In this document: positions 1 through 64,000 of the stretch, in pieces
Numbering within the stretch: the first letter of the stretch is position 1
Layout of the letters: each line of letters begins with the position of its first letter
Source of the DNA: an uncultured Eubacteriales bacterium
GTDB lineage: Bacteria > Bacillota > Clostridia > HGM11514
Direction of reading: 5' to 3'
Assembly (NCBI GenBank): GCA_902492655.1
Contig: CABUMF010000007.1
Coordinates: 1,191 to 65,190 of the forward strand
Length of the DNA: 64,000 nucleotides
The notes under the pieces: model-generated
Told to the model about the DNA's origin: nothing
Database searches by the model: none
What the model saw: the letters and a program-made list of their open reading frames with translations, nothing else
Translations under genes and position numbers: made by a program

Positions 1-451
1 ACATAACGCAGTCAAAGGACGCCTCCGCACACGCCTTGAAATCCCCACGCTGAGCGTATGCGATGTACTGCATAACATTAAGCCCCTGGGTGCAAGCCTT
101 CGTGCAGGCGTTACAGCCCACACAGGCGTAAATTTCGGGGTAGAGCTGCATCATCACGCTGTCGGTGGGCTTGAGCTTTTCGATGTCGTAAGCCTCCTTC
201 ACAAGGGGAAAAAACGGAAGCGTTGCCACATACATATTGTTTTCCACCTTTGTCTGGCAGGCAAGACAGGTCTTAAGCCCCCTGTCCCCCTTTATGCGAT
301 ACACCGTAGCGCAAGCGCCGCAGAAGCCGTTTCGACAGCCACAGCCACGCACCAGGCGGTATCCCACATATTCCATAGCCCTCATAATCGTGAGGCTTTC
401 GGGAACGGAATATTTTTTTCCGAACAAATAAACATCCACGGTATTTTCCAT
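1..451 (-). CDS. Partial (N-terminal part; gene runs off window start) SdhB/FrdB-like iron-sulfur subunit: plant-type 2Fe-2S motif CRNGFCGAC...C followed by 4Fe-4S motif CVGCNACTKAC
   Basis: Manual reverse-complement translation from ATG at 451: MENTVDVYLFGKKYSVPESLTIMRAMEYVGYRLVRGCGCRNGFCGACATV...YACVGCNACTKACTQGL; not in ORF track because no stop inside window; GGAG-like RBS upstream. Confidence 0.5.
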   Translation of the reverse strand, partial: MENTVDVYLFGKKYSVPESLTIMRAMEYVGYRLVRGCGCRNGFCGACATVYRIKGDRGLKTCLACQTKVENNMYVATLPFFPLVKEAYDIEKLKPTDSVMMQLYPEIYACVGCNACTKACTQGLNVMQYIAYAQRGDFKACAEASFDCVM

Positions 452-499
452 ATGATAATCTCCATTCCGCCGCAAAATCGGCACAAAAGTAATTTGTAT

Positions 500-1330
500 T
501 CAGTATTCGTCGGGAAGCTCGGAAAGCTCGTCCATTCTGAAAACGGGGCCGTCCTTGCACACGAATTTCGAGCCGATGTTGCACCTTCCGCACTTTCCGA
601 TACCGCACTTCATTCTAAGCTCCATTGTGGTGTAGACCTTGTTTTTTTCAAAGCCCATATCAAGAAGTGCCGAGAGCGTAAACTTAATCATAACGGGAGG
701 GCCGCAAAGAACGGCAATCCTGTCGGGAGAAAACCCGAGCTCCCGCACAAAATCAGGCACAAAGCCCACATGGCAGAAGGCTTCGTCCCCCCTGTCGACC
801 GTCAGATGAACGCAAACGGAGTCATCCGCCGCCCATTCTTCTGTGATTTCCTTAAAATCCACGAGATCGTCCTTGGTTCTTGCGCCGTATACGATGTCGA
901 TTTTCCCGTAGCTGCCACGAAAATGCCTGCAATAGTTAATGACGGAGCGAAGCGGCGCAATGCCAATTCCCCCGGCGATAAAGAGCAGATTTTCGCCCTT
1001 AAAATCCTCATCCACGGGAAAGGGCCTTCCGTACGGGCCTCTTATCGTAATCATACTGCCCTTTTCCATTTGGTGGAGCTGCTCTGTAACACAGCCGCAC
1101 TTTTTAATGGAAAACTCCATAAAATCCTCGTTTGTGGGGGAAGAGGTGATAGAAAACATCGCCTCCCCAACCCCGGGGACAGACAGCATAGCGCATTGCC
1201 CGGGAGCGTGGGAGAAGGGCTTTTGCCCGTTTGGGGACAGCACACGGAAGGTTTTAACATCCGCAGTGTCCTGTCTTACATCGTCAATCACTGCTATTTT
1301 CGGAACCAACGCATTATTCACCGATCTCAC
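500..1330 (-). CDS. FAD/NAD(P)H-binding oxidoreductase of the PyrK/AsrB/NfnA/FlxA family with C-terminal 2Fe-2S motif (CGIGKCGRC)
   Basis: 276 aa; GGIGIAP nucleotide-binding motif; C-terminal CxGxGxCGxC cluster motif; sits in an hdr/mvhD cluster, so FlxA-like. Confidence 0.7.
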   Translation of the reverse strand: MRSVNNALVPKIAVIDDVRQDTADVKTFRVLSPNGQKPFSHAPGQCAMLSVPGVGEAMFSITSSPTNEDFMEFSIKKCGCVTEQLHQMEKGSMITIRGPYGRPFPVDEDFKGENLLFIAGGIGIAPLRSVINYCRHFRGSYGKIDIVYGARTKDDLVDFKEITEEWAADDSVCVHLTVDRGDEAFCHVGFVPDFVRELGFSPDRIAVLCGPPVMIKFTLSALLDMGFEKNKVYTTMELRMKCGIGKCGRCNIGSKFVCKDGPVFRMDELSELPDEY

Positions 1331-2330
1331 CCCCGATTTTTTTCATAGCCTTAACAATATTCATACCCACAGGGCATTTTTCAAGGCATCTTCCGCAGCC
1401 GACGCACGAAAACAAACCGTCGTTGTTTTTCGGAAAATACACAAGCTTGTGCATCATTCTTTGGCGAAGCCTTTCCTTTTGGGAAGTCCTCGGCTGACCG
1501 GCTGACATTTTTGTAAAATCGGAATACATACAGGAATCCCAGCATCGGAAACGCTTAATTTCGTGTCCCGTGTCCTTGTCCTTTATGTCGTAGCAATGGC
1601 AGGTCGGGCAGAAAAATGTACAGCTCCCGCAGGCAACGCAGGTCTTTGAAAGCTCGTCCCAAACGGGCAAATCGAAAAGCTCGTCGGTTTTGTCCGCCCC
1701 GAAAGATGCGGTCGAAACATTTTTAAGAGGAAGTCGGTCGAGCCTTTTTTTGATTTCCTCTTTGATTTTTGTAACCTCGCCCCCTTGGTAATCCTCCAAA
1801 TCCGAAAGCAAAGCCTCGCCCTTCTTCGTTTTTCCGCAAAGGTAGATGTAATCCTCCGAAAAAAAGCACTCAATGTCGCCCGAAGGCTCAAATGCTTTAA
1901 TACCAAAAGCTGTGCAAAAGCAGGTTTCGCAAGGCTTTTGGCAGGCTGTCGAAATAATAATTGCGTGTTTTCTGCGGTTTTGGTAGTATAAATCCACCGG
2001 CTCGGATAGGAAAACCCGATCCAAAATTTCAAAGCTTTTCACATCGCATCCACGGACGCCGAAAATAACGAAATCCTCACATTCCTCCGATAAATCAAGG
2101 ATTTGCAAGTCATCGCCCACCCTTTTGAACTCCATGAGATTTTCCACCTGCGGAAAGAAAAAGTCCTTCGGGGAGCGGTCGGTTTTACCCGAAAGGCAAA
2201 CCTCTGTCCCGTCCGAAAACGGCGCAAATTCCATGCCCGAATCCGACCTTTTAGGGACAAAGAGCCGTCTTTTTTCCGATATTTTTGTAAGAAAGCCGTT
2301 AAGCTCGCACCGCTTTATTCTTTTTATCAT
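1314..2330 (-). CDS. 4Fe-4S dicluster iron-sulfur protein, FlxB/AsrA-like
   Basis: 338 aa with CVACGSCTFFCPTCHC and CVGCGRCLEKCP motifs; size and context match FlxB of flx-hdr clusters. Confidence 0.6.
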   Translation of the reverse strand: MIKRIKRCELNGFLTKISEKRRLFVPKRSDSGMEFAPFSDGTEVCLSGKTDRSPKDFFFPQVENLMEFKRVGDDLQILDLSEECEDFVIFGVRGCDVKSFEILDRVFLSEPVDLYYQNRRKHAIIISTACQKPCETCFCTAFGIKAFEPSGDIECFFSEDYIYLCGKTKKGEALLSDLEDYQGGEVTKIKEEIKKRLDRLPLKNVSTASFGADKTDELFDLPVWDELSKTCVACGSCTFFCPTCHCYDIKDKDTGHEIKRFRCWDSCMYSDFTKMSAGQPRTSQKERLRQRMMHKLVYFPKNNDGLFSCVGCGRCLEKCPVGMNIVKAMKKIGGEIGE

Positions 2331-3286
2331 CAGCCCTCACCCCCGATGTCCTTATCGTCCACGGAAAAAGTAACCATGGGAGAAACAGCGTCCGCCGTCT
2401 CGCCCGGGGCAAATTCTCCGAAGTTTTCGTTAATGTCGCAAATAAGCTTGCGGTTGAGAAGATGAAGAGGAATATTTTCGGGGCAAGCCCTTGAGCATTC
2501 TCCGCAGTCGGTACACCGCCCGGCAACATGGAATGCCCTTATTATGTGGAACATTTTCTCCTCCGTTTCGTCCGCCGCCGCCTTGTTTTGAAGGGGGGAT
2601 TCGGGATTATCGAACACGCACCGCTCGCAGGTGCAGGCAGGACAAACATTTTTGCAGGCGTTACAGCGAATGCACCGTGAAAGCTCGCTTTGCCAAAATT
2701 CAAACCGCTCATGGGGGCTCATCGCCTCTATTTTTTTAACCTCTAAAAGGCGGTCTGCCGAAGGCTTTTTGTCCGCCTCGCCTAAAGCCTCGTCAGATAT
2801 GGCAAAGCCGTTTTGGTGACACGTTAAACACCTTTCCGATATTATGTCACCTTTTTCTACTTCAATATCCCCGTCAAAAAGGGTTTTAACTATGAATTTT
2901 CCGTCCTTTTCTAAAAGACCGCAAACCCCGTCGGAAATACTCTTAAGCTTTTTTATGTCAACCATTCCCTCACAGGGAACGGCGATTATGTAAACATTTT
3001 CACGGTCGATTTTATGCTCGCAAAGAAGCCCGTTTAAGCTTTTGCAGTCACAGGGCTTTAGGAAAAGGAGAACCCTTCCCTCCGCTTTTGTTGCGAATTT
3101 GGAGAGGTTCGCACCGCAAAAATCGTTCCATACAAAATTTTGAAGGTCATCGGCGGACTCGAAAAACGAAGGCGAAACATCATAGAAAAACTCGCCCTCT
3201 CTCCAGCCGAGAACCGAGGAAACCTCCCCCGAGGCAATAAGCTGACGGGCACGCTCAATTAAGACCTCACGCTTTATTTTTTGCAT
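2330..3286 (-). CDS. Iron-sulfur protein, FlxC/F420-hydrogenase-beta-like
   Basis: 318 aa; CIRCNACKNVCPACTC and CTDCGECSRACP 4Fe-4S motifs; 1-nt overlap with downstream gene. Confidence 0.6.
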   Translation of the reverse strand: MQKIKREVLIERARQLIASGEVSSVLGWREGEFFYDVSPSFFESADDLQNFVWNDFCGANLSKFATKAEGRVLLFLKPCDCKSLNGLLCEHKIDRENVYIIAVPCEGMVDIKKLKSISDGVCGLLEKDGKFIVKTLFDGDIEVEKGDIISERCLTCHQNGFAISDEALGEADKKPSADRLLEVKKIEAMSPHERFEFWQSELSRCIRCNACKNVCPACTCERCVFDNPESPLQNKAAADETEEKMFHIIRAFHVAGRCTDCGECSRACPENIPLHLLNRKLICDINENFGEFAPGETADAVSPMVTFSVDDKDIGGEG

Positions 3287-3708
3287 CTTAAATCCTCCGG
3301 TTTTTCAGATTTTCCCAAAGCGGCGACGGTTTTGACAAAATCGTTCATAGTTTCGGCAAACCTTGCGCCCTCCGCCGCGCTAATCCAGGTAAGACGGGTT
3401 CTTTCCTTTTCGATTCCGAGGTAATCGAGAAGCGAAAAAAGGAGCTTCATTCGTCTTCTTGTGTGGTAATTTCCCGAGGTATAGTGGCAGTCGCCAATGT
3501 GGCAACCGCAGATAATCACCCCGTCCGCACCCCTTTGGAAGGCACGAAGAATAAACATGGGGTTAACCCTACAGGAGCATGGAACTCTTATTATTTTAAC
3601 CTCCGCACCGTAGGAAAGCCTGTTGTTTCCGGCAAGGTCAGCACCTGCGTAGGAGCACCAGTTACAGCAAAAAGCCACGATTTTCGGTTTATATTCGGTC
3701 ATTTGCAT
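3274..3708 (-). CDS. mvhD: Methyl-viologen-reducing hydrogenase delta subunit homolog (MvhD/FlxD)
   Basis: 144 aa; cysteine pattern CCNWC...CSC...CGCHIGDCHY typical of MvhD; immediately downstream of hdrA with start/stop overlap. Confidence 0.8.
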   Translation of the reverse strand: MQMTEYKPKIVAFCCNWCSYAGADLAGNNRLSYGAEVKIIRVPCSCRVNPMFILRAFQRGADGVIICGCHIGDCHYTSGNYHTRRRMKLLFSLLDYLGIEKERTRLTWISAAEGARFAETMNDFVKTVAALGKSEKPEDLRCKK

Positions 3709-5690
3709 ATTGCGTCCACCTCCGCAGTAATTTGGTTGTTAGAAAATCCGCATAAGTCTATTGCGCCCGACATACAAGTAACCGTGCAAGCACCGCAGCC
3801 CCGGCACACCGCATCGTTCACGACGGCAACGGTTTTTGTAATTGTGCGCCCGAGGGTTCTGAACTCTTTGTCCTCGTAGGTAATTGCGCCGTAGGGGCAA
3901 ACATTGGCGCAAAGCCTGCATCCAGAGCACATTTCCCCGTCCGAGCGTGCAACGCATGGGTTACCAAGAAGCCTGTCCTTAGATAAAAGCCCTATTACCT
4001 TGGCGGCCGCCGCACCGGCTTGGGAAACGGTTTCGGGAATGTCCTTCGGGCCTTGGCACATACCCGATAAAAACACGCCTGCGGTGGGGCTTTCAACGGG
4101 CTTAAGCTTTGGGTGCGCCTCTGTAAAGAAGTCGTTTGTGTCCATGCTCGCCCTAAGAAGGGTTGCAAGGGATCTTGCAGAGTCGTCCGGCTCAACTGCG
4201 GTTGCCAAAACCACAAGGTCGGCGTCGATTGAAAGCTGTTTTCCGCCGAGAAGGTCGGATGCGGTAACCTTCAAAACCCTTCCTTCCGGGGAAACCTTGC
4301 CGACCGAGCCCTTTATGTAATGAACGCCGTATTCCTCTGCGGCACGGCGGTAGAACTCATCAAAATTCTTGCCCGGTGTTCTCACATCAATATAGAACAC
4401 AAAAACCTCGGTGTCCGGGTACTTGTCACGGGTGAGCATAGCGTGCTTTGCCGTGTACATACAGCAGATTTTGGAGCAATATTCCTTGCCCTTTTGTGCG
4501 CACGAGGAGCATCTTGAGCCGACGCACTGCACAAAAACGATTGTTTTCGGGTGCTCACCGTCAGAAGGTCTGAGGAGAACGCCGCCTGTCGGGCCTGCGG
4601 CATTGGTAAGCCTTTCAAACTCCAACGAGGTAATAACATCCTTTGATTTTGAGTAAGCGAACTCATCGTACCTTTCGGGGCTTATGGTGTTATAGCCCGT
4701 AGCCGCAACGATTGCGCCGTAATCTACGGAGAAAACCTCGTCCTTTTGGGAGTAGTCGATTGCGCCTGCGGAGCAGATTTTGGAGCAAACTCCGCATTTC
4801 CCCGATTTTTTCATGGTGCAGTTGTCCTCGTCAATCACAGCGATTTTCGGAACTGCCTGAGCAAATGGAATGTAAATTGCGCCCCTTTTGTCCATATTGA
4901 GGTTAAACTCGTTCGGGATATTTTTCTGTGGACATTTTTCGGTGCAAAGCCCGCACCCGGTACATTTGTTTTCGTCCACAAACCTTGCTTTTTTCCTTAT
5001 TGTAACGGTGAAATTTCCCACAAAGCCCTCAACGCTTTCAACCTCGGAATATGAAAAAATCCTTATTTTGTCGTTCTGAGCCGCCTCCACCATTTTTGGA
5101 GTGAGAATACAAGCGGCGCAGTCGAGGGTCGGGAAGGTCTTGTCAAGCTGAGCCATTTTACCGCCTATTGTGGGCTTTTTTTCCACGATGTCCACCGGAA
5201 ATCCGGCATCTGCGATGCAAAGTGCGGTTTCAATCCCGGCAATTCCGCCGCCGATTACAAGGGCTCGCTTAATGACGGGGGTTTCACCCGGGAAGAGGGG
5301 GCGGTTGAGGTTTACCTTGGCGATCGCCGCACGGGCAAGGGAAATAGCCTTTTTTGTAGCCTCCGCCTTGTCCTTATGAACCCATGAGCACTGCTCACGA
5401 ATGTTTGCAATTTCCACCATGTACGGGTTAAGTCCGGCACTCTCGGCGGCTTTTCGGAAGGTCGCCTCGTGCATACGGGGGGAGCAGGAGCAAACCACAA
5501 GCCCCGAAAGCCTGTGCTGCTTTATTGCATCTATGATTTTGCCTTGCCCTGTCTGGGAGCACATATATTCATAATCTGCGGCGAAAACGACGCCCGGCTC
5601 ACTCTTTACCGCCTCCGCAACGGAAGATACGGCAACGGTTGAAGCAATGTTCGTGCCGCAATGGCACACAAATACACCGATTCTCTGCAT
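3699..5690 (-). CDS. hdrA: Heterodisulfide reductase subunit A-like FAD/Fe-S flavoprotein
   Basis: 663 aa; N-terminal Cys cluster, GGGIAG FAD-binding motif, several CxxCxxCxxxCP ferredoxin motifs. Confidence 0.85.
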   Translation of the reverse strand: MQRIGVFVCHCGTNIASTVAVSSVAEAVKSEPGVVFAADYEYMCSQTGQGKIIDAIKQHRLSGLVVCSCSPRMHEATFRKAAESAGLNPYMVEIANIREQCSWVHKDKAEATKKAISLARAAIAKVNLNRPLFPGETPVIKRALVIGGGIAGIETALCIADAGFPVDIVEKKPTIGGKMAQLDKTFPTLDCAACILTPKMVEAAQNDKIRIFSYSEVESVEGFVGNFTVTIRKKARFVDENKCTGCGLCTEKCPQKNIPNEFNLNMDKRGAIYIPFAQAVPKIAVIDEDNCTMKKSGKCGVCSKICSAGAIDYSQKDEVFSVDYGAIVAATGYNTISPERYDEFAYSKSKDVITSLEFERLTNAAGPTGGVLLRPSDGEHPKTIVFVQCVGSRCSSCAQKGKEYCSKICCMYTAKHAMLTRDKYPDTEVFVFYIDVRTPGKNFDEFYRRAAEEYGVHYIKGSVGKVSPEGRVLKVTASDLLGGKQLSIDADLVVLATAVEPDDSARSLATLLRASMDTNDFFTEAHPKLKPVESPTAGVFLSGMCQGPKDIPETVSQAGAAAAKVIGLLSKDRLLGNPCVARSDGEMCSGCRLCANVCPYGAITYEDKEFRTLGRTITKTVAVVNDAVCRGCGACTVTCMSGAIDLCGFSNNQITAEVDAICK

Positions 5691-5704
5691 AGCTCTACCC
5701 CCTT

Positions 5705-6085
5705 CTACTTTGAATATTTCCGATATGCGCTGGTAAGTGCCTGTTGAGGCAAATCCTCGCTGAAAACATTATCCAAAAGCTCTTTTTTCATGTGATTTAC
5801 GCCCTTTTGCCGCAAAGCCGCAAGCCTAACCGCCTCGATGAGCCTTTGCGGCTCAACGCCTCTTGGGCAACGCTCCGAGCAGGCAAAGCAGGAAAGGCAC
5901 AAAAAGGACGCCTTCGACTTCAAAAGCGGCTCGATGTCCCCCGAAATTATCATGTCCGCGAACTGATGCGGATGATACTCCATTTTATGAAAGGAAGGGC
6001 AGGAAGCGGAGCATTTGCCGCACTTCATGCACTTTTCGGGGCTTGCGCCGCTGATTTTTATAAGCATATCCCTGTCAAATTGCAT
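5705..6085 (-). CDS. hdrC: Heterodisulfide reductase subunit C-like 4Fe-4S protein
   Basis: Two CxxCxxCxxxCP motifs (CGKCSASCP, CFACSERCP); start moved to internal ATG 6085 (MQFDRDML) which has GGAG RBS 8 nt upstream; track ORF starts at 6124. Confidence 0.7.
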   Translation of the reverse strand: MQFDRDMLIKISGASPEKCMKCGKCSASCPSFHKMEYHPHQFADMIISGDIEPLLKSKASFLCLSCFACSERCPRGVEPQRLIEAVRLAALRQKGVNHMKKELLDNVFSEDLPQQALTSAYRKYSK

Positions 6086-6161
6086 ATGTAAAACTCCAAT
6101 CCGCTCCGAAAAAGCCCGGAGCAAGGTAGCATGAGAAAATCCTTGTAAATTTTCGGGAAGG

Positions 6162-6950
6162 CTATACGCCCAAAGCCTCCGCCAGAATTTCGGTTATGTA
6201 GAAAACGGGCAAATCCGAGCCGCAATTTTCAAGATTGTACTTGCAAAGCGGGCAGGATGTCACAATGCAGTCCGCACCGGCTTTCTTTGCGCTTTCAATG
6301 ATTTTGCGGCTTCTTTCCGTAGCCAAATCACGGTTTTCAATCAAAATATAGCCGCCGCAGCACTCGTTTCGCATCGGAAAATAGACGGGACTTGCCCCGA
6401 GAGCGGACACAAAATCCTCCATAATCGAAGGGTTTTCCGGATCGTCCATCCCCAAAACGGCGGACGGGCGAAGGAGAAGACAGCCGTAAAACGGAGCAAT
6501 TTTCCTATCTTTTAAGGGCTTTACAACCTTTTTTGCGACATTTTCAAAGCCCACCTTGTCCCTAAGAACCTCGAGGTAGTTAAGAACCTCGCATTCACCG
6601 CCGTAATAAAAATCCTCCTGCTCGCCCTTCATGTAGGTGTTAACCTTTTGGCGAAAATCGTCATTTGACCTTATAAGGTAATTTGTCTGCTTAATCGTGT
6701 TGTGGCAAGCGGAGCAGACCGAAACCAACGGCTCGCCCCTATCAAATGCCGCCTTCAGCGCACGAACAGACGCAAGCTTTGAGGCAATTTCGTCCTCTGC
6801 TGTTATAAAAACGCCGCCGCAGCACTGCCAGTCGGGGATTTCCGATAGTGAAAACCCCAAAATCTCGCCGCATTTTCTTGCGTAAAAATCAAGATCTTTG
6901 GCCTTTGTCTTAAGTGTACAGCCCGGGAAATAACTGAAATTCATAGCCAA
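6162..6950 (-). CDS. hdrB: Heterodisulfide reductase subunit B-like (two CCG domains)
   Basis: 262 aa; two CCGG-containing Cys-rich CCG domains (DWQCCGGVF, NECCGGYIL). Confidence 0.8.
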   Translation of the reverse strand: MAMNFSYFPGCTLKTKAKDLDFYARKCGEILGFSLSEIPDWQCCGGVFITAEDEIASKLASVRALKAAFDRGEPLVSVCSACHNTIKQTNYLIRSNDDFRQKVNTYMKGEQEDFYYGGECEVLNYLEVLRDKVGFENVAKKVVKPLKDRKIAPFYGCLLLRPSAVLGMDDPENPSIMEDFVSALGASPVYFPMRNECCGGYILIENRDLATERSRKIIESAKKAGADCIVTSCPLCKYNLENCGSDLPVFYITEILAEALGV

Positions 6951-6974
6951 ACCTCCAAAAAAACTCTACCTTTT

Positions 6975-7003
6975 ATTATACAATAAAAAGCCTTTATTTG
7001 CAA
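6975..7003 (-). promoter_or_regulatory. Sigma-A-type promoter for hdr/flx operon: TTGCAA-17-TATAAT with TG extension
   Basis: Minus-strand read gives TTGCAAataaaggctttttattgTATAAT about 25 nt before GGAGG RBS of hdrB. Confidence 0.4.
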
Positions 7004-7035
7004 TAGCTTTCATAAAGAAAAGCCCGATTTTTTTG

Positions 7036-7066
7036 CATGAAAAAAGGCTCCCGTTTAAGAGAGCCT
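7036..7066 (-). terminator. Intrinsic terminator after 7075..7716 gene
   Basis: Hairpin aggctc..gagcct followed by U-run on minus strand. Confidence 0.4.
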
Positions 7067-7074
7067 AAATAACT

Positions 7075-7716
7075 TTACCTGCAAATGAAAATCCGTTCTG
7101 CGTCCTCCCCGGAAAGCTCGAAAATATCGGCAAAATCGTAGGAAACCGCAAACTGGCCGATAGCCCCGTCCTCACCGTAGGCGGTAACGGATGCGCAGGA
7201 AATGCCGTCAATTTCAACCGTGTCGCCGATTGAAAAAGCGATGTCCCCTTCCCAGCCCTTCATGCTCATGATGCTGCCGAAAACATCACGAATTGTCCAG
7301 GGAAGCTCGCCCCTTTCGATAACTACAGCCTTGCTTGCGTCATCGTAGGAAACAGAGCAGCCGATAGCCTCGGCAACCGCACGAATCGGCACGAAGGTTG
7401 TCCCGTTAATCACACGGACATGAGCACCGAGCTCTTTGACCTCGCCGTTGACGGTTATGTAATCGGTGTTATTTTTAAAAGTAACCTTTGTGGTGGAAAT
7501 CCATGCAACCACCGTCTGAGTGGAGCCGTACCAGTTGATTTCCGCACCGAACGCCTCTAAAATACTGCGAACGGGCACAAAAGCAACATCGTCCCAAATT
7601 TCGGAAGTAATATCAGTTTCAGTACCGTCAATTCTCACCGTCATGGCTGAAGCTGCTGTGAAAGCAGAAAAAACCAGAATGGCGGAAAGAACGAAAACCG
7701 CAATTTTCTTAAACAT
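7075..7716 (-). CDS. Secreted protein with copper amine oxidase N-terminal-like (stalk) domains
   Basis: Signal peptide MFKKIAVFVLSAILVFSAFTAASA; repeated VPIRAVAEAIG / VPVRSILEAFG motifs typical of Cu_amine_oxidN1 domain. Confidence 0.6.
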   Translation of the reverse strand: MFKKIAVFVLSAILVFSAFTAASAMTVRIDGTETDITSEIWDDVAFVPVRSILEAFGAEINWYGSTQTVVAWISTTKVTFKNNTDYITVNGEVKELGAHVRVINGTTFVPIRAVAEAIGCSVSYDDASKAVVIERGELPWTIRDVFGSIMSMKGWEGDIAFSIGDTVEIDGISCASVTAYGEDGAIGQFAVSYDFADIFELSGEDAERIFICR

Positions 7717-7772
7717 GTTACCCTCCTTTGGTATTTAACCAATTAATATAATACCAAAAAGCAAGGCAAAAA

Positions 7773-9005
7773 TCAACCTTTGTAACAGTTTTGTAATATC
7801 TTTTTTACACATTCGTCAATACTTCCGTTGTTTTCGACTGAAAAATCAGCAAATTGCACATATAAATCATGTCTTTTCTCATAAAGCTCAAAGACTGCCT
7901 CACGGCTTTTTGAAAGAGGTCTGCCGGAAAGGTCTAAGAGGTCGAGGTCACGGCTTATGTAAAAAATTCTGCCGTTTCGGTGGAGGCTTTTGTAGTTTTC
8001 GTGTTTTGTCACGATGCCGCCTCCGGTAGCTATAACCTTGCCCGAAAGCATACCGACAGTCCTTGCCACATCACCCTCAATCAGCCTGAAGCCCTCCTCG
8101 CCGAAGGCTTCAAAAAGCTTTGGAATTTCAGTGTTTTTCTGCTTTTCGATGTACTCGTCGGTGTCGATAAACTCCCTGCTAAGAAGCCTTGCCAGCTCCT
8201 GCCCTACAGTGGATTTTCCGCAGCCGGGCATACCGATAAGCACGATATTTTCCATTTCGGCATCGGTTTCGGATATGATTTTTTCAAAAAGCTCCTCCCC
8301 CGATTCCTTCCCGAAAAAGTGATCGTACGCATAAACGGCTTGAGCGGCGAGCATGGGAAGCCCCGACGTGCATTTGATCCCCAAAGCCTCCGCCTCCATA
8401 ATCAGCTCGGTTCTTACGGGGTTGTAAATCACATCAATCACGCCACTAAGCTTAGTAAACGGCTTAAGGGAAACGGGTGAATTTTCCACATTCGGGAACA
8501 TCCCCACAGGGGTTGTGTTAATTAAAACCTCGGCATCGTAGTGGCATTTTATGTTATCGTAATTCCATTCGCCGTGCCTTGAAACCGTCACAATTTCAGC
8601 ACTTTCGCTTAGCTCGCAGGCGGCACGGGCGGTGAGGCTTGTGCCTCCGCTCCCCAAAATCACGACCTTTTTGCCCGTAAGGGAGATGCCCGCACGCCTT
8701 GCCATGTAGAGAAAGCCTGCGATGTCGGTGTTGTAGCCGTAAAGCTTTCCGCCGAGGTTTACAACGGTGTTTACAGAGCCGATTTTTTCCGCCTCGGGTG
8801 AAATAAAGTCAAGAAACTCCATAGCGTCCTTTTTGTAAGGAATGGTAATGTTTATGCCCTTGAAATTCCGCTCCCCGAAGAACTGCGGCAGCCCTTCCCT
8901 TTCGATTTCGCAAAGCTCGTAGCTGTAATTTCCGATTTTTTTGTGTATAACTCCCGAGTAGCTGTGACCTAACTTTTCGCCGATAAGACCGTACTCCAAA
9001 ATCAC
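7773..9005 (-). CDS. aroE: Bifunctional shikimate dehydrogenase / shikimate kinase (AroE-AroK fusion)
   Basis: N-terminal AroE-like region (LIGEKLGHSYSGVIH...NVTIPYK) and C-terminal P-loop kinase IVLIGMPGCGKSTVGQELARLL. Confidence 0.8.
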   Translation of the reverse strand: MILEYGLIGEKLGHSYSGVIHKKIGNYSYELCEIEREGLPQFFGERNFKGINITIPYKKDAMEFLDFISPEAEKIGSVNTVVNLGGKLYGYNTDIAGFLYMARRAGISLTGKKVVILGSGGTSLTARAACELSESAEIVTVSRHGEWNYDNIKCHYDAEVLINTTPVGMFPNVENSPVSLKPFTKLSGVIDVIYNPVRTELIMEAEALGIKCTSGLPMLAAQAVYAYDHFFGKESGEELFEKIISETDAEMENIVLIGMPGCGKSTVGQELARLLSREFIDTDEYIEKQKNTEIPKLFEAFGEEGFRLIEGDVARTVGMLSGKVIATGGGIVTKHENYKSLHRNGRIFYISRDLDLLDLSGRPLSKSREAVFELYEKRHDLYVQFADFSVENNGSIDECVKKILQNCYKG

Positions 9006-10138
9006 ACCTCCGAATAGCTGCCGAGGTAAGAAAAGTCCATTTCCGCCTCAAGCTCCGAAAGAAGCCTGATAAGCTCGTCCGAGTAAACAGAAACATCCAT
9101 TTCGAGGTAGAACATGAACTCAAAATCCCTGTTTCTTATGGGGCGGCTTTCGATTTTTGTAAGGTTAATCCCGAGAGCCGCAAACTTTGACATAAGGTCG
9201 TAAAGAGAGCCGGGGCGGTGCGGAAGGCGCACGATTACGCTGATTTTGTCCGCTCCGGGGTAAATTTCGGGGTTCTTTGAAATGCAAATGAACTTGGTGT
9301 AGTTGTTGGAAAAGTCCTGAATATCCTCTGCGATAACCGACAGTGCGTAAAGCTCGGCGCAGATGCCCGAGGAGATTGCGGCGATGTCGCTTCTGTCGCT
9401 TTCCGCAACCATTTTTGCGGCGATAGCGGTGTTTTCGCAAACGGTGACCTTAATGTTTTTGTGCTCCGACAGGAATTTTTCGCACTGACCGATAGCCTGC
9501 TCGTGCGAGAAAACCTCCTTGATTTTTGAAATATCGGTTCCCTGTTTTGCAAGGAGGCAGTGGTTAATCTGAAGCCTGGAGCTTCTCACGATGCAGAATT
9601 TGTGGGAATCCATAAGGTCGTAAACCTCGCCCACACTGCCGTGAATGCTGTTTTCAACGGGCAGAATGCCGTATCTGCAAAGCCCGTGCTCCACCGCATC
9701 GAAAACGCTTCTGAAGGTATTCATGTACATAATCGTGGGGTTTTGGAACAGCTTGTCGCAGATTTGCTGAGAATACGCTCCTTCCGTACCCTGACAGGCA
9801 ACGGTTGCGGATGAGGGGAACATTTTATCGGTATTCTCGAGAGACTCTTTAATTCTTTTTGAGGTTTCGCTCTCGCCTCGAATTAAGCTACCCTGATAGG
9901 AGCGGCTGAGGTCAAAAAGCGTGTTGTAAAGCACTTTGAGATAGAGTGACATATCTTCGGGTTGCATAGCGGTAACACGAGCCACAACATCTCTTTCTCG
10001 GCTGCGGTTGAGTATCGGGAGATTGTTTTCCGCCTTGAATTTCGCCACCGAAGCGGCAAGCTCCATGCGCTTAACAAAGAGTGCGGAAAGCTCATCGTCG
10101 ACACTGTTAATCTGATTTCTGATTTCTTCAAGATTCAT
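9002..10138 (-). CDS. pheA: Chorismate mutase / prephenate dehydratase
   Basis: N-terminal CM domain (LEEIRNQINSVDDELSALFVKRMELA), PDT domain and C-terminal ACT domain; 4-nt overlap with aroE/K. Confidence 0.85.
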   Translation of the reverse strand: MNLEEIRNQINSVDDELSALFVKRMELAASVAKFKAENNLPILNRSRERDVVARVTAMQPEDMSLYLKVLYNTLFDLSRSYQGSLIRGESETSKRIKESLENTDKMFPSSATVACQGTEGAYSQQICDKLFQNPTIMYMNTFRSVFDAVEHGLCRYGILPVENSIHGSVGEVYDLMDSHKFCIVRSSRLQINHCLLAKQGTDISKIKEVFSHEQAIGQCEKFLSEHKNIKVTVCENTAIAAKMVAESDRSDIAAISSGICAELYALSVIAEDIQDFSNNYTKFICISKNPEIYPGADKISVIVRLPHRPGSLYDLMSKFAALGINLTKIESRPIRNRDFEFMFYLEMDVSVYSDELIRLLSELEAEMDFSYLGSYSEV

Positions 10139-11103
10139 TACAGTTCACATCCTTTAAGAATTGATATAGCCGCCGCCGATTCTATGGGCGGCAGTGCTCT
10201 GGGAACAATGCAGGGGTCATGGCGACCTCTGATTTCAAGCTCTGTGTTTTTCATAGCCTCGATGTCAACGGACATCTGTTTTTTTGCGATTGAAGGTGTA
10301 GGCTTAATCGCAACACGGAACACGATCGGCATACCGTCGGAAATTCCGCCCAGGATGCCGCCGCAGTTGTTGGTTCTGGTTAAAATTTTGCCGTCCGACA
10401 CGAAAAACTCATCGTTGTTTTCCGAGCCGTAGAGATTGCATGAAGCAAAGCCGGCGCCGAACTCAATACCCTTTACGGCAGGGATTCCGAAAACCTCTTT
10501 TGAAATAATGCTTTCAAGGCCGTCGGTGTACATACCGCCAAGCCCCGGGGGAACGCCGTCAATTCTGCACTCTGCGATACCGCCGACGGAATCGAGCTTT
10601 TGCCTTGCAAGGGTAATTTCGTCGAGCATATTCTCGCCGGAATTTCCGTGAATGGAAACGATTTTCGAGGAAACGGTAATCCCCCTTCTTTTAAGTATTT
10701 GAAGGGCGATGCCGCCTGCTATGCAGTACGGAGCGGTGAGCCTTCCGGAGAATGGACCGCCTCCGCTCATGTCGAGCTTTCCTCCGAATTTAACATACGC
10801 CGTGTAATCGGCGTGCCCGGGCCTCGGAACGATTTTGAGGTTTTGGTAGTCCTTAGACCGAACATTGGTGTTTTTGATAACCGCGCGAACCCTTCCGCAG
10901 ATTTTGCCGTCCTCGATTCCCTCCTCGAAAACCGGAAAATCCGCCTCCCGCCTCGGGGTTGAATATTGGCTGTTTCCGGGGGCACGGCGCTTTAGAAAAT
11001 CATAAAGCTCATCGAAATCCACGCTTTCCCCCGTCGGAAGTCCCTCGATAACACAGCCTATCTCCGGGCCGTGGGATGAGCCGAAAATTTTAATATTCAG
11101 CAT
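10138..11103 (-). CDS. aroC: Chorismate synthase
   Basis: MLNIKIFGSSHGPEIGCVIEGLPTGE start; start placed at ATG 11103 (GGAGGTG RBS 7 nt upstream) rather than track start 11229. Confidence 0.9.
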   Translation of the reverse strand: MLNIKIFGSSHGPEIGCVIEGLPTGESVDFDELYDFLKRRAPGNSQYSTPRREADFPVFEEGIEDGKICGRVRAVIKNTNVRSKDYQNLKIVPRPGHADYTAYVKFGGKLDMSGGGPFSGRLTAPYCIAGGIALQILKRRGITVSSKIVSIHGNSGENMLDEITLARQKLDSVGGIAECRIDGVPPGLGGMYTDGLESIISKEVFGIPAVKGIEFGAGFASCNLYGSENNDEFFVSDGKILTRTNNCGGILGGISDGMPIVFRVAIKPTPSIAKKQMSVDIEAMKNTELEIRGRHDPCIVPRALPPIESAAAISILKGCEL

Positions 11104-12283
11104 AAATTTCACCTCCGAGCGTTTTGAAATCGTCAAAAAATGAGGGGTAAGATTTGTCAGCCGCCTCAGCGCCGAGGATTTTAATTTCCCCGTCCGAAAT
11201 GACCGACGCAACGGCTGAAGCCATAACAATTCGGTGGTCGGAGTAGGAGTTTACAACTCCGCCAGAAAGCCTGCCGTTGCCGGTGATTTTCAAGGAATCA
11301 CCCAAAATTTCGGCTTTACCTCCGAGGGAGTTAATCATATCGGAAACCGAAACAAGCCTGTCGCTTTCCTTGAGCCTCAGCCTGCCTGCGTTTTTAAATA
11401 CCGTCACGCCCCGCTTTGAAGCCGCAACAACCGCAAGAGGCGGCACAAGGTCGGGGATTTCCGAAACATCGACCGTATCCTCCTTTGCGGCGGACAAAAA
11501 CGCCTTGTCGCCTTGGGTTGAGGCTATGTCAAGCCCCAAAACACGAACATCACAGCCACATTCGCAAGAAGCCAAAAAGAAAGCGGCATTAGACCAGTCC
11601 CCGTCACAGATTGTGCTTTTCGGGGACTTAAATTTCTGATTTCCGGGGATGAAATAGCCCGTATCCGTAAGCTTTATTTCGATACCGAAAAGGCGAAGGG
11701 TGTCTATCGTCATATCAACATACGCACCCGACTGTAGGGGCGAAAGAAGTGTAATTTTGCTGTCCTCACAGCAGGAGGGGAGTGCCATAAGAAGCCCCGA
11801 AATGTACTGGGAGCTTATATTTCCGTTAATTGAAAATTCTCCTCCCGTAAGCCTCCCCGAAACGCTCATGGGAAGGCTTTCGCTTGAAAACCGACAGCCG
11901 TGCTCCGCCATTTGGCGCACAAGGTCGGTAAAGGGCCTTGTGGGGAGCCTACCCTCGCCCGTCATTGTAAAGCCGTCTGAAAGGCAGGCGGCAACGGGGA
12001 GCAAAAACCTTGCTGTAGAGCCGCTTTCGCCGCAAAAAAGCTCGGGATTTTCGGGGGATTTCCCCATTTTTATCACAACCGAATCGGAATTTCTCAAAAC
12101 ATTTGCCCCCAAAGCGGAAACGCACCGCATGGTGGCTTCGATGTCCTTTGAAAAGCCATTTATGAAGATTTTCACAGGCTCCTCGCAAAGAGAAGCGCAA
12201 ATTATTTTTCGGTGGGCGTCGCTTTTTGAAGAAATTGCGCCTATCACGCCCGAAAGTTTTTTTGGTTTTACAGTCACATTCAT
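11090..12283 (-). CDS. aroA: 3-phosphoshikimate 1-carboxyvinyltransferase (EPSP synthase)
   Basis: 397 aa with typical EPSPS features (KSDAHRKII, GESGSTARFLLP). Confidence 0.9.
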   Translation of the reverse strand: MNVTVKPKKLSGVIGAISSKSDAHRKIICASLCEEPVKIFINGFSKDIEATMRCVSALGANVLRNSDSVVIKMGKSPENPELFCGESGSTARFLLPVAACLSDGFTMTGEGRLPTRPFTDLVRQMAEHGCRFSSESLPMSVSGRLTGGEFSINGNISSQYISGLLMALPSCCEDSKITLLSPLQSGAYVDMTIDTLRLFGIEIKLTDTGYFIPGNQKFKSPKSTICDGDWSNAAFFLASCECGCDVRVLGLDIASTQGDKAFLSAAKEDTVDVSEIPDLVPPLAVVAASKRGVTVFKNAGRLRLKESDRLVSVSDMINSLGGKAEILGDSLKITGNGRLSGGVVNSYSDHRIVMASAVASVISDGEIKILGAEAADKSYPSFFDDFKTLGGEIYAEY

Positions 12284-13311
12284 GCTTTCAGTCCTTTTGT
12301 CGTAAAGCTCAAAAGCCCGTCAACATTGATTTTTTTAAGCACGCACTTTCCGATTTTTTCGGGAACAACGAGGTTTATAAAATCCCCCTGCCTTTTTTTG
12401 TCGGACAGGGCTACACTGACAAGCTCCTCAGCCGAAAACTCGGTTGAAATTGGAAGACCGCAGGCAATGTTTGCATTGATAATTTTTTCTCTAGCCTCGC
12501 TGTTTTCGCCGGATGCAATCACCATGCCGATTGCAACTGCGTGCCCGTGAGTGATTTTGAAATCCGAAAGCTTTTCGATGGCGTGCCCCAATGTATGACC
12601 GAAATTAAGAAGCTGACGAAGCCCGGTGTCACGCTCGTCCTGCTCCACAACAAACGCCTTAAGCTCGATGCACCGCTTAACCACCGCTTCCGTGTCAAAC
12701 CTTCCTTTTGCAACGGTTTCAAAAAGCTCCTCATCGAAAATTGCGCCGTATTTGAGTGCCTCCGCAACGCCGTCGGCAAACACCTCTTTTGGAAGGGTTT
12801 TGAACGTGTCGCAGTCGCAGATACAAAGAATTGGCTGATAAAATGCGCCCATGAGGTTTTTTCCGGCATTGAGGTTGACAGCGGTTTTGCCGCCCACCGA
12901 GGAATCAATACCGGCAAGGAAGGTTGTGGGGATTTGAACAAAGTCGATACCCCGCAGGAAAAGTGCCGCCGCAAGCCCTGCCGTATCACCGCAAACTCCG
13001 CCGCCGAGGGCGATTGCGAGGTCGCTCCTTGTGATGTGCGCCTTCGCCATAGCCTCTAAGATTTCCGACAGCGTGGAAATATTTTTTGACTCCTCTCCGT
13101 TTTTGAAAACAAAGCTTTCCACCCGAAAGCCTGCGTCGGAGAAGGATTTTTCAACGGTTTTTCCGTAGAGCGGAAACACGATGTCATCGGAAATAATAAA
13201 CGCCTTGCAAGGCTTTTTTACGCTCTTTGTAAGCTCTCCCGCACGGCTCAGGAGTCCGTTTCCGATAACGCAGTCATATCCGCCTTGGACATTAACTCTG
13301 ACCTTTTGCAT
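12280..13311 (-). CDS. aroB: 3-dehydroquinate synthase
   Basis: 343 aa; GGGVCGDTAGLAAALFLRGIDFVQIPTT motif. Confidence 0.9.
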   Translation of the reverse strand: MQKVRVNVQGGYDCVIGNGLLSRAGELTKSVKKPCKAFIISDDIVFPLYGKTVEKSFSDAGFRVESFVFKNGEESKNISTLSEILEAMAKAHITRSDLAIALGGGVCGDTAGLAAALFLRGIDFVQIPTTFLAGIDSSVGGKTAVNLNAGKNLMGAFYQPILCICDCDTFKTLPKEVFADGVAEALKYGAIFDEELFETVAKGRFDTEAVVKRCIELKAFVVEQDERDTGLRQLLNFGHTLGHAIEKLSDFKITHGHAVAIGMVIASGENSEAREKIINANIACGLPISTEFSAEELVSVALSDKKRQGDFINLVVPEKIGKCVLKKINVDGLLSFTTKGLKA

Positions 13312-14140
13312 AACTTTTCTCCCCCTTCGAGATTTCCTCTTTTAAAATTCTGCCCTCAGCCAGAAGCCTAATAAGCTCCTCACGGTTTTCGCTTTGCAAG
13401 GCATCGGAATACTCCTTGAGGTGCGAAATAAGCAGGTCGATTTCATAGGTTAAGTTGTCGGCATTTTGCAAAAACAAATCCGCCCACATATTTTCGTTAA
13501 GCTTAGCAACCCTTGTTAAGTCCTTGAAGCTTCCTGCCGAAAAGCCGAAATGACGCTTGGCAGAAGGGGATTTCACAAACGCTCCCGATGCGATGTGGGC
13601 AAGCTGAGAGGTGTAGGCAATCATTTTGTCATGCTCCTCGGGGGTTGAAAACTGAAAATGCGAAAACCCAAGCTCCTTCATAAATGCCTCGTATTTATGA
13701 GGGATGGAGCTTCCCATAACAATAAGGGATGCGCCCTCAAAAAGACTGTCGGTTGAATATTCCGTGCCCCAGCATTCCTTGCCAGCCATGGGGTGTGCGC
13801 CAATAAATGTAAACCCGAATTTTTCGGCAAGCGGTGAGCAACAAGCACAAACCATGCGCTTTGTACCGCCGAAATCGGTAAAAATGGTGTTTTTCCCGAA
13901 CTTTGGGGCATACTTTTTTGCAAACTCCACCGTCAGATGCGGATAAAGGGCGGAAATAATTATGTCGCACCGACCGAAATTCCCTTCAAGCTCCCCCGAA
14001 ACAATACCCTTTTCGATACAGTCGGAGAGAACCTCGGGAAGATCGTAGCCCAGCACCTCATGACCGCATTTTGCGGCACGCTTAGCGGCAGATGCACCGA
14101 TAAGCCCGAGGCCTGCGATGCCGATAATCATAATCTGCAC
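13292..14140 (-). CDS. tyrA: Prephenate (or arogenate) dehydrogenase
   Basis: 282 aa; N-terminal Rossmann IGIAGLGLIGASAAKRA; TyrA fold. Confidence 0.8.
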   Translation of the reverse strand: MQIMIIGIAGLGLIGASAAKRAAKCGHEVLGYDLPEVLSDCIEKGIVSGELEGNFGRCDIIISALYPHLTVEFAKKYAPKFGKNTIFTDFGGTKRMVCACCSPLAEKFGFTFIGAHPMAGKECWGTEYSTDSLFEGASLIVMGSSIPHKYEAFMKELGFSHFQFSTPEEHDKMIAYTSQLAHIASGAFVKSPSAKRHFGFSAGSFKDLTRVAKLNENMWADLFLQNADNLTYEIDLLISHLKEYSDALQSENREELIRLLAEGRILKEEISKGEKSYAKGQS

Positions 14141-15135
14141 CTCAGGGGCAGAATTTTCTGAACCTTACCTGAAATTTCAGCGAACTGCTCGGGAGTAACC
14201 GACTGCGCACCGTCGCAAAGAGCGTGTGCAGGATCGTTGTGAACCTCGATGATAAGCCCGTCCGCACCGCAAGCAACCGACGCAAGAGCCATGGGAGCAA
14301 CAAGCTTGGCAACGCCTGTTGCGTGGCTCGGGTCAACGATAACCGGAAGGTGCGTCATGGTTCTGATGTAAGCAACGGAAGCCAAATCAAGAGTGTTTCT
14401 GGTAACTGTTTCAAAGGTTCTGATACCTCTTTCGCAGAGGATAACATTTTCGTTACCGCCTGCCATGATGTATTCTGCGCTCATAAGCCATTCCTGAACG
14501 GTGCTTGCAAGACCACGCTTTAAGAGGATAGGCTTATTGGTTTTGCCGAGCTCTTTGAGAAGCTCAAAGTTCTGCATATTTCTTGCGCCGACCTGTATAA
14601 TGTCCACATCGGAGAAAAGGTCGAGATGAGAAAGGTCCATAATTTCGGTAACAATGGGAAGTCCCGTTTCTTTCTTAGCCTCAAGAAGAAGCCTTATGCC
14701 CTCTCCACGAAGTCCCTGGAACGCATAGGGGGATGTTCTGGGCTTGAAAGCACCCCCACGGAGAGCCGATGCGCCTGCCGCCTTAACAGCCTTTGCGATG
14801 CCGATAATCTGCTCCTCGCTTTCAACGGAGCAAGGTCCTGCTATAATACCGAAGTTATCGCCGCCAAAAGATGCGCTGCCTGCGGAAACAACCGAATCGC
14901 CCGGGTGGAACTTTCTGTTTGCGTTTTTGTATGGCTCCTGAATTCTCTTGACATCATCGACAATATCGAGAGATTTGAGAAGATCCGCATCCAAATGGGA
15001 GGTATCGCCGATAAGTCCCATAATGGTTGTTTGAGCGCCCTCGCTTATGTGGATTTCCACATTGCTTTCCTTCAGCCAAGTCTTGAGGCTTTCAAGCTGG
15101 GCGGGATCGTAATCCTTTTTGAGCATTAAAATCAT
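14128..15135 (-). CDS. aroF: 3-deoxy-7-phosphoheptulonate (DAHP) synthase, type I-beta with N-terminal ferredoxin-like regulatory domain
   Basis: 335 aa; [11 protein letters not shown] and [16 protein letters not shown]-like core; about 80-aa N-terminal extension as in Thermotoga-type DAHPS. Confidence 0.85.
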
Positions 15136-15152
15136 ATTGTATCAAACTCCTT

Positions 15153-15189
15153 TGTAAAAAAATAAGAACCGCAATTATTTTGCGGTTCT
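15153..15189 (-). terminator. Attenuator terminator in aro operon leader (hairpin AGAACCGCA/TGCGGTTCT plus U7)
   Basis: 9-bp GC-rich stem, 6-nt loop, then UAUUUUUUU on the minus strand, only about 20 nt upstream of aroF RBS. Confidence 0.55.
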
Positions 15190-15219
15190 GTAAAAGCATG
15201 AATTAAAATAGTTATTATT

Positions 15220-15306
15220 TCATCTTTCAGCCATACCGCAATAAGCCTTACCGAAAAAGTAGGTAAAGCAATAAAAGTAGTATGTAGCTGAGTATGAATT
15301 GTTCAT
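15220..15306 (-). CDS. Candidate aro-operon leader peptide MNNSYSATYYFYCFTYFFGKAYCGMAER (6 Tyr + 4 Phe in 28 codons)
   Basis: Small ORF with GGAG RBS 7 nt upstream, between promoter and attenuator hairpin; not in ORF track (<60 aa). Confidence 0.45.
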   Translation of the reverse strand: MNNSYSATYYFYCFTYFFGKAYCGMAER

Positions 15307-15341
15307 AGCATTTCTCCGAAAATTAAAACTTAACTGTTTTT

Positions 15342-15370
15342 ATTTTAGCACAAAAAAATATGTTTGTCAA
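15342..15370 (-). promoter_or_regulatory. Promoter of aro operon leader: TTGACA-17-TAAAAT
   Basis: Minus strand TTGACAaacatatttttttgtgcTAAAAT. Confidence 0.45.
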
Positions 15371-15389
15371 CCCCCAAAATAAAAAAATA

Positions 15390-15430
15390 AGAGAACGCAA
15401 AAATTATTCTTTGCGTTCTCAAAACAGATA
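15390..15430 (-). terminator. Intrinsic terminator of the 879-aa surface protein gene
   Basis: Hairpin gagaacgcaaag..tttgcgttctc followed by U-run on minus strand right after stop at 15435. Confidence 0.5.
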
Positions 15431-15434
15431 AATA

Positions 15435-18017
15435 TTATTTTGTTACCATGAACGGTGTAAATGTGTATGTGCCTCTCTCTGTTATAGCGTCACCGAATAC
15501 TCTTACAGCAAAGCAGCCGTCTTGGGAAATGGTGTCAACGGGGAGCTCAATTGAATTTGTACCGTCGGATACCGTCACGCCTGCTTTTTCGAGCAATGCG
15601 GCATTGTAGTTGTCAATCTTCACATACTGGATGCAGTTGAATTCATTGTAGGTTGTGCCGTTCAGAATAAAGCTGTTGGAATTTTGTTTTTCGCCCAAAG
15701 AGATAGTAGGAGTTTTGGGAGTTACATCCTTAAAGGAAACCACCAAAGCCGCGTTTGCGTTAGGAGTAACCTTAATTACGCAAGCCTCGTCCACCTTAAC
15801 GGGAGTAACATCCTCGCCTGCGAAGGAAACAGCTTCAATTTCATAGCCCGAAGCCGGAGTAACTGCGATTTCGGCTTCAACGCCCTTTTCCAAAGTGATT
15901 GCATCGCCGTTTGCAACGTTTGCTCCGTCAACCTTAACCGAGCCGCCGTCTGAAATATTGGCGGAAACGGTAACCTCCTCGGAAAGGAATGTAATCTTAA
16001 CATCATCGAGGCAGATTTTAAGATTGCGAGCGTCAAGGAGTGCCTGAAGTCTTGTGGTAGCGGCAGCCTCATTCAAAACGCCGTCAACGGTATTTTCGTC
16101 GATAGCCTGTTTTGTGAGCTGATAGAGAACATGGCTTTCTTCCTTGCCCTGGTTCAGACCCTTAAACTCAAGCTGAAGATTTGCGACATCAATGGAAGAA
16201 ACGGACTCTGCACCGTCACGGGTTGTATGGATTTCAGTAGCCGTAAAGGTAGGCGCGGTAGCACTTCTCCAACCGTTCTCGCCCTCGTTTCCGGATGTAC
16301 TTACATAGAACTGAGTTCTCGGTGCACCAGCCGCTGCCCATGAACCCCAACCGGTATTAGCCCATTTATCAAGGCTTGCGCCGCTGAAGTTAAAGAAGGG
16401 CTGAGCCTGGCTTGCATTGCTCATATTTGTGCCGTTGTCCATGTACTTATACTTAAAGGAATATGTGTACTCTTTTCCTGCATTAACCTTAAATCCGGGA
16501 GCGCTTTTGGTAAATCTCGGATAGAAGTCAAAAACATCTTCCCTTACAACATTATTATTCACCTTTTTCCAAGCATTAATAAGAGTCTGTGCCTTAAAGT
16601 TCTTGATTACAATGTATGTGTTGCCGGTTTCATCGGTTTCAAAAGCACCTTCATAGCCGGAGGGGTTAATAACATTCCAGCCGTTAGTCAAGCTGCCTTC
16701 TTCATATGCATTAAAGTTATCGCTGAAAACAGTTACAGAACTCGGAACGGAAATATTAAGCGTACCGTCCGAAGTTATATCGGAGCCGGGGATAACAACC
16801 TTGTAAACGCCGTCTGAAAGTACAGGAGTAACGGCTGTGCCGTTGTATGTAACAGTCGGCTGATAAGCTGTGGTTATTTCGTATGTAGTGCCGAAGTAAT
16901 CGTTAACGGTAACCGTACCGCCGTTTGCCACGGCTGTAGATTCAGTGCACCCCGAGCCTGTGTTTGTGATAGCACGAACTGTAGCGTCGCCTTTAATTTT
17001 AACAGTGTCGGTATAATATGTGGTTTCTGCTGAGAAGGTGACATTATCTATACCGAAGCCGAAGTTTGCTTCTTCCATAACCTGTGCAAAAGCTGCGGAT
17101 CTCGTTGCGGATTTAAGAGCGGAGCAGTCCTCTCCGAGGCTCCATTCTCTGCAAAGCTGATCTTCTGTAAATGTACCGCCGTTAGCAACCAATCCTACCT
17201 CGTCGCCGTAGAGGTCACCGGGCTCGATAGTGAAGGTGTAACCTTCAAGAGGCTCCTCACCGCCTTTCCCATCTGCCTGGGTAAAGCCCGGTCCCACATA
17301 AGCCTTGTTGGCTATTAAAAGCTTAAGGAGGGCATCGTAAATACTAACCTCGAAGAAAAAGCTGTCGATAGTACCCACCGTACCGTTGGGAGCGGGAGTA
17401 GTATCTTTATCGGAAGTGGTCAGAAGATAGTTAAAGGGTTTTCCCGTATATCTTCTCCAACCGCTTGAAAGATTCTCCTGTGTCTGTTTTGCCCTATCAC
17501 CGGTATTGTTTTCGCCGGTGTAAGCTCCGAGCGATAAATAATACTGGTTAAAAGCGTTCCACTTATTACTTCTCCAACCGAGAATCTTGTTTGCGCCGGA
17601 CATACTATTGATACCCGAAGTACCTGCGTCCAAAGCGGAAACCGTACCTGCGGAAACCTTTGCAAGGTCCCAAGAAAGTGCGTATTTCTTTCCTGAGATG
17701 TAGGGTATTTTTTTACCCACTATGAGCCTGTAGGCAAGCACAACAAACGACCTTTTGTCTGCCGCGTCCGCTTTCGGGAGCGAAGCAAGCTCGTCCGGGT
17801 CGATTGACACGGCGCCGTACTTATTTCCGGTACCGTCGTCAAGAACGCTGTTAATCTTGCCGGCATCCGATGATTGCTTTACGCCGTCCTCAAAGTCTCT
17901 TAAAAAGACCGTGATTGTACCGGGAGTGCCTTCTGCGGAAACAGAAACCACGGAAAGGCTTGTAATGCAAGTCATAACCATGAGCATCGCCAGTACCAAG
18001 GATAAAGTTCTTTTCAT
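15435..18017 (-). CDS. Secreted multidomain protein (861 aa from ATG 18017) with the same unrecognised N-terminal domain A as the giant protein, Ig-like domains and an unrecognised C-terminal roughly 90-aa domain
   Basis: Signal peptide MKRTLSLVLAMLMVMTCITSLSVVSVSAEG; N-terminal roughly 400 aa similar to N-terminus of 18242..26971 protein; C-terminus similar to C-termini of 27269..28942 and 30071..31741 proteins. Confidence 0.7.
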   Translation of the reverse strand: MKRTLSLVLAMLMVMTCITSLSVVSVSAEGTPGTITVFLRDFEDGVKQSSDAGKINSVLDDGTGNKYGAVSIDPDELASLPKADAADKRSFVVLAYRLIVGKKIPYISGKKYALSWDLAKVSAGTVSALDAGTSGINSMSGANKILGWRSNKWNAFNQYYLSLGAYTGENNTGDRAKQTQENLSSGWRRYTGKPFNYLLTTSDKDTTPAPNGTVGTIDSFFFEVSIYDALLKLLIANKAYVGPGFTQADGKGGEEPLEGYTFTIEPGDLYGDEVGLVANGGTFTEDQLCREWSLGEDCSALKSATRSAAFAQVMEEANFGFGIDNVTFSAETTYYTDTVKIKGDATVRAITNTGSGCTESTAVANGGTVTVNDYFGTTYEITTAYQPTVTYNGTAVTPVLSDGVYKVVIPGSDITSDGTLNISVPSSVTVFSDNFNAYEEGSLTNGWNVINPSGYEGAFETDETGNTYIVIKNFKAQTLINAWKKVNNNVVREDVFDFYPRFTKSAPGFKVNAGKEYTYSFKYKYMDNGTNMSNASQAQPFFNFSGASLDKWANTGWGSWAAAGAPRTQFYVSTSGNEGENGWRSATAPTFTATEIHTTRDGAESVSSIDVANLQLEFKGLNQGKEESHVLYQLTKQAIDENTVDGVLNEAAATTRLQALLDARNLKICLDDVKITFLSEEVTVSANISDGGSVKVDGANVANGDAITLEKGVEAEIAVTPASGYEIEAVSFAGEDVTPVKVDEACVIKVTPNANAALVVSFKDVTPKTPTISLGEKQNSNSFILNGTTYNEFNCIQYVKIDNYNAALLEKAGVTVSDGTNSIELPVDTISQDGCFAVRVFGDAITERGTYTFTPFMVTK
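16880..18017. repeat. About 1.1 kb DNA repeat (copy 1) shared with 25862..26971
   Basis: Long stretches of near-identical nucleotide sequence (e.g. ggtagtatctttatcggaagtggtcagaagatagttaaagggttttcccgtatatcttctccaaccgcttgaaag vs ctgtagcggaagtggtcagaagatagttaaagggttttcccgtatatcttctccaaccgcttgaaag). Confidence 0.6.
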
Positions 18018-18178
18018 GAATATATCTCTCCATTTCAAAAAATTTGGCATCACACCATATTTAAATTTTAACATATTCTCCGCTTATTTTCAATATTTTC
18101 CCCAAAGAATTATTGCACAAATATTTCAATCATTTTTTGTGCATAACGACCAAGAAGGGCATAATAAAGATAAGAAGC

Positions 18179-18211
18179 GAACCGCCCGGGGGGGTTTCCC
18201 GGGGCGGTTCG
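18179..18211 (-). terminator. Terminator of giant surface protein gene
   Basis: GC-rich hairpin gaaccgcccgggggg..ccggggcggttc immediately after stop 18242. Confidence 0.4.
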
Positions 18212-18241
18212 CGAAAGAAGTTTTGAATACTAAAATTTTAA

Positions 18242-21200
18242 TTATTTAACCAATCTGTAGATAAGGCTTGCCGCCTGAGCACGGGTTGCGTTGGCGTTCG
18301 GTGCGAACGTACCGTCACCCATACCGGAGATAAGACCTACCGAGGAAGCCGTATCAACAGCCGCCTTAGCCCACTTTGCTATATCAGCCTTGTCGGAGAA
18401 TGCTTCGATACCGCCGTTAGCGCCTGCCTTACCAAGGTAAGAGTAAGCGTTCACGATGATAACAGCCATTTCCTGACGGGTGATGTTATCGTTCGGTCTG
18501 AAGTAGCCGTCAAAGCCTGTGATAATGCCTGCATCTGCGCAAGCGCCCACATAAGGAGCGAACCATTCGCCGTTTACATCCTTGAAGGAAGCTTCCTTAT
18601 CGGGGAGCTTGAGAGCTCTTGCGATAATAGCGGCAAATTCTGCTCTTGTGATGTTGCGGTCAGGTTCAAAGAGGTTGTCGGAAACGCCCGAAACAATACC
18701 TGCCTTGTTCATAGCCACAACCTCAGCCTTAGCCCAGTGGTTAACCATGTCGATAAACGGATTGTCGGCATTGGGGCTTGTGGTGCTTCCGGAGAAGAAG
18801 CCGTTGCTTCCCGTACCTGCACCGCCGCCGTTTACGGCAACTCCGCCGATTGCTCCTCCGGGGCCTTGACTTTCTTCATTGGAATTATTTACGCTTACCT
18901 GGAATATAACAAACTCCGTAATGAAGTTAGACCATATAACAAGGTCATCGCCGACATTAAGTTTCGCCGCACCTAAGCCTTCGCCTATAGCAGCCTGAGC
19001 CGAAGCTGCGGAATCCTCCTCAGCCTTTGTCTTAATCTCGACATACTTGCCCGTTTCATCCTTGTAGTAAATTCTCTTGCCCTTAGCGCCGGGGAATGAG
19101 AATCTTACAAGAGCGTCGGAAGTTATAAACTCATCGCCCGTCGAGTAAACACCCTCAACCGTTATAGCATTTGAAGGCAGAGCTCCGCTTGGTGATTCTA
19201 AGAAATGCGGAGGGGTGAAATATGAGAACAGTTCATTGCCGGTAAATTCAGCAGCTTCGGGTACATCCATTGTTGCCGGACCTTTCGGGGTATCAACTCG
19301 CGCTTTTATTCTTGGAAGAGGTTTGCCGTTTTCCATTTGGAGCGTAAGCTTAGCGTTGTTGCTTACCACAAATTCAGCATTTCTGATATCGTAGTTGATT
19401 TTATAAATCGTATCGCCGGTAACATCAGCGCTGCTGTTTGCGCTTTCCTTAGCTGCAGCAAGAGCCTGATTTATAACAAGCGTCTGTCTGTCAACCGCAA
19501 TCTGGGTTGTAAGCTCGTCGGCTGCAACTTCCTTACCGTCGGAAACAGCCTTATTGAGAGCTTCAATCTTATCTGCGGGATACTGACCGTAATCGCTTCC
19601 TATCTTAGCAAGTTTGAGGAATGCTTCAGCGCCTGCGATAGCCGTGTTAAGACCTTCATAATCCACAACAGCGGGAGAAATCACAACATTGATGTTGGAT
19701 GCCTCTTGCGTGTGGTTAGCAAAGCCGAGAGCACCTACCTTACCTAAGAGTGCAGTTCCGTAGGTCTCGTCATAAACGAGCACGCCGTCAACATAGATAA
19801 GAAGTCTTACGCCCTCTGTGGTATCAACCGCACCGAAAGCGATTTCGTAATCCTTACCGAATTCGGTAAAGAATGTGTTGTCAGCGGAATAGAACGGAGT
19901 TGTCTGTTCGGGCTTCCATTCCTGAGCCTCATATGTGTCGTTGTGGAACCACATAAGGAATCCGGAATTACCGTTAGCCCAAATCTGACCGTTATAGCCG
20001 TTGGATCTTACATATGTTGCAGCCTGGAGAATATGAGCCTCATCGCCGGGGATCTTGGTTACGCCGGAATCGTCGGTGAGTTCAAATCTCATTCTGAATG
20101 TGAATATCTTGTTAAGGTAAAGCTCATCGGTGTAAAGAACCTTTGTCTGAGCAGGGATTGTGAGAGTACCGTTTTCAAATACAGCCGCACCACCCTGTGC
20201 ATAGGTCCAGCCGTCTTTATCAGCCAGCATATCCTTAATGTTAAGGTATTCCAATGTTGAAATCTGCGCAAGCTTAAATGCGTCGATAGCATTCTTAAGA
20301 GCACGAACTGCGTTGTTCACTTCGTACTGATAAACGTTGTTATTAGCGAACACATCAGCGGCACTATTAAATTCAGTCTTGAATTTAGCGAGAGCCTCTG
20401 CGGGATACATACCGTCTCCCTCACCAACAACCGCGGACTTAATGAGAGCGTCAGCCGTTTCGAGAAGCTCGGAAAGCTCACTCTTGTCAACAGCGGAGGA
20501 ACCTGCGGAAATCTGAATAGGAGCAGATTCAATCATTTTGCCGTAGCGGTTATCCTTATCGTAAGGAATCATTGTGTACTTAACGAATTTACCTGCCTGG
20601 AGCTCAGAGAGGAGAATTTCGTTGTCGCCCTTGCCGAGGATTCTCGTATAAGGACCTTTCTCGCTTTCAGCCTCGTACCATACAAATACCGAGTGACCTT
20701 CGGGATCGCCGTCGGGATCGGAGTAAGAGTAAGAAGCCTTCAATATTCCGCCGACCGCAGGGTTACCGATAATCTTAGCGTCGGCAGCCTTGGGAGCGTA
20801 GCCTGTGCAGTAATCGTCATAACCTACGCCGATTGTGCTTGTGTCGATGTTTTCAAAGCCCGTTGCGGACTTTCTAACCTCTGCAAGACCTTCCTCTGTA
20901 AGAGAGAAGTCCTTACCGTAGTCCTTGAAGATAGACTTTCCGTTTACAACGTCGGTTGAGGAAGCGTAGTTATTTGAAACAACCTCGTTTCCGGTACGGG
21001 AAATACCCTCGGGTCTGTTCTTCAGGTTCTTGATATTTACGTTGTTATCGAATGTGTTTGACTGAGACGGAGCGAAGGTTTTAACATATTTAACCATTCC
21101 GTCATAGTCCTTAGCGTTTGCGAAAGCGAACATCTTTTCAGCTTTTTCCGAAGAGAAGTTACTGAAGAAGGGTTCCCAAATAGTTCCCTTGTAGTGTTCG

Positions 21201-24200
21201 ATCCAGGCTTCGTTTTCGCAGTAGTTCTTAATCTTGTTCCACTGAGAGCCGTTTACATTAAATGTCCAGTTGCCGGCAGAGCCCGAAGGCTTGCAGTCAT
21301 AGTTATAGGTAATGTACTGACCCTGCGTGGGAGAGTCGAAATTCGTTCCAACCCATGACTGGAAGTAGTTCGAGCAAGGATTGTCAACAAAAATGTTGTT
21401 GTGAACGTTGTAATACTGACCGCCGTTAGTCTTAATCGGGTAAGAGGAGGTGGAGCCGCCTCTGTCCTCGGTAAGAGTTGCGCGGTAGAAAATATTGTTG
21501 TAGATGTCGGCACCGAAGTTACCGTCATCGCCGAATATCGACTGGTTCCAGCCGCCGTTGTAGAGGTTACCGTTATCGTGGAAGTAGTTGTTCCTGATTA
21601 CGATACCAAGTACCGACGGGTCACGGCCCCAGTAGATAGCGCCCATATCGCCGTGTTCCTTAACGGAGTTGTAGATTTCGTTGTATTCCATAACATGATC
21701 GTTACCGCCGAAGGAAATAGCCTCATGCTGGTTGTTGTAGATGATGTTATGAGAAACCAAAACGCCTACGCCGTTCATGGCAACAGCGGGAGAATATGAA
21801 GTTTTGGTTCTTGCGTTATCCGAGAAAATGCTGTTGCTTACAACATTGTTGCTCTGTGTCAGTGTTTTTCTGTCGCCTCCGCCGATTGAAATACCGCCGT
21901 AGCCTGTATCGTAAACATGGCACTTGTCAACGGTGATGTTGTAACCGGAGAGGGATGCGGCATTTGAACCGCCGTGAGCCATAACGCTGTCACGGAAAGT
22001 AATGTGATTTCCGTTATTAACATTGATAAATCTTTCCCTTGAATTTCTGAAGTTGATGCCGTCAAATGTGATATAAGAAGCACCGTTCATAGAAATCATG
22101 GAGCCGGTGTATGTTGAAAGCTCAACATCCTCGGTACCATCTATGGGATTTGTGGGATAGAAGTAAGCAATCTTTCTTTCCCTGTCGATGAAGCTTTCGC
22201 CGGGCATATCAATTTCCTCAAGAATGTTGAAGAAATAGAGCGGTAAACCGCCTGCGGTCTGATAGGAAGTACCGTACTTTGTCATAAACGACTTGTCGGT
22301 TGCATCTATAGAGCCTATCTTATAAATATTTGAGTACCAATGGTAGGCAACATGGAGGTCAACCATACCGTCATCAACAACAGCCTGAGTATTCCAGAGA
22401 GCAGTTCTGTTTTCGGGATCGGGGTAGCCAACCTTTGAAGGCTGAGTCTTATCTGCGCAAACAACTCTTTCGGAATTAATCATAGCCGTGTCGGGCTCAT
22501 CGTTGGGCCATCTTGCGTCGATGAGGCGTTCGTTGTTGACAATAAGATCCATTGCACGCCAACTGTTTGTGAATATAGGCGAGCCGTTGCTGTTCCAGCC
22601 GTATTCGGGGATAGACGGAATTACGCCTTTGTATTCGGAGAGGTCAATCTTATAAAGATTAGCTCTTGCCTGGTCGTCAATGATTCTGTCGAGAATCTTG
22701 TTGCCGTACTTATCCTTATCATCCTCGGTAACCTTTGAAATCTTGTTAGCCGAGATTTTCTGTGAGCCTACAAAGTCAACCTCTTCGTTGTTGTAAGCCT
22801 TGTAAACGATAGTAGTGTTTTCGTTACCGGAATCAGAGGCTGTGAAGGTGATAGCCGAGGTAATGGGGTATCTTCCTTCTCTGAAGTAAACAGTTACCTC
22901 GCCTGCCGGAAGAGCCTGAGCGGCGATCATAGCCTTGATTTTTTCCTTAGCCGGTGTAATTGTAGCGAAAGGCTTACCCATTGAACCGTCGCCTGTTGAA
23001 TCGTTACCGTTTGGAGCAACGAAGAATGCAAGCTCGCCTACAAAGAAGGGAGTTGAAGGCACATTCTTCCAAATGTTTCCTGCCACACTCTTAGCTGTAA
23101 CAACCGCTCTTATGTTCTTGGCGTTGTCGGAAGCCTTTGTAACATAAGTCTTGCCGGTTGCGCCTTCGATGTCTTCCCAAACCTCGCCGTTAAGTACCTG
23201 CCATTTTATCGTGGAATCGTCAGCGTCCTTACAGGAATAATCATAGCTTACTGTAAGAGTAGAGCCGATTTCCTTATTTCCCGTAACCTTAACGTTTGAA
23301 ACAACGGGAGTAGCATCGGTAATTGTTTCGATGTCGATTACAAGCTCTTTTGCGGCGATTTTGTTTGCGGGGATTGTAAACTCAAGAACCGAAGGATCTT
23401 CAAGATTAATTTCCTCGCCGCCGAAGGTAATGGATTTAACGGAATCGTTTGCATCGCCCGTAAGCTTAATGGAAGCCTTAAGTCCGTAGTAATCGTTAGC
23501 CGAAACGGTGCCGTTTGCGGTAAGCTTAACAGTTTCGTTTGTATAAGTATTTGTTGTGAAAGTAACCTCAGCGTTTCCGTTAATTTTAACGGGGATGTTG
23601 TAGAATGCGGCATCAGCCTTCATTTCAACATCGTCCATCTGAAGCTCAAGCCCTGCATCCTCGAAAGCCTTGTTGATAGCGGCTTCACGCTTAGCGGATT
23701 TAAGAGGTGAGCAATCCATGCCGAAGTTCCATTCCTTGCAAAGCTCTGCTCTTGTAAATTTACCGCCGTTTTCCTTAAGACCTTCCTCGTCGCCGTAGAG
23801 GTCGGAATCGGTTATGGTGAACTTATAAGAGTCTGCATTTTTTAAGCCTTCGCCCATGTAAGCCTTGTTTTCAACCAAAAGCTTTGTGATTGCATTATAG
23901 AAGTTCGACTGCATAAACAAGCCGTTGATTGTAGCGGAAGGAATATCGCTTTCGCCGTCCCACAAGCCGTAGGAAATACCGCTGTAGCCTACAGTTTGCC
24001 AGCCCGTAGCGGAGTCATAAGCAGAAACGCTCTTAATAGTTGACGAGCCTTCCTGGGTGTTGTGCTGACCGTACCACTGACTTGTTTTAACGGGGGTAGA
24101 GCCGTTATAAGTCTTAAGGTAGCCGCCGCTCATAGCGTTAAAGCCGGAAGAACCCTTGACGATAGAGAAGTAATCGCCGTTGTTAACGCCTCTGTACTTC

Positions 24201-26971
24201 CAGGTAAAGGAGTAGCTCTTGCCGTTTATGTATTCTACTTTGTCCGAAATATTGAATCTGTACTGCCAAACCTCGGAGCCGGGGCGTTTGTCTGCGCCGG
24301 CAACCGTTGCGGCATCGGAGCCCGATATGTTTTTAAGGGTATAGTAGTGATTATCGCCTTCTGTTTCAATGCCTGTACCGCCCGAAACATTGGCTGCTCC
24401 GTCCTCGAAGTCCTCGGAGTAAACAATAACCGTGCCTTCCGTACCTGCCTCGCGGAAAGCAACCTCAATCAATGCATCGGCGGTAACGGCAAATACAACT
24501 GTGCCGCCGTCAGCGGAAATATCCGCTATCTTACCGTCAATCTTGAGGTAATCCACCTTGTAGCCGGAGTCGGGAGTAACCGTAATTGATACATCCGAGC
24601 CGTTTACAACCGAAGTTGCAGCTCCGTCGTCGGAAATTACCTTTCCGTTTACGGAAAGCTTACCGCCCACGCCTACATTGGCGGTTACGGTACGCATCTG
24701 AGCAGTCTTGGTTGAAACCTTGATTGTCGAAGCGTCCGTAAATTTATATTTTGTTTCAAAAGATGATGCATTTTCGGTAATTTCCTGTACCGCACCGTCA
24801 ATTTCAACAGAATTCAAAACATAGCCTTCCTTGGCGGTGATAGCAATACCCGACTCAAAGTTCATCGGAACCGCAATGCTTCCGCCGTTGGTGGCAGTCT
24901 TTTTGTTAACGGAAACGGTTGCACCGTCGTCAACTGTAACGGTAACATTCTTTGTTTCCGCAAGAGTTGTAACCGAAAGATTGTCAAAGCAGATTTTGAG
25001 GTCTTTCTCTTTAAGGAGAGTACCCAAAGCCGTAACTGCGGCATCTCTGTTAACTGTTCCGTCGGTTGTGTTTGCATCTATAGCCTGCTTTGTAAGCTGA
25101 TAGAGAATAGAGCTTGCATCCGTGCCGTTATTGAAGCCCTTGAACTCAAATTCGTTGTTAGAAAGACCTATTTCTGTCAAAGGCTCACCGTCAACACGCT
25201 TTGTAAATGCGCTGATAGCAGTAAATGCAGGAGCGGCAACGCTTCTCCAGCCGTCCTCACCGAGGGAGCCTGCATTACTGTTGTAGAACTGAGTATAGTT
25301 AGCGGTGTCATTGGGAACCCAAGAGTACCAGCCGTTCTTATCCCATTCGTTAACACTGCCGCCTGTGAAGTTAAAGAAAGTCTGAGCCGGCGAAACATTG
25401 GTTAACGAAGTGCCGTTTTGGGTGTACTTATAGCTGTAAGAAACAGTATAAGCTCTACCGATGTCAAACTTATATCCGGGATTTTTAATGCGGAATCTCG
25501 GATAAATGTCTTTGACGTTGCCCTTTGCGATATAAAGATCAACCAAAGCTTCGGGCTTGAAATTCTTTATTACAAGATAAACATTGCCGGTTGAATCAGC
25601 TTCAACAGCACCGTCATATCTAACAGAATCATGTATTTCCCAACCGCCGCTTAAAGCGCCGGGAGTAAAGTCTTGGAAATCCTCACCGTAGATTTCAACT
25701 TCCTTTTCGCCTGCCTTAACTCCGATTTTAATATTAGCACCTCCTGCGATTTCGGAGGGAGCGATAGTAGCTTTGAAAACATCGCCGTCCTGAACGACTT
25801 TAACATCCTTATCGTTGTATGTAACGGAAGGAACGCCGTCAGTTGAAATTTCTAATGTAAGACCGAAGTAATCGTTAGCGGTAAACGTACTGCCGCTTGG
25901 CACAATGTTAGATTCCTCGCAGCCAGAGCCCGTGTTTGTTATAGCACGAACTGTAGCGTCACCCTCAACATTAACAGTTTGATTGTAATATGTTGTTTCA
26001 GCCGAAATTCTAACGTTATCTATACCGAATCCGAAGTTTGCATCTTCCAAAGCCTTTGCAAAAGCTGCGGATCTCTTTGCTGATTTAAGAGCGGAGCAGT
26101 CCTCTCCGAGGCTCCATTCTTTGCAAAGCTGCTCGGCTGTAAATTCACCACCGTTAGCAACCAATCCTTCCTCGTCGCCGTAGAGGTCACCAGACTCGAT
26201 AGTGAAGGTGTGACCTGTAAGAGGAACACCAGCTGAAGCTTCAAAGCCGCCACCCACATAAGCCTTGTTGTCCTTTAAGAGCTTAAGGAGGGTATCTGAA
26301 ATACCAACCTCAAAGAAAAGGTTACCGATAGAGCCAACCGTTCCGTCGGGAGCGGGAGTAAGGTCTGTAGCGGAAGTGGTCAGAAGATAGTTAAAGGGTT
26401 TTCCCGTATATCTTCTCCAACCGCTTGAAAGATCCTCCTGTGTCTGAACAGCCTTATCGCCCGTGTTATTTTCCCCTGTGTAAGCATTAAGGGATAAATA
26501 ATACTGGTTGATAGCGTTCCACTTGTCACTTCTCCAACCGAGAATCTTGTTTGCGGTTGCCATACCTTCGATGCCCGAAGTACCTGCTCCCAAAGCGGAA
26601 ACCGTACTTCCGGAAACCTTAGCAAGGTCCCAAGAAAGTGCGTATTTCTTTCCTGAGATGTAGGGTATGTTTTTACCGACCCTAAGCCTGTAGCCAAGCT
26701 CAACACCCGGTCTTTTGTCGACTGATGTAGACTTAGGTGCCGAAGCAAGCTCGTCGGGGTCTATTGACACGGCACCGTACTTATTTCCGGTACCGTCATC
26801 GAGGACGCTGTTAATCTTGCCGGCATCCGAAGCCTGCAAAGTACCGTCCTCAAAGTCTCGTAAAAAGACTGTGATTGTACCGGGCGTGCCGCCTTCTGCC
26901 AAGACAGAAAATGCCGTAAGACACGACATAACCATGAGCATAGCCAGTACAAGGGTTACTACTCTCTTCAT
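18242..26971 (-). CDS. Giant (2909 aa) SLH-anchored cell-surface protein: signal peptide, two copies of unrecognised domain A, Ig-like domains, right-handed parallel beta-helix domain, ConA/LamG-like domain, three C-terminal SLH domains
   Basis: Signal MKRVVTLVLAMLMVMSCLTAFSVLA; beta-helix repeats (NNIIYNNQHEAISFGGNDHVMEYNEIYNS); three SLH repeats at C-terminus (FIDMVNHWAKAEVVAMNKAGIVSG..., FKDVNGEWFAPYVGACADAGIITG..., FSDKADIAKWAKAAVDTASSVGLISG...). Confidence 0.8.
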   Translation of the reverse strand: MKRVVTLVLAMLMVMSCLTAFSVLAEGGTPGTITVFLRDFEDGTLQASDAGKINSVLDDGTGNKYGAVSIDPDELASAPKSTSVDKRPGVELGYRLRVGKNIPYISGKKYALSWDLAKVSGSTVSALGAGTSGIEGMATANKILGWRSDKWNAINQYYLSLNAYTGENNTGDKAVQTQEDLSSGWRRYTGKPFNYLLTTSATDLTPAPDGTVGSIGNLFFEVGISDTLLKLLKDNKAYVGGGFEASAGVPLTGHTFTIESGDLYGDEEGLVANGGEFTAEQLCKEWSLGEDCSALKSAKRSAAFAKALEDANFGFGIDNVRISAETTYYNQTVNVEGDATVRAITNTGSGCEESNIVPSGSTFTANDYFGLTLEISTDGVPSVTYNDKDVKVVQDGDVFKATIAPSEIAGGANIKIGVKAGEKEVEIYGEDFQDFTPGALSGGWEIHDSVRYDGAVEADSTGNVYLVIKNFKPEALVDLYIAKGNVKDIYPRFRIKNPGYKFDIGRAYTVSYSYKYTQNGTSLTNVSPAQTFFNFTGGSVNEWDKNGWYSWVPNDTANYTQFYNSNAGSLGEDGWRSVAAPAFTAISAFTKRVDGEPLTEIGLSNNEFEFKGFNNGTDASSILYQLTKQAIDANTTDGTVNRDAAVTALGTLLKEKDLKICFDNLSVTTLAETKNVTVTVDDGATVSVNKKTATNGGSIAVPMNFESGIAITAKEGYVLNSVEIDGAVQEITENASSFETKYKFTDASTIKVSTKTAQMRTVTANVGVGGKLSVNGKVISDDGAATSVVNGSDVSITVTPDSGYKVDYLKIDGKIADISADGGTVVFAVTADALIEVAFREAGTEGTVIVYSEDFEDGAANVSGGTGIETEGDNHYYTLKNISGSDAATVAGADKRPGSEVWQYRFNISDKVEYINGKSYSFTWKYRGVNNGDYFSIVKGSSGFNAMSGGYLKTYNGSTPVKTSQWYGQHNTQEGSSTIKSVSAYDSATGWQTVGYSGISYGLWDGESDIPSATINGLFMQSNFYNAITKLLVENKAYMGEGLKNADSYKFTITDSDLYGDEEGLKENGGKFTRAELCKEWNFGMDCSPLKSAKREAAINKAFEDAGLELQMDDVEMKADAAFYNIPVKINGNAEVTFTTNTYTNETVKLTANGTVSANDYYGLKASIKLTGDANDSVKSITFGGEEINLEDPSVLEFTIPANKIAAKELVIDIETITDATPVVSNVKVTGNKEIGSTLTVSYDYSCKDADDSTIKWQVLNGEVWEDIEGATGKTYVTKASDNAKNIRAVVTAKSVAGNIWKNVPSTPFFVGELAFFVAPNGNDSTGDGSMGKPFATITPAKEKIKAMIAAQALPAGEVTVYFREGRYPITSAITFTASDSGNENTTIVYKAYNNEEVDFVGSQKISANKISKVTEDDKDKYGNKILDRIIDDQARANLYKIDLSEYKGVIPSIPEYGWNSNGSPIFTNSWRAMDLIVNNERLIDARWPNDEPDTAMINSERVVCADKTQPSKVGYPDPENRTALWNTQAVVDDGMVDLHVAYHWYSNIYKIGSIDATDKSFMTKYGTSYQTAGGLPLYFFNILEEIDMPGESFIDRERKIAYFYPTNPIDGTEDVELSTYTGSMISMNGASYITFDGINFRNSRERFINVNNGNHITFRDSVMAHGGSNAASLSGYNITVDKCHVYDTGYGGISIGGGDRKTLTQSNNVVSNSIFSDNARTKTSYSPAVAMNGVGVLVSHNIIYNNQHEAISFGGNDHVMEYNEIYNSVKEHGDMGAIYWGRDPSVLGIVIRNNYFHDNGNLYNGGWNQSIFGDDGNFGADIYNNIFYRATLTEDRGGSTSSYPIKTNGGQYYNVHNNIFVDNPCSNYFQSWVGTNFDSPTQGQYITYNYDCKPSGSAGNWTFNVNGSQWNKIKNYCENEAWIEHYKGTIWEPFFSNFSSEKAEKMFAFANAKDYDGMVKYVKTFAPSQSNTFDNNVNIKNLKNRPEGISRTGNEVVSNNYASSTDVVNGKSIFKDYGKDFSLTEEGLAEVRKSATGFENIDTSTIGVGYDDYCTGYAPKAADAKIIGNPAVGGILKASYSYSDPDGDPEGHSVFVWYEAESEKGPYTRILGKGDNEILLSELQAGKFVKYTMIPYDKDNRYGKMIESAPIQISAGSSAVDKSELSELLETADALIKSAVVGEGDGMYPAEALAKFKTEFNSAADVFANNNVYQYEVNNAVRALKNAIDAFKLAQISTLEYLNIKDMLADKDGWTYAQGGAAVFENGTLTIPAQTKVLYTDELYLNKIFTFRMRFELTDDSGVTKIPGDEAHILQAATYVRSNGYNGQIWANGNSGFLMWFHNDTYEAQEWKPEQTTPFYSADNTFFTEFGKDYEIAFGAVDTTEGVRLLIYVDGVLVYDETYGTALLGKVGALGFANHTQEASNINVVISPAVVDYEGLNTAIAGAEAFLKLAKIGSDYGQYPADKIEALNKAVSDGKEVAADELTTQIAVDRQTLVINQALAAAKESANSSADVTGDTIYKINYDIRNAEFVVSNNAKLTLQMENGKPLPRIKARVDTPKGPATMDVPEAAEFTGNELFSYFTPPHFLESPSGALPSNAITVEGVYSTGDEFITSDALVRFSFPGAKGKRIYYKDETGKYVEIKTKAEEDSAASAQAAIGEGLGAAKLNVGDDLVIWSNFITEFVIFQVSVNNSNEESQGPGGAIGGVAVNGGGAGTGSNGFFSGSTTSPNADNPFIDMVNHWAKAEVVAMNKAGIVSGVSDNLFEPDRNITRAEFAAIIARALKLPDKEASFKDVNGEWFAPYVGACADAGIITGFDGYFRPNDNITRQEMAVIIVNAYSYLGKAGANGGIEAFSDKADIAKWAKAAVDTASSVGLISGMGDGTFAPNANATRAQAASLIYRLVK
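25862..26971. repeat. About 1.1 kb DNA repeat (copy 2) of 16880..18017
   Basis: As above; direct orientation, both encode the 5' domain A of adjacent genes. Confidence 0.6.
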
Positions 26972-27016
26972 TTCATTACCTCTTTCCTTAATTATTTTAC
27001 CTTAAACGGCAAGCGG

Positions 27017-27030
27017 ATGACTTAAGTCAT
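27017..27030. promoter_or_regulatory. Perfect 14-bp palindrome ATGACTTAAGTCAT upstream of giant gene start
   Basis: Read directly; lies about 45 nt upstream of ATG 26971 in its promoter region. Confidence 0.25.
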
Positions 27031-27204
27031 TCACTTAAATTCATTATATCATATAAAATAACTTTTAGCAAGGACAAAGCGGTTCGCATATTGCACAAAT
27101 TCCGTTACACGTTTTTGTTGATTATAACCAAACAATGAAACAAAAAAGTACCTCTTTTGAAAAAAAGCTTCCTATTATATATATTAAAAAAACCCCTTGT
27201 TTTA

Positions 27205-27254
27205 TTTTCAAGGAGGAAAAGCAAAAAGAAAGCGAGAGCAGTCGCTCTCGCTTC
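27205..27254 (-). terminator. Terminator of 27269..28942 gene
   Basis: Hairpin gaaagcgagagc..gctctcgcttc followed by U-rich tract on minus strand. Confidence 0.45.
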
Positions 27255-27268
27255 CCAAATTCAAAGTA

Positions 27269-28942
27269 TTAATTTGCATTCATGTAAGGAGTAAATGTAT
27301 AAGTGCCGTCAGCTGTGATAGCATCACCGAACACTCTTATTGCAAATGAACCGTCTGCCGCAATGCTAACCGCAGGAAGTTCAAGAGAATTTGTACCGTC
27401 CGAAAGAACAATGCCGGCACCTGCAACATCCAAAGTGCTGTAGTTGTCAATCTTTGCATACTGGATATAGTTTACCTGGTTGTAAACCGTTTCGCCGATT
27501 GTAAAGCTGTCAGCCTTTTGGTTTGCACCCTTAACGAGTGCGGGAATTTTTGGCGGAATTACCTCAAATTCAACATTGAGAACCGCGTCAGAGGTAGGAG
27601 AAATTGTAATCTGGCTGGCAGCTTCACGGTCGGCAGGAGTGATGTCCTCGTTATTATAGGTAACGGAAGCTATCTGGTAACCGCTGTCGGGAACAATATC
27701 AAGCTTAACAGCTGTTCCGGATACAACGGGAAGGCTTTCGTTGTTTGCAAATGTATAGGGTTTAGCGGAATTTTCCACATCCCCTGCCTTAACGGAACCG
27801 TTTGCTCCAACCTTAACGATTGTGTCAACTGTGTTTGATTCAAGCTTCTGAATTTTCATATCAGTAAAATTAACCAGGAAATCGTCAGCTGTATTACCGA
27901 GTCTGAGCTGAAGATTTGTGGTTGAGTAGTCTGCCGTTGCGCTAAGATCCGAGGGAGCAAAATCAATATCGAAATGAGTTCTTGTCTTTGTAGTAGCGAA
28001 ACTATATTGTTTGTAATTGCTTGCATCTCCGTTGAAGAACATCAAATAGTTCGTTGCACTGCTTGCAGAAGCTGACGAATCAATCCAAGCGTCAAAGGAA
28101 AGTCTGTACTTGCCTGTTGCCTCAAATGTATATGCCTGATTAAGCTTTATTGAAGGATTTTTATAGTTTAACTTAAAGATTTTATCTCCGTCTGTATCGG
28201 TTAATTCTTCAAACGAAGGGCATACACCTTCTGTAGCATTAAAATGGAAGTCGTCTGCGCTGTCTCTTGAAATATAGGTATAATTCTTTGTTACATAGTC
28301 GCTTCCCTCGCTCTTGTTTGTAACGAGCTTCAAATCCTTAATGTAAGCTGTGATGTTTTGGGGCATACTCATGTGGAAACGAATCATACCGTAATAAGTC
28401 TTTTTTGGGGATGTGAAGTAAGACTGAGTTGTTAAAGGAGTCTGGAAATCAAGCTTGTAAGTCCATTCGGTGTAGCCTTCAGCATCGGTTTCACCCTTAA
28501 CAACGGAATCTCTCGAAATAGGGAAGTAATTACCGCCCCAAAGCTTCGAGCCTGATGTATAACTGGGATCATCGGTGTTAATACCGTAAGCTCCGATACC
28601 ACCGTAACCGTCCATCGCAACACCCTTAATCTTGTATTTAAGAGTATATGTAGCTGTTTCGTCAGCTTCCACCGGAAGTATGTACCAGTTTACCTGCAAT
28701 CTTCCGTTTCCTTCATACTTGCACGCATTTTCCGTTGCGTCCCAGGAAACGGATGCACCTTGACCACCCCAACCGTATGTGCTAACATCGGCTGCGGACG
28801 AAAGTGAAAGAATAGTTCTTTCGTAATTTTGAGTTTCTGCGGCAAAAGCAACAACACTGATGCATGAAAGAATCATACAAAGCGTCAAAGCAAGTGCCAA
28901 AAGTTTGGATAATTTTTTCATTTTGATAGTGCCACCTTTCAA
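27269..28942 (-). CDS. Secreted protein (557 aa), paralog of 30071..31741; beta-sandwich-like N-terminal region, Ig-like domain and unrecognised shared C-terminal roughly 90-aa domain
   Basis: Signal MKKLSKLLALALTLCMILSCISVVAFAAE; C-terminus IPPKIPALVKGANQKADSFTIGETVYNQVNYIQYAKIDNY...TYTFTPYM shared with two other proteins. Confidence 0.7.
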   Translation of the reverse strand: MKGGTIKMKKLSKLLALALTLCMILSCISVVAFAAETQNYERTILSLSSAADVSTYGWGGQGASVSWDATENACKYEGNGRLQVNWYILPVEADETATYTLKYKIKGVAMDGYGGIGAYGINTDDPSYTSGSKLWGGNYFPISRDSVVKGETDAEGYTEWTYKLDFQTPLTTQSYFTSPKKTYYGMIRFHMSMPQNITAYIKDLKLVTNKSEGSDYVTKNYTYISRDSADDFHFNATEGVCPSFEELTDTDGDKIFKLNYKNPSIKLNQAYTFEATGKYRLSFDAWIDSSASASSATNYLMFFNGDASNYKQYSFATTKTRTHFDIDFAPSDLSATADYSTTNLQLRLGNTADDFLVNFTDMKIQKLESNTVDTIVKVGANGSVKAGDVENSAKPYTFANNESLPVVSGTAVKLDIVPDSGYQIASVTYNNEDITPADREAASQITISPTSDAVLNVEFEVIPPKIPALVKGANQKADSFTIGETVYNQVNYIQYAKIDNYSTLDVAGAGIVLSDGTNSLELPAVSIAADGSFAIRVFGDAITADGTYTFTPYMNAN

Positions 28943-29082
28943 AATAATTTTTATATTTTAATTATAGCACGAAAAATATTGAAGATAATAGAAAAAAAGT
29001 ATTGCAAAATATCAAAATAGTATGGTATAATATAAAAAAAAGAAATTTTTTTCTTGCGCTATAATAAAAACTGTTAAAACAG

Positions 29083-29952
29083 GTGATAAAAATGGAATAT
29101 CTTACAGCCGAAAACATTGATTTTTCATTATTGGCAGCCGGAAAATACTCCACCGAGGGAAAGGTGAAAGATAAGGGTGCGGTGTCGAACAAGAAGCTTA
29201 TGGAGCTTTTCAGATTAAGCTGGAATTATTATGTAATAGATCTGATAACCGAAGGCAAGGCGATTATAACGACAAACGGTGTTAAAAGGGAATATAAGCC
29301 GGGGGAAATAAACCTAAGAAAGCCGGGGGAAATAACCCAGCAGGACCCTTATTGCGTTTACTCATGCGTATATGCGCATATACAGATAAAAAAGGCAGGT
29401 GTGTCAGGCGACAGCAAAACGGGATACTCCTGCATATTGGATTCCCTTCCCGAGAAGCCGAGCTCCAAGAATTTTGATCATCTTGTAAACCTTTGCATGA
29501 ATCTTCAGAGATATACCTCGGCAACGGGAGAATGTGCGGAGTATTTCAAAAAGCAGTTGGCGCTCAGGATAATTGCCGAGCTTTGCGAGGCGTATGCCGT
29601 CGACGGGCTTCCCAACAGCAAGAAGTACAACACCAGGATAAACCGAGCATTGGATTATATAGAAAACCAAATTTATTTTGAAAAAATAAGCATAGACGAA
29701 TTGGCAGAAATTTCGGGGCTCAGCACAAAGTATTTCCAAAGAGCGTTCAAGGAAGCAACCGGCGCAACCCCGGCAAAATATATGCTTAACAGAAAAATGG
29801 AGCTTTCAATGGAGTATGTTGTGGGGAACAGCTACACCATTACCGAAATTGCGGATATTTTCGGCTTTCAGAATGTATCGTACTTTATACGGAAGTTTAA
29901 GGAATACTACGGAATAACGCCGGCGCAGTACAGAAACGGCCGCAAAGAATAA
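29083..29952 (+). CDS. AraC-family transcriptional regulator
   Basis: C-terminal dual HTH (IDELAEISGLSTKYFQRAFKEATGATPAKYMLNRKMELSMEYV...ITEIADIFGFQNVSYFIRKFKEYYGITPAQYR); TTGCAA-18-TATAAT promoter upstream. Confidence 0.8.
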   Translation: MIKMEYLTAENIDFSLLAAGKYSTEGKVKDKGAVSNKKLMELFRLSWNYYVIDLITEGKAIITTNGVKREYKPGEINLRKPGEITQQDPYCVYSCVYAHIQIKKAGVSGDSKTGYSCILDSLPEKPSSKNFDHLVNLCMNLQRYTSATGECAEYFKKQLALRIIAELCEAYAVDGLPNSKKYNTRINRALDYIENQIYFEKISIDELAEISGLSTKYFQRAFKEATGATPAKYMLNRKMELSMEYVVGNSYTITEIADIFGFQNVSYFIRKFKEYYGITPAQYRNGRKE

Positions 29953-30020
29953 AAGGGCTTTCAGTCCTTTTATTTTTTTGACTTGTTGTGCCGAATTGCA
30001 AAAAAATTCAAATCCTCCGG

Positions 30021-30054
30021 CAAATAAAGAAAGCGAAGGCAACCCTTCGCTTTC
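30021..30054 (-). terminator. Terminator of 30071..31741 gene
   Basis: Hairpin gaaagcgaagg..ccttcgctttc plus U-tract on minus strand. Confidence 0.45.
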
Positions 30055-30070
30055 TAAAGCCGTTAAGCTA

Positions 30071-31741
30071 TTATTTTGTAACCATGTAAGGCGTGAATGT
30101 GTAAGTACCGTCAGCTGTGATAGCGTTACCGAATACTCTGATTGCAAATGAACCGTCTGCAGAAATGCTAACCGCAGGAAGGTCAAGAGAATTTGTACCG
30201 TCCGAAAGAGTAACGCCGGCACTTTCTACATCCAAAGCACTGTAGTTGTCAATCTTTGCATACTGGATGTAGTTTACATTGTTGTAAACCGTTTCGCCGA
30301 TTGTAAAGCTGTCAGCCTTTTGGTTTTCGCCCTTAACGAGTGCGGGAATTTTAGGCGGAATTACTTCAAACTTAACATCGAGAACAGCGTCAGATGTAGG
30401 AGTAATTGTAATCTGGCTTGCAGCTTCGCGATTTGCAGGGGTGATGTCCTCATTGTTGTAAGTAATGGAAGCTATCTGGTATCCGCTATTGGGAGCAACA
30501 TCGAGTGTTACCGGTGTTCCGGATACAACGGGGAGGCTATCGCCGTTTGAAAGCGTATAGTCAACATATGCGGTTGACTTTTTAACAGAACCGTCGCCGC
30601 TTACCTTAACTATTGTATCCACCGTGTTAGAAGCAAACTTCTGAAGTCTTATATCCGTGATATAGTAGATGAAATCTGCCGGATAATCATTTGCACCGAT
30701 TCTGAGCTGAAAGTTAAGGGTGGAGAAAGCAGCAGCTTCGCCAAGTGTTGCGGTATCAAAAACCAAGTCAAAATGCTTTCTTGTTTTGCCGAGTGTGAAA
30801 TCCACCTGTGTGTATTTTTTGGCTGCGGAATCAAACAAGATTCCTATGCTTGACTTACTTTCATATGAGCTCGGGCAGGACTCATCGAGCCAAGCGTCAA
30901 AGGAAAGTCTGTACTTTGTGTTAGCATCGAAGGTATATGCCTCAGCAAGCATAATTTTGTCTTTCATATTAAGCTTCCAAATCTTATCTCCGTCAGCGTC
31001 GGTTGATACAACGGGTTCCGTATGATAGTATGTACCGTATCTGAAAAGCGGAACTCCGTCTATCTTCCATTGATTAACAAACATATAATCGGAAGTTACA
31101 TAGGCTTCTCCTTGGCTCTTGTTTGCAACGAGCTTAAGATCCTTGACATAAGCTGTATATACTTCATTATTCGGCATGTTTACAAAGAAACGAACTACGC
31201 CGGAATAAGCCAATCTTTCTCCCGAGATTTTGTTGGATATAACCGAATCAAAGTCGAGGTCATAAGTCCATTCGGTGTAGCCGTTTTCATCGGTTGCGCC
31301 TTTTGTTTTCGTTGCCGCAACACTGGAATCCTTCCAGTAGCTGGTACCAGGGCCGAGGGATGCCGAATCATCTGAATTAACAACGAAAACACCGACATTT
31401 GAGGGTTCAATTCCCTTAACCTTAAGTGTGAGAGTGTACTTAGCGCCCTGCACCAGTCTGAAATAGTGATAATTCGTCTGGAATCTTGTTCCGGTCGAGG
31501 CTCCGTTAGATACAAACTTGAAAGCATTTTCCGTTGCATCCCATGTACCGGTTGCAGAATTTCCCGCCCAGGTGTAATTAGTAACATCATTAGCGGAATT
31601 GAGTGTAAAAATCGTATCCTCATAGGAATCCGTTTCTGCGGCAAAAGCAACAACACTGATGCATGAAAGAATCATACAAAGCGTCAGAGCAAGTGCCAAA
31701 AGTTTTGTCAGTTTTTTCATTTTGATTGTGCCACCTTTCAA
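30071..31741 (-). CDS. Secreted protein (556 aa), paralog of 27269..28942
   Basis: Identical signal peptide and near-identical C-terminal domain to 27269..28942 product; diverged central region. Confidence 0.7.
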   Translation of the reverse strand: MKGGTIKMKKLTKLLALALTLCMILSCISVVAFAAETDSYEDTIFTLNSANDVTNYTWAGNSATGTWDATENAFKFVSNGASTGTRFQTNYHYFRLVQGAKYTLTLKVKGIEPSNVGVFVVNSDDSASLGPGTSYWKDSSVAATKTKGATDENGYTEWTYDLDFDSVISNKISGERLAYSGVVRFFVNMPNNEVYTAYVKDLKLVANKSQGEAYVTSDYMFVNQWKIDGVPLFRYGTYYHTEPVVSTDADGDKIWKLNMKDKIMLAEAYTFDANTKYRLSFDAWLDESCPSSYESKSSIGILFDSAAKKYTQVDFTLGKTRKHFDLVFDTATLGEAAAFSTLNFQLRIGANDYPADFIYYITDIRLQKFASNTVDTIVKVSGDGSVKKSTAYVDYTLSNGDSLPVVSGTPVTLDVAPNSGYQIASITYNNEDITPANREAASQITITPTSDAVLDVKFEVIPPKIPALVKGENQKADSFTIGETVYNNVNYIQYAKIDNYSALDVESAGVTLSDGTNSLDLPAVSISADGSFAIRVFGNAITADGTYTFTPYMVTK

Positions 31742-31871
31742 AAATAATATATTTTATATTTTGATTATACCATATTATTATTTAGTTTACAAGAATAATT
31801 TTACAAACAATATGCACATATATTTATTTTTTCAAGTTAAATTTTTGTGAATTTTAACAAATGAGAGAATT

Positions 31872-33332
31872 TCAGGAAGACCTCTTGTTTTTATGTCTTA
31901 TAATCTTGTGCCATGTACCGGGATTGATAAGCACAAGCATGGGGAAAATTTCAAGTCTGCCGGCGATCATATCGAAGCAGAAAACATACTTTGACAAATC
32001 CGAAAATCCGGCAAAATTCCCCGTTGCGCCCACAGCGTCAAAGCCGGGGCCGATGTTGTTAATCGTAGCCGCCACCGCTGTGAAATTGGTGTTCATGCTG
32101 AAGTTGTCAAGCGAAATTACGAGAACCGACACGATGTACACCAGAATATACGAAATAATGAAGGTATTTACCGAGCGGATTGTTCCGTGCTCCACGAGCT
32201 TGCCTTCAAACCTGACCTTTTTGACGGTTCTGGGGTGGATAAGCCTTGAAAGCTCGTTGACGAAGGATTTCCAAAGAATAACAATTCTCGAAACCTTTAT
32301 GCCGCCGCCCGTACTTCCGGCGCAGGCACCGATGAACATAAGAAGCAGGATTATCTGCTTTGCAAAGGAGGGAAAATTGTTAAAATCCGTTGTTGAAAAG
32401 CCTGTGGTTGTCATAATCGAAGCGGTCTGGAAAAGAGCGTGGCGAAGCCCCTCCTCCGCCTCGAACATCTCGCCCGTTGAAAAGGCTATAAGAAGGGTTG
32501 CCGAAAGTGCAATCGCAATATACCAGCGAAGTTCCTCGTTTTTAAGTGCCTGCCTTATGCGGCGGGCAACAATAAGGAAATAAACCGAAAAATTGACGCC
32601 GAACAAAAGCATGAACACCGCCACAACATACTGTGCGCTTGCAGGATAGCTCACGAGGCTGTCGTTATAAATTGCGAAGCCCCCCGTACCTGCCGTTCCG
32701 AAGGATGTTGTGATTGCGTCAAAGGGTTCTCTGCCACAAAGGATAAGCGCAAAAAACTCCAAAAGGGTGAGAGCGGTATAAATAATGTAGAGAGCCTTTG
32801 AGGTGTCCTTCATTTTGGGCATGATTTTGCCCACCTGAGGGCCGGGGCTTTCCGCACGCATTATATGTATTGCGGCGCTGTCTATCGGGAAAAGAGTGAG
32901 CATGAAAACCAGAACTCCCATTCCGCCTATCCAATGTGAAAAGCTTCTCCAGAAAAGAGAACAGCGAGGGAGTGCCTCAATATCGGAAAGTATGCTCGAG
33001 CCGGTTGTTGTAAAGCCGGAAACTATTTCAAAAAAAGCGTCGGCAACCTTTGGAATATCGCCCGAAAGAAGGAACGGCAAGCACCCGAACGCACTCATTG
33101 CAAGCCAGCTAAGCGCAACCGAAACCAAGCCCTCCTTTGCGTAAAACGCAGTATCGGACGGCTTTTTGAAGGTCATCAAAAATCCCGCAACAAATGTGAT
33201 TGCGGCAACTATAAAAAAGTATTTCGCCTGCTCCTCCCCGTAGTAAATCCCCACGAACCCCGGAAGAAGCAAAAGACTGCCCTCTATCTTAAGAACATAA
33301 CCTACAATATACGCTAAAATTCCAAAATTCAT
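31872..33332 (-). CDS. trkH: Trk/Ktr-type potassium uptake membrane subunit
   Basis: 486 aa multi-TM protein with TrkH-like GFSTTG-type selectivity loops (SGFTTTGSSIL, TTTGFSTTDF). Confidence 0.85.
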   Translation of the reverse strand: MNFGILAYIVGYVLKIEGSLLLLPGFVGIYYGEEQAKYFFIVAAITFVAGFLMTFKKPSDTAFYAKEGLVSVALSWLAMSAFGCLPFLLSGDIPKVADAFFEIVSGFTTTGSSILSDIEALPRCSLFWRSFSHWIGGMGVLVFMLTLFPIDSAAIHIMRAESPGPQVGKIMPKMKDTSKALYIIYTALTLLEFFALILCGREPFDAITTSFGTAGTGGFAIYNDSLVSYPASAQYVVAVFMLLFGVNFSVYFLIVARRIRQALKNEELRWYIAIALSATLLIAFSTGEMFEAEEGLRHALFQTASIMTTTGFSTTDFNNFPSFAKQIILLLMFIGACAGSTGGGIKVSRIVILWKSFVNELSRLIHPRTVKKVRFEGKLVEHGTIRSVNTFIISYILVYIVSVLVISLDNFSMNTNFTAVAATINNIGPGFDAVGATGNFAGFSDLSKYVFCFDMIAGRLEIFPMLVLINPGTWHKIIRHKNKRSS

Positions 33333-34693
33333 TACTTGAAAATATCCTTAAAATCGTTAAATTGCTTATGGATTGTAGCAACAATAACCCTGTCGCCCGA
33401 CTTTATTATGTCATCTCCGTCAGGGAGGATAATGTGCTCCCTTCTGTTGATTGCGCAAATAATAAGGTCATCCTTAAGCTTAATGTCACGGAGGGGTATT
33501 CCGAGATTGGGAGCGTTGTCGCCCACCTTGAACTCCAGTGCCTCAAGCCTGCCGTCGCACAGCTTGTAGAGGGTTTCGATATTGTTCCCGAGGGCGTTCT
33601 GCTTTGCCCTTACATACTGCAAAATATTCTCTACGGTTATGTCGTGAGGATAGATTACGCTGTCAAGATTGAGCTTTGATATAAGCTCGTCAAAAATAAT
33701 CCTGTCGATTTTCGTTACCACCTTAACATCGGTAAGCTCGTTGGCGAAGAGGGATAAAACGACATTTTCCTCATCAAAGCCTGTGAGAGTAACGAAAGCG
33801 TCCGCCGACTCTATTCCCTCCTCCAAAAGAAGGTCACGATCGGACGCATCCCCGTGGATAATCATTGCGCCGGGGAGCAGATCCACAAGCTCAAGGCACC
33901 GCTTTTCGTCAATCTCTATAATTTTGACATTTATCTTTGAATCGAGAAGCTCCCTTGCAAGATAATAAGCCATTGTGCCGCCGCCGGCAATCATGACATC
34001 CCGTACACTGCTCACTCCGATGTTTATGTGCCTGAAAAACTTGACGGCGTCCTTGGGCTTTATTACAACCGACGCCTTATCCCCCGCCCTGAGAACAAAA
34101 TCACCCGAAGGGATAATAAATTCGTCCTCCCTCACAATTCCGCAGAAAATAATTCCCGATTCGATTTTTGAGCGGACATAGGTAAGGTCACGCCCCGCAA
34201 TGGGCGAATTTTCGGGGATCTTGAAGGTGAGCATTTCCACCTTGCCCTTTGAAAAGGTGTTGATTTCAATGGCAGAGGGCAGTCTTAAAATCCTCGCAAT
34301 TTCGGTTGCCGCCGTAAATTCGGGGTTGATTACCATGGAAAGCGCAACCTGCTCCTTGATATACGGAATTTCCGAAAGATACATTGGGTTATGAACCCTT
34401 GCGATGGTGGAGCAGCCTGCCGCCTTTTTGGCAAACAGACAGCAAAGAAGGTTCTTTTCGTCAGACCCCGTAACCGCTATCATAAGATCGGCGGCGGCAA
34501 TATTCGCCTCGGACAGTGCAGAGTAATTAAGCCCGTCCCCCACAATACCGAGGGCATCGTTTGAATCGCAAATCTCGCTGATTCTCTCGGCGTTGCTGTC
34601 AACCACCGTCACATCATGCCCTTCCGAAGTCAGGGAATTTGTGAGCCTTCTGCCTGCCTTTCCCGCACCGACAATAATAATCTTCATCAGCAT
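33332..34693 (-). CDS. trkA: Trk system NAD-binding regulatory subunit
   Basis: 453 aa with two RCK/Rossmann repeats (IIIVGAGKAGRRL..., IAGGGTMAYYLAREL...). Confidence 0.85.
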   Translation of the reverse strand: MLMKIIIVGAGKAGRRLTNSLTSEGHDVTVVDSNAERISEICDSNDALGIVGDGLNYSALSEANIAAADLMIAVTGSDEKNLLCCLFAKKAAGCSTIARVHNPMYLSEIPYIKEQVALSMVINPEFTAATEIARILRLPSAIEINTFSKGKVEMLTFKIPENSPIAGRDLTYVRSKIESGIIFCGIVREDEFIIPSGDFVLRAGDKASVVIKPKDAVKFFRHINIGVSSVRDVMIAGGGTMAYYLARELLDSKINVKIIEIDEKRCLELVDLLPGAMIIHGDASDRDLLLEEGIESADAFVTLTGFDEENVVLSLFANELTDVKVVTKIDRIIFDELISKLNLDSVIYPHDITVENILQYVRAKQNALGNNIETLYKLCDGRLEALEFKVGDNAPNLGIPLRDIKLKDDLIICAINRREHIILPDGDDIIKSGDRVIVATIHKQFNDFKDIFK

Positions 34694-34833
34694 TACCTCG
34701 TAGTAGATAAATTTTAGATACTATTCTAACATCAATTACAGGTTTTTGCAATGGGTAAAATACAAATTTTTTCAAATTCCTTTTAGGTTATGCTCTTGCA
34801 TTTACAAAATAATTATGGTAATATTAAATACGG

Positions 34834-35361
34834 GTGACAATTATGATACTTATTGGCAACGCACTTTCCTTTCTGGCGGCGATGTTTCTTTTTCTGAGCA
34901 GCATACTAAAAAAGAAGGATAAAATTTTCATATTTCAGTTTTTCGAGTGTGCAACGCTTGCGGTTGCGTCCTTCTTTTTCGGGGCATACGCAGGCATTTC
35001 CACGCTTCTTTTAAGTGCGGTCAGGAATGTGCTCATTGCAAAAAACAAGTTCGGAAAAACTCTCATGTACGTGTTTTTGATTTTGACCGTCACCCTCGGG
35101 ATTATCACAAACAACAAAGGAATAGTGGGACTCATGCCGGTAATCGCCACCGTTCAGATAACCGTCTGCGGCTGCGTGTTTCAAGGGATACTCGAAACAA
35201 AAATCAGCATAGCCGCAAACACCGTCATATGGGTTGTGTACTCCTTTATAATAAAGGACTTTTCAACGGGAATTATCGACTCGATAGTTTTTGTTGCGGC
35301 GGTTGCCTCAACGGTTAAATTCATAAAAGAATCCCGAAAACATACCCGAAACGCTTGTTGA
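34834..35361 (+). CDS. Small inner-membrane protein, YgjV-like
   Basis: 175 aa, predicted multi-TM hydrophobic protein. Confidence 0.45.
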   Translation: MTIMILIGNALSFLAAMFLFLSSILKKKDKIFIFQFFECATLAVASFFFGAYAGISTLLLSAVRNVLIAKNKFGKTLMYVFLILTVTLGIITNNKGIVGLMPVIATVQITVCGCVFQGILETKISIAANTVIWVVYSFIIKDFSTGIIDSIVFVAAVASTVKFIKESRKHTRNAC

Positions 35362-37204
35362 TTTTTGCCCTTCCCGGCTTAGCCGTTTCATCGTTTGTTG
35401 CAAGGATTTCCTTTATTTCGATGTCAAAATCCGCGCGGTCGGTAAATTCTCTTAATAAAATGACATAATTGTTGCTGTAGCCCTCTATTTTGAAGCCCGT
35501 ACACGAAAAACCGTCGGGCATATCGAAAATCGGGGTTACCGTGCCGAAATCATTTCTGTATTTTTTATATACGGAGATGATTTTTTTCAGCCTTTCTTTG
35601 TTTTCCTCGGAAAGCTCCGAAAGCTCCGCCCACAAAAGAGGATGAGAAACCATGACGGACGCAAAAAGATAGTCAATGTCATATTTTTCTGGGGACAAAA
35701 TGTCGTCCGTACCGTATTTTTCCATGGATTTTCCGTTGTCGGGAATTTCAAACTGGAACCTTTTCGAGGGAATGTATTTTGACAAAAGCCAAAGATTTCT
35801 AAGCGTTGCGTGGGGATGATAATTCCCTAAATGCACGTATCTGTTTTCCACAAAAAGCTGACCGAAATGCCTGTTAAGAAGGTATCCGAAACGCTTTCCG
35901 GCGGTGATGTCCATGTTGAATTTTATGCGGCTGAAGCTTTTTGACGCAATGTATTCAAGCATATCCGTCACATTTTTCTCCGCCGCCTTTGAGCGGATGT
36001 TTATTCCGTCAAGCTTAAAATAGCGTATTCCGTAGGAGGAAAACAGAGAAAGCATTGTTTCTGCGTCCGCCTTCCATGCGCTGTAATCGTTTTCACCGTC
36101 CGGAGAGAACCACAGCCCGAGCTCAACTCCCCTTTCCCTTGCATAGTCGGAAAGAGCGGAAAAACCCGAGGGGAACTTTTCTTCGTCCACCGCCCAGAAG
36201 TCGGCATCGGCGCTTCTGTAGCCTTCGCCCCAGGGCTTGTTTTCGGCGGAAAATGAGGAGTTTGCGCTTTTTCCCTTTTGCCAGCCGTCATCAATCTGAA
36301 CAATGTCAACCCCCAAATATGATGCGCTGTCGATTTCCTTCTTTATAAATTCCTCGCAAACACGGGAATCCTTGTTTCCGCCGCCCCAGGTGTTTGACAT
36401 GATGTAAGGGGTGGTTTCCTCAAGGCTTTCATTGTAGTAGAACTTGATAATATCCCTCTGCTCCCCCGGCTTGCAAAGAGCCATTGCCACGCTGTAGCCG
36501 AAGGTGTATTCCTCATCGTTTATTTTTTCGTAATCTATACCGCTTCCGGCAATGTGCATATCCTCAAGCGGCTCCGCGTAAAAATCGCTGTATTTTTTGT
36601 TTAAGTGGGAAGTTTTGCAGGGGGAATTTTTGATTATCACCAATTCCTCATCGTGAATTTTATCGTTAAGCATAAAAATATGCCCGTCGTACCTTGTGCT
36701 CCCCCAAAGACAGTAAAGCGGAACGGTGCTCTCTTGCATAACCACATCGGTTCTGTCGGTGTTGTCAAAAAACTCAAGCCTTGTTAAGTCAACCGTTTTT
36801 GAAAGCGTGCCGACGGACTCTGTAAACTCCCCGCACGCGTTCTCTCTTTCGGCTTCAATTCCGTCCGCATCCCTTTGGGAAATAAAATCCTGACTTACAG
36901 GGCTTCCCTTGACTGCGATCTGGGTTTCAAAAAACCTGTGGGAATCGGAAATTTTAAATAACCATTTTACATCGTGATTTTCGGTATGGAAAATAACGGA
37001 GTAGCCGAAGGTTTCAATGTCCGCACCCCGAAGGTCAATCCCCGGAAGGCTTATTACATCGGAATCCTTCCCCTCCCATATAAAACCCGTTTCCTTGTTT
37101 TTCATCATGGTTTTGTAGGGAACGCTGTCGCGAAAATAAATATTCCTTTCAAAATAGCTGTTTTCCAAATGAAGAACATCGTTTTCAAAGCTGAAATTAA
37201 TCAT
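35321..37204 (-). CDS. Glycoside hydrolase, alpha-galactosidase-like (GH36/GH27 clan)
   Basis: 627 aa; IDDGWQ motif and TIM-barrel-like catalytic region (KLDGIN... FKLDG). Confidence 0.55.
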   Translation of the reverse strand: MINFSFENDVLHLENSYFERNIYFRDSVPYKTMMKNKETGFIWEGKDSDVISLPGIDLRGADIETFGYSVIFHTENHDVKWLFKISDSHRFFETQIAVKGSPVSQDFISQRDADGIEAERENACGEFTESVGTLSKTVDLTRLEFFDNTDRTDVVMQESTVPLYCLWGSTRYDGHIFMLNDKIHDEELVIIKNSPCKTSHLNKKYSDFYAEPLEDMHIAGSGIDYEKINDEEYTFGYSVAMALCKPGEQRDIIKFYYNESLEETTPYIMSNTWGGGNKDSRVCEEFIKKEIDSASYLGVDIVQIDDGWQKGKSANSSFSAENKPWGEGYRSADADFWAVDEEKFPSGFSALSDYARERGVELGLWFSPDGENDYSAWKADAETMLSLFSSYGIRYFKLDGINIRSKAAEKNVTDMLEYIASKSFSRIKFNMDITAGKRFGYLLNRHFGQLFVENRYVHLGNYHPHATLRNLWLLSKYIPSKRFQFEIPDNGKSMEKYGTDDILSPEKYDIDYLFASVMVSHPLLWAELSELSEENKERLKKIISVYKKYRNDFGTVTPIFDMPDGFSCTGFKIEGYSNNYVILLREFTDRADFDIEIKEILATNDETAKPGRAKINKRFGYVFGILL

Positions 37205-37334
37205 AATAATTATTCCTTAATCTTTCATTATTCATTTTTCACTATTCATTGAGTTCATTTTTGATGAACTCATTATATCACATAACGCTCTGAAATACAA
37301 GAATTATTTGAGGTTCGTGGCAAAAAAAGAAAGG

Positions 37335-37372
37335 GTATAGCAAAATTTCAATAAATCATTTTGCTACACCCT
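37335..37372 (-). terminator. Terminator downstream of fucO
   Basis: 14-bp stem gggtatagcaaaat/attttgctacaccc; U-run on minus strand (and weaker on plus). Confidence 0.45.
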
Positions 37373-37497
37373 CTTTTAGGGCTGAAGAAAAATAGTGCAG
37401 AATGGACAAACTGAGGCAAAACAAGATTTTTGCTTGTTTTGCGTACCCGAAGCTGTATGAGATACTGCGAGAGGCGAAGTTTGTTCATAGCATAAAG
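37369..37497 (-). repeat. B-element copy (inverted relative to 57281..57399) lying in fucO 3' UTR
   Basis: About 125 nt with about 85% identity to reverse complement of 57281..57399, including the hairpin region with compensatory changes. Confidence 0.5.
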
Positions 37498-37558
37498 TAT
37501 ATAATTTTATTCAAAATTATTGTACTTTATGCGATCTGTGCATTTTTATGCAGTCCAA

Positions 37559-38716
37559 TTACATAAGCTTGAGATAAAGCTCCTTTATTTCTTCCACGCT
37601 TGTATCCCTTGGGTTTCCGGGACGGCAAGCATCGTCGAATGCGGACTGCGCAAGGAAGTCAACATCCTCTTTCTTCACGATTTCCTTAAGGTCGGCAGGT
37701 ATTCCAACATCGCTCGAAAGCTTCTTGACAGCATCGATTGCGGCTTTCCTTGCATCCTCAAGGCTCATATCGTCCACGCCGCAAACGCCCATAGCCTTTG
37801 CGATGTCCCTGTACTTTTCGCCCGTTGCGGGAGCATTGTATTCCATAACCGTAGGAAGAATTATAGCGTTTGCAATGCCGTGGGGGGTGTCATAAAGAGC
37901 TCCCAGGGGGTGAGCCATCGAATGAACAATGCCAAGGCCTACATTTGAAAAGCCCATTCCGGCAATGTACTGTCCGAGAGCCATGCCTTCCCTGCCCTCG
38001 GTTGTGTTTTCAACCGCTCCGCGAAGGTTCTTTGCGATTATCTCGATAGCCTTGATGTGGAACATATCGCTCATTTCCCATGCACCCTTTGTGATATAGC
38101 CCTCGATTGCGTGGGTTAAAGCGTCCATTCCGGTAGCGGCGGTAAGCCCTTTCGGCATTGTTGACATCATGTCGGGGTCGACAACCGCAACAACGGGAAT
38201 GTCATGAACATCAACGCAAACCATTTTGCGGTTCTTTTGCGCATCGGTGATAACATAGTTTATGGTTACCTCAGCCGCCGTACCTGCCGTTGTGGGGACA
38301 GCGATAATCGGTGTGCATTTGTTTTTTGTGGGAGCAACGCCTTCCAGAGAGCGCACATCGGCAAATTCGGGATTTTCAACAATTATGCCGATTGCCTTTG
38401 CGGTGTCCATTGAGGAACCGCCCCCGATTGCAACAATGCAGTCCGCACCGCTTGCCTTAAAGGCAGCAACACCCGACTGAACATTTTCGATTGTCGGATT
38501 TGCCTTGATTTCGCTGAAAAGCTCGTAAGGGATTTTAGCATTATCAAGAACATCGGTAACCTTTTTTGTAACATCGAACTTGATAAGGTCGGGGTCCGAG
38601 CATACGAACGCCTTTTTGAAAGCCCTTGCCTTAATTTCGGTTGCAATTTCGTTAATTGCGCCCTTGCCGTGATAGCTTGTTTCGTTGAGAACAAATCTGT
38701 TTGCCATAAATTTCAC
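37559..38716 (-). CDS. fucO: Lactaldehyde reductase / 1,2-propanediol oxidoreductase (Fe-dependent alcohol dehydrogenase)
   Basis: MANRFVLNETSYHGKGAI... very close to E. coli FucO (MANRMILNETAWFGRGAV...) along the full length as recalled from memory. Confidence 0.85.
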   Translation of the reverse strand: MKFMANRFVLNETSYHGKGAINEIATEIKARAFKKAFVCSDPDLIKFDVTKKVTDVLDNAKIPYELFSEIKANPTIENVQSGVAAFKASGADCIVAIGGGSSMDTAKAIGIIVENPEFADVRSLEGVAPTKNKCTPIIAVPTTAGTAAEVTINYVITDAQKNRKMVCVDVHDIPVVAVVDPDMMSTMPKGLTAATGMDALTHAIEGYITKGAWEMSDMFHIKAIEIIAKNLRGAVENTTEGREGMALGQYIAGMGFSNVGLGIVHSMAHPLGALYDTPHGIANAIILPTVMEYNAPATGEKYRDIAKAMGVCGVDDMSLEDARKAAIDAVKKLSSDVGIPADLKEIVKKEDVDFLAQSAFDDACRPGNPRDTSVEEIKELYLKLM

Positions 38717-38773
38717 TCCTTTTTTTGATTAAGTTAATGTAACTTAACTATATTTTACACCGAAAAACAAAGT

Positions 38774-38791
38774 TTGTCAATATTTTGACAA
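38774..38791. promoter_or_regulatory. Palindrome TTGTCAA-tatt-TTGACAA in fucO promoter region
   Basis: Read directly; about 60 nt upstream of fucO ATG; may simply contain the -35 element. Confidence 0.25.
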
Positions 38792-38989
38792 TATTTTGTT
38801 TCATTGTTTTTAAAATAAAATTTATCACGAAGGCCACACATTTATCATTTCCCAAAAACAAACAAATACTCATGAGCAATGAGCAAAAAATTATATTTTA
38901 CGCTGTTGGTTTTAATGAACGCAAAAAAACCGCAATTTCGTGAAAAACTGCGGTTTTCTTTATGGGAAATAACTCTAATTTTGATAAAA

Positions 38990-39041
38990 TGCACCCCCCT
39001 ATAAGGAGTTTTGCACCCCCTTATAGCAAAAGTGCACCCCC
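38990..39041. repeat. Three direct repeats of TGCACCCCC spaced 21-22 bp apart
   Basis: aaatgcacccccctataagg / ttgcacccccttatagc / gtgcacccccttgttta, just beyond the 3' end of the restriction endonuclease gene. Confidence 0.4.
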
Positions 39042-39045
39042 TTGT

Positions 39046-40125
39046 TTAATACTTGGGAGACATTCCAAATATACCTGTGAGCATTTTGTAGACATTATAA
39101 CTACCCATTTTTATATCAACAGTATTTGCAACAATTCTGCACCATTGTTCAATTCGATTTTCACATATATCTTTCGCTTTCCAGTATTCAAGAAGCGTTG
39201 ACAAATTTGCATTCATGATTGTTTCGGCAATTAATTCTTTATGAGTATTTATTCTCCCGAAAGCGGCAGGCATTTTTTCGAAACACCCATTGATTGTAAC
39301 GATATCAGTTTGTCCACCCGAAGAGAATTGGTCACGAATATGTGTGTCGACAACACTGCAGTTAGAAACTAACCATAATGCATATCGGTCATATTTTGAT
39401 GTTAAGACTTCTGGAAAAAGAGCATATCCGCGAGCACGATATTCATCTTTTAACTCTTTTGAGAGAGAACCCCATAATCTTATAGTAGGAGGAGCAACTA
39501 TATCATCAGGGTTTTCATCTGCTGCCCACCACAAGCTTTCGCCTTCTCTTAATTGATTTTTATAATATTTTGACACAGGAGCAACAGGGTTCTCTAACTT
39601 CCTGAGTTTATCATATGGTATTCCCATTTTATCAAAAATGGTTTCACCGGATTTGAGTTCCATGTCAATTTGATACCGAGGATAATGTGTTACTGATATA
39701 CCCGAAAGACATTCCTCGTAAGGACGACTTTTAAATGCAACAGGAGCTCCCAACTTTCCAAATGTGAGAAAAATCCTTTCAACATTTTGATCACGTGTTG
39801 ATTCTAATATACTGCTTCCTATTGATTTCCAATGATTCTTATTGGTGCTTTTTACCTCCACACCATAAAAACGATTTACAACTATATCAGGGAACGAAGC
39901 TCCTGAAACTAACTGTATTGTACCTTCAAATGGTGTGTTCATTGCGCATCTCGTTAATGCATCACACACATCTTCTTCTAATTGTGTTCCGTTACGTCCT
40001 TTATAGTATGCCTCTCGACCTTTTGCTTCTGTATTGAGTATAGCATCGGTTTTGACCATTAAAGCTCTAAAATCTGCTAAAGATGGTTTTCTATTTTCAG
40101 ATATTATCAATACATTCACCTCCAA
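39046..40125 (-). CDS. Putative type II restriction endonuclease (PD-(D/E)xK fold)
   Basis: 359 aa, overlaps and is co-directional with a C5-MTase gene; candidate catalytic motif SFPDIVV...GVEVKS; AT-rich. Confidence 0.5.
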   Translation of the reverse strand: MEVNVLIISENRKPSLADFRALMVKTDAILNTEAKGREAYYKGRNGTQLEEDVCDALTRCAMNTPFEGTIQLVSGASFPDIVVNRFYGVEVKSTNKNHWKSIGSSILESTRDQNVERIFLTFGKLGAPVAFKSRPYEECLSGISVTHYPRYQIDMELKSGETIFDKMGIPYDKLRKLENPVAPVSKYYKNQLREGESLWWAADENPDDIVAPPTIRLWGSLSKELKDEYRARGYALFPEVLTSKYDRYALWLVSNCSVVDTHIRDQFSSGGQTDIVTINGCFEKMPAAFGRINTHKELIAETIMNANLSTLLEYWKAKDICENRIEQWCRIVANTVDIKMGSYNVYKMLTGIFGMSPKY

Positions 40126-41551
40126 AATATGTTTCCCATAAAGCTTCTATACGTTTTGCAATATGGAATCCCAGTAATGGTGGAACTGCATTTCCAATTA
40201 ATTTGTATGCTTCTGAAGCGGATACAGAATTATTTGTTGAATTGTTTCTAAAAACAAATTCATAATCATCAGGGAAGGTTTGAATGCGAGCACATTCTCT
40301 AACCGTCAATCTTCGCTCTTTTTTCCCAGTAGTTAGTTCATCCATATACGTGCCGCCGTGTTCTGTGCTTAAACGGCGAAACTCTATATTTCCGTGATGT
40401 TCCGAACGAATTGTTGGACCAATGCCATCAAGTTTAATTTCATTTTGCCCTTGACAATGTTTTCCCATAAATTTTGCTTTTGAATATTTTTGTTGTGAGA
40501 CATCGGCGGAAGCTTCTGGCTCATCTAAACCGACGAAAGCTTGCCTTAATGTTACCGGGGGCAATAAAGTTTCTCCTGAATTATTGTAAGCATGCGTAAT
40601 TATTGGATAAGGATCGTAATCTTCAGGTATATGTGTTTTTGAAAGAGCTGAAAGCGCATTCTTTGTTAAAGCTGATTTTTTAAATCCAAAGAAAATAACC
40701 CTCTCTCTTGATTGTGGTACGCCGTAATCAGCGGCATGTAATACTCTTGCAGGAACAACAATATAACCATTCTCAGAAATTGTGCTAAAATCATGTTCAA
40801 TAATAGATTTTACATCTCCGAGATTTGCAAGACCTTTGACATTTTCGGCAATAAATACTTTAGGTTGTGTTATGGCAACAACTTCACGCATCCATATATA
40901 CAACTGTCCGCGGCTTTCTACACTTGGAGCATTAACATCTACTATCTTTTTTCCGGTATGGCTTTTGTCGGAATCAAAACCTTGTCGTTTTCCAGCTACC
41001 GAAAAATCTTGGCAAGGGAAGCCACCAGTTACAACATCAATATTTTCAGGGAATACCGGCGTTCCATTTTCCTTATGTAGTTTTACAAGATCAACAATGC
41101 TATCAAGGTAATATGTGGAAGTTGAAATTCCTCTTTTTTTAAAAAAATTTGTCCAAGCAATTTTAGCATCTTCCCTAATATCGTTAGCAAAAACTGTATG
41201 AAACCTATTTTTTGGGAGATGAACCCAATTTTCGTTGACAGCGCTAACATTCCAATTTTTGTTAATTTCAGAGTTCATCGACACTTTTAGAATGTCAAAA
41301 TCACCCTCAAAACCCAAATCCATACCACCACAACCTGAAAATAAGGATAAAACATTTATTGTAGATTTTCTTGTTTGGTTTTTTGAAAGTTTATTTTGCC
41401 GTGCAGGTTTTTGCGTAGTCGAAGGAATAAACCAAACACCACTTTTCTTTGTAGCGCCATCTATACGACCCTCGTTACACAAAATTTGTACTCTTCTAGG
41501 GCTAATATTCCATTTTTTAGCAACAGATTGAACTGTAATCATTTCATTCAT
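40097..41551 (-). CDS. DNA (cytosine-5)-methyltransferase with N-terminal helix-turn-helix domain
   Basis: Motif I LFSGCGG, motif IV GGFPCQDFS, motif VI ENVKGL, C-terminal TVRECARIQTFPDDYEF...GNAVPP; N-terminal 55 aa HTH-like (WNISPRRVQILCNEGRIDGA). Confidence 0.85.
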   Translation of the reverse strand: MNEMITVQSVAKKWNISPRRVQILCNEGRIDGATKKSGVWFIPSTTQKPARQNKLSKNQTRKSTINVLSLFSGCGGMDLGFEGDFDILKVSMNSEINKNWNVSAVNENWVHLPKNRFHTVFANDIREDAKIAWTNFFKKRGISTSTYYLDSIVDLVKLHKENGTPVFPENIDVVTGGFPCQDFSVAGKRQGFDSDKSHTGKKIVDVNAPSVESRGQLYIWMREVVAITQPKVFIAENVKGLANLGDVKSIIEHDFSTISENGYIVVPARVLHAADYGVPQSRERVIFFGFKKSALTKNALSALSKTHIPEDYDPYPIITHAYNNSGETLLPPVTLRQAFVGLDEPEASADVSQQKYSKAKFMGKHCQGQNEIKLDGIGPTIRSEHHGNIEFRRLSTEHGGTYMDELTTGKKERRLTVRECARIQTFPDDYEFVFRNNSTNNSVSASEAYKLIGNAVPPLLGFHIAKRIEALWETYFGGECIDNI

Positions 41552-41884
41552 ATGTACACTCCCTATAATTCCTTATGTATATTATATTCGTTTGTGCGAA
41601 TTTTTGCAATACAATAAATGAAATTGTAACAAAGATTTTAAATAAATTCAAATTAAAGAAACGAATAATAAAGTATAAATCGACATGAACCTTTATACCA
41701 TATGAACTCTATTTAAGCCATCTGAACCCCATTACTTTCACAAGAAGCATCTAAAAACACGGAAAACCGCTTCGAATTATCTTCGAAACGGTTTGTTTAT
41801 TGTTTCACAAGTGCTGAAAAGCCTTATTTAAAGCCAAAGAACAATAACCCCAACTTTTTATCAAAGTTAGGGTTATAATTTGAG

Positions 41885-41973
41885 CGGAGAGAAAGGGATT
41901 CGAACCCTTGAACGGGTATTAGCCGTTACACGATTTCCAGTCGTGCGCCTTAGACCAGCTCAGCCATCTCTCC
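41885..41973 (-). tRNA. tRNA-Ser (anticodon GGA), class II with long variable arm
   Basis: Minus-strand GGAGAGATGGCTGAGCTGGTCTAAGGCGCACGACTGGAAATCGTGTAACGGCTAATACCCGTTCAAGGGTTCGAATCCCTTTCTCTCCG; cloverleaf foldable by eye; no encoded CCA. Confidence 0.8.
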
Positions 41974-42085
41974 TCGCTGCACAACGATATTATTATAACA
42001 GATTGAGCGGAATTTGTCAAGCATTTTTTAACCATTATTACCTAAAGTCAATTTACGCAATAAAATGGTTAAGAAACGACAAGAA

Positions 42086-42115
42086 ATTGCAAATATTTTA
42101 TGCTATACTTATATT
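42086..42115 (+). promoter_or_regulatory. Promoter TTGCAA-17-TATATT upstream of kduI
   Basis: Read directly. Confidence 0.3.
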
Positions 42116-42203
42116 ATGAAGGGAGGTTTTTAAGATAGAGCTGAGAATAACAGATAAAAACGGCAATGAAAAATTCCGTATAAGCGGCGAGGAAATTGAT
42201 GCT

Positions 42204-43754
42204 GTGTACGAAGGCAAGCTTTTGCGAGGGGACATTTTTTCGGTAAGTGCGCCTGGGATTGAGTTTATGAAGGTTCAGCTTGATAAAACCATGAAGGAAA
42301 GCGTTATATACTGTCCTTCGGGGAGCTTTGAATTTTCGGTTCCGGAAGAAGGCGAGGCTGTGGGCTATGCTCCGGAGGCTTTTTCGGGCTTTTGCCACCG
42401 TATAAGGATTTCCGAAAGCGATGAAGCCTACGAAAAGCGGCTCATATCGCTAAATTCCCTGGACAGGCGAGGGCAGACGAGATATTTCCCACACGCCCGG
42501 GCAAACCTTGTAACACGGGACGCTCCCTGTTTTTTCGAGCGCAACGCAATAGACGGAGTGTGCAAAAATGACAGTCACGGCGATTATCCCTATCATTCCT
42601 GGGCAGGTGGCGCGAGGGAGGATCTTGAGTATTATATTGATTTCGGAGCGGAAGTTTTGGTTTCGGAGATTGTATTTTATTTAAGAGCCGATTTTCCCCA
42701 CGATACCTATTGGAAGAGCCTGGAAATCGAGTTTTCGGACAAAGAGAGGCTCACCGCAGAGTTTTTAAAAACAGCGGAGGGGCAGAAAACAGTTCTTGAA
42801 AATCCCAAAAAAACACGGACGGTTCATTTGACAAACTTTAAGCAGGCAGAGTATCCCCTTTCGTGGGCGGCGCTGTCGCAGATTGAAATTTACGGTAATT
42901 ATGTTAAGGAGGATTTAAGCAAAATGGAGATCAGAAACGCATCAAACCCAAAGGATGTAAAGCATTACACGACCGACAGGTTGAGAGAGGAATTTCACAT
43001 TTCAAAGCTGTTCACAAAGGACAACATAAGAATGGTTTACAGCCATATTGACAGGATAATCACGGCAGGTCTTATGCCGGTAAAACAGGATTTGAAGCTT
43101 GAGGGCGGCAAGGAGCTTGCGTCGGATTACTTTCTTGAAAGAAGGGAAATGGGCTGCATAAACATAGGCGGAAAGGGCATAATTTCGGTTGACGGCGAGG
43201 AATACGAAATGAACCCGAGGGACGGAATTTACATAGGCAGAGGAAACAAGGAAATCGTGTTCCGTTGCGTTGACACGGATAATCCGCCGAAATTTTATGT
43301 AAGCTCCTGCCCGGCACATAAGAGCTATCCAACGGTTAAAATTGATATAACAAAGGCGAAAAAGGTTCCCTGCGGAAGCGTTGAGGAATGTAATAAGAGG
43401 GTTATAAATCAGTACATTCATCCCGAGGTAATAAAGAGCTGTCAGCTTGCAATGGGGCTTACAAAGCTTGAGCCGGGCTCCAACTGGAACACAATGCCCT
43501 CCCATACCCACGACAGGAGAATGGAGGTTTACCTTTATCTCGATATGGGCGAAAACGATGCGGTGTTCCATATGATGGGAGAGCCTAACGAAACAAGGCA
43601 TATAGTAATGCACAACGAAGAAGCTGTTATCAGCCCGAGCTGGTCTATCCACAGCGGAGTGGGAACGAAGGCATACTCCTTTATTTGGGCGATGTGCGGT
43701 GAAAATCAGGAATTTGACGATATGGACTTTATAGAAACAAAGGATTTAAGATAG
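42204..43754 (+). CDS. kduI: 5-dehydro-4-deoxy-D-glucuronate isomerase (KduI) with unrecognised 240-aa N-terminal extension; GTG start (start uncertain)
   Basis: C-terminal 276 aa align closely with E. coli KduI (MVYSHIDRII...HMMGEPNETRHIVMHNEEAVISPSWSIHSGVGTKAYSFIW); internal AAGGAGG + ATG at 42924 exactly at KduI domain start. Confidence 0.8.
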   Translation: MYEGKLLRGDIFSVSAPGIEFMKVQLDKTMKESVIYCPSGSFEFSVPEEGEAVGYAPEAFSGFCHRIRISESDEAYEKRLISLNSLDRRGQTRYFPHARANLVTRDAPCFFERNAIDGVCKNDSHGDYPYHSWAGGAREDLEYYIDFGAEVLVSEIVFYLRADFPHDTYWKSLEIEFSDKERLTAEFLKTAEGQKTVLENPKKTRTVHLTNFKQAEYPLSWAALSQIEIYGNYVKEDLSKMEIRNASNPKDVKHYTTDRLREEFHISKLFTKDNIRMVYSHIDRIITAGLMPVKQDLKLEGGKELASDYFLERREMGCINIGGKGIISVDGEEYEMNPRDGIYIGRGNKEIVFRCVDTDNPPKFYVSSCPAHKSYPTVKIDITKAKKVPCGSVEECNKRVINQYIHPEVIKSCQLAMGLTKLEPGSNWNTMPSHTHDRRMEVYLYLDMGENDAVFHMMGEPNETRHIVMHNEEAVISPSWSIHSGVGTKAYSFIWAMCGENQEFDDMDFIETKDLR

Positions 43755-43767
43755 GAGGAAGCGGAAA

Positions 43768-44553
43768 ATGTTCAGTCTTGAAGGCAAGGTTGCGCTTGTA
43801 ACGGGAGCGTCCTACGGAATAGGGTATGCAATCGCAAAGGGCTTTGCCCATGCCGGAGCGAAAATCGTGTTTAACGATATAAATGCCGAGCTTGTGGAAA
43901 AGGGGCTTGCGTCCTACAGGGCGGACGGCATAGATGCAAAGGGTTTTGTGTGCGATGTAACGGACGAGGAAGCGGTTATAGAGCTTGTAAAAAAGATAGA
44001 GGAAGAAATCGGCGTTATTGATATTTTGGTAAATAACGCAGGAATTATCAAGAGAATACCCATGTGCGAGATGAGCGCGGAGGATTTCAGGCGGGTAATT
44101 GATGTTGACCTTAACGCTCCGTTTATAGTTTCAAAGGCGGTTATTCCTTCCATGATCAAAAAAGGTCACGGAAAAATCATCAATATCTGCTCCATGATGA
44201 GCGAGCTGGGACGGGAAACCGTTTCGGCGTACGCTGCGGCAAAGGGCGGACTTAAAATGCTCACAAGAAATATCTGCTCCGAGTACGGCGAGCACAATAT
44301 TCAGTGTAACGGAATAGGCCCGGGGTACATCGCAACCCCGCAGACCGCACCCCTTCGTGAGCGTCAGCCGGACGGAACTCGTCATCCCTTTGACAGCTTT
44401 ATAATTTCAAAAACCCCGGCGGCTCGTTGGGGCACACCGGAGGATCTTGTCGGTCCTGCCGTATTTCTGGCATCGGACGCATCAAACTTTGTAAACGGCC
44501 ATGTGCTGTATGTTGACGGCGGAATTTTGGCATATATCGGAAAACAGCCGTAA
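43768..44553 (+). CDS. kduD: 2-dehydro-3-deoxy-D-gluconate 5-dehydrogenase (SDR family, KduD/IdnO-like)
   Basis: 261 aa SDR with TGASYGIG, NNAG, YAAAK motifs; strong resemblance to gluconate-5-dehydrogenase/KduD; adjacent to kduI. Confidence 0.8.
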   Translation: MFSLEGKVALVTGASYGIGYAIAKGFAHAGAKIVFNDINAELVEKGLASYRADGIDAKGFVCDVTDEEAVIELVKKIEEEIGVIDILVNNAGIIKRIPMCEMSAEDFRRVIDVDLNAPFIVSKAVIPSMIKKGHGKIINICSMMSELGRETVSAYAAAKGGLKMLTRNICSEYGEHNIQCNGIGPGYIATPQTAPLRERQPDGTRHPFDSFIISKTPAARWGTPEDLVGPAVFLASDASNFVNGHVLYVDGGILAYIGKQP

Positions 44554-44565
44554 GGAGGATAAAGC

Positions 44566-45702
44566 ATGAACTATAACGAATGGCTTGAAAATCTGTGGCA
44601 AAAAACCAAATCAAAGCTTGAAAAGACGGCGGTTTCCTGCCGTGACATAATTCCCTACACAGCGGATGAAAACGGAAGATTTATAGATTATTACAAAATA
44701 TCCCCCAACTGGTGGACAAACGGCTTTTGGGGCGGACTCATGTGGCTTATGTACAACGAAACCGGTAACGAAGCCTTCAAGCAAACCGCGCGCCGCTCCG
44801 AGGAGCTTTTGGATACCGCACTTTCAAACTATGAACTGCTCCACCACGATGTGGGCTTTATGTTCCACCTGACCTTCGGAGCGGACTATCGCATAACGGG
44901 AGAAAAAACCGCACTTAATAAGGAGCTTTTTGCGGCGTCTACGCTGTTTTCACGCTTTAATGTTGACGGCAAATTCATTCGTGCCTGGAACCAGCCCGAG
45001 GCGGTGGGCTGGAGCATAGTGGATTGCCTCATGAACCTTCCACTGCTGTATTTTGCATCGGACAAGATCGGGGACGACCGCTTTACAAAGGTTGCAATGC
45101 ACCATGCGGACATGAGCATCCGTGACCATATAAGGCAGGACGGAAGCGTAAATCACATTGTGGAGCATGACCTTGAGACGGGCGAAGCAGTGAAATTCTA
45201 TGCGGGACAGGGTGCTTTTGAGGGCTCGTGCTGGTCAAGGGGACTTGCGTGGGCGCTGTACGGAATAACCCTTGCATACATTCATACGAAAAAGCCGGAA
45301 TATCTTGATGCGGCAATCCGGACCGCAAACTATTTCTGCACAAATGTTGCAAAATATGACTATAAAACACCGATTGATTTCCGTCAGCCGAAAAACCCCG
45401 AGTATTACGACAGCACAGCCGGAGTGTGCGCCGCTTGCGGACTTCTGGAGCTTTCAAAGCTTGTGTCCGAGGCGGAAGGTGAAGCTTATCGGGGCGTGGC
45501 GATAAATGTGCTCAAGGCGACTGAGGAGAATTTCTGCAATTTCACCGATGAAACCGATTACATAGTCGGCTACGGCTCGGGACGCTACCCTCGAAACGAA
45601 GAGGAAATAAAAACAGAGGTTCACCTTCCCATTATTTATGCAGACTTTTTCTTCACCGAAAGCCTCATAAAGCTGAAAGGAACGGATTTTCTTATATGGT
45701 AA
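44566..45702 (+). CDS. ugl: Unsaturated glucuronyl hydrolase (GH88)
   Basis: 378 aa; NWWTNGFWGGLMW, HHDVGFMF, IVDCLMNLPLL, CGLLE motifs match Bacillus GL1 UGL as recalled. Confidence 0.75.
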   Translation: MNYNEWLENLWQKTKSKLEKTAVSCRDIIPYTADENGRFIDYYKISPNWWTNGFWGGLMWLMYNETGNEAFKQTARRSEELLDTALSNYELLHHDVGFMFHLTFGADYRITGEKTALNKELFAASTLFSRFNVDGKFIRAWNQPEAVGWSIVDCLMNLPLLYFASDKIGDDRFTKVAMHHADMSIRDHIRQDGSVNHIVEHDLETGEAVKFYAGQGAFEGSCWSRGLAWALYGITLAYIHTKKPEYLDAAIRTANYFCTNVAKYDYKTPIDFRQPKNPEYYDSTAGVCAACGLLELSKLVSEAEGEAYRGVAINVLKATEENFCNFTDETDYIVGYGSGRYPRNEEEIKTEVHLPIIYADFFFTESLIKLKGTDFLIW

Positions 45703-45739
45703 AAAGCGGTCACCGCATTTCTGCGGTGACCGACATTTT

Positions 45740-48097
45740 TTATTTCAATTCCGCAATCATTGCAGACAGTTCATTTTCCGAAAATTCCGTTTCCGTGTCC
45801 GTTATTGCTATAAGCCCTCTTTCGTCCCATGTGACGGATTTTCCGAGAGCCTCAGCAATCGCGCGGAGCGGAACAAAGGTTCTCGACTCATATATCGCCG
45901 CCGGAACATCAATTTCCTTCTTTTCTCCGCCGACAGTGATGTTTTTGTCGCCTATGACTATGCTGATTTCGCTTCCCACCGACACGGTTTTTGTGTCGGC
46001 ATCCCACGAAACATCCTCGCCGAAGCTTTCCGAAATGCACCTTACCGGCACGAGGGTTCTGCCGTCAACAATCATCGGCTGAACATCATTTTCGCGTGTT
46101 TCTCCGTTAACACCGAACTTGTTCGAGCCGACAAGAAGCGTAACCGCACCTGTCATTTCCGGCTCATCTGTTCTCTTTACCTCATATCTTCCCACGGTGT
46201 CAAGGCTGAAAACCTTAAAATCGGGCAGTTTCTCTTTGATTGATGCTTCATCCAATTCAAGCTTATCGTTAACCAAATTTCTTTCTGCGAGTTCCGCAAT
46301 ATTCTCAAGCGTATTTTTGCTTTCAAAGCCGTCGCTTACAAAATCCCGATACTTATATTTCGCACGCTGTGCAATATTTTTAATCGTATTGCCCTCAGAA
46401 TAGCGCTCTTCGGTTATTTCTTCATCGCCTTCATATCGGATAAATTTATAACCTTCGCAAAGCAATATGTATTCCGAGAAAATAAGGTCATTGGTGATAT
46501 TGTTGTTGTTTGCGTTAAAGAATCCTACGCCGGCCGTTACACCTTTTATGTAATTATAGGTTATCTCGTTATTCTTTGTGCCGTAAAGCCCGACAGCATA
46601 ATCACGGCACCTTCTTCTGCCGTGTTTATACGGAATAATCTTATCTCTGCGGATACCTTCAAGAGTATATTTGTCGGTTCTAATATCGAAATTATCGTGG
46701 AAATAATTATTTGTAATCTTATTTGCTGACGTACCGTATGCAATCAGCAATACCGAACCGCCCGTTTGGTCAAGAGCACCGCTTATATCATTAAATTCAA
46801 CCGAGTTTTCATCGCCGTCCAGAACTATGGCCATATGAGCTGCGCCGTCAATTTTATTATGCGAAATTTTATTTTTGTTACCGATAATGTTTATAGGTTC
46901 ATGCTCTGTCCAGAAAAGACAGCCGATTTTTGAAAAACCGCAGTTGTCGACAGTGTTAAGGTTGCCGTCAATTAAAACCGCACCGCCGCCGAGATTATTG
47001 AAATCACAGTTATCAATTTTTGAATCATTGCATTTTTCAAGCTTTACGGCAGTATCTGATGTGTTTTCAAACTTGCAGTCCAAAATTTCTATATTCTCCG
47101 AGTTTTTTATATCAATTGCAGACCCTAAAGTATCCGAAAACTTTATTCCGCTGATTTTAATATTAGAAAGCTTATCGCCCGAAATATATGTTTTATCGTC
47201 CGCTATAAACTCAACATCCGCCGCATCGTCCTTAGGATAAATGAATACCGTGCCGCTTTCGCGATCCGCATACCATTCGCCTTTTTCGTCTATAAAAGCA
47301 ATATCGTTAACATAATACCCGGCATTCTGAGAAGAATAATACGGATCGTCCTCACTCTGCGGAATCGTATATGTAATTGTATTATCACCGTTAAATTTCA
47401 CCGGTACAAAACTTTCCTTGTTCCAAAATACGATATGGAAGTACACATCATTAAGTCCGGACAGATATTTGTCGTTAAATATAAACTTGTTTTTCTCCGA
47501 AACATCGCCTTCTCTTCTCCGCAGTTCGGTTTTTGTTCCGTCAGCGTTTTTTGTTGTATCAGCCAGCGGCATTCTTTCGGGATTTTTATCATAGGATGTA
47601 ATAATTATCGAAGTTGTATCGTATATATGTCCAAACAGAACCGGCTCTTCTTCCTCCTGCATTGCGGCAATCGGCAGATACTCGTTATTCTGAAGTGCAA
47701 CCGGATAAATACCGCCTTCCTTCATTTCACCGAGGTTTTTAATTCCTCTTACGGCTTTAACATTCTTTTTGCCGTCGGAAATCAAAATCTTATATTTTTC
47801 TTCCTTTGTTATATCTTCAAGCTTACCGGTTTCCGATGTTGAGAAAACAACATCAGCACCGTTTTCAGCCTTGATTGTTATGTTGCTTTTGTTGAGATTA
47901 ATGCTCTCGTTGTAACTGCCGCCGCGGAGCACTATAACAGAGCCGCTGTCAGCTGCGTCAATTGCCGCCTGAACCGACTCCCCCGGGGACACAAATACCG
48001 TCTTGCCCGCAGCCGAAACAGCTGTAAACGATGACGCTACCATTGCAGCACACGAAACATACGCAAGCAGTTTTTTGATTTTTTTCATAAGTTCCAC
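45740..48097 (-). CDS. Secreted right-handed beta-helix protein (candidate polysaccharide lyase/hydrolase) with two C-terminal Cu-amine-oxidase-N-like domains
   Basis: Signal peptide; PbH1-like repeats (NIKISGIKFSDTLGSAIDIKNSENIEILDCKFENT...); C-terminal VPVRCISESFG and VPLRAIAEALG repeats. Confidence 0.65.
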   Translation of the reverse strand: MELMKKIKKLLAYVSCAAMVASSFTAVSAAGKTVFVSPGESVQAAIDAADSGSVIVLRGGSYNESINLNKSNITIKAENGADVVFSTSETGKLEDITKEEKYKILISDGKKNVKAVRGIKNLGEMKEGGIYPVALQNNEYLPIAAMQEEEEPVLFGHIYDTTSIIITSYDKNPERMPLADTTKNADGTKTELRRREGDVSEKNKFIFNDKYLSGLNDVYFHIVFWNKESFVPVKFNGDNTITYTIPQSEDDPYYSSQNAGYYVNDIAFIDEKGEWYADRESGTVFIYPKDDAADVEFIADDKTYISGDKLSNIKISGIKFSDTLGSAIDIKNSENIEILDCKFENTSDTAVKLEKCNDSKIDNCDFNNLGGGAVLIDGNLNTVDNCGFSKIGCLFWTEHEPINIIGNKNKISHNKIDGAAHMAIVLDGDENSVEFNDISGALDQTGGSVLLIAYGTSANKITNNYFHDNFDIRTDKYTLEGIRRDKIIPYKHGRRRCRDYAVGLYGTKNNEITYNYIKGVTAGVGFFNANNNNITNDLIFSEYILLCEGYKFIRYEGDEEITEERYSEGNTIKNIAQRAKYKYRDFVSDGFESKNTLENIAELAERNLVNDKLELDEASIKEKLPDFKVFSLDTVGRYEVKRTDEPEMTGAVTLLVGSNKFGVNGETRENDVQPMIVDGRTLVPVRCISESFGEDVSWDADTKTVSVGSEISIVIGDKNITVGGEKKEIDVPAAIYESRTFVPLRAIAEALGKSVTWDERGLIAITDTETEFSENELSAMIAELK

Positions 48098-48200
48098 CCC
48101 TTAAACACATATGGTTTTTGTGACATTTATCAATAATGACAGTTATATTTTACCATAATTAGTTCAATTTGTCAAGGACGCAATAAATATTTTTACCCCC

Positions 48201-48229
48201 TTGATAAGGAGCCTAAAATAATGTATAAT
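48201..48229 (+). promoter_or_regulatory. Promoter TTGATA-17-TATAAT (with TG) driving decayed leader/oadB copy
   Basis: Same architecture as promoter at 54981..55009. Confidence 0.4.
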
Positions 48230-48236
48230 ATTTCAT

Positions 48237-48332
48237 GTAAAAGGGAGTAGCAGACGGCAGATGAGCCGTTTCTGGTGCGTCATTACGGCGGAATATCCGC
48301 CCGCTGCAGAATTAAATTGCGAGACTTTTGCC
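48237..48332 (+). ncRNA. Truncated copy of structured leader RNA (riboswitch-like), paralog of 55016..55137
   Basis: Single-stranded blocks identical to the 55 kb copy, two stems differ but retain pairing; terminator 3' half missing. Confidence 0.4.
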
Positions 48333-48335
48333 TAC

Positions 48336-48600
48336 AAATGATATGTGGGCGCAATCATAGTTGCGGCATATTCCTACATGGCTCTTGTGCCGGTTGTTCA
48401 GCCGCCGGTTATAAAGCTTCTGACGACCGAATCGGAGCGAAAAATCAGAATGGAATACAAACAGAAATCCGTTTCCAAGCTGACGAAAATACTCTTCCCG
48501 ATTATAATTACGGTAATCACCGGTATTGTTTCTCCCAAAAGCGTTGCCTCGTCGGATTTTTGATGTTCGGAAATCTTTTTGAATCAAAGCTTAACAATTT
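48336..48600 (+). pseudogene. Fragment of an oadB paralog (corresponds to roughly residues 157-235 of the 55167..56282 product, then frameshifted)
   Basis: Track ORF 48345..48563 MGAIIVAAYSYMALVPVVQPPVIKLLTTESERKIRMEYKQKSVSKLTKILFPIIITVITGIVSPKSV aligns to internal part of OadB; about 80% nt identity; homology continues out of frame. Confidence 0.55.
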
Positions 48601-48680
48601 CACCGACAATTTTCGCAATAGTTATATTGTTTGTATCAGTGTTCTCAGCCTGTATTTTGATCTGCAAATTTAAATGATAT

Positions 48681-49085
48681 TTAATATCCATGATCAATAT
48701 GTTGCCACTGTCCTCCGTTTGTTCTGACTAAAATCCAATTCCAATCACTGTACGTGCTATTCGGATTCAAGGACCCATCTCCACCGGATGAATCAACATC
48801 GAATGAAGATAATAAAACAATTACTTCATCTGCACCGTTCCGATCCGCCCAATCTTGATAAGCTTTTGAGCTGTCATCCCCTGCATAATAAATCTCTTTA
48901 AGAGTGCATCCGTTCCAGTCGCTCTTAAACTCTTTTTTAATAGTGTCAATTGCCGCTCTGATGTCCTCTTCGGAATATATTTCAGATTCTACATTATGCG
49001 TTTTTACTTCATTAACATTTCCGCCGCAAGCACTCAAGCTAAATACAAGCAGAATACACAGCATTGCACATTCAAGCTTTTTCAT
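48681..49085 (-). CDS. Lipoprotein of unknown function
   Basis: Lipobox LSACGG after signal peptide; 134 aa. Confidence 0.5.
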   Translation of the reverse strand: MKKLECAMLCILLVFSLSACGGNVNEVKTHNVESEIYSEEDIRAAIDTIKKEFKSDWNGCTLKEIYYAGDDSSKAYQDWADRNGADEVIVLLSSFDVDSSGGDGSLNPNSTYSDWNWILVRTNGGQWQHIDHGY

Positions 49086-49146
49086 AATCCACCCTACCTC
49101 CGCAAATTCTGAAATTTCTATCTTTTATTCCTTTGATAAAATTCTT

Positions 49147-49596
49147 TCAGATCAGCTTTTTTAATATACCGATACATCCCTCGTTTACATCGTTCCATGT
49201 TGCTTCAAAATCCCCTGTATACCAAGGATCGGCTACATCCCCGGGATGATTTGTAAAGTCCATTAAAAGCGAAACCTTGTTATCGGGATCGTTTCCTGCA
49301 AACCGTGTCATATTCCTGAGATTTAAGCGATCCATTGCTATTATATAATCGTAATACGCATAGTCTTCCTTTGTCATTTGGCGTGCTGTTTTGCCTTCGC
49401 AGGAAATTCCATGCTCCTTAAGCTTTCTTTTCGCCGGAGGATATACGGGATTTCCGATTTCCTCCGTACTGGTTGCGGCAGAAGAAATTTCAAATTGATC
49501 TGCCATGCCCTTTTTATTTACCAATTCTTTCATCACAAACTCCGCCATCGGACTTCTGCAAATATTGCCGTGGCAGACAAATAATATTCTAATCAT
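49147..49596 (-). CDS. Low-molecular-weight protein-tyrosine phosphatase
   Basis: CHGNICRSPMAE P-loop near N-terminus; start placed at ATG 49596 (MIRILFVCHGN) with AGGAGA RBS. Confidence 0.75.
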   Translation of the reverse strand: MIRILFVCHGNICRSPMAEFVMKELVNKKGMADQFEISSAATSTEEIGNPVYPPAKRKLKEHGISCEGKTARQMTKEDYAYYDYIIAMDRLNLRNMTRFAGNDPDNKVSLLMDFTNHPGDVADPWYTGDFEATWNDVNEGCIGILKKLI

Positions 49597-49957
49597 ACTC
49601 TCTCCTGTTATTTTAATGTCTTTAATCTTATAGTTTTGATAAATCATCCAACTCAATTTTTGGCATCATAATATTGTCATTTATTATAAACATCAGCATA
49701 TATATCGGATAATATGTTATTTTGCCAACAACCGAAACATTATAATTTGAAAGAACAAAGGCTTCTTTAACAGAATAATTTGAGATATTCAGCACATTGT
49801 TCAATGCAGAATGGCTGTTTTATTTTTTTATGGAGCATTTCACTCACCTACAGTCATTATCATACCAACATTTTGACATTTATGCAATAGATTTTTGAAA
49901 ATAAATGACATTTTTCAAATAGATTTATTTCAAATTAAGTCATTTTTCAAATCCGGT

Positions 49958-49994
49958 ATAAAAACAGAGCAGCTCCGATATGTGGGAGCTGCTC
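49958..49994 (-). terminator. Terminator of ABC transporter operon
   Basis: Hairpin gagcagctcc..ggagctgctc + U-run on minus strand after stop 50023. Confidence 0.5.
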
Positions 49995-50022
49995 CAAAAA
50001 ACATATTAATTATGGGATAAAA

Positions 50023-51078
50023 TTATCCTTCGTAAACGAGGTTATTCTTAACCATTTCGTCAACATTTTCGCTGTTCCACCAAGCACCTGCGATAGCAAC
50101 ATCCGGTGTAACTTCCTTACCCTCAGCCGCGAAAATTGCCTGTTCAACAGCCTGATAGCCGATCTGATAGGAGTCCTGAGCAACTGCGCCGATAAGCTTC
50201 GGACCGGTTGTCTTCTTCATCCATTCGATCTGCTTTGAGCCTGCGTCAAATCCGCAGAACTTAATGTCGTCATACTTTGAGCCTGCAGCGCCGATAGCGT
50301 CATAAACCTGCTTAACAACGCCTTCGTTACTCATAAAGATAGCCTTTGCGCCCTTTTCGTAAAGAGCCTCGAGAGCAGCCTTGTAAGCCTGGTCAGCATC
50401 GCCGGGCTTAACTTCCTTGGCGATTTCGTACTTGCCCTTTGTGGAAGCGTCAGCATCGGCAAGCTCTATGAACTTTTCTTCAAAGCCGCCTGCACGGTCG
50501 ATACCTGTCTGAGTTTCGTCGTGCTGAATGATACCTACAACATATGTGTCGGTAGAAGCTGCGATTTCGTCCTTGATTGCTTCAAAGAAGTTTTCGGCGT
50601 CAAGCCCTGCAGCAAGGCGGTTGCTTGTAGCAACGGAAGAAACGATAGGATTCGTTCCTGCCTTGTCAAGAGCGGCGATGTCGTTAGCCCAGATACCGCT
50701 GTCGAACTGAACAACGGGGATTTTCTCATTGAAAGCCTGAGTGAGGCTGTCAACAAAGCCTTCGCCGATAGTACCCAAAACCATAGCGGCAGGGCTGTTG
50801 TTAAGAGCTGTACTTACCATTTCCATCTGAGAGGGCAAATCCTTGGCGGATTCGCTTGCGGGGCCCTGGAAGGTTACATTGTAGCCGTATTTTTTACCTG
50901 CGTCAACTGCGCCTGCCTTAACCGACTGCCAGAAAGCGTGGGATTCGCCTTTTGCAACAACAGCGATTGTCTTACTGCCGCCGTCACTGCCTTCTTCTCC
51001 GCCGCCGCAGCCTGCAAGACACATGCAAGCGGTAACGATACAAAGAGCCAACAAGAGTACCTTTTTTAAGATTTTCAT
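50023..51078 (-). CDS. Sugar ABC transporter substrate-binding lipoprotein (PBP type I, ribose/galactose family)
   Basis: Lipobox LAGCGGG; periplasmic-binding-protein fold signature by composition. Confidence 0.75.
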   Translation of the reverse strand: MKILKKVLLLALCIVTACMCLAGCGGGEEGSDGGSKTIAVVAKGESHAFWQSVKAGAVDAGKKYGYNVTFQGPASESAKDLPSQMEMVSTALNNSPAAMVLGTIGEGFVDSLTQAFNEKIPVVQFDSGIWANDIAALDKAGTNPIVSSVATSNRLAAGLDAENFFEAIKDEIAASTDTYVVGIIQHDETQTGIDRAGGFEEKFIELADADASTKGKYEIAKEVKPGDADQAYKAALEALYEKGAKAIFMSNEGVVKQVYDAIGAAGSKYDDIKFCGFDAGSKQIEWMKKTTGPKLIGAVAQDSYQIGYQAVEQAIFAAEGKEVTPDVAIAGAWWNSENVDEMVKNNLVYEG

Positions 51079-51133
51079 TTTGGAATTCCTCCTAAATTTT
51101 TTTATTTCAGATTCTGTCAGAATCCGATTAACA

Positions 51134-52366
51134 TTATTTTATTTTTGCCTTTTCGGATATGAATGAATTTTTAAGCTGAAGCTTTTCTGAATTAAGAGCC
51201 TTAATTCTGTGCGCTCTTTCATGAGCCGGAACAGACTTGTCGGAGTATGCAATATCGAGCTTTTCCTCGATTGCGGCTTTGTTTTCCTTATATTCTCTGC
51301 GAAGCTTCTGAGCGGGAGTTTCAATCTTTACACGAGCGGCACGGTTGTTTTTAACGATGTCCATAAGCACAGCGGCAACAACGATGATACCCGTCAAAAC
51401 ATAGGTTACATAGGTTGCGTTGATGTTAACATTGAAGCGAGCGAGCACGAAGTTAAGACCGCTCCTGATAACAACAAGCATCACGCTTCCGATAACCGAG
51501 CCTGCAACGGAAGCAACACCGCCTGCGGCACTTGTACCGCCGATATAAACGCCTGCGATAGCGTCAAGCTCGTAGCCATTACCTGTTGCAGCGGCAACGG
51601 TTGTGAAGGAAGCCGACCAGAAAATAGCCGCAATACCTGCACCGATTCCGCTGAAAACATAGGCAAGCATTTTGTACTTATCCGTATTGATACCCGAAAG
51701 GCGTGTAGCCTCTTCATTTGAGCCGATTGCAAGGATATAGCGACCGGTTTTGTTTTTATACATAAGGTACATACAAATGAGCATAAAACCTACAACCCAT
51801 ATAAGCCCAACCGGGAATTTGTTGTAGTTTGAAAACAGCTTGTTGTACCAGCTTCCTGTGGGATAGAAGATGTTTGGAACCTTAACGATAATTGCGCTGA
51901 GGCCTCTTGAAAGCATCATCGTACCCAAGGTTGCGATGAATGCGGGAACCTTAAGCTTTGCAATGAGCAAGCCGTTTATAAGACCGAAAACACCGCCTAT
52001 TATAATCATAATCGGTATAACCGCCCAGAGGGGGACGATATTTAAGGTATAAAGATGACCTGCAACAACGGCGGAAGCGATACACACCGTACCGATAGAA
52101 AGGTCAATTCCGCCCGTAGCGATAACGAAGGTAACGCCGAGAGCCAAAATAGCGTAAGGAGCAAGGCTCTGCGCCATGCTGACGATGTTGTAAACCTTCA
52201 AGAAATTGGGATTTAAGATGTAGAATACCGCAATAAGAGCGATAAGGGCAAGAAGGATAATCATATTCTGTTTGCCCTTGGTGGTAACCGAATCCCAAAG
52301 CTTTGCGCCCGTCCTGCGCAGACGGCGCGCGGGGGTTAATTTGATATTTTTGTTTTCCATGTTCAT
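51134..52366 (-). CDS. Sugar ABC transporter permease (RbsC-like) with about 70-aa charged C-terminal extension
   Basis: 410 aa, about 10 TM helices, then KR/E-rich tail RVKIETPAQKLRREYKENKAAIEEK... Confidence 0.75.
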   Translation of the reverse strand: MNMENKNIKLTPARRLRRTGAKLWDSVTTKGKQNMIILLALIALIAVFYILNPNFLKVYNIVSMAQSLAPYAILALGVTFVIATGGIDLSIGTVCIASAVVAGHLYTLNIVPLWAVIPIMIIIGGVFGLINGLLIAKLKVPAFIATLGTMMLSRGLSAIIVKVPNIFYPTGSWYNKLFSNYNKFPVGLIWVVGFMLICMYLMYKNKTGRYILAIGSNEEATRLSGINTDKYKMLAYVFSGIGAGIAAIFWSASFTTVAAATGNGYELDAIAGVYIGGTSAAGGVASVAGSVIGSVMLVVIRSGLNFVLARFNVNINATYVTYVLTGIIVVAAVLMDIVKNNRAARVKIETPAQKLRREYKENKAAIEEKLDIAYSDKSVPAHERAHRIKALNSEKLQLKNSFISEKAKIK

Positions 52367-52381
52367 TTCCTCCTGATTTAT

Positions 52382-53896
52382 CTATGCAAGTTCACGCATT
52401 GTAGCGTACTTCATAATTTCTTCCTGAGTAAGCCCTTCGATAGGCAAATCCGCTGTAATTCTGCCCTCGCACATAACGATAACACGGTCGGACAGACGCT
52501 GAATTTCCGCAAGCTCGGAGGAAATCATGATAATCGACTTACCCTCCGAAGCGAGCTTTTCCATAAGCTCGTACATTTCGCTCTTTGCGCCGATGTCGAT
52601 GCCTCGGGTAGGCTCGTCGAATATGAAAATATCGGCATTTTTGAGGAGCCAGCGAGCGACGATAACCTTCTGCTGATTACCGCCCGAAAGATTTTTAACA
52701 GCCTGCTCCATTGAAGGAGTTTTGGTTCTGAGGCGTGCATTGACCTCGGCGGAAACCTTCGAAATTTCCGAATCCGAAATCCAGCCTGCGTGAATAAAAT
52801 CGTCCATGGAAGCGATTACGGTGTTTTCGGCAACGGATTTTATGAGCATAAGCCCGAACTGCTTTCTGTCCTCCGAAAGATAGCATATACCGTTTTTAAC
52901 CGCCGATTCGGGAGTTGTGATTTTAACCTTTTTGCCGCCTATGAAAATTTCTCCGGAATCGAACCTGTCAGCCCCGTAAATTGCACGGGCAAGCTCGGTT
53001 CTGCCTGCGCCCATAAGCCCTGCAAAGCCGAGAATTTCGCCTTTTTTAAGATTAAAGCTTACATTTTTAAGCGTGTTACCGGAGGAAAGATTTTTGACCT
53101 CAAGAGTAACGGGAGCGTCGCAGGGAACAAGGCTTTTTTCCTTTTGTTCGTTGTAGATAACCCTGCCCACCATCATTTTAACGAGCTCGTCCTTAGTGGT
53201 TTCCTTGGTGTTAATGGTGCCCACATACTCACCGTCACGCATTACTGTTATTCTGTCCGAAATCCTACCGATTTCATCCATACGGTGAGAAATATATATC
53301 ATGCCGATGCCCTTTTGCCTTAGATCGTTCATGATTGCAAACAATTCCTCAACCTCGGGCTGAGTCAAAGCGGCGGTAGGCTCATCTAAAATAAGAAGCT
53401 TTGAATCTCTTGAAATAGCCTTTGCGATTTCAACCATCTGCTGTTTTCCTACCGTAAGCGACCCGAGCCTTGCGGTGGGGTCAATCCTTATGCCTATGCG
53501 GTCAAAAAGAGCCTTGGCATCTTCAATCATTTTGCGGTCGTCGATAAACACACCGCCCACCTTCGGTTCCCTACCTATATAGATGTTTTGAGCAACCGTC
53601 AGATGCGCCATCATGTTAAGTTCCTGGTGAATCATGCTGATTCCGGCTTCCTGGGACTCGGCAATCGAGTTGAAATTAACGGACTTACCGAACAGCACCA
53701 CATCCCCGGCATCCCTGTGATGAATGCCGCAAAGAACCTTCATGAGCGTCGATTTTCCCGCGCCGTTTTCGCCCATAAGAGCATGAACCTCTCCGGCACG
53801 GAGATCGAAATTAACGGAACGCAGTGCATGAACACCCGAAAATCGTTTGTCAATTCCGGTCATTCTTAAAATTTCCTCATTCATCAGTTTTTTCAC
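52382..53896 (-). CDS. Sugar ABC transporter ATP-binding protein (duplicated ATPase domains, RbsA/MglA-like)
   Basis: 504 aa with two Walker A (GENGAGKST; second degenerate), signature LSGGNQQK and Walker B motifs. Confidence 0.85.
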   Translation of the reverse strand: MKKLMNEEILRMTGIDKRFSGVHALRSVNFDLRAGEVHALMGENGAGKSTLMKVLCGIHHRDAGDVVLFGKSVNFNSIAESQEAGISMIHQELNMMAHLTVAQNIYIGREPKVGGVFIDDRKMIEDAKALFDRIGIRIDPTARLGSLTVGKQQMVEIAKAISRDSKLLILDEPTAALTQPEVEELFAIMNDLRQKGIGMIYISHRMDEIGRISDRITVMRDGEYVGTINTKETTKDELVKMMVGRVIYNEQKEKSLVPCDAPVTLEVKNLSSGNTLKNVSFNLKKGEILGFAGLMGAGRTELARAIYGADRFDSGEIFIGGKKVKITTPESAVKNGICYLSEDRKQFGLMLIKSVAENTVIASMDDFIHAGWISDSEISKVSAEVNARLRTKTPSMEQAVKNLSGGNQQKVIVARWLLKNADIFIFDEPTRGIDIGAKSEMYELMEKLASEGKSIIMISSELAEIQRLSDRVIVMCEGRITADLPIEGLTQEEIMKYATMRELA

Positions 53897-54090
53897 TTCC
53901 CTTTGCGTTGAGTAATTTAACTAAAATTCTTGTCAAATCGTATACCCTTTATATCTATTTTAGCAAAAGAAACAGATAAATACAATAGATATTATTGCTT
54001 ATTTTACAGAGCAATAAAATCCTAAATTCTATTGACTTAAGGTATTATTTGTGATATTATGGTTATATAATATATAAAAAAGGTGATTGT

Positions 54091-54960
54091 ATGGCAGTTA
54101 CGCACCGCATAAACAATGAAGAACGACAGCATTATTTGCTTGAAAAGCACTATTCGCTAAAGCTCAAGCCGAATCTTATGTATGTGGGTTCACTGGAAAA
54201 AAACGTCGGCTGGAGAGAGGAGCCCCATTCCCACGATTATCTTGAGATGATTTTTATTGTTGACGGAAAAGGCACAATCACATATGGAGAAGCCGAGGAG
54301 CATGATGTATCGAGGGGAGATATTGTAATATACAACGCCGGGGTTAAGCACCATGAAAAATCCTGCGAGGATGACCCCATGGAAGCAAAATTCATAGCCT
54401 TTGACCACCTTAAAATCACCGATTTGCCGCCGAATTGGCTTTTGCCGCCGTCATACAGTCAGATATATCACACAGGCGATATGTACGATATATTCGACAG
54501 GTATTTGAATTTCATTCTCAAGGAGCTTAACAATAAGGAGCGGCTGTATGTGGAAATTTGCCAGAACATGGCAAGAACGCTTATCATGTATCTTTTCCGC
54601 CTTATAAACAAAACGGAGAAATCGGCGTGTCTTTTTGAAAACGGCAAAATGCTGGAGTCGGTTTCCGTCTACATTTCGGAGCATTATTCGGAAAATCTCA
54701 CTCTTGACGAAATTTCAAAGAACTGCCGTATAAGCAAGTATTATTTGTCCCATATTTTTTCAAAATCATACGGAAAAAGCCTTGGAAAATATATTCTCGA
54801 ATACAGGCTTGACAAAGCTCGGGATTTGCTTTCCGCAACGAAGCTTTCGGTAAGCGAAATCGCAAAGAGCGTTGGATATTCCGATGTCAGCTATTTTTGC
54901 AGATTATTCAAAAGGGAGGTCGGATTGACTCCCCTTGCCTTCCGCTCAAAAAACAGTTGA
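54091..54960 (+). CDS. AraC-family regulator with N-terminal cupin domain
   Basis: 289 aa; C-terminal AraC HTH (LTLDEISKNCRISKYYLSHIFSKSYGKSLGKYILEYRLDKARDLL...SVSEIAKSVGYSDVSYFCRLFKREVG). Confidence 0.8.
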   Translation: MAVTHRINNEERQHYLLEKHYSLKLKPNLMYVGSLEKNVGWREEPHSHDYLEMIFIVDGKGTITYGEAEEHDVSRGDIVIYNAGVKHHEKSCEDDPMEAKFIAFDHLKITDLPPNWLLPPSYSQIYHTGDMYDIFDRYLNFILKELNNKERLYVEICQNMARTLIMYLFRLINKTEKSACLFENGKMLESVSVYISEHYSENLTLDEISKNCRISKYYLSHIFSKSYGKSLGKYILEYRLDKARDLLSATKLSVSEIAKSVGYSDVSYFCRLFKREVGLTPLAFRSKNS

Positions 54961-54980
54961 AAAATCAATTGATTCGGTAC

Positions 54981-55009
54981 TTGACAGCACCGGAAAAATG
55001 ATGTATAAT
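54981..55009 (+). promoter_or_regulatory. Consensus promoter TTGACA-17-TATAAT with TG extension
   Basis: ttgacagcaccggaaaaatgatgtataat read directly. Confidence 0.5.
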
Positions 55010-55015
55010 AGCCTT

Positions 55016-55137
55016 GTAAAAGGGAGTAGCAAACGAATAATCGTTTCTGATGCGTCATTACGGCAAATTTTGCCCGCTACAGAATTAAATTGCGAGACTT
55101 TTGCTGTATTTATGCGGCAGAAGTCTCGTTTTTTAAT
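55016..55137 (+). ncRNA. Structured 5' leader (riboswitch-like) ending in intrinsic terminator, upstream of oadB
   Basis: Conserved box GUAAAAGGGAGUAGCA, two hairpins with compensatory substitutions relative to copy at 48237..48332, terminator cgagactt..aagtctcg + U6. Confidence 0.5.
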
Positions 55138-55166
55138 ATAAAAAATCATGAAAGGTGAATTTTTTA

Positions 55167-56282
55167 ATGTCTGAATTGTTTTCAAACGCAGTCAACATAC
55201 AATGGCAGCAGGTTGTAATGTGGCTTATAGGCGGTCTGTTGATTTATCTTGCAATCAAAAAGGATATGGAGCCTACGCTTCTTTTGCCCATGGGGTTCGG
55301 AGCGATTTTGGTTAACCTTCCTCTTTCGGGGGCGGTTACGCAGGGGAGCGAAAAGGGCGTAATTGATGTACTTTTTGATGCAGGCATCGCAAATGAGCTT
55401 TTTCCGCTTCTGCTTTTTATCGGAATAGGCGCGATGATTGACTTCGGCCCGCTTCTTTCAAACCCGAAGCTCATGATTTTCGGTGCTGCGGCGCAGTTCG
55501 GAATATTCTTTACATTGGGAGTTGCGTCCCTTTTGGGCTTTGAGCTTAAGGATGCGGCATCAATCGCAATCATCGGTGCGGCGGACGGTCCCACATCAAT
55601 CTTTGTTGCACAGCACTTTGCATCAAAATATGTCGGTGCAATTATGGTTGCGGCGTACTCGTACATGGCGCTTGTTCCTGTTGTTCAGCCGCCTGTAATC
55701 AGGCTTCTCACAACAAAGTCCGAAAGAAAAATCAAAATGGATTACAAGCAGAAGTCCGTTTCAAAGCTTGCAAAAATCCTTTTTCCGATTATTATTACAA
55801 TCATCACCGGAATTGTATCACCTAAAAGCGTAGCCCTGATCGGCTTTTTGATGTTCGGAAATCTCATAAGGGAATGCGGAGTGCTCGATTCGCTTTCCGA
55901 AACCGCACAGAAGGTTCTGGCAAACCTTGTAACCCTTTTCCTCGGAATAACGATAGCCACAAAAATGCAGGCGGAGCTTTTCCTCACAAAGGAAACCCTT
56001 ATGATTATAGGTCTGGGGCTTGTGGCATTTATATTTGACACCGCAGGCGGCGTTATTTTTGCGAAAGTCCTCAATCTGTTCCTCAAAAAGGGCAAGAAAA
56101 TCAACCCCATGATCGGTGCGGCGGGCATTTCGGCATTTCCTATGTCCGCAAGGGTTGTGCATAAGCTCGGGCTCGAGGAGGATAATCAGAATTTCCTTCT
56201 TATGCACTCAATCGGGGTTAATGTTTCGGGACAGATTGCGTCGGTTATCGCAGGCGGCATGATTCTTAATCTTATCAAATGA
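55167..56282 (+). CDS. oadB: Na+-translocating decarboxylase beta subunit (OadB/GcdB/MmdB family)
   Basis: MSELFSNAVNIQWQQVVMWLIGGLLIYLAIKKDMEPTLLLPMGFGAILVNLP resembles OadB N-terminus; start at ATG 55167 preferred over GTG 55155. Confidence 0.8.
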   Translation: MSELFSNAVNIQWQQVVMWLIGGLLIYLAIKKDMEPTLLLPMGFGAILVNLPLSGAVTQGSEKGVIDVLFDAGIANELFPLLLFIGIGAMIDFGPLLSNPKLMIFGAAAQFGIFFTLGVASLLGFELKDAASIAIIGAADGPTSIFVAQHFASKYVGAIMVAAYSYMALVPVVQPPVIRLLTTKSERKIKMDYKQKSVSKLAKILFPIIITIITGIVSPKSVALIGFLMFGNLIRECGVLDSLSETAQKVLANLVTLFLGITIATKMQAELFLTKETLMIIGLGLVAFIFDTAGGVIFAKVLNLFLKKGKKINPMIGAAGISAFPMSARVVHKLGLEEDNQNFLLMHSIGVNVSGQIASVIAGGMILNLIK

Positions 56283-56292
56283 GGTGATTGTT

Positions 56293-56427
56293 TTGAATAT
56301 ACAGGCATTTTTGGATACAATACCGATTATGCTCAAGGGCATGGCAGGCATATTTGTAGTTACGGTCATGATAATAATTGCAATGTATGTACTTGGCAAA
56401 ATCGGAAAAGATAAAGGAGAGAAGTAA
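56293..56427 (+). CDS. oadG: Small membrane protein, OadG-like gamma subunit (TTG start)
   Basis: 44 aa LNIQAFLDTIPIMLKGMAGIFVVTVMIIIAMYVLGKIGKDKGEK with GAGGTGA RBS 5 nt before TTG; not in ORF track. Confidence 0.5.
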   Translation: MNIQAFLDTIPIMLKGMAGIFVVTVMIIIAMYVLGKIGKDKGEK

Positions 56428-56428
56428 T

Positions 56429-57148
56429 ATGATAAGAGTTTTGGTATGGAACGAATTTCAACACGAAAAGACGCAGGAGGCAGTAAAAAAGATTTACCCT
56501 GACGGTATGCATACTGCCATAAAGGAATTTTTGGAATGTGAGGAGGACATCACCGTCAAAACCGCAACGCTGGATGACGAAAACTGCGGTATAACCGATG
56601 AAATTCTTGCACAAACCGATGTTCTTTTATGGTGGGGGCATTGCTACCACGATAAGGTTCCCGATGAGGTGGCATCAGCGGTTCAGAGGGCGGTTCTTAA
56701 GGGAATGGGCTTTATTCCGCTTCATTCGGCGCATCATTCAAAGCCCTTCAAGCTTCTTATGGGAACAACCTGCAACCTTTCCTGGCGTGAGGACGGGGAT
56801 TTTGAAAGAATTTGGATTTTGGATCACTCCCACCCCATTACAAAGGATTTGGGAAGATACATATATCTTGAGCATGAGGAAACCTATGCCGAGCCTTTTG
56901 GCATTCCCGAGCCCGACAAACTGCTTATGATAGGCAGCTATGAGGGCGGCGAGGTATTCCGTTCGGGGTGCGTGTATCGCCGCGGAAACGGAAGAATATT
57001 CTATTTCCAGCCCGGGCATGAATCCTTCCCCACATATTACAACAAGGATGTTCAGAAGGTAATCGTAAACGCAGTGAGATGGGTAGCGCCCGTAATGAGG
57101 GTTGACGATCTTCCCTGTCCGATGATAAAGAAGATAGAAGGTAAATAG
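56429..57148 (+). CDS. ThuA-like (type 1 glutamine amidotransferase-like) protein
   Basis: 239 aa from ATG 56429 (MIRVLVWNEFQHE...) with AAAGGAGAGAAG RBS; ThuA-like segments FIPLHSAHHS, FYFQPGHE. Confidence 0.65.
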   Translation: MIRVLVWNEFQHEKTQEAVKKIYPDGMHTAIKEFLECEEDITVKTATLDDENCGITDEILAQTDVLLWWGHCYHDKVPDEVASAVQRAVLKGMGFIPLHSAHHSKPFKLLMGTTCNLSWREDGDFERIWILDHSHPITKDLGRYIYLEHEETYAEPFGIPEPDKLLMIGSYEGGEVFRSGCVYRRGNGRIFYFQPGHESFPTYYNKDVQKVIVNAVRWVAPVMRVDDLPCPMIKKIEGK

Positions 57149-57157
57149 GGGCGTAAA

Positions 57158-57290
57158 TCAAAATGCGCACACCGCATAAAGCGCAAAAACCACGAAAAAA
57201 TTGCGGTTAACAGCGGTCAAAAGCACAAACTTTTCAGCATGAAAATCCGTAATACAATGATTTTCTAAAATCAAAACGCTTTATGCTATG
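57158..57290 (+). repeat. A-element copy 1 (about 135 nt) in thuA 3' UTR
   Basis: Tandem with 57414..57551 (about 80% identity). Confidence 0.5.
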
Positions 57291-57399
57291 AACAAACTTC
57301 GCCTCTCGCTGTATCACATACAGCTTCGGGTAACCAAAAGCAAGGTCTTGCCTTGCTTTTGCTCAGTTTGTCCATTCTGCACTATTTTTCTTCACCCCC
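57281..57399 (+). repeat. B-element (about 120 nt) with conserved hairpins; inverted copy at 37369..37497
   Basis: Contains palindrome gctgtatcacatacagc and 11-bp hairpin caaaagcaagg/ccttgcttttg. Confidence 0.5.
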
Positions 57400-57413
57400 A
57401 AGGTGACAAAATT

Positions 57414-57570
57414 AAAACGCACACACCGCATAAAGCACAAAAATCAAAAATAATTTACGGATAACAGCGGACAAAAGCATAAACTTGTCAGCATGAAAAT
57501 CCGTAATATGTTGTTTCCTAAAATCAAAACGCTTTATGCTATGCACTGTTTTTCTTCACCCCATTTAAAC
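57414..57570 (+). repeat. A-element copy 2 followed by truncated B-element tail
   Basis: A2 ends with tttatgctatg then cactgtttttcttcacccc (3' end of B). Confidence 0.5.
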
Positions 57571-57574
57571 CATG

Positions 57575-57610
57575 ATAACACAAAAAGCCGCGGATTTTTT
57601 CCGCGGCTTT
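57575..57610 (-). terminator. Terminator of rpsF-ssb-rpsR operon
   Basis: Hairpin aaagccgcgg..ccgcggcttt + U-run on minus strand. Confidence 0.55.
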
Positions 57611-57622
57611 GGTTAATTACAA

Positions 57623-57868
57623 TCAATCTGTTGTGAAAGGCAAAAGTGCGATGTGTCTTGCCCTCTTGATAGCTTCTGTAAGCTGTCTCTGATGCTGAGC
57701 GCAAGTACCTGTAATTCTGCGTGGCAGAATTTTAGCTCTATCGGAGATATATCTGCGAAGCTTAGCAACATCCTTATAATCAATGCTTTCAGCCTTTTCA
57801 ACACAAAAAGCACAAACCTTTTTCTTAGGCTTACGACCTCTCATGGGTTTCTGTTCTCTTTCAGCCAT
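57623..57868 (-). CDS. rpsR: 30S ribosomal protein S18
   Basis: 81 aa, typical S18 sequence (CAFCVEK...[21 protein letters not shown]). Confidence 0.9.
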
Positions 57869-57894
57869 TTGTAAATTCCTCCAATCCTTAATAA

Positions 57895-58344
57895 TTAAAA
57901 CGGAAGTTCTGCATCGTCAATCGGCATAAAATTATCGTCAAAATCCATGGTCTTATCGGGTTCGGAGGGCGCCGGAGCCGATTGAGCCGGCTGAGCAACA
58001 GGTGACGGAGCTGAATCTCTGTCCTTTTTGCTTTCGCCGAAATGCACCTCTTCAGCGACAACATCCATACCGTATTGAGTTTTGCCGTCCTTATCCTCCC
58101 ATCTTCTCGACTGGAGAGAGCCGACAACAACCATAAGCTGACCTTTTTTGAACCATTTGCCGATAAATTCAGCCGTTGAACGGAAAGCGACAATGTTGAT
58201 AAAATCGGTCTGTCTTTCCTCGCCCTGCTTCACATAGCTTCTCTGAACGGCGAGCGTAAACCTGACAACCGCAACACCTGCAGTGCTGAAACGCATTTCA
58301 GGGTCATTGGTCAATCTTCCCATTAACATAACTTTATTCAGCAT
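57895..58344 (-). CDS. ssb: Single-stranded DNA-binding protein
   Basis: [19 protein letters not shown]... OB-fold and acidic C-terminal tail DDAELPF; start at 58344 with GGGAGG RBS. Confidence 0.85.
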
Positions 58345-58389
58345 AAAATAACCTCCCGTTATGCGGAAAAACCGCACCTTCCAAGCGAA

Positions 58390-58680
58390 TTACTTCTTGA
58401 TAACAATACTTCTCAGAATACCGTCTGTGATCTTGTAAATACGTTCAAGCTCAGCCGGGAAATCGGGCTTAGAGCTGAAGTTAGCAAGAACATAGTAACC
58501 GTCTTCAAAGTCATTGATAGGATAAGCAAGTCTTCTTTTACCCCAAACATCAACGCTTTCGAGAGTACCTGCAGATTCGATCAATGATGAGAACTTGTCA
58601 ACAAGTGCCTGAGTTTCCTCCTCGGATAAAGAGGGATTTAAAACGAAAATCGTTTCGTACTTGTTAATAACTTCTACCAT
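58390..58680 (-). CDS. rpsF: 30S ribosomal protein S6
   Basis: 96 aa, YETIFVLNPSLSEEE typical of S6. Confidence 0.9.
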   Translation of the reverse strand: MVEVINKYETIFVLNPSLSEEETQALVDKFSSLIESAGTLESVDVWGKRRLAYPINDFEDGYYVLANFSSKPDFPAELERIYKITDGILRSIVIKK

Positions 58681-58772
58681 TTGCGTTCACCTCCTTTTGG
58701 ACTTTGGCCCCAAATTTTGGAGCAAGGATTAAATTACATACACACATATTATACTATATTTTAACCCATATG

Positions 58773-59546
58773 TCAACATTTTTTTATGCTTTCGAGCAAT
58801 TTTTTTGAAAGATTAACCATATCGGGGGTATTAAGGCTGTTTAGTATCTCGATATTTCCGCAAATTCCCTGTTCTTTTTTGATTCCGGCCTCTACGAGCC
58901 TTCGTTTTGTTTCCTTTGCGGTGCCGAGGCCGCCGTCAAAAATCTTAACGCCGTCCCCCATGATTTTTGCAATCTCGTCCTTTACAAAGGGATAATGTGT
59001 GCACCCGAGCACAACCGAGTCAACCTTCCCCACGAAAGGCGAAAGTATGTTTTTAAGGTAATTTACCGTTTTTTCGGAATGGATTTCCCCCTTTTCGATA
59101 AGACCGGCAAGCTCGTGACAGGGAAGCGGAATAACCCGAGCCTTCCCCGAAAAATGCGAAACAAGCTCGCAGAACTTCTCCTCATGAAGGGTAACGGCGG
59201 TTGCCATGCAAAGCACCACCGAATTGCTTTTATACATAATTGCAGGCTTAACGGCAGGCTCAATCCCGATAACGGGAATATCATATTCTTCTCTTAAAAT
59301 GCTTATTGCGGCGCTTGTTGCGGTGTTGCAGGCAATAACCACCGCCTTTGCCCCCGCATCCACCAGCATTTTAATATTTTTTAAGGTAAGCTCCCTTACC
59401 TCCTCCACAGACCTTTCTCCGTAGGGGGCGTTCTTCGAGTCACCGAAATATACATAGTCCTCCTCGGGCATATGGGAAATGAGCTCCGCAAGAACGCTTA
59501 TTCCCCCGACTCCCGAATCAAAAACAGCAATAAAACCGGGCTTCAT
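58773..59546 (-). CDS. murI: Glutamate racemase
   Basis: VFDSGVGGISVL and ACNTA motifs; start at ATG 59546 (MKPGFIAVFDSGVGG). Confidence 0.85.
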   Translation of the reverse strand: MKPGFIAVFDSGVGGISVLAELISHMPEEDYVYFGDSKNAPYGERSVEEVRELTLKNIKMLVDAGAKAVVIACNTATSAAISILREEYDIPVIGIEPAVKPAIMYKSNSVVLCMATAVTLHEEKFCELVSHFSGKARVIPLPCHELAGLIEKGEIHSEKTVNYLKNILSPFVGKVDSVVLGCTHYPFVKDEIAKIMGDGVKIFDGGLGTAKETKRRLVEAGIKKEQGICGNIEILNSLNTPDMVNLSKKLLESIKKC

Positions 59547-59674
59547 CACAATTACCTTCCAACAAAAACAATTTATATTAAACAGTATAACGCATTTTTG
59601 CGGATTTTTCAATAGGTTTTGCGGAATATTAACCGAAACTTAAAAATACAATCAAAAAAGAGGAGGTCGGGGCG

Positions 59675-60508
59675 ATGCAATATGTATTGTTTTTCATAGG
59701 GGTTGCGGTTTTTTCGGTGTGTCAATGTCTGTTTACCGCGGCGGTATGCGGACAAAAAAGATTTCGGATAACGCTGTGTTTATCGTACATTCTGCCTGTC
59801 ATTTTATTGATTTCTCTTTTTTCCGAAAGTAAAAGCCCGGATATTTCCTGCCTTCTCCCCATAAGCGCGGCAAGCTTTATACCGGGTTTTGTAGTCCCGC
59901 TTATCCTTATTTTTCGGGGAAACACTCCCTGCGATACAAAAAACACCTTCAAGCTTATCTGCCTTACGGCGAGCTCGGCATTTGTGTGGATTGCATCGTA
60001 CTTTAAGGTCAGCGTTTTCACGATGCTGTTTTGCGCATTGCTGTATGCGGCGTATCTTATTTTCACCGATGAAAATAAAACCTCGGAAATTTCCCGTCAG
60101 CCCTTCAGGGTATATTCGATATTGTTTTCCGTTCCGGGCATTGCCTTAGGGTGTGTCATGACCGTAAAATACAGTATTATTCTGACCTCCGGCACCGTAC
60201 CGGTTCGTTACGCCGTACTGCTTATCACAGCCCTTTGCGGAGGATTTTCGTTTATATATTTGAAGGATAGGCTTAATATGTCCCGACTTTTTGATATTTC
60301 CGCAGGGCTGATTTTACTGGGCTTTCCTTCTTGCAGGATACTCCGAAGCACGGCGGTTTTGATACCCGAAAGCATATTTCGAACCGAAATACCCTTCATG
60401 CTGATGCTGTATCTTCTGTTGACCTCCGCCGCAATAATCGGCAAAAAGCACACAAGAGTCCTGGGAATAATAATGCTGCTTCTTTTCCTCGTCAGAATTT
60501 GTTTATAA
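59675..60508 (+). CDS. Polytopic membrane protein of unknown function
   Basis: 277 aa, about 8 hydrophobic segments. Confidence 0.45.
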   Translation: MQYVLFFIGVAVFSVCQCLFTAAVCGQKRFRITLCLSYILPVILLISLFSESKSPDISCLLPISAASFIPGFVVPLILIFRGNTPCDTKNTFKLICLTASSAFVWIASYFKVSVFTMLFCALLYAAYLIFTDENKTSEISRQPFRVYSILFSVPGIALGCVMTVKYSIILTSGTVPVRYAVLLITALCGGFSFIYLKDRLNMSRLFDISAGLILLGFPSCRILRSTAVLIPESIFRTEIPFMLMLYLLLTSAAIIGKKHTRVLGIIMLLLFLVRICL

Positions 60509-61088
60509 GGCTCATGGCGGCATCGACTATTTTGAAGCGTATGATTACAGGGAGGTTGTCGTCTGTTATAAGCTTAAAATCGCTTTCGGAGAGGTTTTCC
60601 TTTAAGTATTCCAATGAAGCCTCATCGAGGGAGCCGCCCTTTGAAAGGCAAAGGGGCGGAAACATAACGCACCACCAGTTTTCGCCTTCCGCCTTCCCTA
60701 TTTTTATTCTGTAGGCGTCATAGCGTCCGGAGGGAAGGCGAATATTTCCGTAGCTTTTTTCGGGGAATGAAAATTTCCCGTATTCCACCTCTGTTTTGTA
60801 ATCATAACCCGAGCTTTTTATAACCCTGTCTGCGGTATTTTTAATTCTGTCGCGGTTTTCGGTGAGAATTTTTTCCGACTCCGCCTTTGAAAGCGAGCCC
60901 ACCGAAAGCTTTTCAACCTCGCAAAGCACGGCGTCTCTTACCTTGAGCTTTAACGCCTGATCCTCCTTTGAGTCGCTGTTTGCGACAACATGGAACCTTA
61001 TAATGCTCCCCGACAAGTCCTCGTTAACAAAAAATGCATATGCAAAAATCAAGGAAGCAACAATAATAACATACAAAATTTTTTTCAT
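60492..61088 (-). CDS. spoIIR: Stage II sporulation protein R
   Basis: Signal anchor then IRFHVVANSDSKEDQALKLKVRDAVL matching SpoIIR signature. Confidence 0.7.
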   Translation of the reverse strand: MKKILYVIIVASLIFAYAFFVNEDLSGSIIRFHVVANSDSKEDQALKLKVRDAVLCEVEKLSVGSLSKAESEKILTENRDRIKNTADRVIKSSGYDYKTEVEYGKFSFPEKSYGNIRLPSGRYDAYRIKIGKAEGENWWCVMFPPLCLSKGGSLDEASLEYLKENLSESDFKLITDDNLPVIIRFKIVDAAMSLINKF

Positions 61089-61205
61089 AATATCAACTCC
61101 GTTTTAAATGATTATTGCCTGCCGTACAAAAATTATACAAATCTGTTGAATTTTTCGGGGAAAAGGTGTATAATAGATGAAAGACAACCCGAACGGAGAA
61201 GAAAA

Positions 61206-62069
61206 ATGAAGGTTAAAAGCTATGCGAAAATAAATATATCCCTCGATGTGATAAACAAAAGAGAGGACGGATACCACAATCTCAGGATGATAATGCACTC
61301 GGTGGAGCTTTCGGACGATATTGAAATTAATATAAACGGGAGCAAAAGGATAAGCGTTTCCACAAACCTGCATTATTTGCCCGACAATAAAAAGAACCAC
61401 GCATATCGTGCGGCGGAGCTGTTTTTTGAACATACCGGGATAGAAAACCCGGGCATTCATATTGATATATTTAAAAGGATTCCCGTTAGTGCCGGGCTTG
61501 CCGGAGGAAGCTCCGATGCGGCGGCGGTTCTGCGGGCGCTGGACGAAATGTTTTCCGCGTCCCTTAGCCTTCCGGAGCTTGCAAAAATCGGGCTTTTGGT
61601 CGGGGCGGATGTGCCCTACTGCATACACGGCGGAACAATGCTCGCAGAAGGTGTGGGCGAAATTTTAACGCCCCTAAAAAAGATGCCAAAGGCGCCAATC
61701 GTTCTTTCAAAGCCGCCTATAGGGCTGTCAACCCCGAAGGTTTTCTCGGAAATATCGGCTGAAAAGATAAAGCTTCACCCCGATACGGACGGGATAATAA
61801 AAGCCCTTGATGCAGGCGATCTTAACGGCATATGCAAAAGGATGTTCAATGTGCTTGAGCCTGCGGCGCAGAGTGTTCTTTCAAAGTCGGGAAACGGCAA
61901 TGCGGTGGAGGAGCTTAAGGAGGTTTTCAGAAACCACAACGCCTGCGGCACGCTTATGAGCGGGAGCGGGCCTACGGTATTCGGGATATTCGAGGATATT
62001 AAAGATGCAAAATGCGCATATAATGCCGCAAAGCGTATTACAAGAGATACATTTCTTACAACAACATAA
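61206..62069 (+). CDS. ispE: 4-diphosphocytidyl-2-C-methyl-D-erythritol kinase
   Basis: MKVKSYAKINISLDV... GHMP kinase motif PVSAGLAGGSSDAAA; track ORF begins further upstream (60990) but RBS GGAG + ATG at 61206. Confidence 0.85.
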   Translation: MKVKSYAKINISLDVINKREDGYHNLRMIMHSVELSDDIEININGSKRISVSTNLHYLPDNKKNHAYRAAELFFEHTGIENPGIHIDIFKRIPVSAGLAGGSSDAAAVLRALDEMFSASLSLPELAKIGLLVGADVPYCIHGGTMLAEGVGEILTPLKKMPKAPIVLSKPPIGLSTPKVFSEISAEKIKLHPDTDGIIKALDAGDLNGICKRMFNVLEPAAQSVLSKSGNGNAVEELKEVFRNHNACGTLMSGSGPTVFGIFEDIKDAKCAYNAAKRITRDTFLTTT

Positions 62070-62320
62070 AAAGTGTGCACCCCGAAAGTCGATGATTTCG
62101 GAGTGCATTTTTTTGTGCCGATATTTTGCTTGTGAAACATATCTTGTTTTCATCGAAAAAAGCAGTATATTACAGAAACTTATAATATTTTTTTATAAAA
62201 TCACTGACAAAGCAAGAAAAAGGGTATATAATACATATAATACAGATAGGATTTATATGATTAGGTGTATTTCAATCCTTTCAAGATGATGTTTTCCTTT
62301 CGGAAAACTTTCATAATGTC

Positions 62321-62355
62321 AATTATTCATTATTCATTATTCATTATTCATTATT
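62321..62355. repeat. Five tandem copies of heptanucleotide (C)ATTATT
   Basis: aattattcattattcattattcattattcattatt read directly. Confidence 0.5.
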
Positions 62356-62366
62356 AATTACAAAAA

Positions 62367-62394
62367 ATCCTACCGCAAGGTAGGATTTTTGTTT
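62367..62394 (-). terminator. Terminator hairpin downstream of tRNA-Leu (bidirectional)
   Basis: aatcctacc-gcaa-ggtaggatt flanked by A/T runs on both sides. Confidence 0.5.
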
Positions 62395-62397
62395 TTC

Positions 62398-62725
62398 TGC
62401 CGCTGACCGGACTTGAACCGGTACGCCGTTGCCGGCGAGGGATTTTCTCACTACTCTATGTCACCATAGCCACGCAAAAATGCGTGTTGTAGTCCGGACT
62501 TGGTCTTTGCCATATCCTTTTTGGGACTTAGGCAGTCGGTGTAAGGTCTCTACACTCACCCCGCATGGGGTTAGCACGGCGTTCTGTTTGCGCCTTCGCC
62601 GTTTTAGCCGACTTCTGCACCGCAGATTTCTTTACGGGCACTCTCTGCGAAAAAACCGCAGACGCATGGATTTCATGCGTGCAAACATCAAAGTCCCTTG
62701 TGTCTGCCAATTCCACCACAGCGGC
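62398..62725 (-). tRNA. tRNA-Leu(UAA) gene interrupted by a 244-nt intron between U34 and A35; exons 62691..62725 (35 nt) and 62398..62446 (49 nt)
   Basis: Joined exons GCCGCUGUGGUGGAAUUGGCAGACACAAGGGACUU|AAAAUCCCUCGCCGGCAACGGCGUACCGGUUCAAGUCCGGUCAGCGGCA fold into class II cloverleaf nearly identical to E. coli tRNA-Leu(UAA). Confidence 0.8.
62447..62690 (-). ncRNA. Candidate group I (IC3-like) self-splicing intron, 244 nt, no ORF
   Basis: Inserted at the canonical U34/A35 site of tRNA-Leu(UAA); 5' exon ends in U, intron ends in G; internal hairpins; segments GUGUAGAGAC, CCUAAG, GCUAUGG resemble tRNA group I introns as recalled. Confidence 0.6.
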
Positions 62726-63039
62726 ATCTATTAAGCTTTATAAATTATGCGAAAACCGCAGAATACTGAAAAACCACCGTTTCACGCCTAATAATGATAC
62801 CACATTTAATAAAATTTGTCAATAGCTTTTCAAAAAAAAATAATCGGATCCGAAAATCCAATTATTAAAAAAATATTATAAAAAGGAGGGAAAATGAAAA
62901 AACTTATTACATTATTTATGATACCATGTTTTATAGAAAAAATCAAGTCTTAATTTTGTGGATAATTAACAAACCAAGGTATATATTTTTGTGCAAGTTG
63001 AACAAAAGAAGTCTTATTTTGCAATTTTGGCAAAAAAAA

Positions 63040-63066
63040 GAAAGTGCCCGAAAGCACTTTCCGTTT
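63040..63066 (-). terminator. Terminator of 63082.. gene
   Basis: Hairpin aaagtgc-ccgaa-gcacttt + U8 on minus strand. Confidence 0.45.
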
Positions 63067-63081
63067 GTCAAAAATGGAAAA

Positions 63082-64000
63082 TCATTCAAAAGAATTGATT
63101 CTGAAAACCGAAACCGAAATTCCGTCGTTTTCAATCAGGTCTACAAACTCAACCTTTTCAAGAGCCTTTGTGACAGGCTCCATGTTATCCGTGCAATAGG
63201 TAATAAAACAAATTTCGCTGTCCGATTCTTCCGCATCAATTTCGACCGCAAAGTCCTCAGTTGCGCCGGGCAAAAGGGTTTTTGTAACCAAACCGCTGTT
63301 TTTGGTCATCGTCTTATAGTCGCCGTCCTTTTTATATGTTGCGGCAACAAAAGCAATGGTTGCAGTATGCTCGCCCGTATTTTTAACAGAACCGCTGTAA
63401 ATATTTTTGCCGACGCCCGGATTATCCGCTTGAGCTCCGTCAACCGTAAGAGAAATCGGATTTGCAAACGCAATCTTTCCGGTAGGTCTTACAACCAAAG
63501 AGGGTTCGGAATAAACCGTAAGCCCCGTATCGCCGTTTGAATTTACGGGAGTAACGCCGAACTTTATGTACTTTCCGAGGTCTTCTTCCTTAAGTTTATA
63601 GCTGTTTCCTGCGGCAATCCTGGTATAAGTGCCGTTTTCGGAATCGCTGATGTAGAAGGCTTCATCGGATTCTCCCTCGGTGTACATCTTGCACGAAAAA
63701 TTATGTGAGCCAATCGCCATTTTCCCGAGAGTTGTATCCGAGATTTTCACATCGGTTGCGGTAGGATAAATAACGGGCATAGCCTTTTCAACCGCAATAT
63801 AACCGATATTAAGCTGAAGCCCCGTTCCGCCCGTGTTAGGATCTGCATTGTGATCGTCAACGGAAGTCTGATTCAGAACGCCCTCCGCAACAAACTTGTA
63901 TTTTCCGTAAGGAAGGTCAGTCGCAAATATAACACCGCAGCATCTGCCGGTATCTGTCTTCCAGTACATCGCAGATGTACCCGATTTAACGACAGCACCT
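63082..64000 (-). CDS. C-terminal part of a secreted protein with Ig-like beta-sandwich domains (gene continues beyond window end)
   Basis: Open frame continues to position 64000 without start; composition T/S/G/D-rich beta-strand protein. Confidence 0.55.
   Translation of the reverse strand, partial: GAVVKSGTSAMYWKTDTGRCCGVIFATDLPYGKYKFVAEGVLNQTSVDDHNADPNTGGTGLQLNIGYIAVEKAMPVIYPTATDVKISDTTLGKMAIGSHNFSCKMYTEGESDEAFYISDSENGTYTRIAAGNSYKLKEEDLGKYIKFGVTPVNSNGDTGLTVYSEPSLVVRPTGKIAFANPISLTVDGAQADNPGVGKNIYSGSVKNTGEHTATIAFVAATYKKDGDYKTMTKNSGLVTKTLLPGATEDFAVEIDAEESDSEICFITYCTDNMEPVTKALEKVEFVDLIENDGISVSVFRINSFE

Follow-up and report, generated by a model that had tools for sequence, protein, structure and literature searches.

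A conserved Tyr/Phe-rich leader upstream of aroF in Clostridia is a probable ribosome-mediated transcription attenuator

Described attenuators and the leader upstream of aroF

In E. coli, attenuators of pheA and of the trp and his operons contain a promoter, a short ORF that is led by a Shine-Dalgarno sequence and contains codons for the end product, 1:2, 2:3, and 3:4 helices, and a terminator before the first gene (PMC3082878, PMC11802643). At aroR-aroF of C. glutamicum (Neshat et al. 2014, summarized in PMC11802643), ribosome stalling raises transcription, a conclusion with experimental support; aroR has one Phe-Tyr-Phe triplet and is reported to respond to limitation for Phe, not Tyr. The computationally predicted motif uORFC-13-1 combines a uORF and a terminator ahead of aroF; it comprises 24 sequences from Acholeplasma and unassigned environmental DNA, includes a U-run that codes for "at least one" Phe, and is proposed to sense Phe via translation speed (PMC8632094). 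The sequence-only reading of the present locus held that such attenuation is rare in Firmicutes, which is a fair judgment given that reports of leader-peptide attenuators in this phylum are sporadic (PMC2965389, PMC9413887). Predicted examples are His leaders of hisS/hisZ and the his operon in the B. cereus group, with his operon leaders also in Peptostreptococcaceae and Erysipelotrichales (PMC2965389, PMC9413887; 17 genomes in PMC9413887).

We examined a leader upstream of aroF in a 64-kb stretch of DNA (the window). Judging from its sequence elements, a classical ribosome-mediated leader-peptide transcription attenuator very probably controls the aroF-tyrA-aroB-aroA-aroC-pheA-aroE/K operon. 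This leader, which we call the aro leader, has its logic and parts in common with the E. coli pheA attenuator (pheL) and with those of trp and his. However, pheL has Phe codons alone and precedes pheA alone in a proteobacterium, whereas the aro leader, from a clostridium, uses Tyr and Phe equally and precedes the common pathway and both branches. The Rfam model of pheL (RF01859, Phe_leader) scored 19.5 bits against the window (E=1.4) where the gathering score is 55, and the hit covers the terminator region (15219..15159) alone; the relation to pheL is one of functional analogy, without detectable homology.

Like the aro leader, aroR is a leader peptide that contains both Phe and Tyr codons and precedes a DAHP synthase-led operon; it is set apart by its actinobacterial host and its single Phe-Tyr-Phe, compared to 8/10 aromatic codons here. 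By its description, uORFC-13-1 is also an aroF uORF from a Firmicutes-related lineage, with Tyr unmentioned. The Firmicutes His leaders share with the aro leader the phylum and classical attenuation in place of an expected T-box, but they involve another amino acid, other operons and sequences, and few genomes, whereas the aro leader occurs at most of the 153 usable Clostridial aroF loci sampled. The Tyr, Phe, and Trp T-boxes and TRAP of Bacillus and Clostridium perform the same task, control of a terminator via tRNA charging or Trp, with an RNA-tRNA or protein-RNA interaction as the sensor, whereas the predicted sensor of the aro leader is the translating ribosome. Given the precedents of E. 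coli pheL, C. glutamicum aroR-aroF, and the Acholeplasma aroF uORF, the mechanism proposed here is of a type already known; being a textbook mechanism, it holds limited conceptual surprise. We found no relevant family for the leader in Rfam at gathering or permissive thresholds and no family for the leader peptides in NCBIfam and Pfam scans. A Clostridial aroF Tyr/Phe leader is described neither in these three resources nor in the literature searched, which does not prove a wider absence.

Layout of the locus and its RNA helices

The gene block under its proposed control spans 7773..15135 on the minus strand (-), on which all features of the locus described below also lie. Based on NCBIfam assignments and ORFs, it comprises aroF (DAHP synthase, 14128..15135), tyrA (prephenate dehydrogenase, 13292..14140), aroB (12280..13311), aroA (11090..12283), aroC (10138..about 11100), pheA encoding a chorismate mutase-prephenate dehydratase fusion (9002..10138), and an aroE-aroK fusion (7773..9005). 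These assignments bear out the earlier description of the operon as the common aromatic pathway plus the Tyr and Phe branches, and trp genes are absent from it. The gene order aroF>tyrA>aroB>aroA was seen again in leader-bearing loci.

A sigma-70-type promoter is located at 15370..15342, with TTGACA at 15370..15365, a 17-nt spacer, and TAAAAT at 15347..15342, as had been claimed from the sequence. It has a TG extended -10 element and, with 11/12 matches, ranks first among the promoter-like sites of a 14-kb scan (5000..19000); transcription would start near 15335. The upstream gene, which encodes 879 aa, ends in a terminator of its own (15391..15420, a 13-pair stem followed by a T-run). This terminator sets that gene apart from the aro leader, suggesting that the leader is transcribed from its own promoter.

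The leader ORF (15306..15220) has 28 codons and a stop, with the ATG at 15306 and TGA at 15222..15220, and its translation is MNNSYSATYYFYCFTYFFGKAYCGMAER. A GGAG Shine-Dalgarno sequence (15317..15314) lies 7 nt upstream of the ATG. Codons 9-18 (15282..15253) encode YYFYCFTYFF, in which 8/10 residues are Tyr or Phe, and are the sites at which a ribosome short of charged tRNA-Tyr or tRNA-Phe is proposed to stall. The ORF, its GGAG, and the eight Tyr or Phe codons were all found where the sequence-only reading had placed them. Its distance of about 25 nt from promoter to ORF fits the Shine-Dalgarno sequence, but the leader ATG lies 36 nt past the -10 hexamer. A search of the whole 64-kb window for other leader-peptide-like ORFs gave matches inside coding regions only.

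Downstream of the ORF is an intrinsic terminator (15189..15156; -13.8 kcal/mol). Its 10-bp stem (15189..15165) has the arms AGAACCGCAA (15189..15180) and UUGCGGUUCU (15174..15165) around the loop AAUAA and is followed by the U-run UAUUUUUUU (15164..15156). The sequence-only reading was correct in calling this a strong terminator but not in placing it about 20 nt from the aroF ribosome-binding site; that distance is the one from the end of the U-run at 15156 to the aroF ATG (15135), whereas the aroF Shine-Dalgarno sequence GGAG (15150..15147) lies about 5 nt from the U-run. The leader is approximately 180 nt long and is nearly filled by the ORF, a 1:2 hairpin, the antiterminator, and the terminator. 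The fold of the 200-nt leader has z = -4.4.

The further hairpin predicted to lie within the peptide-coding region is present. This hairpin, P1 (15269..15245), is formed by GCUUUACC (15269..15262), a 9-nt loop, and GGUAAGGC (15252..15245), and its 5' arm is within the Tyr/Phe run. The 1:2 (anti-antiterminator) structure is built around P1, which could possibly also act as an RNA polymerase pause hairpin. The minimum-energy fold and alignment to the covariance model place a second helix, P0, outside it. Its 5' strand CAGCU (15286..15290), part of region 1, pairs with GGCUG (15232..15228) directly 3' of region 2; support for P0 across the family is weak, with 66.5% paired. Region 2 is UUGCGGU (15241..15235), read as codons Tyr22-Cys23-Gly24, and forms the 5' strand of the antiterminator. 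It has the same sequence as the start of the terminator 3' arm and is complementary to region 3, ACCGCAA (15186..15180), which is common to the antiterminator and the terminator 5' arm. The antiterminator of the window is short, with 7 contiguous pairs at -11.0 kcal/mol, and 2.85% of dinucleotide shuffles were as stable; on its own it is modestly above chance. Region 2 of the window pairs no better with its own terminator than with those of other loci (rank 57 of 105). For the segment 15252..15175, the folding energy is -18.4 kcal/mol and z = -2.9.

Conservation and covariation among Clostridia

We scored as a leader any ATG-started ORF within 300 nt upstream of aroF that has at least 6/10 aromatic residues. 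Such a Tyr/Phe-rich ORF precedes aroF at 61/78 Clostridial genome loci, where the reverse complement gave 0 and shuffles predict 1.1. The metagenome replicate gave 58/75 Clostridial loci and again 0 for the reverse complement. Combined, the Y/F-rich peptide, whose conservation in related genomes the earlier reading had proposed to examine, is present as an ATG-started ORF at 119/153 usable Clostridial aroF loci and at 0 on the opposite strand. Cultured carriers of the leader include Oscillibacter valericigenes Sjm18-20 and Angelakisella massiliensis. Among the most compact ATG-started leader ORFs, the peptides have about 14 to 43 residues. An intrinsic terminator lies 3' of the leader ORF at 59/64 and 47/49 leader-bearing loci, and a Shine-Dalgarno-like motif precedes 50/64 scored leader starts, whereas it precedes 31% of the remaining ATGs there. 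Of the 640 positions in the best 10-residue windows of the family, Tyr and Phe occupy 224 each and Trp 5. Tyr and Phe are each encoded by both of their synonymous codons (UAC 132 and UAU 92 for Tyr, UUU 187 and UUC 37 for Phe), and the number and spacing of the triplets vary freely among loci.

A covariance model (R1) was built from 36 homologous leaders with the window left out. Searched against the 64-kb window, it gave one match, at 15300..15200 (-), with 67.5 bits and E=1.6e-11; against related loci, 56/56 matches were directly upstream of aroF. The leader in the window belongs to the Clostridial aroF Tyr/Phe leader family. The genome and metagenome contigs searched contained no relative closer than 73% AroF identity.

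The helices of the leader co-vary. In two analyses, 91.7% and 94.7% of cells in P1 are paired, with compensatory A-U to G-C changes among the 5 pairs that show compensation, and 0/500 shuffles reached as high a pairing. The amino acids encoded by P1 change while pairing is kept, as from ACC/GGU to GCC/GGC to GCU/AGC. The terminator is 92.9% paired with compensatory changes at 7 pairs. In the family, the antiterminator joins region 2 to terminator bases that run from the distal part of the 5' arm through the loop to the first base of the 3' arm; it is 93.8% paired with compensatory changes at 4 pairs, and 0/500 shuffles were as high. Sliding its register lowered pairing to 58% or less. The antiterminator and terminator have alignment columns 95-99 and 106 in common, so that the two structures share bases, and covariation extends to all three helices. 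The trp/phe/his-type architecture that had been proposed for this locus is supported, since its helices and ORF are present, conserved, and co-varying in related genomes.

Alignment-free duplex comparisons separated cognate from non-cognate partners. For 2:3 duplexes, the mean energy in the genome set was -14.9 kcal/mol for cognate and -10.6 kcal/mol for non-cognate pairs (p<=5e-5), and in the metagenome set it was -16.2 and -12.0 kcal/mol, respectively (p<=5e-5). For 1:2 duplexes, the means were -18.8 and -13.3 kcal/mol (p<=5e-5). We also considered the conserved "GKA" and "AAEY" motifs as a nascent-peptide arrest sequence. This candidate was rejected because the codons of these motifs form P1 and P0, and the residues change while the pairing is kept.

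Predicted switch, alternative explanations, and scope

The proposed mechanism would operate as follows. Transcription would start near 15335, and a ribosome would begin on the 28-codon leader. If charged tRNA-Tyr or tRNA-Phe ran short, this ribosome would stall within codons 9-18 and cover region 1, that is, the 5' strands of P0 and P1, leaving UUGCGGU (15241..15235) free to pair with ACCGCAA (15186..15180) once the latter is transcribed. With the antiterminator formed, no terminator stem would form and RNA polymerase would proceed into aroF. When Tyr and Phe are plentiful, the ribosome would reach the UGA at 15222 and cover or unwind region 2 and the hairpin nested in the antiterminator; the terminator (15189..15156) would then form, and transcription would end about 20 nt upstream of the aroF start codon. 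Since Tyr and Phe codons are interspersed in the run, the operon should follow OR logic, with a lack of one or the other amino acid being enough for derepression. By its codon content, the leader is predicted not to sense Trp. We infer the ribosome footprint geometry and the in vivo response of the leader. In Bacillus subtilis, transcription and translation are reported to be largely uncoupled. Should the same be true of this organism, a switch timed by the ribosome would rely on pausing of the polymerase.

Folding with a ribosome placed on the leader agrees with parts of this scheme. In a window transcript lacking the terminator 3' arm, the UUGCGGU:ACCGCAA pairing forms with the ribosome at any of codons 9-18 and disappears with the ribosome on the stop codon. 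Thus, the anti-terminator that had been read between the YCGM codons and ACCGCAA is found by folding before the terminator 3' arm is transcribed. Region 2 sits 12-20 nt upstream of the UGA; with an assumed ribosome footprint of -15 to +12 at the stop, the 3' part of region 2 is masked and the antiterminator is lost from the fold. In homologues, the position of region 2 with respect to the stop varies between -43 and +51. The antiterminator also forms in the truncated window transcript without any ribosome, so that termination in the absence of translation is not predicted for the window. P1 and P0 only partly sequester region 2 here.

Once the whole terminator is included, the equilibrium fold of the window leader favors the terminator at every ribosome position, and partition-function folding of full leaders, with a ribosome mask on each Tyr/Phe codon or on the stop codon, gave the same winner in nearly all loci. 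In the fold check suggested by the sequence-only reading, alternative structures that share bases exist, but the full-length equilibrium fold favors the terminator throughout. Since the terminator wins regardless of the ribosome, the switch must be kinetic, as in trp, and we dropped equilibrium folding of the full leader as a test that is without power to discriminate a kinetic switch. In truncated transcripts across loci, the mean paired fraction of the 5' arm was 0.69 with a stalled ribosome, 0.57 with a ribosome at the stop, and 0.60 with none. This shift is modest (Wilcoxon p about 1e-5) because the terminator 5' arm pairs promiscuously. Ribosome-mask folding was replaced by the cognate versus non-cognate duplex tests and explicit covariation counts given above.

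Other explanations of the leader were weighed against these results. One alternative is a T-box or metabolite riboswitch in which the small ORF is incidental. Firmicutes usually place the genes for aromatic amino acids under T-box control (PMC2965389, PMC9413887), and one related contig has a T-box 3' of an aroF paralogue (L074 5259..5503). The earlier reading had named such an element as evidence against attenuation. Rfam models of T-boxes and riboswitches, however, gave no match to the window leader at the gathering threshold or at E<=10 (14900..15600) and none upstream of aroF in 20 related loci, and the leader is without a specifier-loop or T-box-like element. This explanation is largely refuted and we consider it extremely improbable. 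The regulatory region is also a run of similar triplets, which an RNA-binding protein might read as UAC/UUU repeats without translation of the ORF, in the manner of TRAP or PyrR; such proteins are known in Firmicutes, with TRAP acting on (G/U)AG repeats (PMC3064811). Yet an in-frame ATG precedes the run at 119/153 loci and the Shine-Dalgarno-like motif is enriched at leader starts (50/64 versus a 31% background), while the conserved property is the amino-acid class and not the triplet, whose number and spacing are free. We identified no candidate gene for a binding protein. Protein-mediated attenuation is thus very unlikely.

Gene callers predict the leader peptides and homologues occur in public protein sets, as would be expected if the ORF encoded a functional small hydrophobic peptide; it could also be a chance ORF, with the hairpin a constitutive leaky terminator or a stabilizing structure. 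Against both stand the variation in peptide length from about 14 to 43 residues and the conserved residues outside the aromatic run, which coincide with RNA helices where pairing is kept while the amino acid changes. In addition, the ORF always adjoins aroF and the apical loop of the terminator co-varies with the 3' part of the ORF, neither of which a free-standing peptide gene would account for, making this explanation highly improbable. The observation that Bacillus ribosome-mediated attenuators respond to translation inhibitors (PMC4191407, PMC9226507), together with the modest separation of ribosome states by the thermodynamic model, would allow a translated leader that controls termination as a general sensor of translation speed, similar to the antibiotic-sensing leaders of bmrCD or vmlR, or that acts mainly through Rho or mRNA stability, instead of sensing Tyr and Phe specifically. 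We regard this as very unlikely too: about 70% of regulatory-window positions are Tyr or Phe in equal numbers, the operon makes exactly these two amino acids, and a general sensor is hard to fit with the near absence of Trp from the leaders and of trp genes from the operon.

Beyond this locus, we lean toward the view that, in gut and rumen Clostridia, transcription of the common aromatic pathway is controlled chiefly by dual Tyr/Phe leader attenuators, which take the place of an expected T-box and have the switch almost wholly within the leader coding sequence. The Clostridial families concerned are Oscillospiraceae, Lachnospiraceae, Christensenellaceae, and Anaerovoracaceae. This would be a widespread, well-supported case of classical attenuation in Firmicutes, a phylum in which control by T-boxes and RNA-binding proteins is considered usual. 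If true, ribosome-timed attenuation is routine in these bacteria, and so is coupling or a pause-based synchrony of ribosome and RNA polymerase. It also offers a testable model for control of Tyr and Phe synthesis in many abundant gut and rumen Clostridia, most of them uncultured and without characterized regulators, and suggests a natural sensor in which one peptide reports on two amino acids. Homologous peptides in public protein sets are listed as "hypothetical protein" or "Uncharacterised protein", some on at least 1000 contigs; for annotation, this recurrent small protein would be a regulatory leader, and the covariance model finds such leaders. At the enzyme level, AroF of this operon aligns over its full length, including an N-terminal extension of about 70 residues, with PDB chains 1RZM/3PG9, which we take to be the Tyr/Phe-inhibited Thermotoga enzyme.

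The leader and the aro operon

Reading the minus strand and scanning it for promoters and terminators bore out the promoter, 28-codon ORF with GGAG, Tyr/Phe run and terminator proposed in the sequence-only reading. The promoter (TTGACA, 15370..15365; 17 nt; TAAAAT, 15347..15342, with a TG before the -10; minus strand) has 11 of 12 matches and is the top promoter-like site in the 14 kb scanned. Upstream of it, the sequence scan placed the 13-bp terminator of an 879-aa gene at 15420..15391 (-). A Shine-Dalgarno sequence (GGAG, 15317..15314, -) lies 7 nt 5' of the leader ATG at 15306, and the ORF, which ends with UGA at 15222..15220 (-), encodes MNNSYSATYYFYCFTYFFGKAYCGMAER, with YYFYCFTYFF at codons 9-18. 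The terminator (15189..15165, -) has a 10-bp stem and a 5-nt loop and is followed by UAUUUUUUU to 15156. It had been placed about 20 nt before the aroF ribosome-binding site; only about 5 nt separate its end from the aroF Shine-Dalgarno (15150..15147, -), and the distance of about 20 nt is that to the aroF ATG (15135, -). The 200-nt leader folds at -48.3 kcal/mol (z = -4.4 vs shuffles). The full-length minimum-energy fold contains the terminator together with a hairpin inside the ORF (P1) and an outer helix (P0; CAGCU, 15290..15286, with GGCUG, 15232..15228, -). A second promoter-like site (15158..15131, -; TTTACA, 16 nt, TATGAT; 10 of 12 matches) overlaps both the U-run of the terminator and the region where aroF starts. 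Were this site active, aroF would have basal expression independent of the attenuator; the AT-rich sequence may also have produced the match by chance.

According to NCBIfam, the genes 3' of the leader encode DAHP synthase (aroF), prephenate dehydrogenase (tyrA), 3-dehydroquinate synthase (aroB), EPSP synthase (aroA), chorismate synthase (aroC), a chorismate mutase-prephenate dehydratase fusion (pheA) and a shikimate dehydrogenase-shikimate kinase fusion (aroE-aroK, 410 aa). The operon thus covers the common aromatic pathway and both the Tyr and the Phe branch, and NCBIfam annotation of its ORFs revealed no trp genes. The alignment of AroF with PDB chains 1RZM/3PG9, the Thermotoga enzyme allosterically inhibited by Tyr/Phe, spans the whole protein, including an N-terminal extension of about 70 residues. 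The operon (7773..15135, -) contains no 3-dehydroquinate dehydratase gene (aroD/aroQ), so the enzyme for this step has to be encoded elsewhere. The true aroC start is probably further downstream, because the listed ORF (TTG 11229) overlaps aroA by about 140 nt. Directly 3' of aroE/K is a 213-aa ORF (7075..7716, -) with a copper amine oxidase N-terminal-like domain (PF07833, E=2.5e-24). This ORF has a separate promoter-like site (7776..7748), and a terminator comes after it (7066..7045). Two ORFs 5' of the leader look like genes for large surface or secreted proteins: the one of 879 aa (15435..18074, -), unmatched in NCBIfam and Pfam, and one of 2909 aa (18242..26971, -).

Conservation of the leader in Clostridia

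Using AroF as query, we retrieved 80 loci from species-representative genomes (best identity 73%) and fetched a further 80 aroF loci from metagenomes. The genome loci come from Clostridia such as Oscillospiraceae, Lachnospiraceae, Acutalibacteraceae, Christensenellaceae and Anaerovoracaceae, and include Oscillibacter valericigenes and Angelakisella massiliensis. A leader was scored where an ORF beginning with ATG, and carrying six or more aromatic residues in a stretch of 10, lay at most 300 nt 5' of aroF. The sequence-only reading had proposed looking for the leader in related genomes, and it is conserved there: 61 of 78 genome loci have one, compared with 0 of 78 in the reverse complement and 1.1 expected from dinucleotide shuffles, as do 58 of 75 metagenome loci (reverse complement, 0). 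The best 10-residue windows hold Tyr and Phe at 224 of 640 positions each and Trp at 5 of 640, and 57 of 64 leaders have at least two Tyr and at least two Phe. Synonymous codons are both in use (UAC 132, UAU 92; UUU 187, UUC 37). Of 64 leader starts, 50 have an SD-like motif ahead of them, versus 31% of other nearby ATGs. Conservation thus acts on a translated frame rich in two amino acids, not on a nucleotide repeat. Strong intrinsic terminators, most often 15-55 nt past the ORF stop, occur in 59 of 64 (genome) and 47 of 49 (metagenome) leader-bearing loci. The order aroF>tyrA>aroB>aroA recurs among related loci. The leader is missing from loci labelled Bacteroidaceae, Alloprevotella and Spirochaetia and from loci whose aroF-adjacent upstream sequence resembles the end of another coding region.

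A covariance model built from 36 homologous leaders, with the window excluded, gave exactly one match in the 64-kb window (15300..15200, -; 67.5 bits, E=1.6e-11). In the two locus sets it had 30 and 26 matches, all directly upstream of aroF; it picks up mainly the long-leader class. At least two architectures occur upstream of the fetched aroF genes. Long leaders (about 25-43 codons, with an 'F(S/C)FT..GKA' motif), the window's type, carry region 2, the antiterminator 5' strand, inside the ORF. Short leaders (about 14-22 codons), for example MKSIFVFAYYYYFTMDS or MNSSASFSFYYYYFFTRKK, end within or just before the hairpin of regions 1 and 2 and have a U-rich 'UUUGYGCUGCA'-like region 2 after the stop codon. 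The Ruminococcaceae MAG ERR1190762-bin.8 has two aroF paralogues, one (L073) preceded by a Phe-rich leader ORF and the other (L074) lacking a leader, with a T-box (93.6 bits, 5259..5503) about 1.3 kb downstream; leader and T-box regulation therefore coexist in this MAG. Some MAGs from outside the Clostridia (L070, Victivallales; L045/L051/L060, Bacteroidaceae and Alloprevotella; L046/L058, Spirochaetes) encode AroF proteins that share 65-68% identity with that of the window. The Bacteroidales and spirochaete loci among them have no leader, and the Victivallales-labelled contig has an aromatic-rich ORF, MNRNYWRYLYTYSYRFYFRTGSGIAVS, with no terminator detected. Horizontal transfer or a binning error may lie behind this.

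Searching the whole window with Rfam 15 at gathering thresholds matched nothing but a single tRNA-Ser(GGA) gene (41884..41973, -). For the leader at E<=10, the sole thematically related match was the proteobacterial Phe_leader (19.5 bits; gathering score 55), confined to the terminator. The leader peptides matched no NCBIfam or Pfam family, and homologous peptides in public protein sets, some on at least 1000 contigs, are labelled only hypothetical or uncharacterised. Our literature search found no account of a Clostridial Tyr/Phe aroF leader. The kind of element is already known, and the widespread dual Tyr/Phe-sensing Clostridial leader family appears to be new.

Alternative helices

The hairpin noticed earlier inside the peptide-coding region corresponds to P1, in which AGCUUUACC pairs with GGUAAGGCU (15269..15262 with 15252..15245), and it shows compensatory changes in homologues. 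P1 is paired at 91.7% in 20 sequences and 94.7% in 36, with changes such as ACC/GGU to GCC/GGC to GCU/AGC, and covariation as high as that observed arose in none of 500 shuffles. These changes swap residues (Thr to Ala, Gly to Ser) with pairing preserved, so the 'FT..GKA' peptide motif reflects RNA structure, not peptide function. The terminator is 92.9% paired, with compensatory changes in 7 of 11 pairs. In an 18-sequence subfamily, the antiterminator strand consists of the 11 nt after P1 (consensus CGGUUUGGCUG, codons F-G-L-A) and pairs with three parts of the terminator: the distal 5' arm, the loop and the 3' arm's first base. Here 93.8% of cells are paired, four pairs have compensatory changes and 0 of 500 shuffles equal this; sliding the register gave at most 58% paired. 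The stem of the terminator cannot account for complementarity to its loop. Columns 95-99 and 106 are common to both helices, making terminator and antiterminator mutually exclusive. Alignment-free duplex tests agree with the covariation. Region 2 paired with its own terminator (5' arm plus loop) at a mean of -14.9 versus -10.6 kcal/mol for non-cognate pairs (genome set; median rank 5 of 59, permutation p<=5e-5), and the metagenome replicate gave -16.2 versus -12.0 (median rank 4 of 47). Pairing of region 2 with region 1, taken as the aromatic codons plus the preceding 15 nt, was also cognate-specific (-18.8 versus -13.3, n = 105).

In the window, region 2 is UUGCGGU (15241..15235), within codons Tyr22-Cys23-Gly24. 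[quoted passage not shown] The window has UAU-UGC-GGU where the family has UAU-UUC-GGU, and this lone U-to-G difference completes complementarity to its own terminator arm. The duplex (-11.0 kcal/mol) was equalled by 2.85% of shuffles; this antiterminator is short and, set against the terminators of other loci, takes only a middle rank. The pairing of the YCGM codons with ACCGCAA, as originally proposed, was recovered by folding a transcript cut before the terminator 3' arm. The ribosome was modelled as covering -15 to +12 relative to the A-site codon. Wherever within codons 9-18 it was placed, this helix formed and enclosed a nested hairpin bearing the stop codon; with the ribosome on UGA the helix disappeared. 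The segment left free by a stalled ribosome (15252..15175) folds at -18.4 kcal/mol (z = -2.9).

Mechanism, alternatives and precedents

The best-supported model is that the window leader acts by classical ribosome-mediated attenuation. A ribosome stalled on Tyr or Phe codons would allow the antiterminator to form and lead to read-through, and once the leader had been translated to its end, the terminator would form. Since the run mixes Tyr and Phe in balance, running short of just one of them is expected to derepress the entire operon. Equilibrium folding with the whole terminator present always favoured the terminator, so the choice between the structures has to be made kinetically, as it is in trp. 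Folding without a ribosome also yields the antiterminator, and P0 is weakly supported; a trp-like rule that no translation means termination is therefore not predicted. We infer where transcription starts, how much RNA the ribosome covers and that P1 has a role in pausing. The trp/phe/his-type architecture first suggested for this leader is supported by ORF conservation, covariation and the cognate-duplex tests.

A T-box or riboswitch in place of an attenuator, the finding that would have counted against the original proposal, is excluded in the leader because Rfam 15 model searches, at gathering thresholds and at E<=10, matched none. A TRAP-like protein binding the triplet run would leave the conserved ATG, SD-like motif, reading frame and synonymous codon use unexplained. 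If the ORF encoded a free-standing functional micropeptide, neither its fixed site before aroF and variable length nor the covariation of its 3' part with the terminator loop would be explained, and a non-specific translation sensor does not account for 70% Tyr/Phe before a Tyr/Phe operon. Attenuation is a textbook mechanism; what makes the family worth annotating is how broadly it occurs in Firmicutes and how good the comparative evidence is.

The leader shares its architecture with E. coli trpL, pheL and hisL but has no sequence homology to them by Rfam search. The nearest functional precedent is aroR-aroF of Corynebacterium glutamicum, where a Phe-Tyr-Phe leader peptide lies upstream of the aroF operon and is reported to respond to Phe, not Tyr (Neshat et al. 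2014, as cited in PMC11802643). A predicted uORF motif, uORFC-13-1, lies upstream of aroF in Acholeplasma and in environmental sequences of unassigned origin (PMC8632094). Among Firmicutes, 'regular' leader peptides were described earliest for hisS/hisZ (PMC2965389), and predictions of His attenuators followed for 17 genomes, Peptostreptococcaceae among them (PMC9413887).

Follow-up and report, generated by a model that had tools for sequence, protein, structure and literature searches.

Clostridia and Paenibacillus have multimodular glycoside hydrolases that are anchored by SLH domains, for example the chitinase ChiW (PDB 5GZT) and S-layer–associated endoglucanases and xylanases. These enzymes have a signal peptide, several modules of CBM-like and Ig/FN3-like type, and a catalytic domain, and the SLH triplet at their C terminus binds the cell wall. 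Comparison of these enzymes with the products of four clustered secreted-protein genes from an uncultured human-gut Clostridia bacterium shows that the largest of the four, hereafter called the giant, has the same layout. However, in contrast to the SLH-anchored hydrolases, the accessory modules of this locus (domain A, domain B, and a C-terminal module) belong to no described family, the putative catalytic domain is GH141-like, and three putatively non-catalytic partner proteins, p879, p557, and p556, are encoded alongside. In concept, secreted proteins with a small C-terminal module encoded beside an SLH-anchored giant also recall cellulosomes, which assemble through cohesins and dockerins on SLH-anchored scaffoldins. 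With modest confidence, we favor the view that the cluster is a cell-surface carbohydrate-foraging locus, comprising an SLH-anchored putative enzyme, secreted non-catalytic partners, and AraC-type control. The kind of locus is familiar; what is new are two very rare, uncatalogued modules with ordinary folds. In the proposed mechanism, the signal peptide would direct export of the giant, and the three SLH domains would fasten it to the cell wall. There it would display the GH141-like β-helix, which probably cleaves glycan, alongside several β-sandwich modules without a catalytic role. The partners p879, p557, and p556 would be secreted, non-catalytic, and composed of the same β-sandwich modules or of others.

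The open reading frame list and domain searches bore out the initial annotation of the locus with respect to gene positions, the shared modules, the SLH anchor, the β-helix, and the placement of the AraC-type regulator (Table 1). The true starts of the listed reading frames probably lie further in than annotated. In p557 and p556, the eighth listed residue is encoded by an ATG (at 28921 and 31720, respectively) behind a conserved AAAGGTGG ribosome-binding site and is the probable start; an independent gene call gives 550 residues. For p879, the start is placed at M20 (18017) because the −10 box falls within the longer reading frame. As had been proposed, all four proteins carry putative signal peptides, recognized by eye from an N terminus rich in K/R, a hydrophobic segment, and a site of the A-x-A type. 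The window, meaning the whole 64-kb stretch of DNA analyzed, also encodes KduI, a GH88-like protein, a Melibiase-like glycoside hydrolase, a second β-helix protein, and a sugar ABC transporter, which favors the foraging reading; against it, the locus itself lacks genes for sugar transport and for downstream catabolism.

Table 1. Positions of genes, modules, and promoter elements of the locus in the window
Feature	Position	Strand	Details
p879 gene	15435-18074	-	879 aa; probable true start 18017
Giant gene	18242-26971	-	2909 aa
p557 gene	27269-28942	-	557 aa; probable true start 28921
AraC/XylS-family regulator gene	29083-29952	+	289 aa
p556 gene	30071-31741	-	556 aa; probable true start 31720
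Domain A, copy 1 of giant	25979-26896	-	residues 26-331; HMM E 1e-151
Domain A, copy 2 of giant, diverged	23594-24445	-	residues 843-1126; HMM E 3e-118
Domain A of p879	17007-17933	-	residues 48-356; copy used for structure model
Domain B of giant, distant relative of domain A	24956-25663	-	residues 437-672
Right-handed parallel β-helix of giant, GH141-like, putative catalytic	20792-23026	-	residues 1316-2060; Pfam Beta_helix E 2e-8, 2 stretches
Possible ConA/LamG-like domain of giant, weakly supported	19652-20269	-	residues 2235-2440; PF06439 E 0.0021, below its cutoff
Three SLH domains of giant, cell-wall anchor	18254-18769	-	residues 2735-2906; Pfam SLH (PF00395) E 3.1e-37, 3 stretches
C-terminal module of p879	15438-15713	-	residues 788-879
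C-terminal module of p557	27272-27553	-	residues 464-557; copy used for structure model
C-terminal module of p556	30074-30355	-	sequence comparison and HMM
Promoter 12-mer ATTTGTGCAATA	27089-27100	-	40 nt upstream of giant −10 box (27043-27048); candidate activator site
Promoter 12-mer ATTTGTGCAATA	18111-18122	-	40 nt upstream of p879 −10 box (18065-18070)
Variant promoter 12-mer ATATGTGCATAT	31810-31821	-	40 nt upstream of p556 −10 box (31764-31769)
14-bp palindrome in 5′ leader of giant	27017-27030		downstream of −10 box

From its N terminus, the giant consists of the signal peptide, domain A, an Ig-like domain, domain B, two InlB-B-repeat-like domains, the second domain A copy, and another Ig-like domain. 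These are followed by an AIR9-like Ig domain, the GH141-like β-helix, an AIR9 Ig domain, a FIVAR domain, the LamG-like region, a second FIVAR domain, an unassigned region, and the three SLH domains. Pfam searches matched the SLH, Beta_helix, IG_AIR9, and FIVAR domains, and the SLH triplet, called correctly from the outset, also matches the SLH structures of Bacillus anthracis Sap (6bt4 and 3pyw, E 1e-21). The ConA/LamG-like domain that had been proposed is weakly backed, as its Pfam match falls under the cutoff and the region has no match among PDB sequences.

The parallel β-helix, likewise present as claimed, is related by its sequence to glycoside hydrolase family GH141, and the giant is probably an enzyme of the sugar-cleaving type. 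Described members of this family include BT1002 of Bacteroides thetaiotaomicron, XynE/Cthe_2195, and endo-fucanases (PMC10154630, PMC5593877, PMC12786026). The closest solved relative of the giant β-helix by profile is 9rx2, a "parallel β-helix repeat protein" (E 9e-40), for which no describing paper was found in the literature. BT1002 (PDB 5mqp) is matched at E 6.6e-12 by profile and at E 1.6e-3 by single sequence; of the aligned segments, only those in the N-terminal cap and in one linker are confident. The catalytic residues of BT1002 are Asp523 and Asp564 (PMC10154630); the sole alignment of the giant that reaches this region scores 1.4 bits and is unreliable. This lack of a reliable alignment at the catalytic residues would suit a reading of the locus as encoding adhesins or S-layer–associated proteins that attach to host mucus, food particles, or other cells, with the β-helix as a binding scaffold and no enzyme, and SLH, InlB-B-repeat-like, Ig-like, and FIVAR modules are indeed typical of Gram-positive surface adhesins. 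We consider this reading unlikely, as the β-helix shares sequence with a glycoside hydrolase family as well as with its solved relative, and is 82% identical to its ortholog in a related MAG (L005), compared with 68% over the whole giant alignment (2464 aa). In addition, domain A is closer to CBMs than to adhesin domains, and one relative bears a dockerin-like sequence.

Domain A was initially described as a single shared domain of ~400 residues at the N termini of p879 and the giant, with a diverged third copy inside the giant. The sharing is clear: residues 20-835 of p879 and 1-826 of the giant are 54% identical, and giant residues 825-1304 contain the third copy (29%, E 1e-53). However, the region is not one domain, but a module of ~300 residues followed by an Ig-like domain, the two always paired. 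Similarly, the conserved Cys pair ascribed to it holds within one subfamily only, the sole invariant Cys across 20 domain A copies being the second, C317. Domain B is a distant relative of domain A, as indicated by hhalign (probability 77%, E 2e-5, 228 columns). Domain A is very rare, as a search of 1.84 billion proteins with its profile retrieved 17 clusters, and it has no Pfam match, including to any CBM family, and no NCBIfam match at E ≤ 0.1; against PDB sequences, its profile gives no match at E ≤ 10. The structure model of the p879 copy shows a β-jelly-roll core of the CBM type, the galactose-binding-like core also found in CBM4/CBM22-type modules. Foldseek returned no match at E ≤ 1e-3 for this model; the best structural matches are all to CBMs or lectins without catalytic function, CBM16 of an "S-layer associated multidomain endoglucanase" among them, and they cover only ~130-150 of the 309 residues and are 10-15% identical in sequence. 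Domain A is longer than CBM4/CBM22 (~300 versus ~150 residues) since it contains a conserved, helical insert, ~100 residues long, in which most of the invariant residues lie. Collectively, these features describe a lineage-restricted module that joins this insert to a predicted jelly-roll core of the CBM4/22 type, and its most likely function would be recognition of the glycan substrate.

Because the invariant residues cluster in the insert, which lacks a fold match, a role for domain A other than simple binding is possible. Enzymes built on jelly-roll folds exist, GH16 and PL7 being examples, and domain A could by analogy be a new catalytic jelly-roll (a glycoside hydrolase, lyase, or esterase), in which case the short domain A proteins would be enzymes. 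The 20 copies have diverged to ~20-25% identity and yet retain the polar residues N84, Y259, E292, D316, C317, and R325, along with YG-E and DC--L-S--R motifs, and the minimal proteins P0017 and P0018 hold little beyond a signal peptide, domain A, the Ig-like domain, and the C-terminal module. We nonetheless regard catalysis by domain A as unlikely, given that its top structural matches are all non-catalytic and that two to three tandem copies precede a separate putative catalytic domain in P0011 and the giant, an arrangement typical of binding modules. In relatives (P0009, P0011, and P0022), domain A is fused to a GH141-like β-helix, and in P0010 a dockerin-like sequence, recognized by eye, takes the terminal position that the C-terminal module or SLH domains occupy in others.

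The ~90-residue C-terminal domain is, as first noted, common to p879, p557, and p556, and missing from the giant. In p879, it follows the signal peptide, domain A, an Ig-like domain, domain B, and an InlB-B-repeat-like domain, and in p557 it follows the signal peptide, two N-terminal domains to which domain searches assigned no family in either p557 or p556, and an InlB-B-repeat-like domain. The module is found in 3 of 185,579 species genomes. In isolation it matches no Pfam family at E ≤ 5, fn3 and its relatives included, and its profile gives chance-level matches only against the PDB. The model of the p557 copy is an FN3/Ig-like, seven-stranded β-sandwich with fold matches that include ChiW (5GZT). 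Thus, the claim that domain A and the C-terminal module lie outside known families stands at the level of sequence, where the Pfam, NCBIfam, and PDB profile searches gave no significant match, but not at the level of fold. The two modules co-occur: among the 17 cluster representatives retrieved with the domain A profile, 7 have the C-terminal module at their end.

The C-terminal module lies within five residues of the protein end in each of the 14 complete proteins seen, and none combines it with SLH domains, a β-helix, or a dockerin. The termini of p879, p557, and p556 (TFTPYMVTK, TFTPYMNAN, and TFTPFMVTK) show no LPXTG motif of the sortase pathway and no hydrophobic tail; NCBIfam searches matched no sorting domain such as the Por_Secre_tail of T9SS, and Pfam searches found neither Dockerin_1 nor Cohesin in the four proteins, giant residues 2505-2735 included. 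The fixed end position and the exclusivity with SLH and dockerin fit, circumstantially, a putative surface retention or docking function like that guessed at the outset, by which the module may keep the three partners attached to either the giant or the wall. Whereas dockerin is Ca-binding and EF-hand-like, the module is all-β and FN3-like in the model, and an interaction with the giant is hypothetical. A less probable but plausible alternative is that the module is just an FN3-like structural cap or spacer, that the three proteins leave the cell in soluble form to bind or scavenge glycans, and that their adjacency to the giant reflects only shared regulation or a shared substrate. Several other proteins with this module are encoded far from any giant, adjoining gyrA or unrelated genes. 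On the other hand, FN3 spacers are mostly internal and this module is strictly terminal, and a C-terminal-module protein adjoins a β-helix/SLH giant in three independent loci with differing N-terminal domains, namely the window, L005, and a more distant MAG (L007), where a protein with the module at its end likewise comes after the giant.

The regulator embedded between p557 and p556, an assignment upheld by Pfam, contains a C-terminal double helix-turn-helix (HTH_AraC E 4.3e-21; HTH_18 E 2e-20). It is transcribed divergently from p557, as is its ortholog (50% identity) at the corresponding place in L005, and resembles AraC/XylS regulators divergent from sugar-utilization or surface-protein genes. 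What may set it apart is its N-terminal sensing part, for which no AraC_binding or cupin family passes the cutoff; the only match is to MPI_cupin_dom (E 0.0078, below cutoff). A weak NCBIfam match to TIGR04094, the AraC regulators beside surface-antigen genes (E 2e-16, below cutoff), would be in keeping with the adhesin interpretation. Each of the four genes has its own promoter and terminator. In the foraging interpretation, this regulator would probably switch on all four together via a common element in their upstream regions. A 12-mer is found at an identical spacing, 40 nt upstream of the −10 box, in the promoters of the giant, p879, and p556 but not in the fourth, and the pattern ATWTGTGCAW occurs four times in the window (0.66 expected), three of these at the 40-nt sites. 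Common descent of the duplicated genes could account for part of this sharing. The 14-bp palindrome pointed out previously in the giant promoter region exists, but its significance does not hold up. Perfect 14-bp palindromes occur at chance frequency (5 in the window versus ~4 expected), and this one is located downstream of the −10 box and is not conserved in the syntenic relative L005. The shared 12-mer is the better operator candidate.

The locus is syntenic in L005. There, the small proteins have diverged faster (43% identity) than the giant (68%) and the flanking genes, which would be in keeping with the adhesin reading. The proteins p557 and p556, correctly recognized as paralogs, are 57% identical to each other, and each is 43% identical to a single L005 ortholog; by these sequence comparisons, p556 is a lineage-specific duplicate of p557.

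Our analyses suggest that the locus probably, though by no means securely, serves surface glycan foraging, with an AraC-co-regulated, SLH-anchored GH141-like enzyme and three partner proteins. The enzyme (the giant) would bear lineage-specific CBM-like modules, three secreted non-catalytic partners (p879, p557 and p556) would each carry a terminal FN3-like module that plausibly holds the partner at the cell surface, and an AraC-type sensor would co-regulate the genes of the locus. SLH-anchored multimodular enzymes are a main route of Gram-positive gut bacteria to complex dietary and host glycans. Systems that combine an SLH-anchored multimodular CAZyme with accessory beta-sandwich modules and with an AraC regulator are well known, and the folds of both modules are common. 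The novelty lies in two unannotated and very rare sequence families, in their co-occurrence, and in the repeated appearance next to SLH giants of an FN3-like module that is strictly terminal. Because the predicted folds are ordinary and the type of system is familiar, the value of the locus lies mainly in annotation and hypotheses. Should domain A, the ~300-residue module of the giant and p879, bind or cleave a specific glycan, it would be the first member of a new CBM or CAZy family and would make these MAGs easier to annotate; should the C-terminal module dock, it would represent a new form of surface complex assembly without cohesin-dockerin pairs or sortase.

The ORF list contains exactly the five genes of the initial annotation at the same coordinates, with the aro operon on one side of them and trkAH on the other. 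Both p557 and p556 probably begin at the ATG of listed residue 8, with a conserved AAAGGTGG ahead of it, and the public gene call of 550 aa matches this shorter start. The probable true start of p879 is M20, because a TG-extended -10 box falls inside the longer ORF. A BLASTP comparison of the four minus-strand proteins, each against all the others, bore out the shared modules proposed earlier, including a third copy inside the giant: giant residues 1-826 align with p879 residues 20-835 at 54% identity, and the internal copy, residues 825-1304, aligns with p879 residues 33-505 at 29% identity (E 1e-53). The proteins p557 and p556 are 57% identical, and p557 residues 290-554 match p879 residues 624-876 at 36% identity. 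The C-terminal ~90 residues can be aligned among p879, p557 and p556, and an HMM search found no copy of this module in the giant, again as proposed. Both p879 and the giant have a second large module, domain B, that is distantly related to domain A (hhalign probability 77%, E 2e-5). For the p557 N-terminal domains N1 and N2, hhalign found no kinship to domain B or to each other.

Coordinates of genes, C-terminal modules, promoter elements and other features in the window
Feature	Position	Strand	Details
p879	15435-18074	-	879 aa, ORF list
C-terminal module of p879	15438-15713	-	
12-mer ATTTGTGCAATA, p879	18111-18122	-	exact; 40 nt upstream of -10 hexamer
giant	18242-26971	-	2909 aa, ORF list
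12-mer ATTTGTGCAATA, giant	27089-27100	-	exact; 40 nt upstream of -10 hexamer
p557	27269-28942	-	557 aa, ORF list
C-terminal module of p557	27272-27553	-	
AraC-type gene	29083-29952	+	289 aa, ORF list; Pfam HTH_AraC/HTH_18
p556	30071-31741	-	556 aa, ORF list
C-terminal module of p556	30074-30355	-	
12-mer ATATGTGCATAT, p556	31810-31821	-	variant; 40 nt upstream of -10 hexamer
359-aa ORF	39046-40125		no Pfam family; adjacent to methylase
C-5 cytosine DNA methylase	40097-41551		low-GC stretch
tRNA gene	41885-41973		low-GC stretch

Neither domain A nor the C-terminal module matched a Pfam or NCBIfam family when whole proteins and ten sub-regions were scanned, and neither found a PDB sequence relative at E<=10 with single sequences or profiles; the modules that had been called unrecognised are thus uncatalogued as sequence families. 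Giant residues 2505-2735 and the N-terminal domains of p557 likewise had no match in the Pfam and NCBIfam scans. Fold matches to domain A include CBM16 and CBM61, and Foldseek returned nothing at E<=1e-3, its best matches again being CBM4, CBM27 and calreticulin. The fold matches cover only ~115-155 of 309 residues, so domain A is predicted to be a CBM-type jelly-roll core with an insert of ~100 residues. The initial annotation had named assignment of both modules to known families, with no co-occurrence, as the outcome that would count against it; known families were reached at the level of fold only, and the sequence families are new and do co-occur.

The insert is the best-conserved portion of domain A. 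Among 20 copies, which have diverged to ~20-25% identity, most invariant positions fall within residues 257-325; in p879 numbering, the invariant positions are N84, Y131, G205, Y259, G261, G263, F281, T282, G290, E292, D316, C317, L320 and R325. A conserved Cys pair had been noted in this domain: its second Cys is indeed invariant in the 20 copies, and the pair as such is a subfamily trait. In every relative read, domain A is followed by an Ig-like domain (...NDYFG-TY...). Given the conserved insert on the one side and the CBM-type matches of the core on the other, we regard it as very unlikely that domain A is itself catalytic.

Related loci and proteins show how the modules are combined elsewhere. 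Locus L005 (MAG CAKSKB01, Hadza gut) is syntenic with the window at 71-77% nucleotide identity and has the order TrkA, TrkH, a divergent AraC gene, a 538-aa p557 orthologue and a giant that runs off the contig end. In the comparison of L005 7691-10303 with window 27269-31741, L005 harbors one p557-like gene, which is 43% identical to each of p557 and p556. Because the two paralogues are closer to each other (57%) than either is to L005, the duplication flanking the AraC gene is specific to the window's lineage; the p556 and p557 upstream regions are duplicated too. Divergence has been much faster in the small proteins than in the giant (68%) and in the flanking trk genes (~77% nucleotide identity). 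In the more distant L007 (MAG JAZQHN01), a beta-helix/SLH protein is directly followed by a 1091-aa protein, which shares the C-terminal module, has InlB-B-repeat-like domains and differs in its repeated N-terminal domains; an AraC-type gene lies nearby. Among individual proteins, P0022 (2780 aa) has the giant's architecture from beta-helix to SLH at 36% identity plus a domain A, P0011 and P0009 carry two or three copies of domain A ahead of the beta-helix, and P0010 ends in a sequence recognised by eye as dockerin-like. Small secreted proteins composed of domain A, an Ig-like domain and the C-terminal module are represented by P0004, P0005, P0013, P0016, P0017, P0018 and P0021.

The placement of the C-terminal module is strict. 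In 14 of 14 complete proteins carrying it, the module ends <=5 residues from the protein end, and in these proteins it never occurs together with SLH, beta-helix or dockerin domains. The copies in the window, together with those of L005, P0006 and P0007, are of a short form that stops at ...TPYM(VTK), without the terminal beta-hairpin of ~20 residues kept by distant members (P0004, P0013 and the L001 protein at 10478-12196). The genes for P0004, P0005 and P0021 follow gyrA with no giant nearby, and a member in L001 lies among unrelated genes. To a docking or retention role, of the kind the initial annotation had put forward, we give only a minor chance; a passive capping role for the module, with the partner proteins released, is a somewhat less doubtful possibility, itself well short of probable. 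A T9SS-like sorting domain was considered and rejected, since the proteins carry SLH domains, the related records all bear the name Clostridia, and no Por_Secre_tail was found; T9SS is a system of Bacteroidota. A reading in two joined parts appears unlikely to us as a whole. It holds that the C-terminal module is a new non-covalent, "dockerin-like" surface-retention module of gut Clostridia, tying non-catalytic glycan-binding proteins to the giant or the wall in a minimal cohesin-independent glycan-capture complex, and also that the domain A insert (YG-E ... DC--L-S--R) forms a novel site of glycan recognition or catalysis, by which domain A would define a CBM or CAZy family of its own.

Two small ORFs carry the module in other settings. 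P0007, a 73-aa ORF at L001 10001-10222 (also in L002 and L003) that was seen on at least 11 contigs, consists of the C-terminal module alone and resembles either the remnant of a gene or a free-standing module; it lies just upstream of a 572-aa protein with an N-terminal domain like that of P0003 and the same C-terminal module at its end. P0006 (124 aa), in which an HU-like N-terminus (PF00216) is fused to the module, comes from an ENA contig of 509 nt; on so short a contig it is almost certainly a product of chimeric assembly.

In the giant, Pfam recovers the three SLH domains (E 3e-37) and the Beta_helix that had been described, as well as IG_AIR9 and FIVAR; the ConA/LamG-like domain also described amounts to a sub-threshold PF06439 match (E 0.0021). 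Giant residues 1316-2060 match PDB 9rx2, a "parallel beta-helix repeat protein" (single-sequence E 2e-14; five-sequence profile 9e-40), for which a literature search found no paper, and PDB 5mqp (1.6e-3 and 6.6e-12), the structure of BT1002, the founding GH141 enzyme. The GH141 family is small, and few of its members have been characterised. Alignment to BT1002 is reliable for the N-terminal cap and a single linker only and does not reliably reach Asp523 and Asp564, so the domain is labelled GH141-like, as its sequence suggests, rather than a proven member. BT1002 uses these two residues in catalysis (PMC10154630), and members of the family include an RG-II-active fucosidase, a xylanase and endo-fucanases (PMC10154630, PMC5593877, PMC12786026). 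The beta-helix domain is 82% identical to that of L005, above the 68% of the giant overall, which is what a catalytic core should show. That the products of the locus are adhesins and not enzymes seems to us quite improbable.

All four genes have a promoter-like site and a terminator-like hairpin of their own. The 12-mer ATTTGTGCAATA occurs in the window in only two exact copies, both on the minus strand. ATWTGTGCAW is found four times in the window against 0.66 expected, and 0 of 100 shuffles reached four. Ahead of each 12-mer, by 11 nt for the giant and p879 and by 21 nt for p556, lies (C/A)ACAAAAA, which with the 12-mer forms an imperfect inverted repeat, the pattern common to the three promoters being (C/A)ACAAAAA-N11/21-ATWTGTGCAWWW. 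The p557 promoter has TTTTGCAATAC and that of its L005 orthologue CGCAATAC, both at 33 nt. From sequence, the shared 12-mer is a candidate common operator, which the embedded AraC protein might bind; part of the promoter likeness could be inherited through gene duplication. It is a much better candidate than the perfect 14-bp palindrome previously noted in the giant's promoter region. The palindrome exists, as one of five in the window against ~4 expected; it was rejected as an operator, lying downstream of the -10 box, being non-palindromic in the orthologous region of the related genome, and being absent from the other promoters.

Word-indexed homologue searches recovered very few proteins, and an exhaustive profile search was required. 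The domain A profile found 17 proteins among 1.84 billion cluster representatives, a domain A scan of JGI metagenomes found one locus, and C-terminal-module patterns found three loci among 185,579 species genomes, all uncultured Clostridia MAGs. The window DNA itself matches a human-gut metagenome contig. Both families are confined to a few uncultured Clostridia of the human gut.

The wider window also holds a Melibiase-like GH and a sugar ABC transporter, and its content (KduI, SDR, GH88-like, Melibiase-like GH, beta-helix and transporter) fits carbohydrate use. A second beta-helix protein of 785 aa (45740-48097, minus strand) is related to the beta-helix of the giant (HMM E 1e-25) and ends in a Cu_amine_oxidN1 domain, not SLH. 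Because it adjoins KduI, SDR and a GH88-like gene (42204-45702, plus strand), this cluster probably serves unsaturated-uronate or pectin utilisation. An intergenic element of ~118 bp is repeated at 57275-57391 and 37380-37506 (copies ~75% identical) and is 85% identical to intergenic L001 9565-9681, on an unrelated contig; the element matches no Rfam family, and an Rfam scan of the window gave one tRNA only. Finally, the stretch 38000-42000 has a low GC content of 0.36-0.40 and may represent a restriction-modification island that inserted next to the tRNA gene.

Follow-up and report, generated by a model that had tools for sequence, protein, structure and literature searches.

A stretch of 64,000 nucleotides from an uncultured Eubacteriales bacterium (the window) carries a C5-cytosine DNA methyltransferase gene (M) and, overlapping it, a restriction endonuclease candidate (R), both lying beside the 3' end of a tRNA-Ser gene. 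From the sequence alone, this region had been described as the remnant of an AT-rich restriction-modification (R-M) islet at a classic integration site. The question raised by the locus is whether the two genes are what is left of a larger island or a complete unit, and how such a unit might be controlled and moved. The analysis presented here indicates that positions 38965-41880 likely represent a complete, horizontally acquired type II R-M cassette, organised as a single operon of promoter, operator, M and R, and constituting a discrete mobile unit.

Boundaries and content of the insert

The insert was delimited by blastn comparison of the window with L168, a contig from the same species with an identical Fe-ADH gene, flanks that are ~98% identical and the same synteny, from which exactly positions 38965-41880 are missing. 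Positions 3398-7742 of L168 correspond to window positions 46225-41881, and positions 7741-9184 correspond to 38964-37522. L168 thus provides an empty site in a relative that lacks the insert at this tRNA-Ser, which demonstrates that the AT-rich foreign DNA noted at the 3' end of the tRNA is an insertion, although L168 may instead have lost the cassette precisely, in which case its site would not be ancestrally empty. Occupied copies that were 100% identical were found in four contigs from other samples (L169, L177, L178 and L179), and the cassette is strain-variable in this gut Clostridia species, being present in some strains and missing from at least one. The features that define the insert and its site are as follows.

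38965..41880, minus strand: inserted R-M cassette, 2,916 bp, with a junction ambiguous by the dinucleotide CA (blastn against the empty-site contig L168)
41884..41973, minus strand: tRNA-Ser(GGA), neighbour of the target site and outside the insert (ARAGORN)
38923..38960, minus strand: native tRNA-Ser terminator, moved 2.9 kb by the insertion (RNA fold -19.1 kcal/mol)
41856..41876, minus strand: left terminal inverted repeat, on the tRNA side, ATAACCCTAACTTTGATAAAA; separated by 4 nt from the end of the insert
38969..38989, plus strand: terminal inverted repeat on the right, ATAACTCTAATTTTGATAAAA; likewise separated by 4 nt from the opposite end
41844..41876, minus strand: terminator-like hairpin directly after the tRNA, holding the left terminal inverted repeat (terminator scan; fold -18.6 kcal/mol, z -6.05)
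41764..41794, minus strand: second terminator-like hairpin, in the left arm of the insert (terminator scan; fold -17.4 kcal/mol, z -4.46)
38990..39041, minus strand: three GGGGGTGCA motifs in tandem units of 21-22 nt between the R stop codon and the right terminal inverted repeat (3 matches, 0.31 expected)

The tRNA-Ser(GGA) gene was the only tRNA that ARAGORN detected in the whole window. Rfam placed it at 41885-41973 (56.6 bits) and returned nothing else above threshold in the region, and the gene is 99% identical in the relatives L001 and L020. The insertion point is 4 nt past its end, outside the tRNA gene. In L168 the native terminator directly follows the tRNA, and because the insert sits between the two, the terminator has been displaced. 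The adjoining genes are metabolic, with GH36 and Fe-ADH on one side and KduI, then SDR and GH88, on the other; the true start of Fe-ADH is the ATG at 38707 and not a GTG. The interval originally assigned to the islet, 38717-41973, does contain the insert, but also takes in the tRNA, its native terminator and the promoter of Fe-ADH. Relatives obtained through KduI (70-85% amino-acid identity; genome contig scan) were also considered as references and were rejected, because the whole interval from GH36 to the tRNA is replaced in them and they cannot define the insert.

The GC content of the insert is 35.7%, compared with 45.5% in the rest of the window, and lies below that of all 553 windows of the same size (minimum 38.4%). 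GC at third codon positions is 23-25% in the cassette and 52-55% in the neighbouring genes. The pair is therefore more AT-rich than its neighbours, as had been noticed, and both measures are outliers relative to the flanks, although the GC content of the neighbours is 44-49% and not the suggested 50% or so. Within its 2,916 bp the insert contains a promoter, M, R and short ends, and nothing else coding. The non-coding arms, 329 and 81 nt long, hold only hairpins and short repeats, with no pseudogene fragments or degraded mobility genes, and the earlier observation that no integrase is present was borne out by Pfam searches and reading of the open reading frames (ORFs), which revealed neither an integrase nor a transposase within the insert. 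A repeat search and the empty-site comparison found no tRNA-derived direct repeat at the far boundary.

The ends of the insert are 21-nt imperfect terminal inverted repeats (TIRs) that match at 19 of 21 positions and have only their two matches in the 64-kb window, where 0.01 would be expected. Among the fetched loci, the motif was found only in the window element and in L081, a locus from another metagenome that contains a 99% identical copy of the unit, ending identically on the right but next to a different flank. Apart from this L081 motif, neither the remainder of the window nor the fetched loci yielded matching TIRs or a transposase. Because a hairpin overlaps the left TIR, some of the symmetry may be owed to that hairpin. 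Any target duplication at the junctions is at most 2 nt (CA), which is indistinguishable from junction microhomology. TIRs were not found around the other cassettes of the clade, and when the surroundings of related cassettes were searched for TIRs and direct repeats, the only find was a 33-bp direct duplication of a terminator at L093. The subterminal repeats show no conservation from one cassette to the next, and the upstream set is missing at L093. In L081, GGGGGTGCA occurs once.

Taken together, the exact cassette content, the TIRs, the absence of an integrase and the absence of a tRNA-derived repeat indicate that the insert is a complete minimal cassette and not a decayed island.

The methyltransferase, the endonuclease candidate and their promoter

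The genes of the cassette and the elements upstream of them are listed below.

40097..41551, minus strand: M, C5-cytosine DNA methyltransferase, 484 aa (PF00145, TIGR00675, PADLOC MTase_II)
41366..41551, minus strand: residues 1-62 of M, a predicted MerR/Xis-type winged helix-turn-helix (HTH; residues 1-45) and a basic linker (predicted structure)
39046..40110, minus strand: R, candidate type II restriction endonuclease of 354 aa, starting at a TTG and sharing 14 nt with M
41581..41609, minus strand: cassette promoter, -35 TTGCAA, 17-nt spacer, -10 TATAAT (promoter scan, 10 of 12 matches)
41586..41601, minus strand: putative operator, inverted repeat ATTCG-N6-CGAAT in the promoter spacer (conserved with the HTH domain)
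41681..41728, minus strand: three direct repeats, (A/G)GTTCAnnT(G/C)G, that precede the promoter (read from the sequence)

M matched the Pfam family DNA_methylase (PF00145) over residues 66-469 and profile positions 2-323 of 324 (E 1.8e-54), TIGR00675 dcm (E 6.5e-48) and PADLOC MTase_II (E 2.7e-76). All of the motifs first reported could be read in the translation (I, LFSGCGGMDLGF; IV, GFPCQDFS; VI, ENVKGL; IX, RRLTVRECARIQTFPDDY; X, GNAVPP), as could motif VIII (QSRERV), which makes the catalytic set complete (IV = PCQ, VI = ENV, VIII = QxRxR). The target recognition domain (residues ~296-407) did not align to M.HaeIII or M.HhaI.

R had been described as a co-directional ORF of 359 aa overlapping M. 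The strand and the overlap hold, but that ORF (39046-40125) starts too early: in homologues and gene calls the start is the TTG at 40110, which has GGAGG 8 nt upstream, giving a gene of 354 aa. The PD...EVK signature noted previously corresponds to P74-D75...E85-V86-K87 and is invariant in 58 homologues; E45, D75, E85 and K87 are invariant in the alignment of homologues. R matched PADLOC REase_II (E 5.2e-33), and searches against Pfam, NCBIfam and PDB sequences gave nothing useful. Its model (pLDDT 85.3) matches EcoRV, SwaI, HincII, NlaIV, SfiI and BglI at ~10% sequence identity, with no structural match for the helical C-terminal half (residues ~210-354), and R thus models as an EcoRV-like PD-(D/E)XK nuclease. 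More than 1,400 homologues were detected in gut and rumen Clostridia, and those that carry a name are all called 'hypothetical protein'.

Of 87 related loci scanned, 86 had a homologous C5 methyltransferase directly before the R homologue; in the exception, R lies at a contig edge. Two of three later look-ups showed the same M-to-R adjacency, while in the third the contig starts with just the 3' end of the upstream gene. Distant plasmid homologues of R also adjoin dcm-type methyltransferases, in one case together with vsr. Relative to the diverged cassettes L082, L088 and L089, dN/dS is 0.03-0.09 for M, 0.04-0.11 for its HTH part and 0.03-0.14 for R. This purifying selection, with the adjacency, the PADLOC match to R and its predicted fold, supports the proposal of a type II R-M pair. 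One relative of R was seen in a phage-like context (L086), and weak matches occurred in three deposited phages; a scan of viral contigs found no relatives of R.

The N-terminal extension of M was also predicted correctly. It matches HTH_17 (E 0.003 with the whole protein and 1.2e-4 with the isolated 70 residues; 22.7 bits, below the Pfam cutoff of 27), and in a single-sequence model residues 1-45 are confidently a winged helix, apparently of the MerR/Xis/BldC type. The best structural matches include the excisionases Pukovnik Xis, HK022 Xis, RdfS and Tn916 Xis. An alignment profile of the N-terminus matched nothing among PDB sequences, and a search with the first 130 residues returned mostly gene fragments, none with a name. 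Most homologous methyltransferases lack this domain and start at query residue ~58-65. Members of this methyltransferase family in other genomes carry a fused HTH of another, XRE-like kind.

The promoter TTGAAA-N17-TATAAT is kept in all of the HTH-bearing relatives, and homology between loci begins at the -35 box. The palindrome TTCG-N6-CGAA, with invariant arms and a variable centre, was found between -35 and -10, ~50 nt before the ATG, in all ten contexts with the HTH_17 domain (the window, L081, L082, L088, L089, L091, L092, L093, L182 and L183) and in none of the HTH-less loci readable through the methyltransferase start. This strict co-occurrence supports autorepression like that of SsoII, and M probably represses its own promoter through its N-terminal domain; the suggestion that the fused HTH acts as a built-in controller is therefore plausible. 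No separate controller (C) gene with C-boxes was found among the coding-strand ORFs of at least 50 aa, which are M, R and a 55-aa out-of-frame ORF inside M; the other ORFs listed in the insert lie on the opposite strand and overlap M or R. The promoter scan showed no internal R promoter above chance. Because M and R form one operon with one promoter, autorepression would lower both together and would therefore not account for the M-before-R timing of divergent SsoII-type systems. L088 has repeats analogous to the three direct repeats upstream of the promoter, but of a different sequence.

These observations are consistent with the following mechanism. The cassette entered the junction between tRNA-Ser(GGA) and the terminator belonging to it, 4 nt past the tRNA, and behaves as a mobile unit of its own, having imperfect 21-nt TIRs and lacking a mobility gene. 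M would methylate a cytosine-containing site and R would cut unmethylated copies of the same site. Once enough M had accumulated, its N-terminal domain would bind TTCG-N6-CGAA between the -35 and -10 boxes and repress the operon, a logic like that of M.SsoII, M.Ecl18kI, M.EcoRII and M.MspI, and the two tRNA-proximal hairpins may insulate the operon from read-through off the strong tRNA promoter.

Origin, movement and activity of the cassette

The original prediction, that the pair is the remnant of an integrase-borne island at tRNA-Ser whose integrase and other genes were later lost, now appears very improbable and is largely refuted. The 3' ends of tRNA genes are classic integrase targets, and three of seven HTH_17-bearing contexts follow a tRNA at a distance of at most 500 nt (none of 29 others does). 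Related cassettes occur at the end of elements with integrase, NikA, AAA_25, TnpV or Mob_Pre, and two directly follow a TnpV gene (L091; Pfam) or an ORF that appears TnpV-like by eye, which Pfam did not confirm (L092). However, the extra DNA relative to L168 is exactly the 2,916-bp cassette, its junction lies 4 nt after a tRNA whose 3' end is not repeated at the far boundary, its arms contain no gene fragments, and it is bounded by inverted repeats unique to the unit, which recurs with the same right end beside other sequence in L081. The cassette itself was probably either mobilised in trans or carried in by illegitimate recombination. It may be that it has no transposon-like mobility of its own, arriving by transformation or conjugation and joining the chromosome by illegitimate or microhomology-mediated recombination, with the TIR as a by-product of a terminator hairpin. 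This is a less likely account than a mobile unit with ends of its own, yet a serious one: the junctions show only the CA microhomology, the left TIR forms one half of a stable hairpin, TIRs are missing from the clade's other cassettes, neither matching TIRs nor a transposase turned up in the window or fetched loci, and the 33-bp duplication flanking L093 resembles the 'long target duplication' mode of R-M insertion (PMC2853133). Against it, a 19/21 inverted repeat lies 4 nt inside both of two independently mapped ends, far above chance in 64 kb, and the same right end is found at a second, different site.

The function of the cassette may also be read differently. R could be inactive or attenuated, leaving an orphan regulatory or protective methyltransferase; its TTG start and overlap with M probably make for weak translation, its cleavage activity is predicted from sequence and model, and M is frameshifted in some relatives (L182). 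This seems unlikely, since R in the window is full length with intact, invariant catalytic residues, dN/dS against diverged cassettes is low, and 99-100% identical copies occur in several samples. Slightly less probable still is a role of the Xis/MerR-like domain in recombination or mobility, as a directionality-factor-like protein acting on the subterminal repeats, rather than in transcription. Excisionases are among its best structural matches, direct repeats lie near both insert ends, and the tRNA bias is confined to the HTH-bearing clade; but strict co-occurrence with the domain is seen for one sequence alone, the palindrome in the promoter spacer, a classic repressor or MerR-type position, whereas the subterminal repeats vary between cassettes and are missing upstream in L093, and no recombinase partner is encoded. 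An equally speculative extension would make the cassette a minimal non-autonomous (or self-mobilising) transposon-like element, in which the ends, the subterminal repeats and the Xis/MerR-like domain jointly direct insertion beside tRNA genes or intrinsic terminators, and the winged helix doubles as operon repressor and architectural or directionality factor.

As a discrete R-M cassette, the locus is a clean natural case of an R-M system forming a mobile unit, with occupied and empty alleles within one species, junctions resolved to the base pair, ends of its own and no mobility gene. The R family would join the set of annotated restriction endonucleases, and the modelled fold suggests that the design of a methyltransferase with a built-in repressor may also have arisen with a MerR/Xis-type winged helix in an M-to-R operon. 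Strain-variable R-M cassettes shape the phage susceptibility and genetic tractability of gut anaerobes. The cassette is essentially a well-documented but ordinary mobile bacterial defence module, and it leaves current concepts unchanged.

Comparison with known systems

The predicted core fold of R and its catalytic constellation (E45 / D75 / E85-x-K87) appear to resemble those of EcoRV-like (beta-class) enzymes; the counterparts in EcoRV are E45 / D74 / D90-x-K92. Unlike EcoRV, SwaI, HincII, NlaIV, SfiI and BglI, to which it is ~10% identical, R has an extra helical C-terminal half and belongs to no Pfam or NCBIfam family.

SsoII/Ecl18kI, EcoRII, MspI and ScrFI are established cases of a methyltransferase repressing itself by way of an N-terminal HTH (PMC2760811, PMC3874152, PMC3978073). 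In architecture, M likewise combines a C5 methyltransferase with a predicted DNA-binding extension of ~60-70 residues and a flexible linker. As in the SsoII/Ecl18kI type, a palindromic putative operator distinct from a C-box overlaps the M promoter, and there is no separate C protein. The N-terminus of M differs in modelling as a MerR/Xis/BldC-type winged helix, and the putative operator is short (4-5-bp arms, 6-bp centre) and lies in the -35/-10 spacer, whereas SsoII has a 15-bp inverted repeat. M and R are co-directional, overlap by 14 nt and share one operon, in contrast to the divergent genes of SsoII, Ecl18kI and MspI, so the activation of R by promoter competition known from Ecl18kI cannot apply.

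With tRNA-targeting integrative and mobilizable elements, the cassette shares AT-rich foreign DNA 3' of a tRNA, and its relatives ride integrase, TnpV or Mob elements; unlike such islands, it has no integrase, is inserted outside the tRNA and lacks an att-type direct repeat. Furuta, Abe & Kobayashi (2010) described transposon-like R-M units with imperfect inverted repeats, as well as R-M insertion with long target duplication (PMC2853133). Their published examples have repeats of 26-65 bp and 8-bp target duplications, compared with 21 nt and at most 2 nt here, and the present insertion differs in abutting a tRNA and its terminator. The related locus L093, with its 33 bp, represents the long target duplication form, and the cassette in the window resembles the transposon-like units in consisting of R-M genes alone, with imperfect TIRs unique to the unit, no linked transposase and a clean empty site.

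The gene pair downstream of tRNA-Ser(GGA)

The single tRNA found in the window by ARAGORN and Rfam was tRNA-Ser(GGA) (41884/5-41973, minus strand), and two overlapping open reading frames (ORFs) lie downstream of it on the same strand. The first, M (40097-41551), encodes a C5-cytosine DNA methyltransferase (MTase) of 484 residues, which covered essentially the full Pfam profile PF00145 (E 1.8e-54) and also matched TIGR00675 (E 6.5e-48) and the PADLOC model MTase_II (E 2.7e-76). The closest solved structures were M.HaeIII and M.HhaI, with the match limited to the conserved motifs.

The second gene, R, is the candidate restriction endonuclease (REase). The original prediction gave it 359 residues; an ORF from the TTG at 40125 is present, but this start and length were not upheld. 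All close homologues and gene calls had 352-356 residues and a start equivalent to the TTG at 40110, which is preceded by GGAGG at a distance of 8 nt; this places the gene at 39046-40110 (354 residues), its start overlapping the stop of M by 14 nt. Searches of Pfam, NCBIfam and PDB sequences returned no match for R, and every homologue with a source name was labelled 'hypothetical protein'. R matched the PADLOC type II REase model PDLC03508 (E 5.2e-33, residues 75-331), and residues E45, P74-D75 and E85-V86-K87 were invariant across 58 sequences.

A homologous C5 MTase was encoded directly before the REase homologue, in the order M then R, in 86 of 87 related loci (L081-L167); in the sole exception the REase homologue was at a contig edge. 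The same adjacency was found in two of three loci checked later; in the third, the contig opens with the 3' terminus of the preceding gene. Distant homologues of R on Klebsiella and Parabacteroides plasmids adjoin dcm-type genes, one also with vsr. Relative to the diverged cassettes L082, L088 and L089, dN/dS for M and R was 0.03-0.14 (a rough range, with dS near saturation), and both genes are under purifying selection. The PADLOC match, the invariant residues, the association with the MTase and the purifying selection together indicate that M and R are probably a type II restriction-modification (R-M) pair, as had been proposed. The predicted EcoRV-like fold of R would point to cutting with blunt ends or 3' overhangs.

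Limits and anatomy of the insert

A protein identical to the Fe-ADH encoded beside the R-M genes was found on two kinds of contig, one with these genes (L169, 100% identical to the window across 11.5 kb) and one without them (L168, conspecific, with the gene order of the window at 96-98% nucleotide identity). In blastn alignments, L168 3398-7742 corresponded to window 46225-41881 and L168 7741-9184 to window 38964-37522, so the extra DNA in the window is 38965-41880 (2,916 bp), give or take the 2 nt CA shared by the two junctions. Unoccupied, as in L168, the site reads ...TCTCTCCGCTCA|TAAAGAAAACCGCAGTTTTTCACGAAATTGCGGTTTTTTTT, and the cassette therefore begins 4 nt past the last tRNA base, parting the tRNA from its native terminator. 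The occupied allele was seen again at 100% identity in three more samples; ERZ27256515 is an example of a sample with the cassette and ERZ28573902 of one lacking it. GC content was 35.7% in the insert, lower than in all 553 windows of the same size, and 45.5% in the rest of the window, and GC3 was 23-25% in the insert genes compared to 52-55% in their neighbours, a composition that agrees with a foreign origin.

Features of the insert and of the tRNA-Ser gene
42020-41992, minus strand: tRNA-Ser promoter of consensus type (promoter scan)
41876-41844, coding strand: stable hairpin directly after the tRNA (-18.6 kcal/mol)
41794-41764, coding strand: second terminator-like hairpin (-17.4 kcal/mol)
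41728-41681, coding strand: three direct repeats (A/G)GTTCAnnT(G/C)G, before the promoter
41609-41581, coding strand: cassette promoter TTGCAA-17-TATAAT, followed by M and R
39041-38990: three GGGGGTGCA motifs in 21-22-nt tandem units, between the R stop and the right end (3 vs 0.31 expected)
Right end of the insert: reads ...TTTTATCAAAATTAGAGTTATTTCCCA
End motifs of the insert: ATAACYCTAAYTTTGATAAAA and TTATCAAAATTAGAGTYATTTCCCA
38923-38960: native terminator of tRNA-Ser (-19.1 kcal/mol, RNA fold)

An inverted repeat of 21 nt (19/21 matches), longer than any other in the region, pairs 41856-41876 with 38969-38989. These two terminal inverted repeats are set in by 4 nt from the ends of the insert, which had been mapped independently. 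No further copy was found within the 64-kb window (0.01 expected), and ORF and repeat scans of the insert detected neither mobility genes (integrase, transposase) nor gene fragments, and no tRNA-derived direct repeat. In a Logan contig (L081) the cassette recurs at 99% identity and ends with the same ...GAGTCATTTCCCA; past this right end the contig runs into a different terminator and gene, and thus the same element occurs at a second site. The L081 element has one GGGAGTGCA unit compared to three in the window, and the GGGGGTGCA-bearing tandem unit of 21-22 nt is accordingly variable in copy number (three at 38990-39041, one at about 2650-2665 in L081).

The R-M pair beside tRNA-Ser was thus confirmed overall; the composition bears out the claim of foreign, AT-rich DNA, and the relative without the insert bears out that of insertion at the tRNA 3' end. 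The suggestion of a remnant islet found no support: the insert is a minimal cassette that is complete and bears its own ends.

The nearest species-level genomes with matching GH36 / tRNA-Ser / KduI-SDR-GH88 synteny were L001 and L020, whose tRNA is 99% identical to that of the window. Their GH36-to-tRNA interval is filled throughout with other genes, and homology to the window breaks off precisely at the GH36 start codon and the 3' terminus of the tRNA. These two genomes cannot define the limits of the insert, but from them the spot is seen to be variable, and the 3' flank of tRNA-Ser is a variable spot of long standing. Apart from the R-M insert, the interval differs between species (window 37208-41882, L001 6197-9656, L020 4348-7466): the window has the Fe-ADH (FucO-like) gene, the relatives have ORFs of 284 and roughly 510-528 residues, and a 186-residue ORF is found in L001 only. 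The Fe-ADH adjoining the insert is lactaldehyde-reductase-like and has 382 residues from the ATG at 38707, where all database homologues begin; the upstream GTG at 38716 in the mechanical ORF list was dropped.

The stretch 49935-56363 encodes a sugar ABC transporter (Peripla_BP_4, BPD_transp_2, ABC_tran) together with an AraC regulator and OAD_beta. These genes were 94.6% identical in nucleotide sequence to L020 (JAXGBA010000022), compared to 72-78% for the surrounding syntenic genes, which suggests that distinct species have recently exchanged them by transfer or recombination. A 785-residue ORF (45740-48097) encodes a beta-helix (NosD/Beta_helix) and Cu_amine_oxidN1 protein of which 46730-47790 was 82% identical to L168 or unalignable, with flanks at 98-99%; the L168 gene encodes 744 residues. 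This protein is strain-variable and probably surface-exposed.

The N-terminal domain and a putative operator

The partner MTases of this REase family mostly begin at the equivalent of residue about 58-65 of the window protein, and the N-terminal extension is restricted to one sub-clade. It is highly conserved (MNEMITVQxAAQKWNITPRRVQILCNEGRIDGAVKKSGVWFIP, then a basic linker) and is modelled as a helix-turn-helix (HTH) domain with a MerR/Xis-type fold. Across all HTH-bearing loci, similarity between otherwise unrelated contexts starts exactly at a conserved promoter, TTGAAA-AAGTTCGCACAAACGAA-TATAAT. Within its 17-nt spacer is an inverted repeat, TTCG-N6-CGAA (ATTCG-N6-CGAAT at 41601-41586 in the window), with invariant arms and a variable centre (CACAAA, TACAAA, TAAAAA, TGTAAA or CTTGAA). 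The repeat was present in all ten distinct HTH-bearing contexts, including the more diverged L182 and L183 (66% and 58% identical, respectively, in the first 130 residues of the MTase), and absent from every locus without this domain that was readable through the MTase start. This co-occurrence is what would be expected if the fused domain recognised the repeat as its operator, and it makes the built-in controller of the original prediction probable.

In L182 (1215-2665) the MTase is split into ORFs of 222 and 266 residues and the REase has 311 residues, with promoter and putative operator retained; this is possibly a decaying copy. Two loci with the same MTase and REase families (L156, 2536.., and L158, 4457..) have another N-terminal extension, XRE-like by eye (MTFGSFLKELIKNTGRSQSDFYQELGIKKAYFYDIVSGRTNPPP...), and a DNA-binding domain seems to have been fused to this MTase family more than once, independently.

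M.SsoII/M.Ecl18kI, M.EcoRII, M.MspI and M.ScrFIA each bind, through the HTH at the MTase N-terminus, a palindrome that overlaps the promoter of the MTase itself (PMC2760811, PMC3978073, PMC3874152), and the putative operator of the window cassette parallels these systems. Its putative operator is short and placed in the -35/-10 spacer, the MerR-type position. In Ecl18kI, R is described as activated by promoter competition; since M and R in the window form a co-directional, overlapping operon, repression should act on both genes and activation of that type would be impossible.

Related cassettes and known mobile R-M units

Contexts of related cassettes
Window cassette (HTH-bearing): housekeeping intergenic region
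L082-85 (HTH-bearing): after tRNA-Ser(TGA), housekeeping intergenic region
L088 (HTH-bearing): after tRNA-Pro(GGG), upstream of an EF-G gene, housekeeping intergenic region
L089 (HTH-bearing): between GH3 and fn3 genes, housekeeping intergenic region
L091 (HTH-bearing): TnpV gene directly upstream
L092 (HTH-bearing): AAA_25 gene upstream, AbiJ-like gene downstream
L183 (HTH-bearing): integrase, NikA, AAA_25, TnpV, Mob_Pre, then MTase
HTH-less relatives: L086 in a phage-like region, L174 beside a resolvase

The cassettes of L091, L092 and L183 adjoin mobile-element genes; a further upstream ORF in L092 was TnpV-like by eye, without Pfam confirmation. A tRNA in the same orientation lay at most 500 nt upstream in 3 of 7 HTH-bearing contexts and in none of the 29 other contexts (Fisher p = 0.005, from small numbers). 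In the related locus L093, the same 33-bp sequence of a terminator hairpin (AAAAAGCTGTCTGATTTTTCAGACAGCTTTTTT) stands on both sides of the cassette in direct orientation and without mismatch (4477-4509 and 7083-7115). This is the footprint of an 'insertion with long target duplication', which is one published form for R-M systems (PMC2853133). The window cassette could have been moved by illegitimate recombination near hairpins, or by a transposase or integrase supplied in trans.

The cassette falls within kinds already known: it is a probable type II m5C R-M system, putatively autoregulated by its MTase, and also a mobile R-M unit. Its REase family is without Pfam or NCBIfam annotation. In the other published form of R-M insertion (PMC2853133), imperfect inverted repeats enclose the genes, the site is found cleanly empty elsewhere, and a transposase is absent. 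The window element, with its clean empty site in L168 and no transposase, corresponds to this inverted-repeat form, although compared to the published examples its repeats are shorter and its target duplication, if any, is 2 nt.
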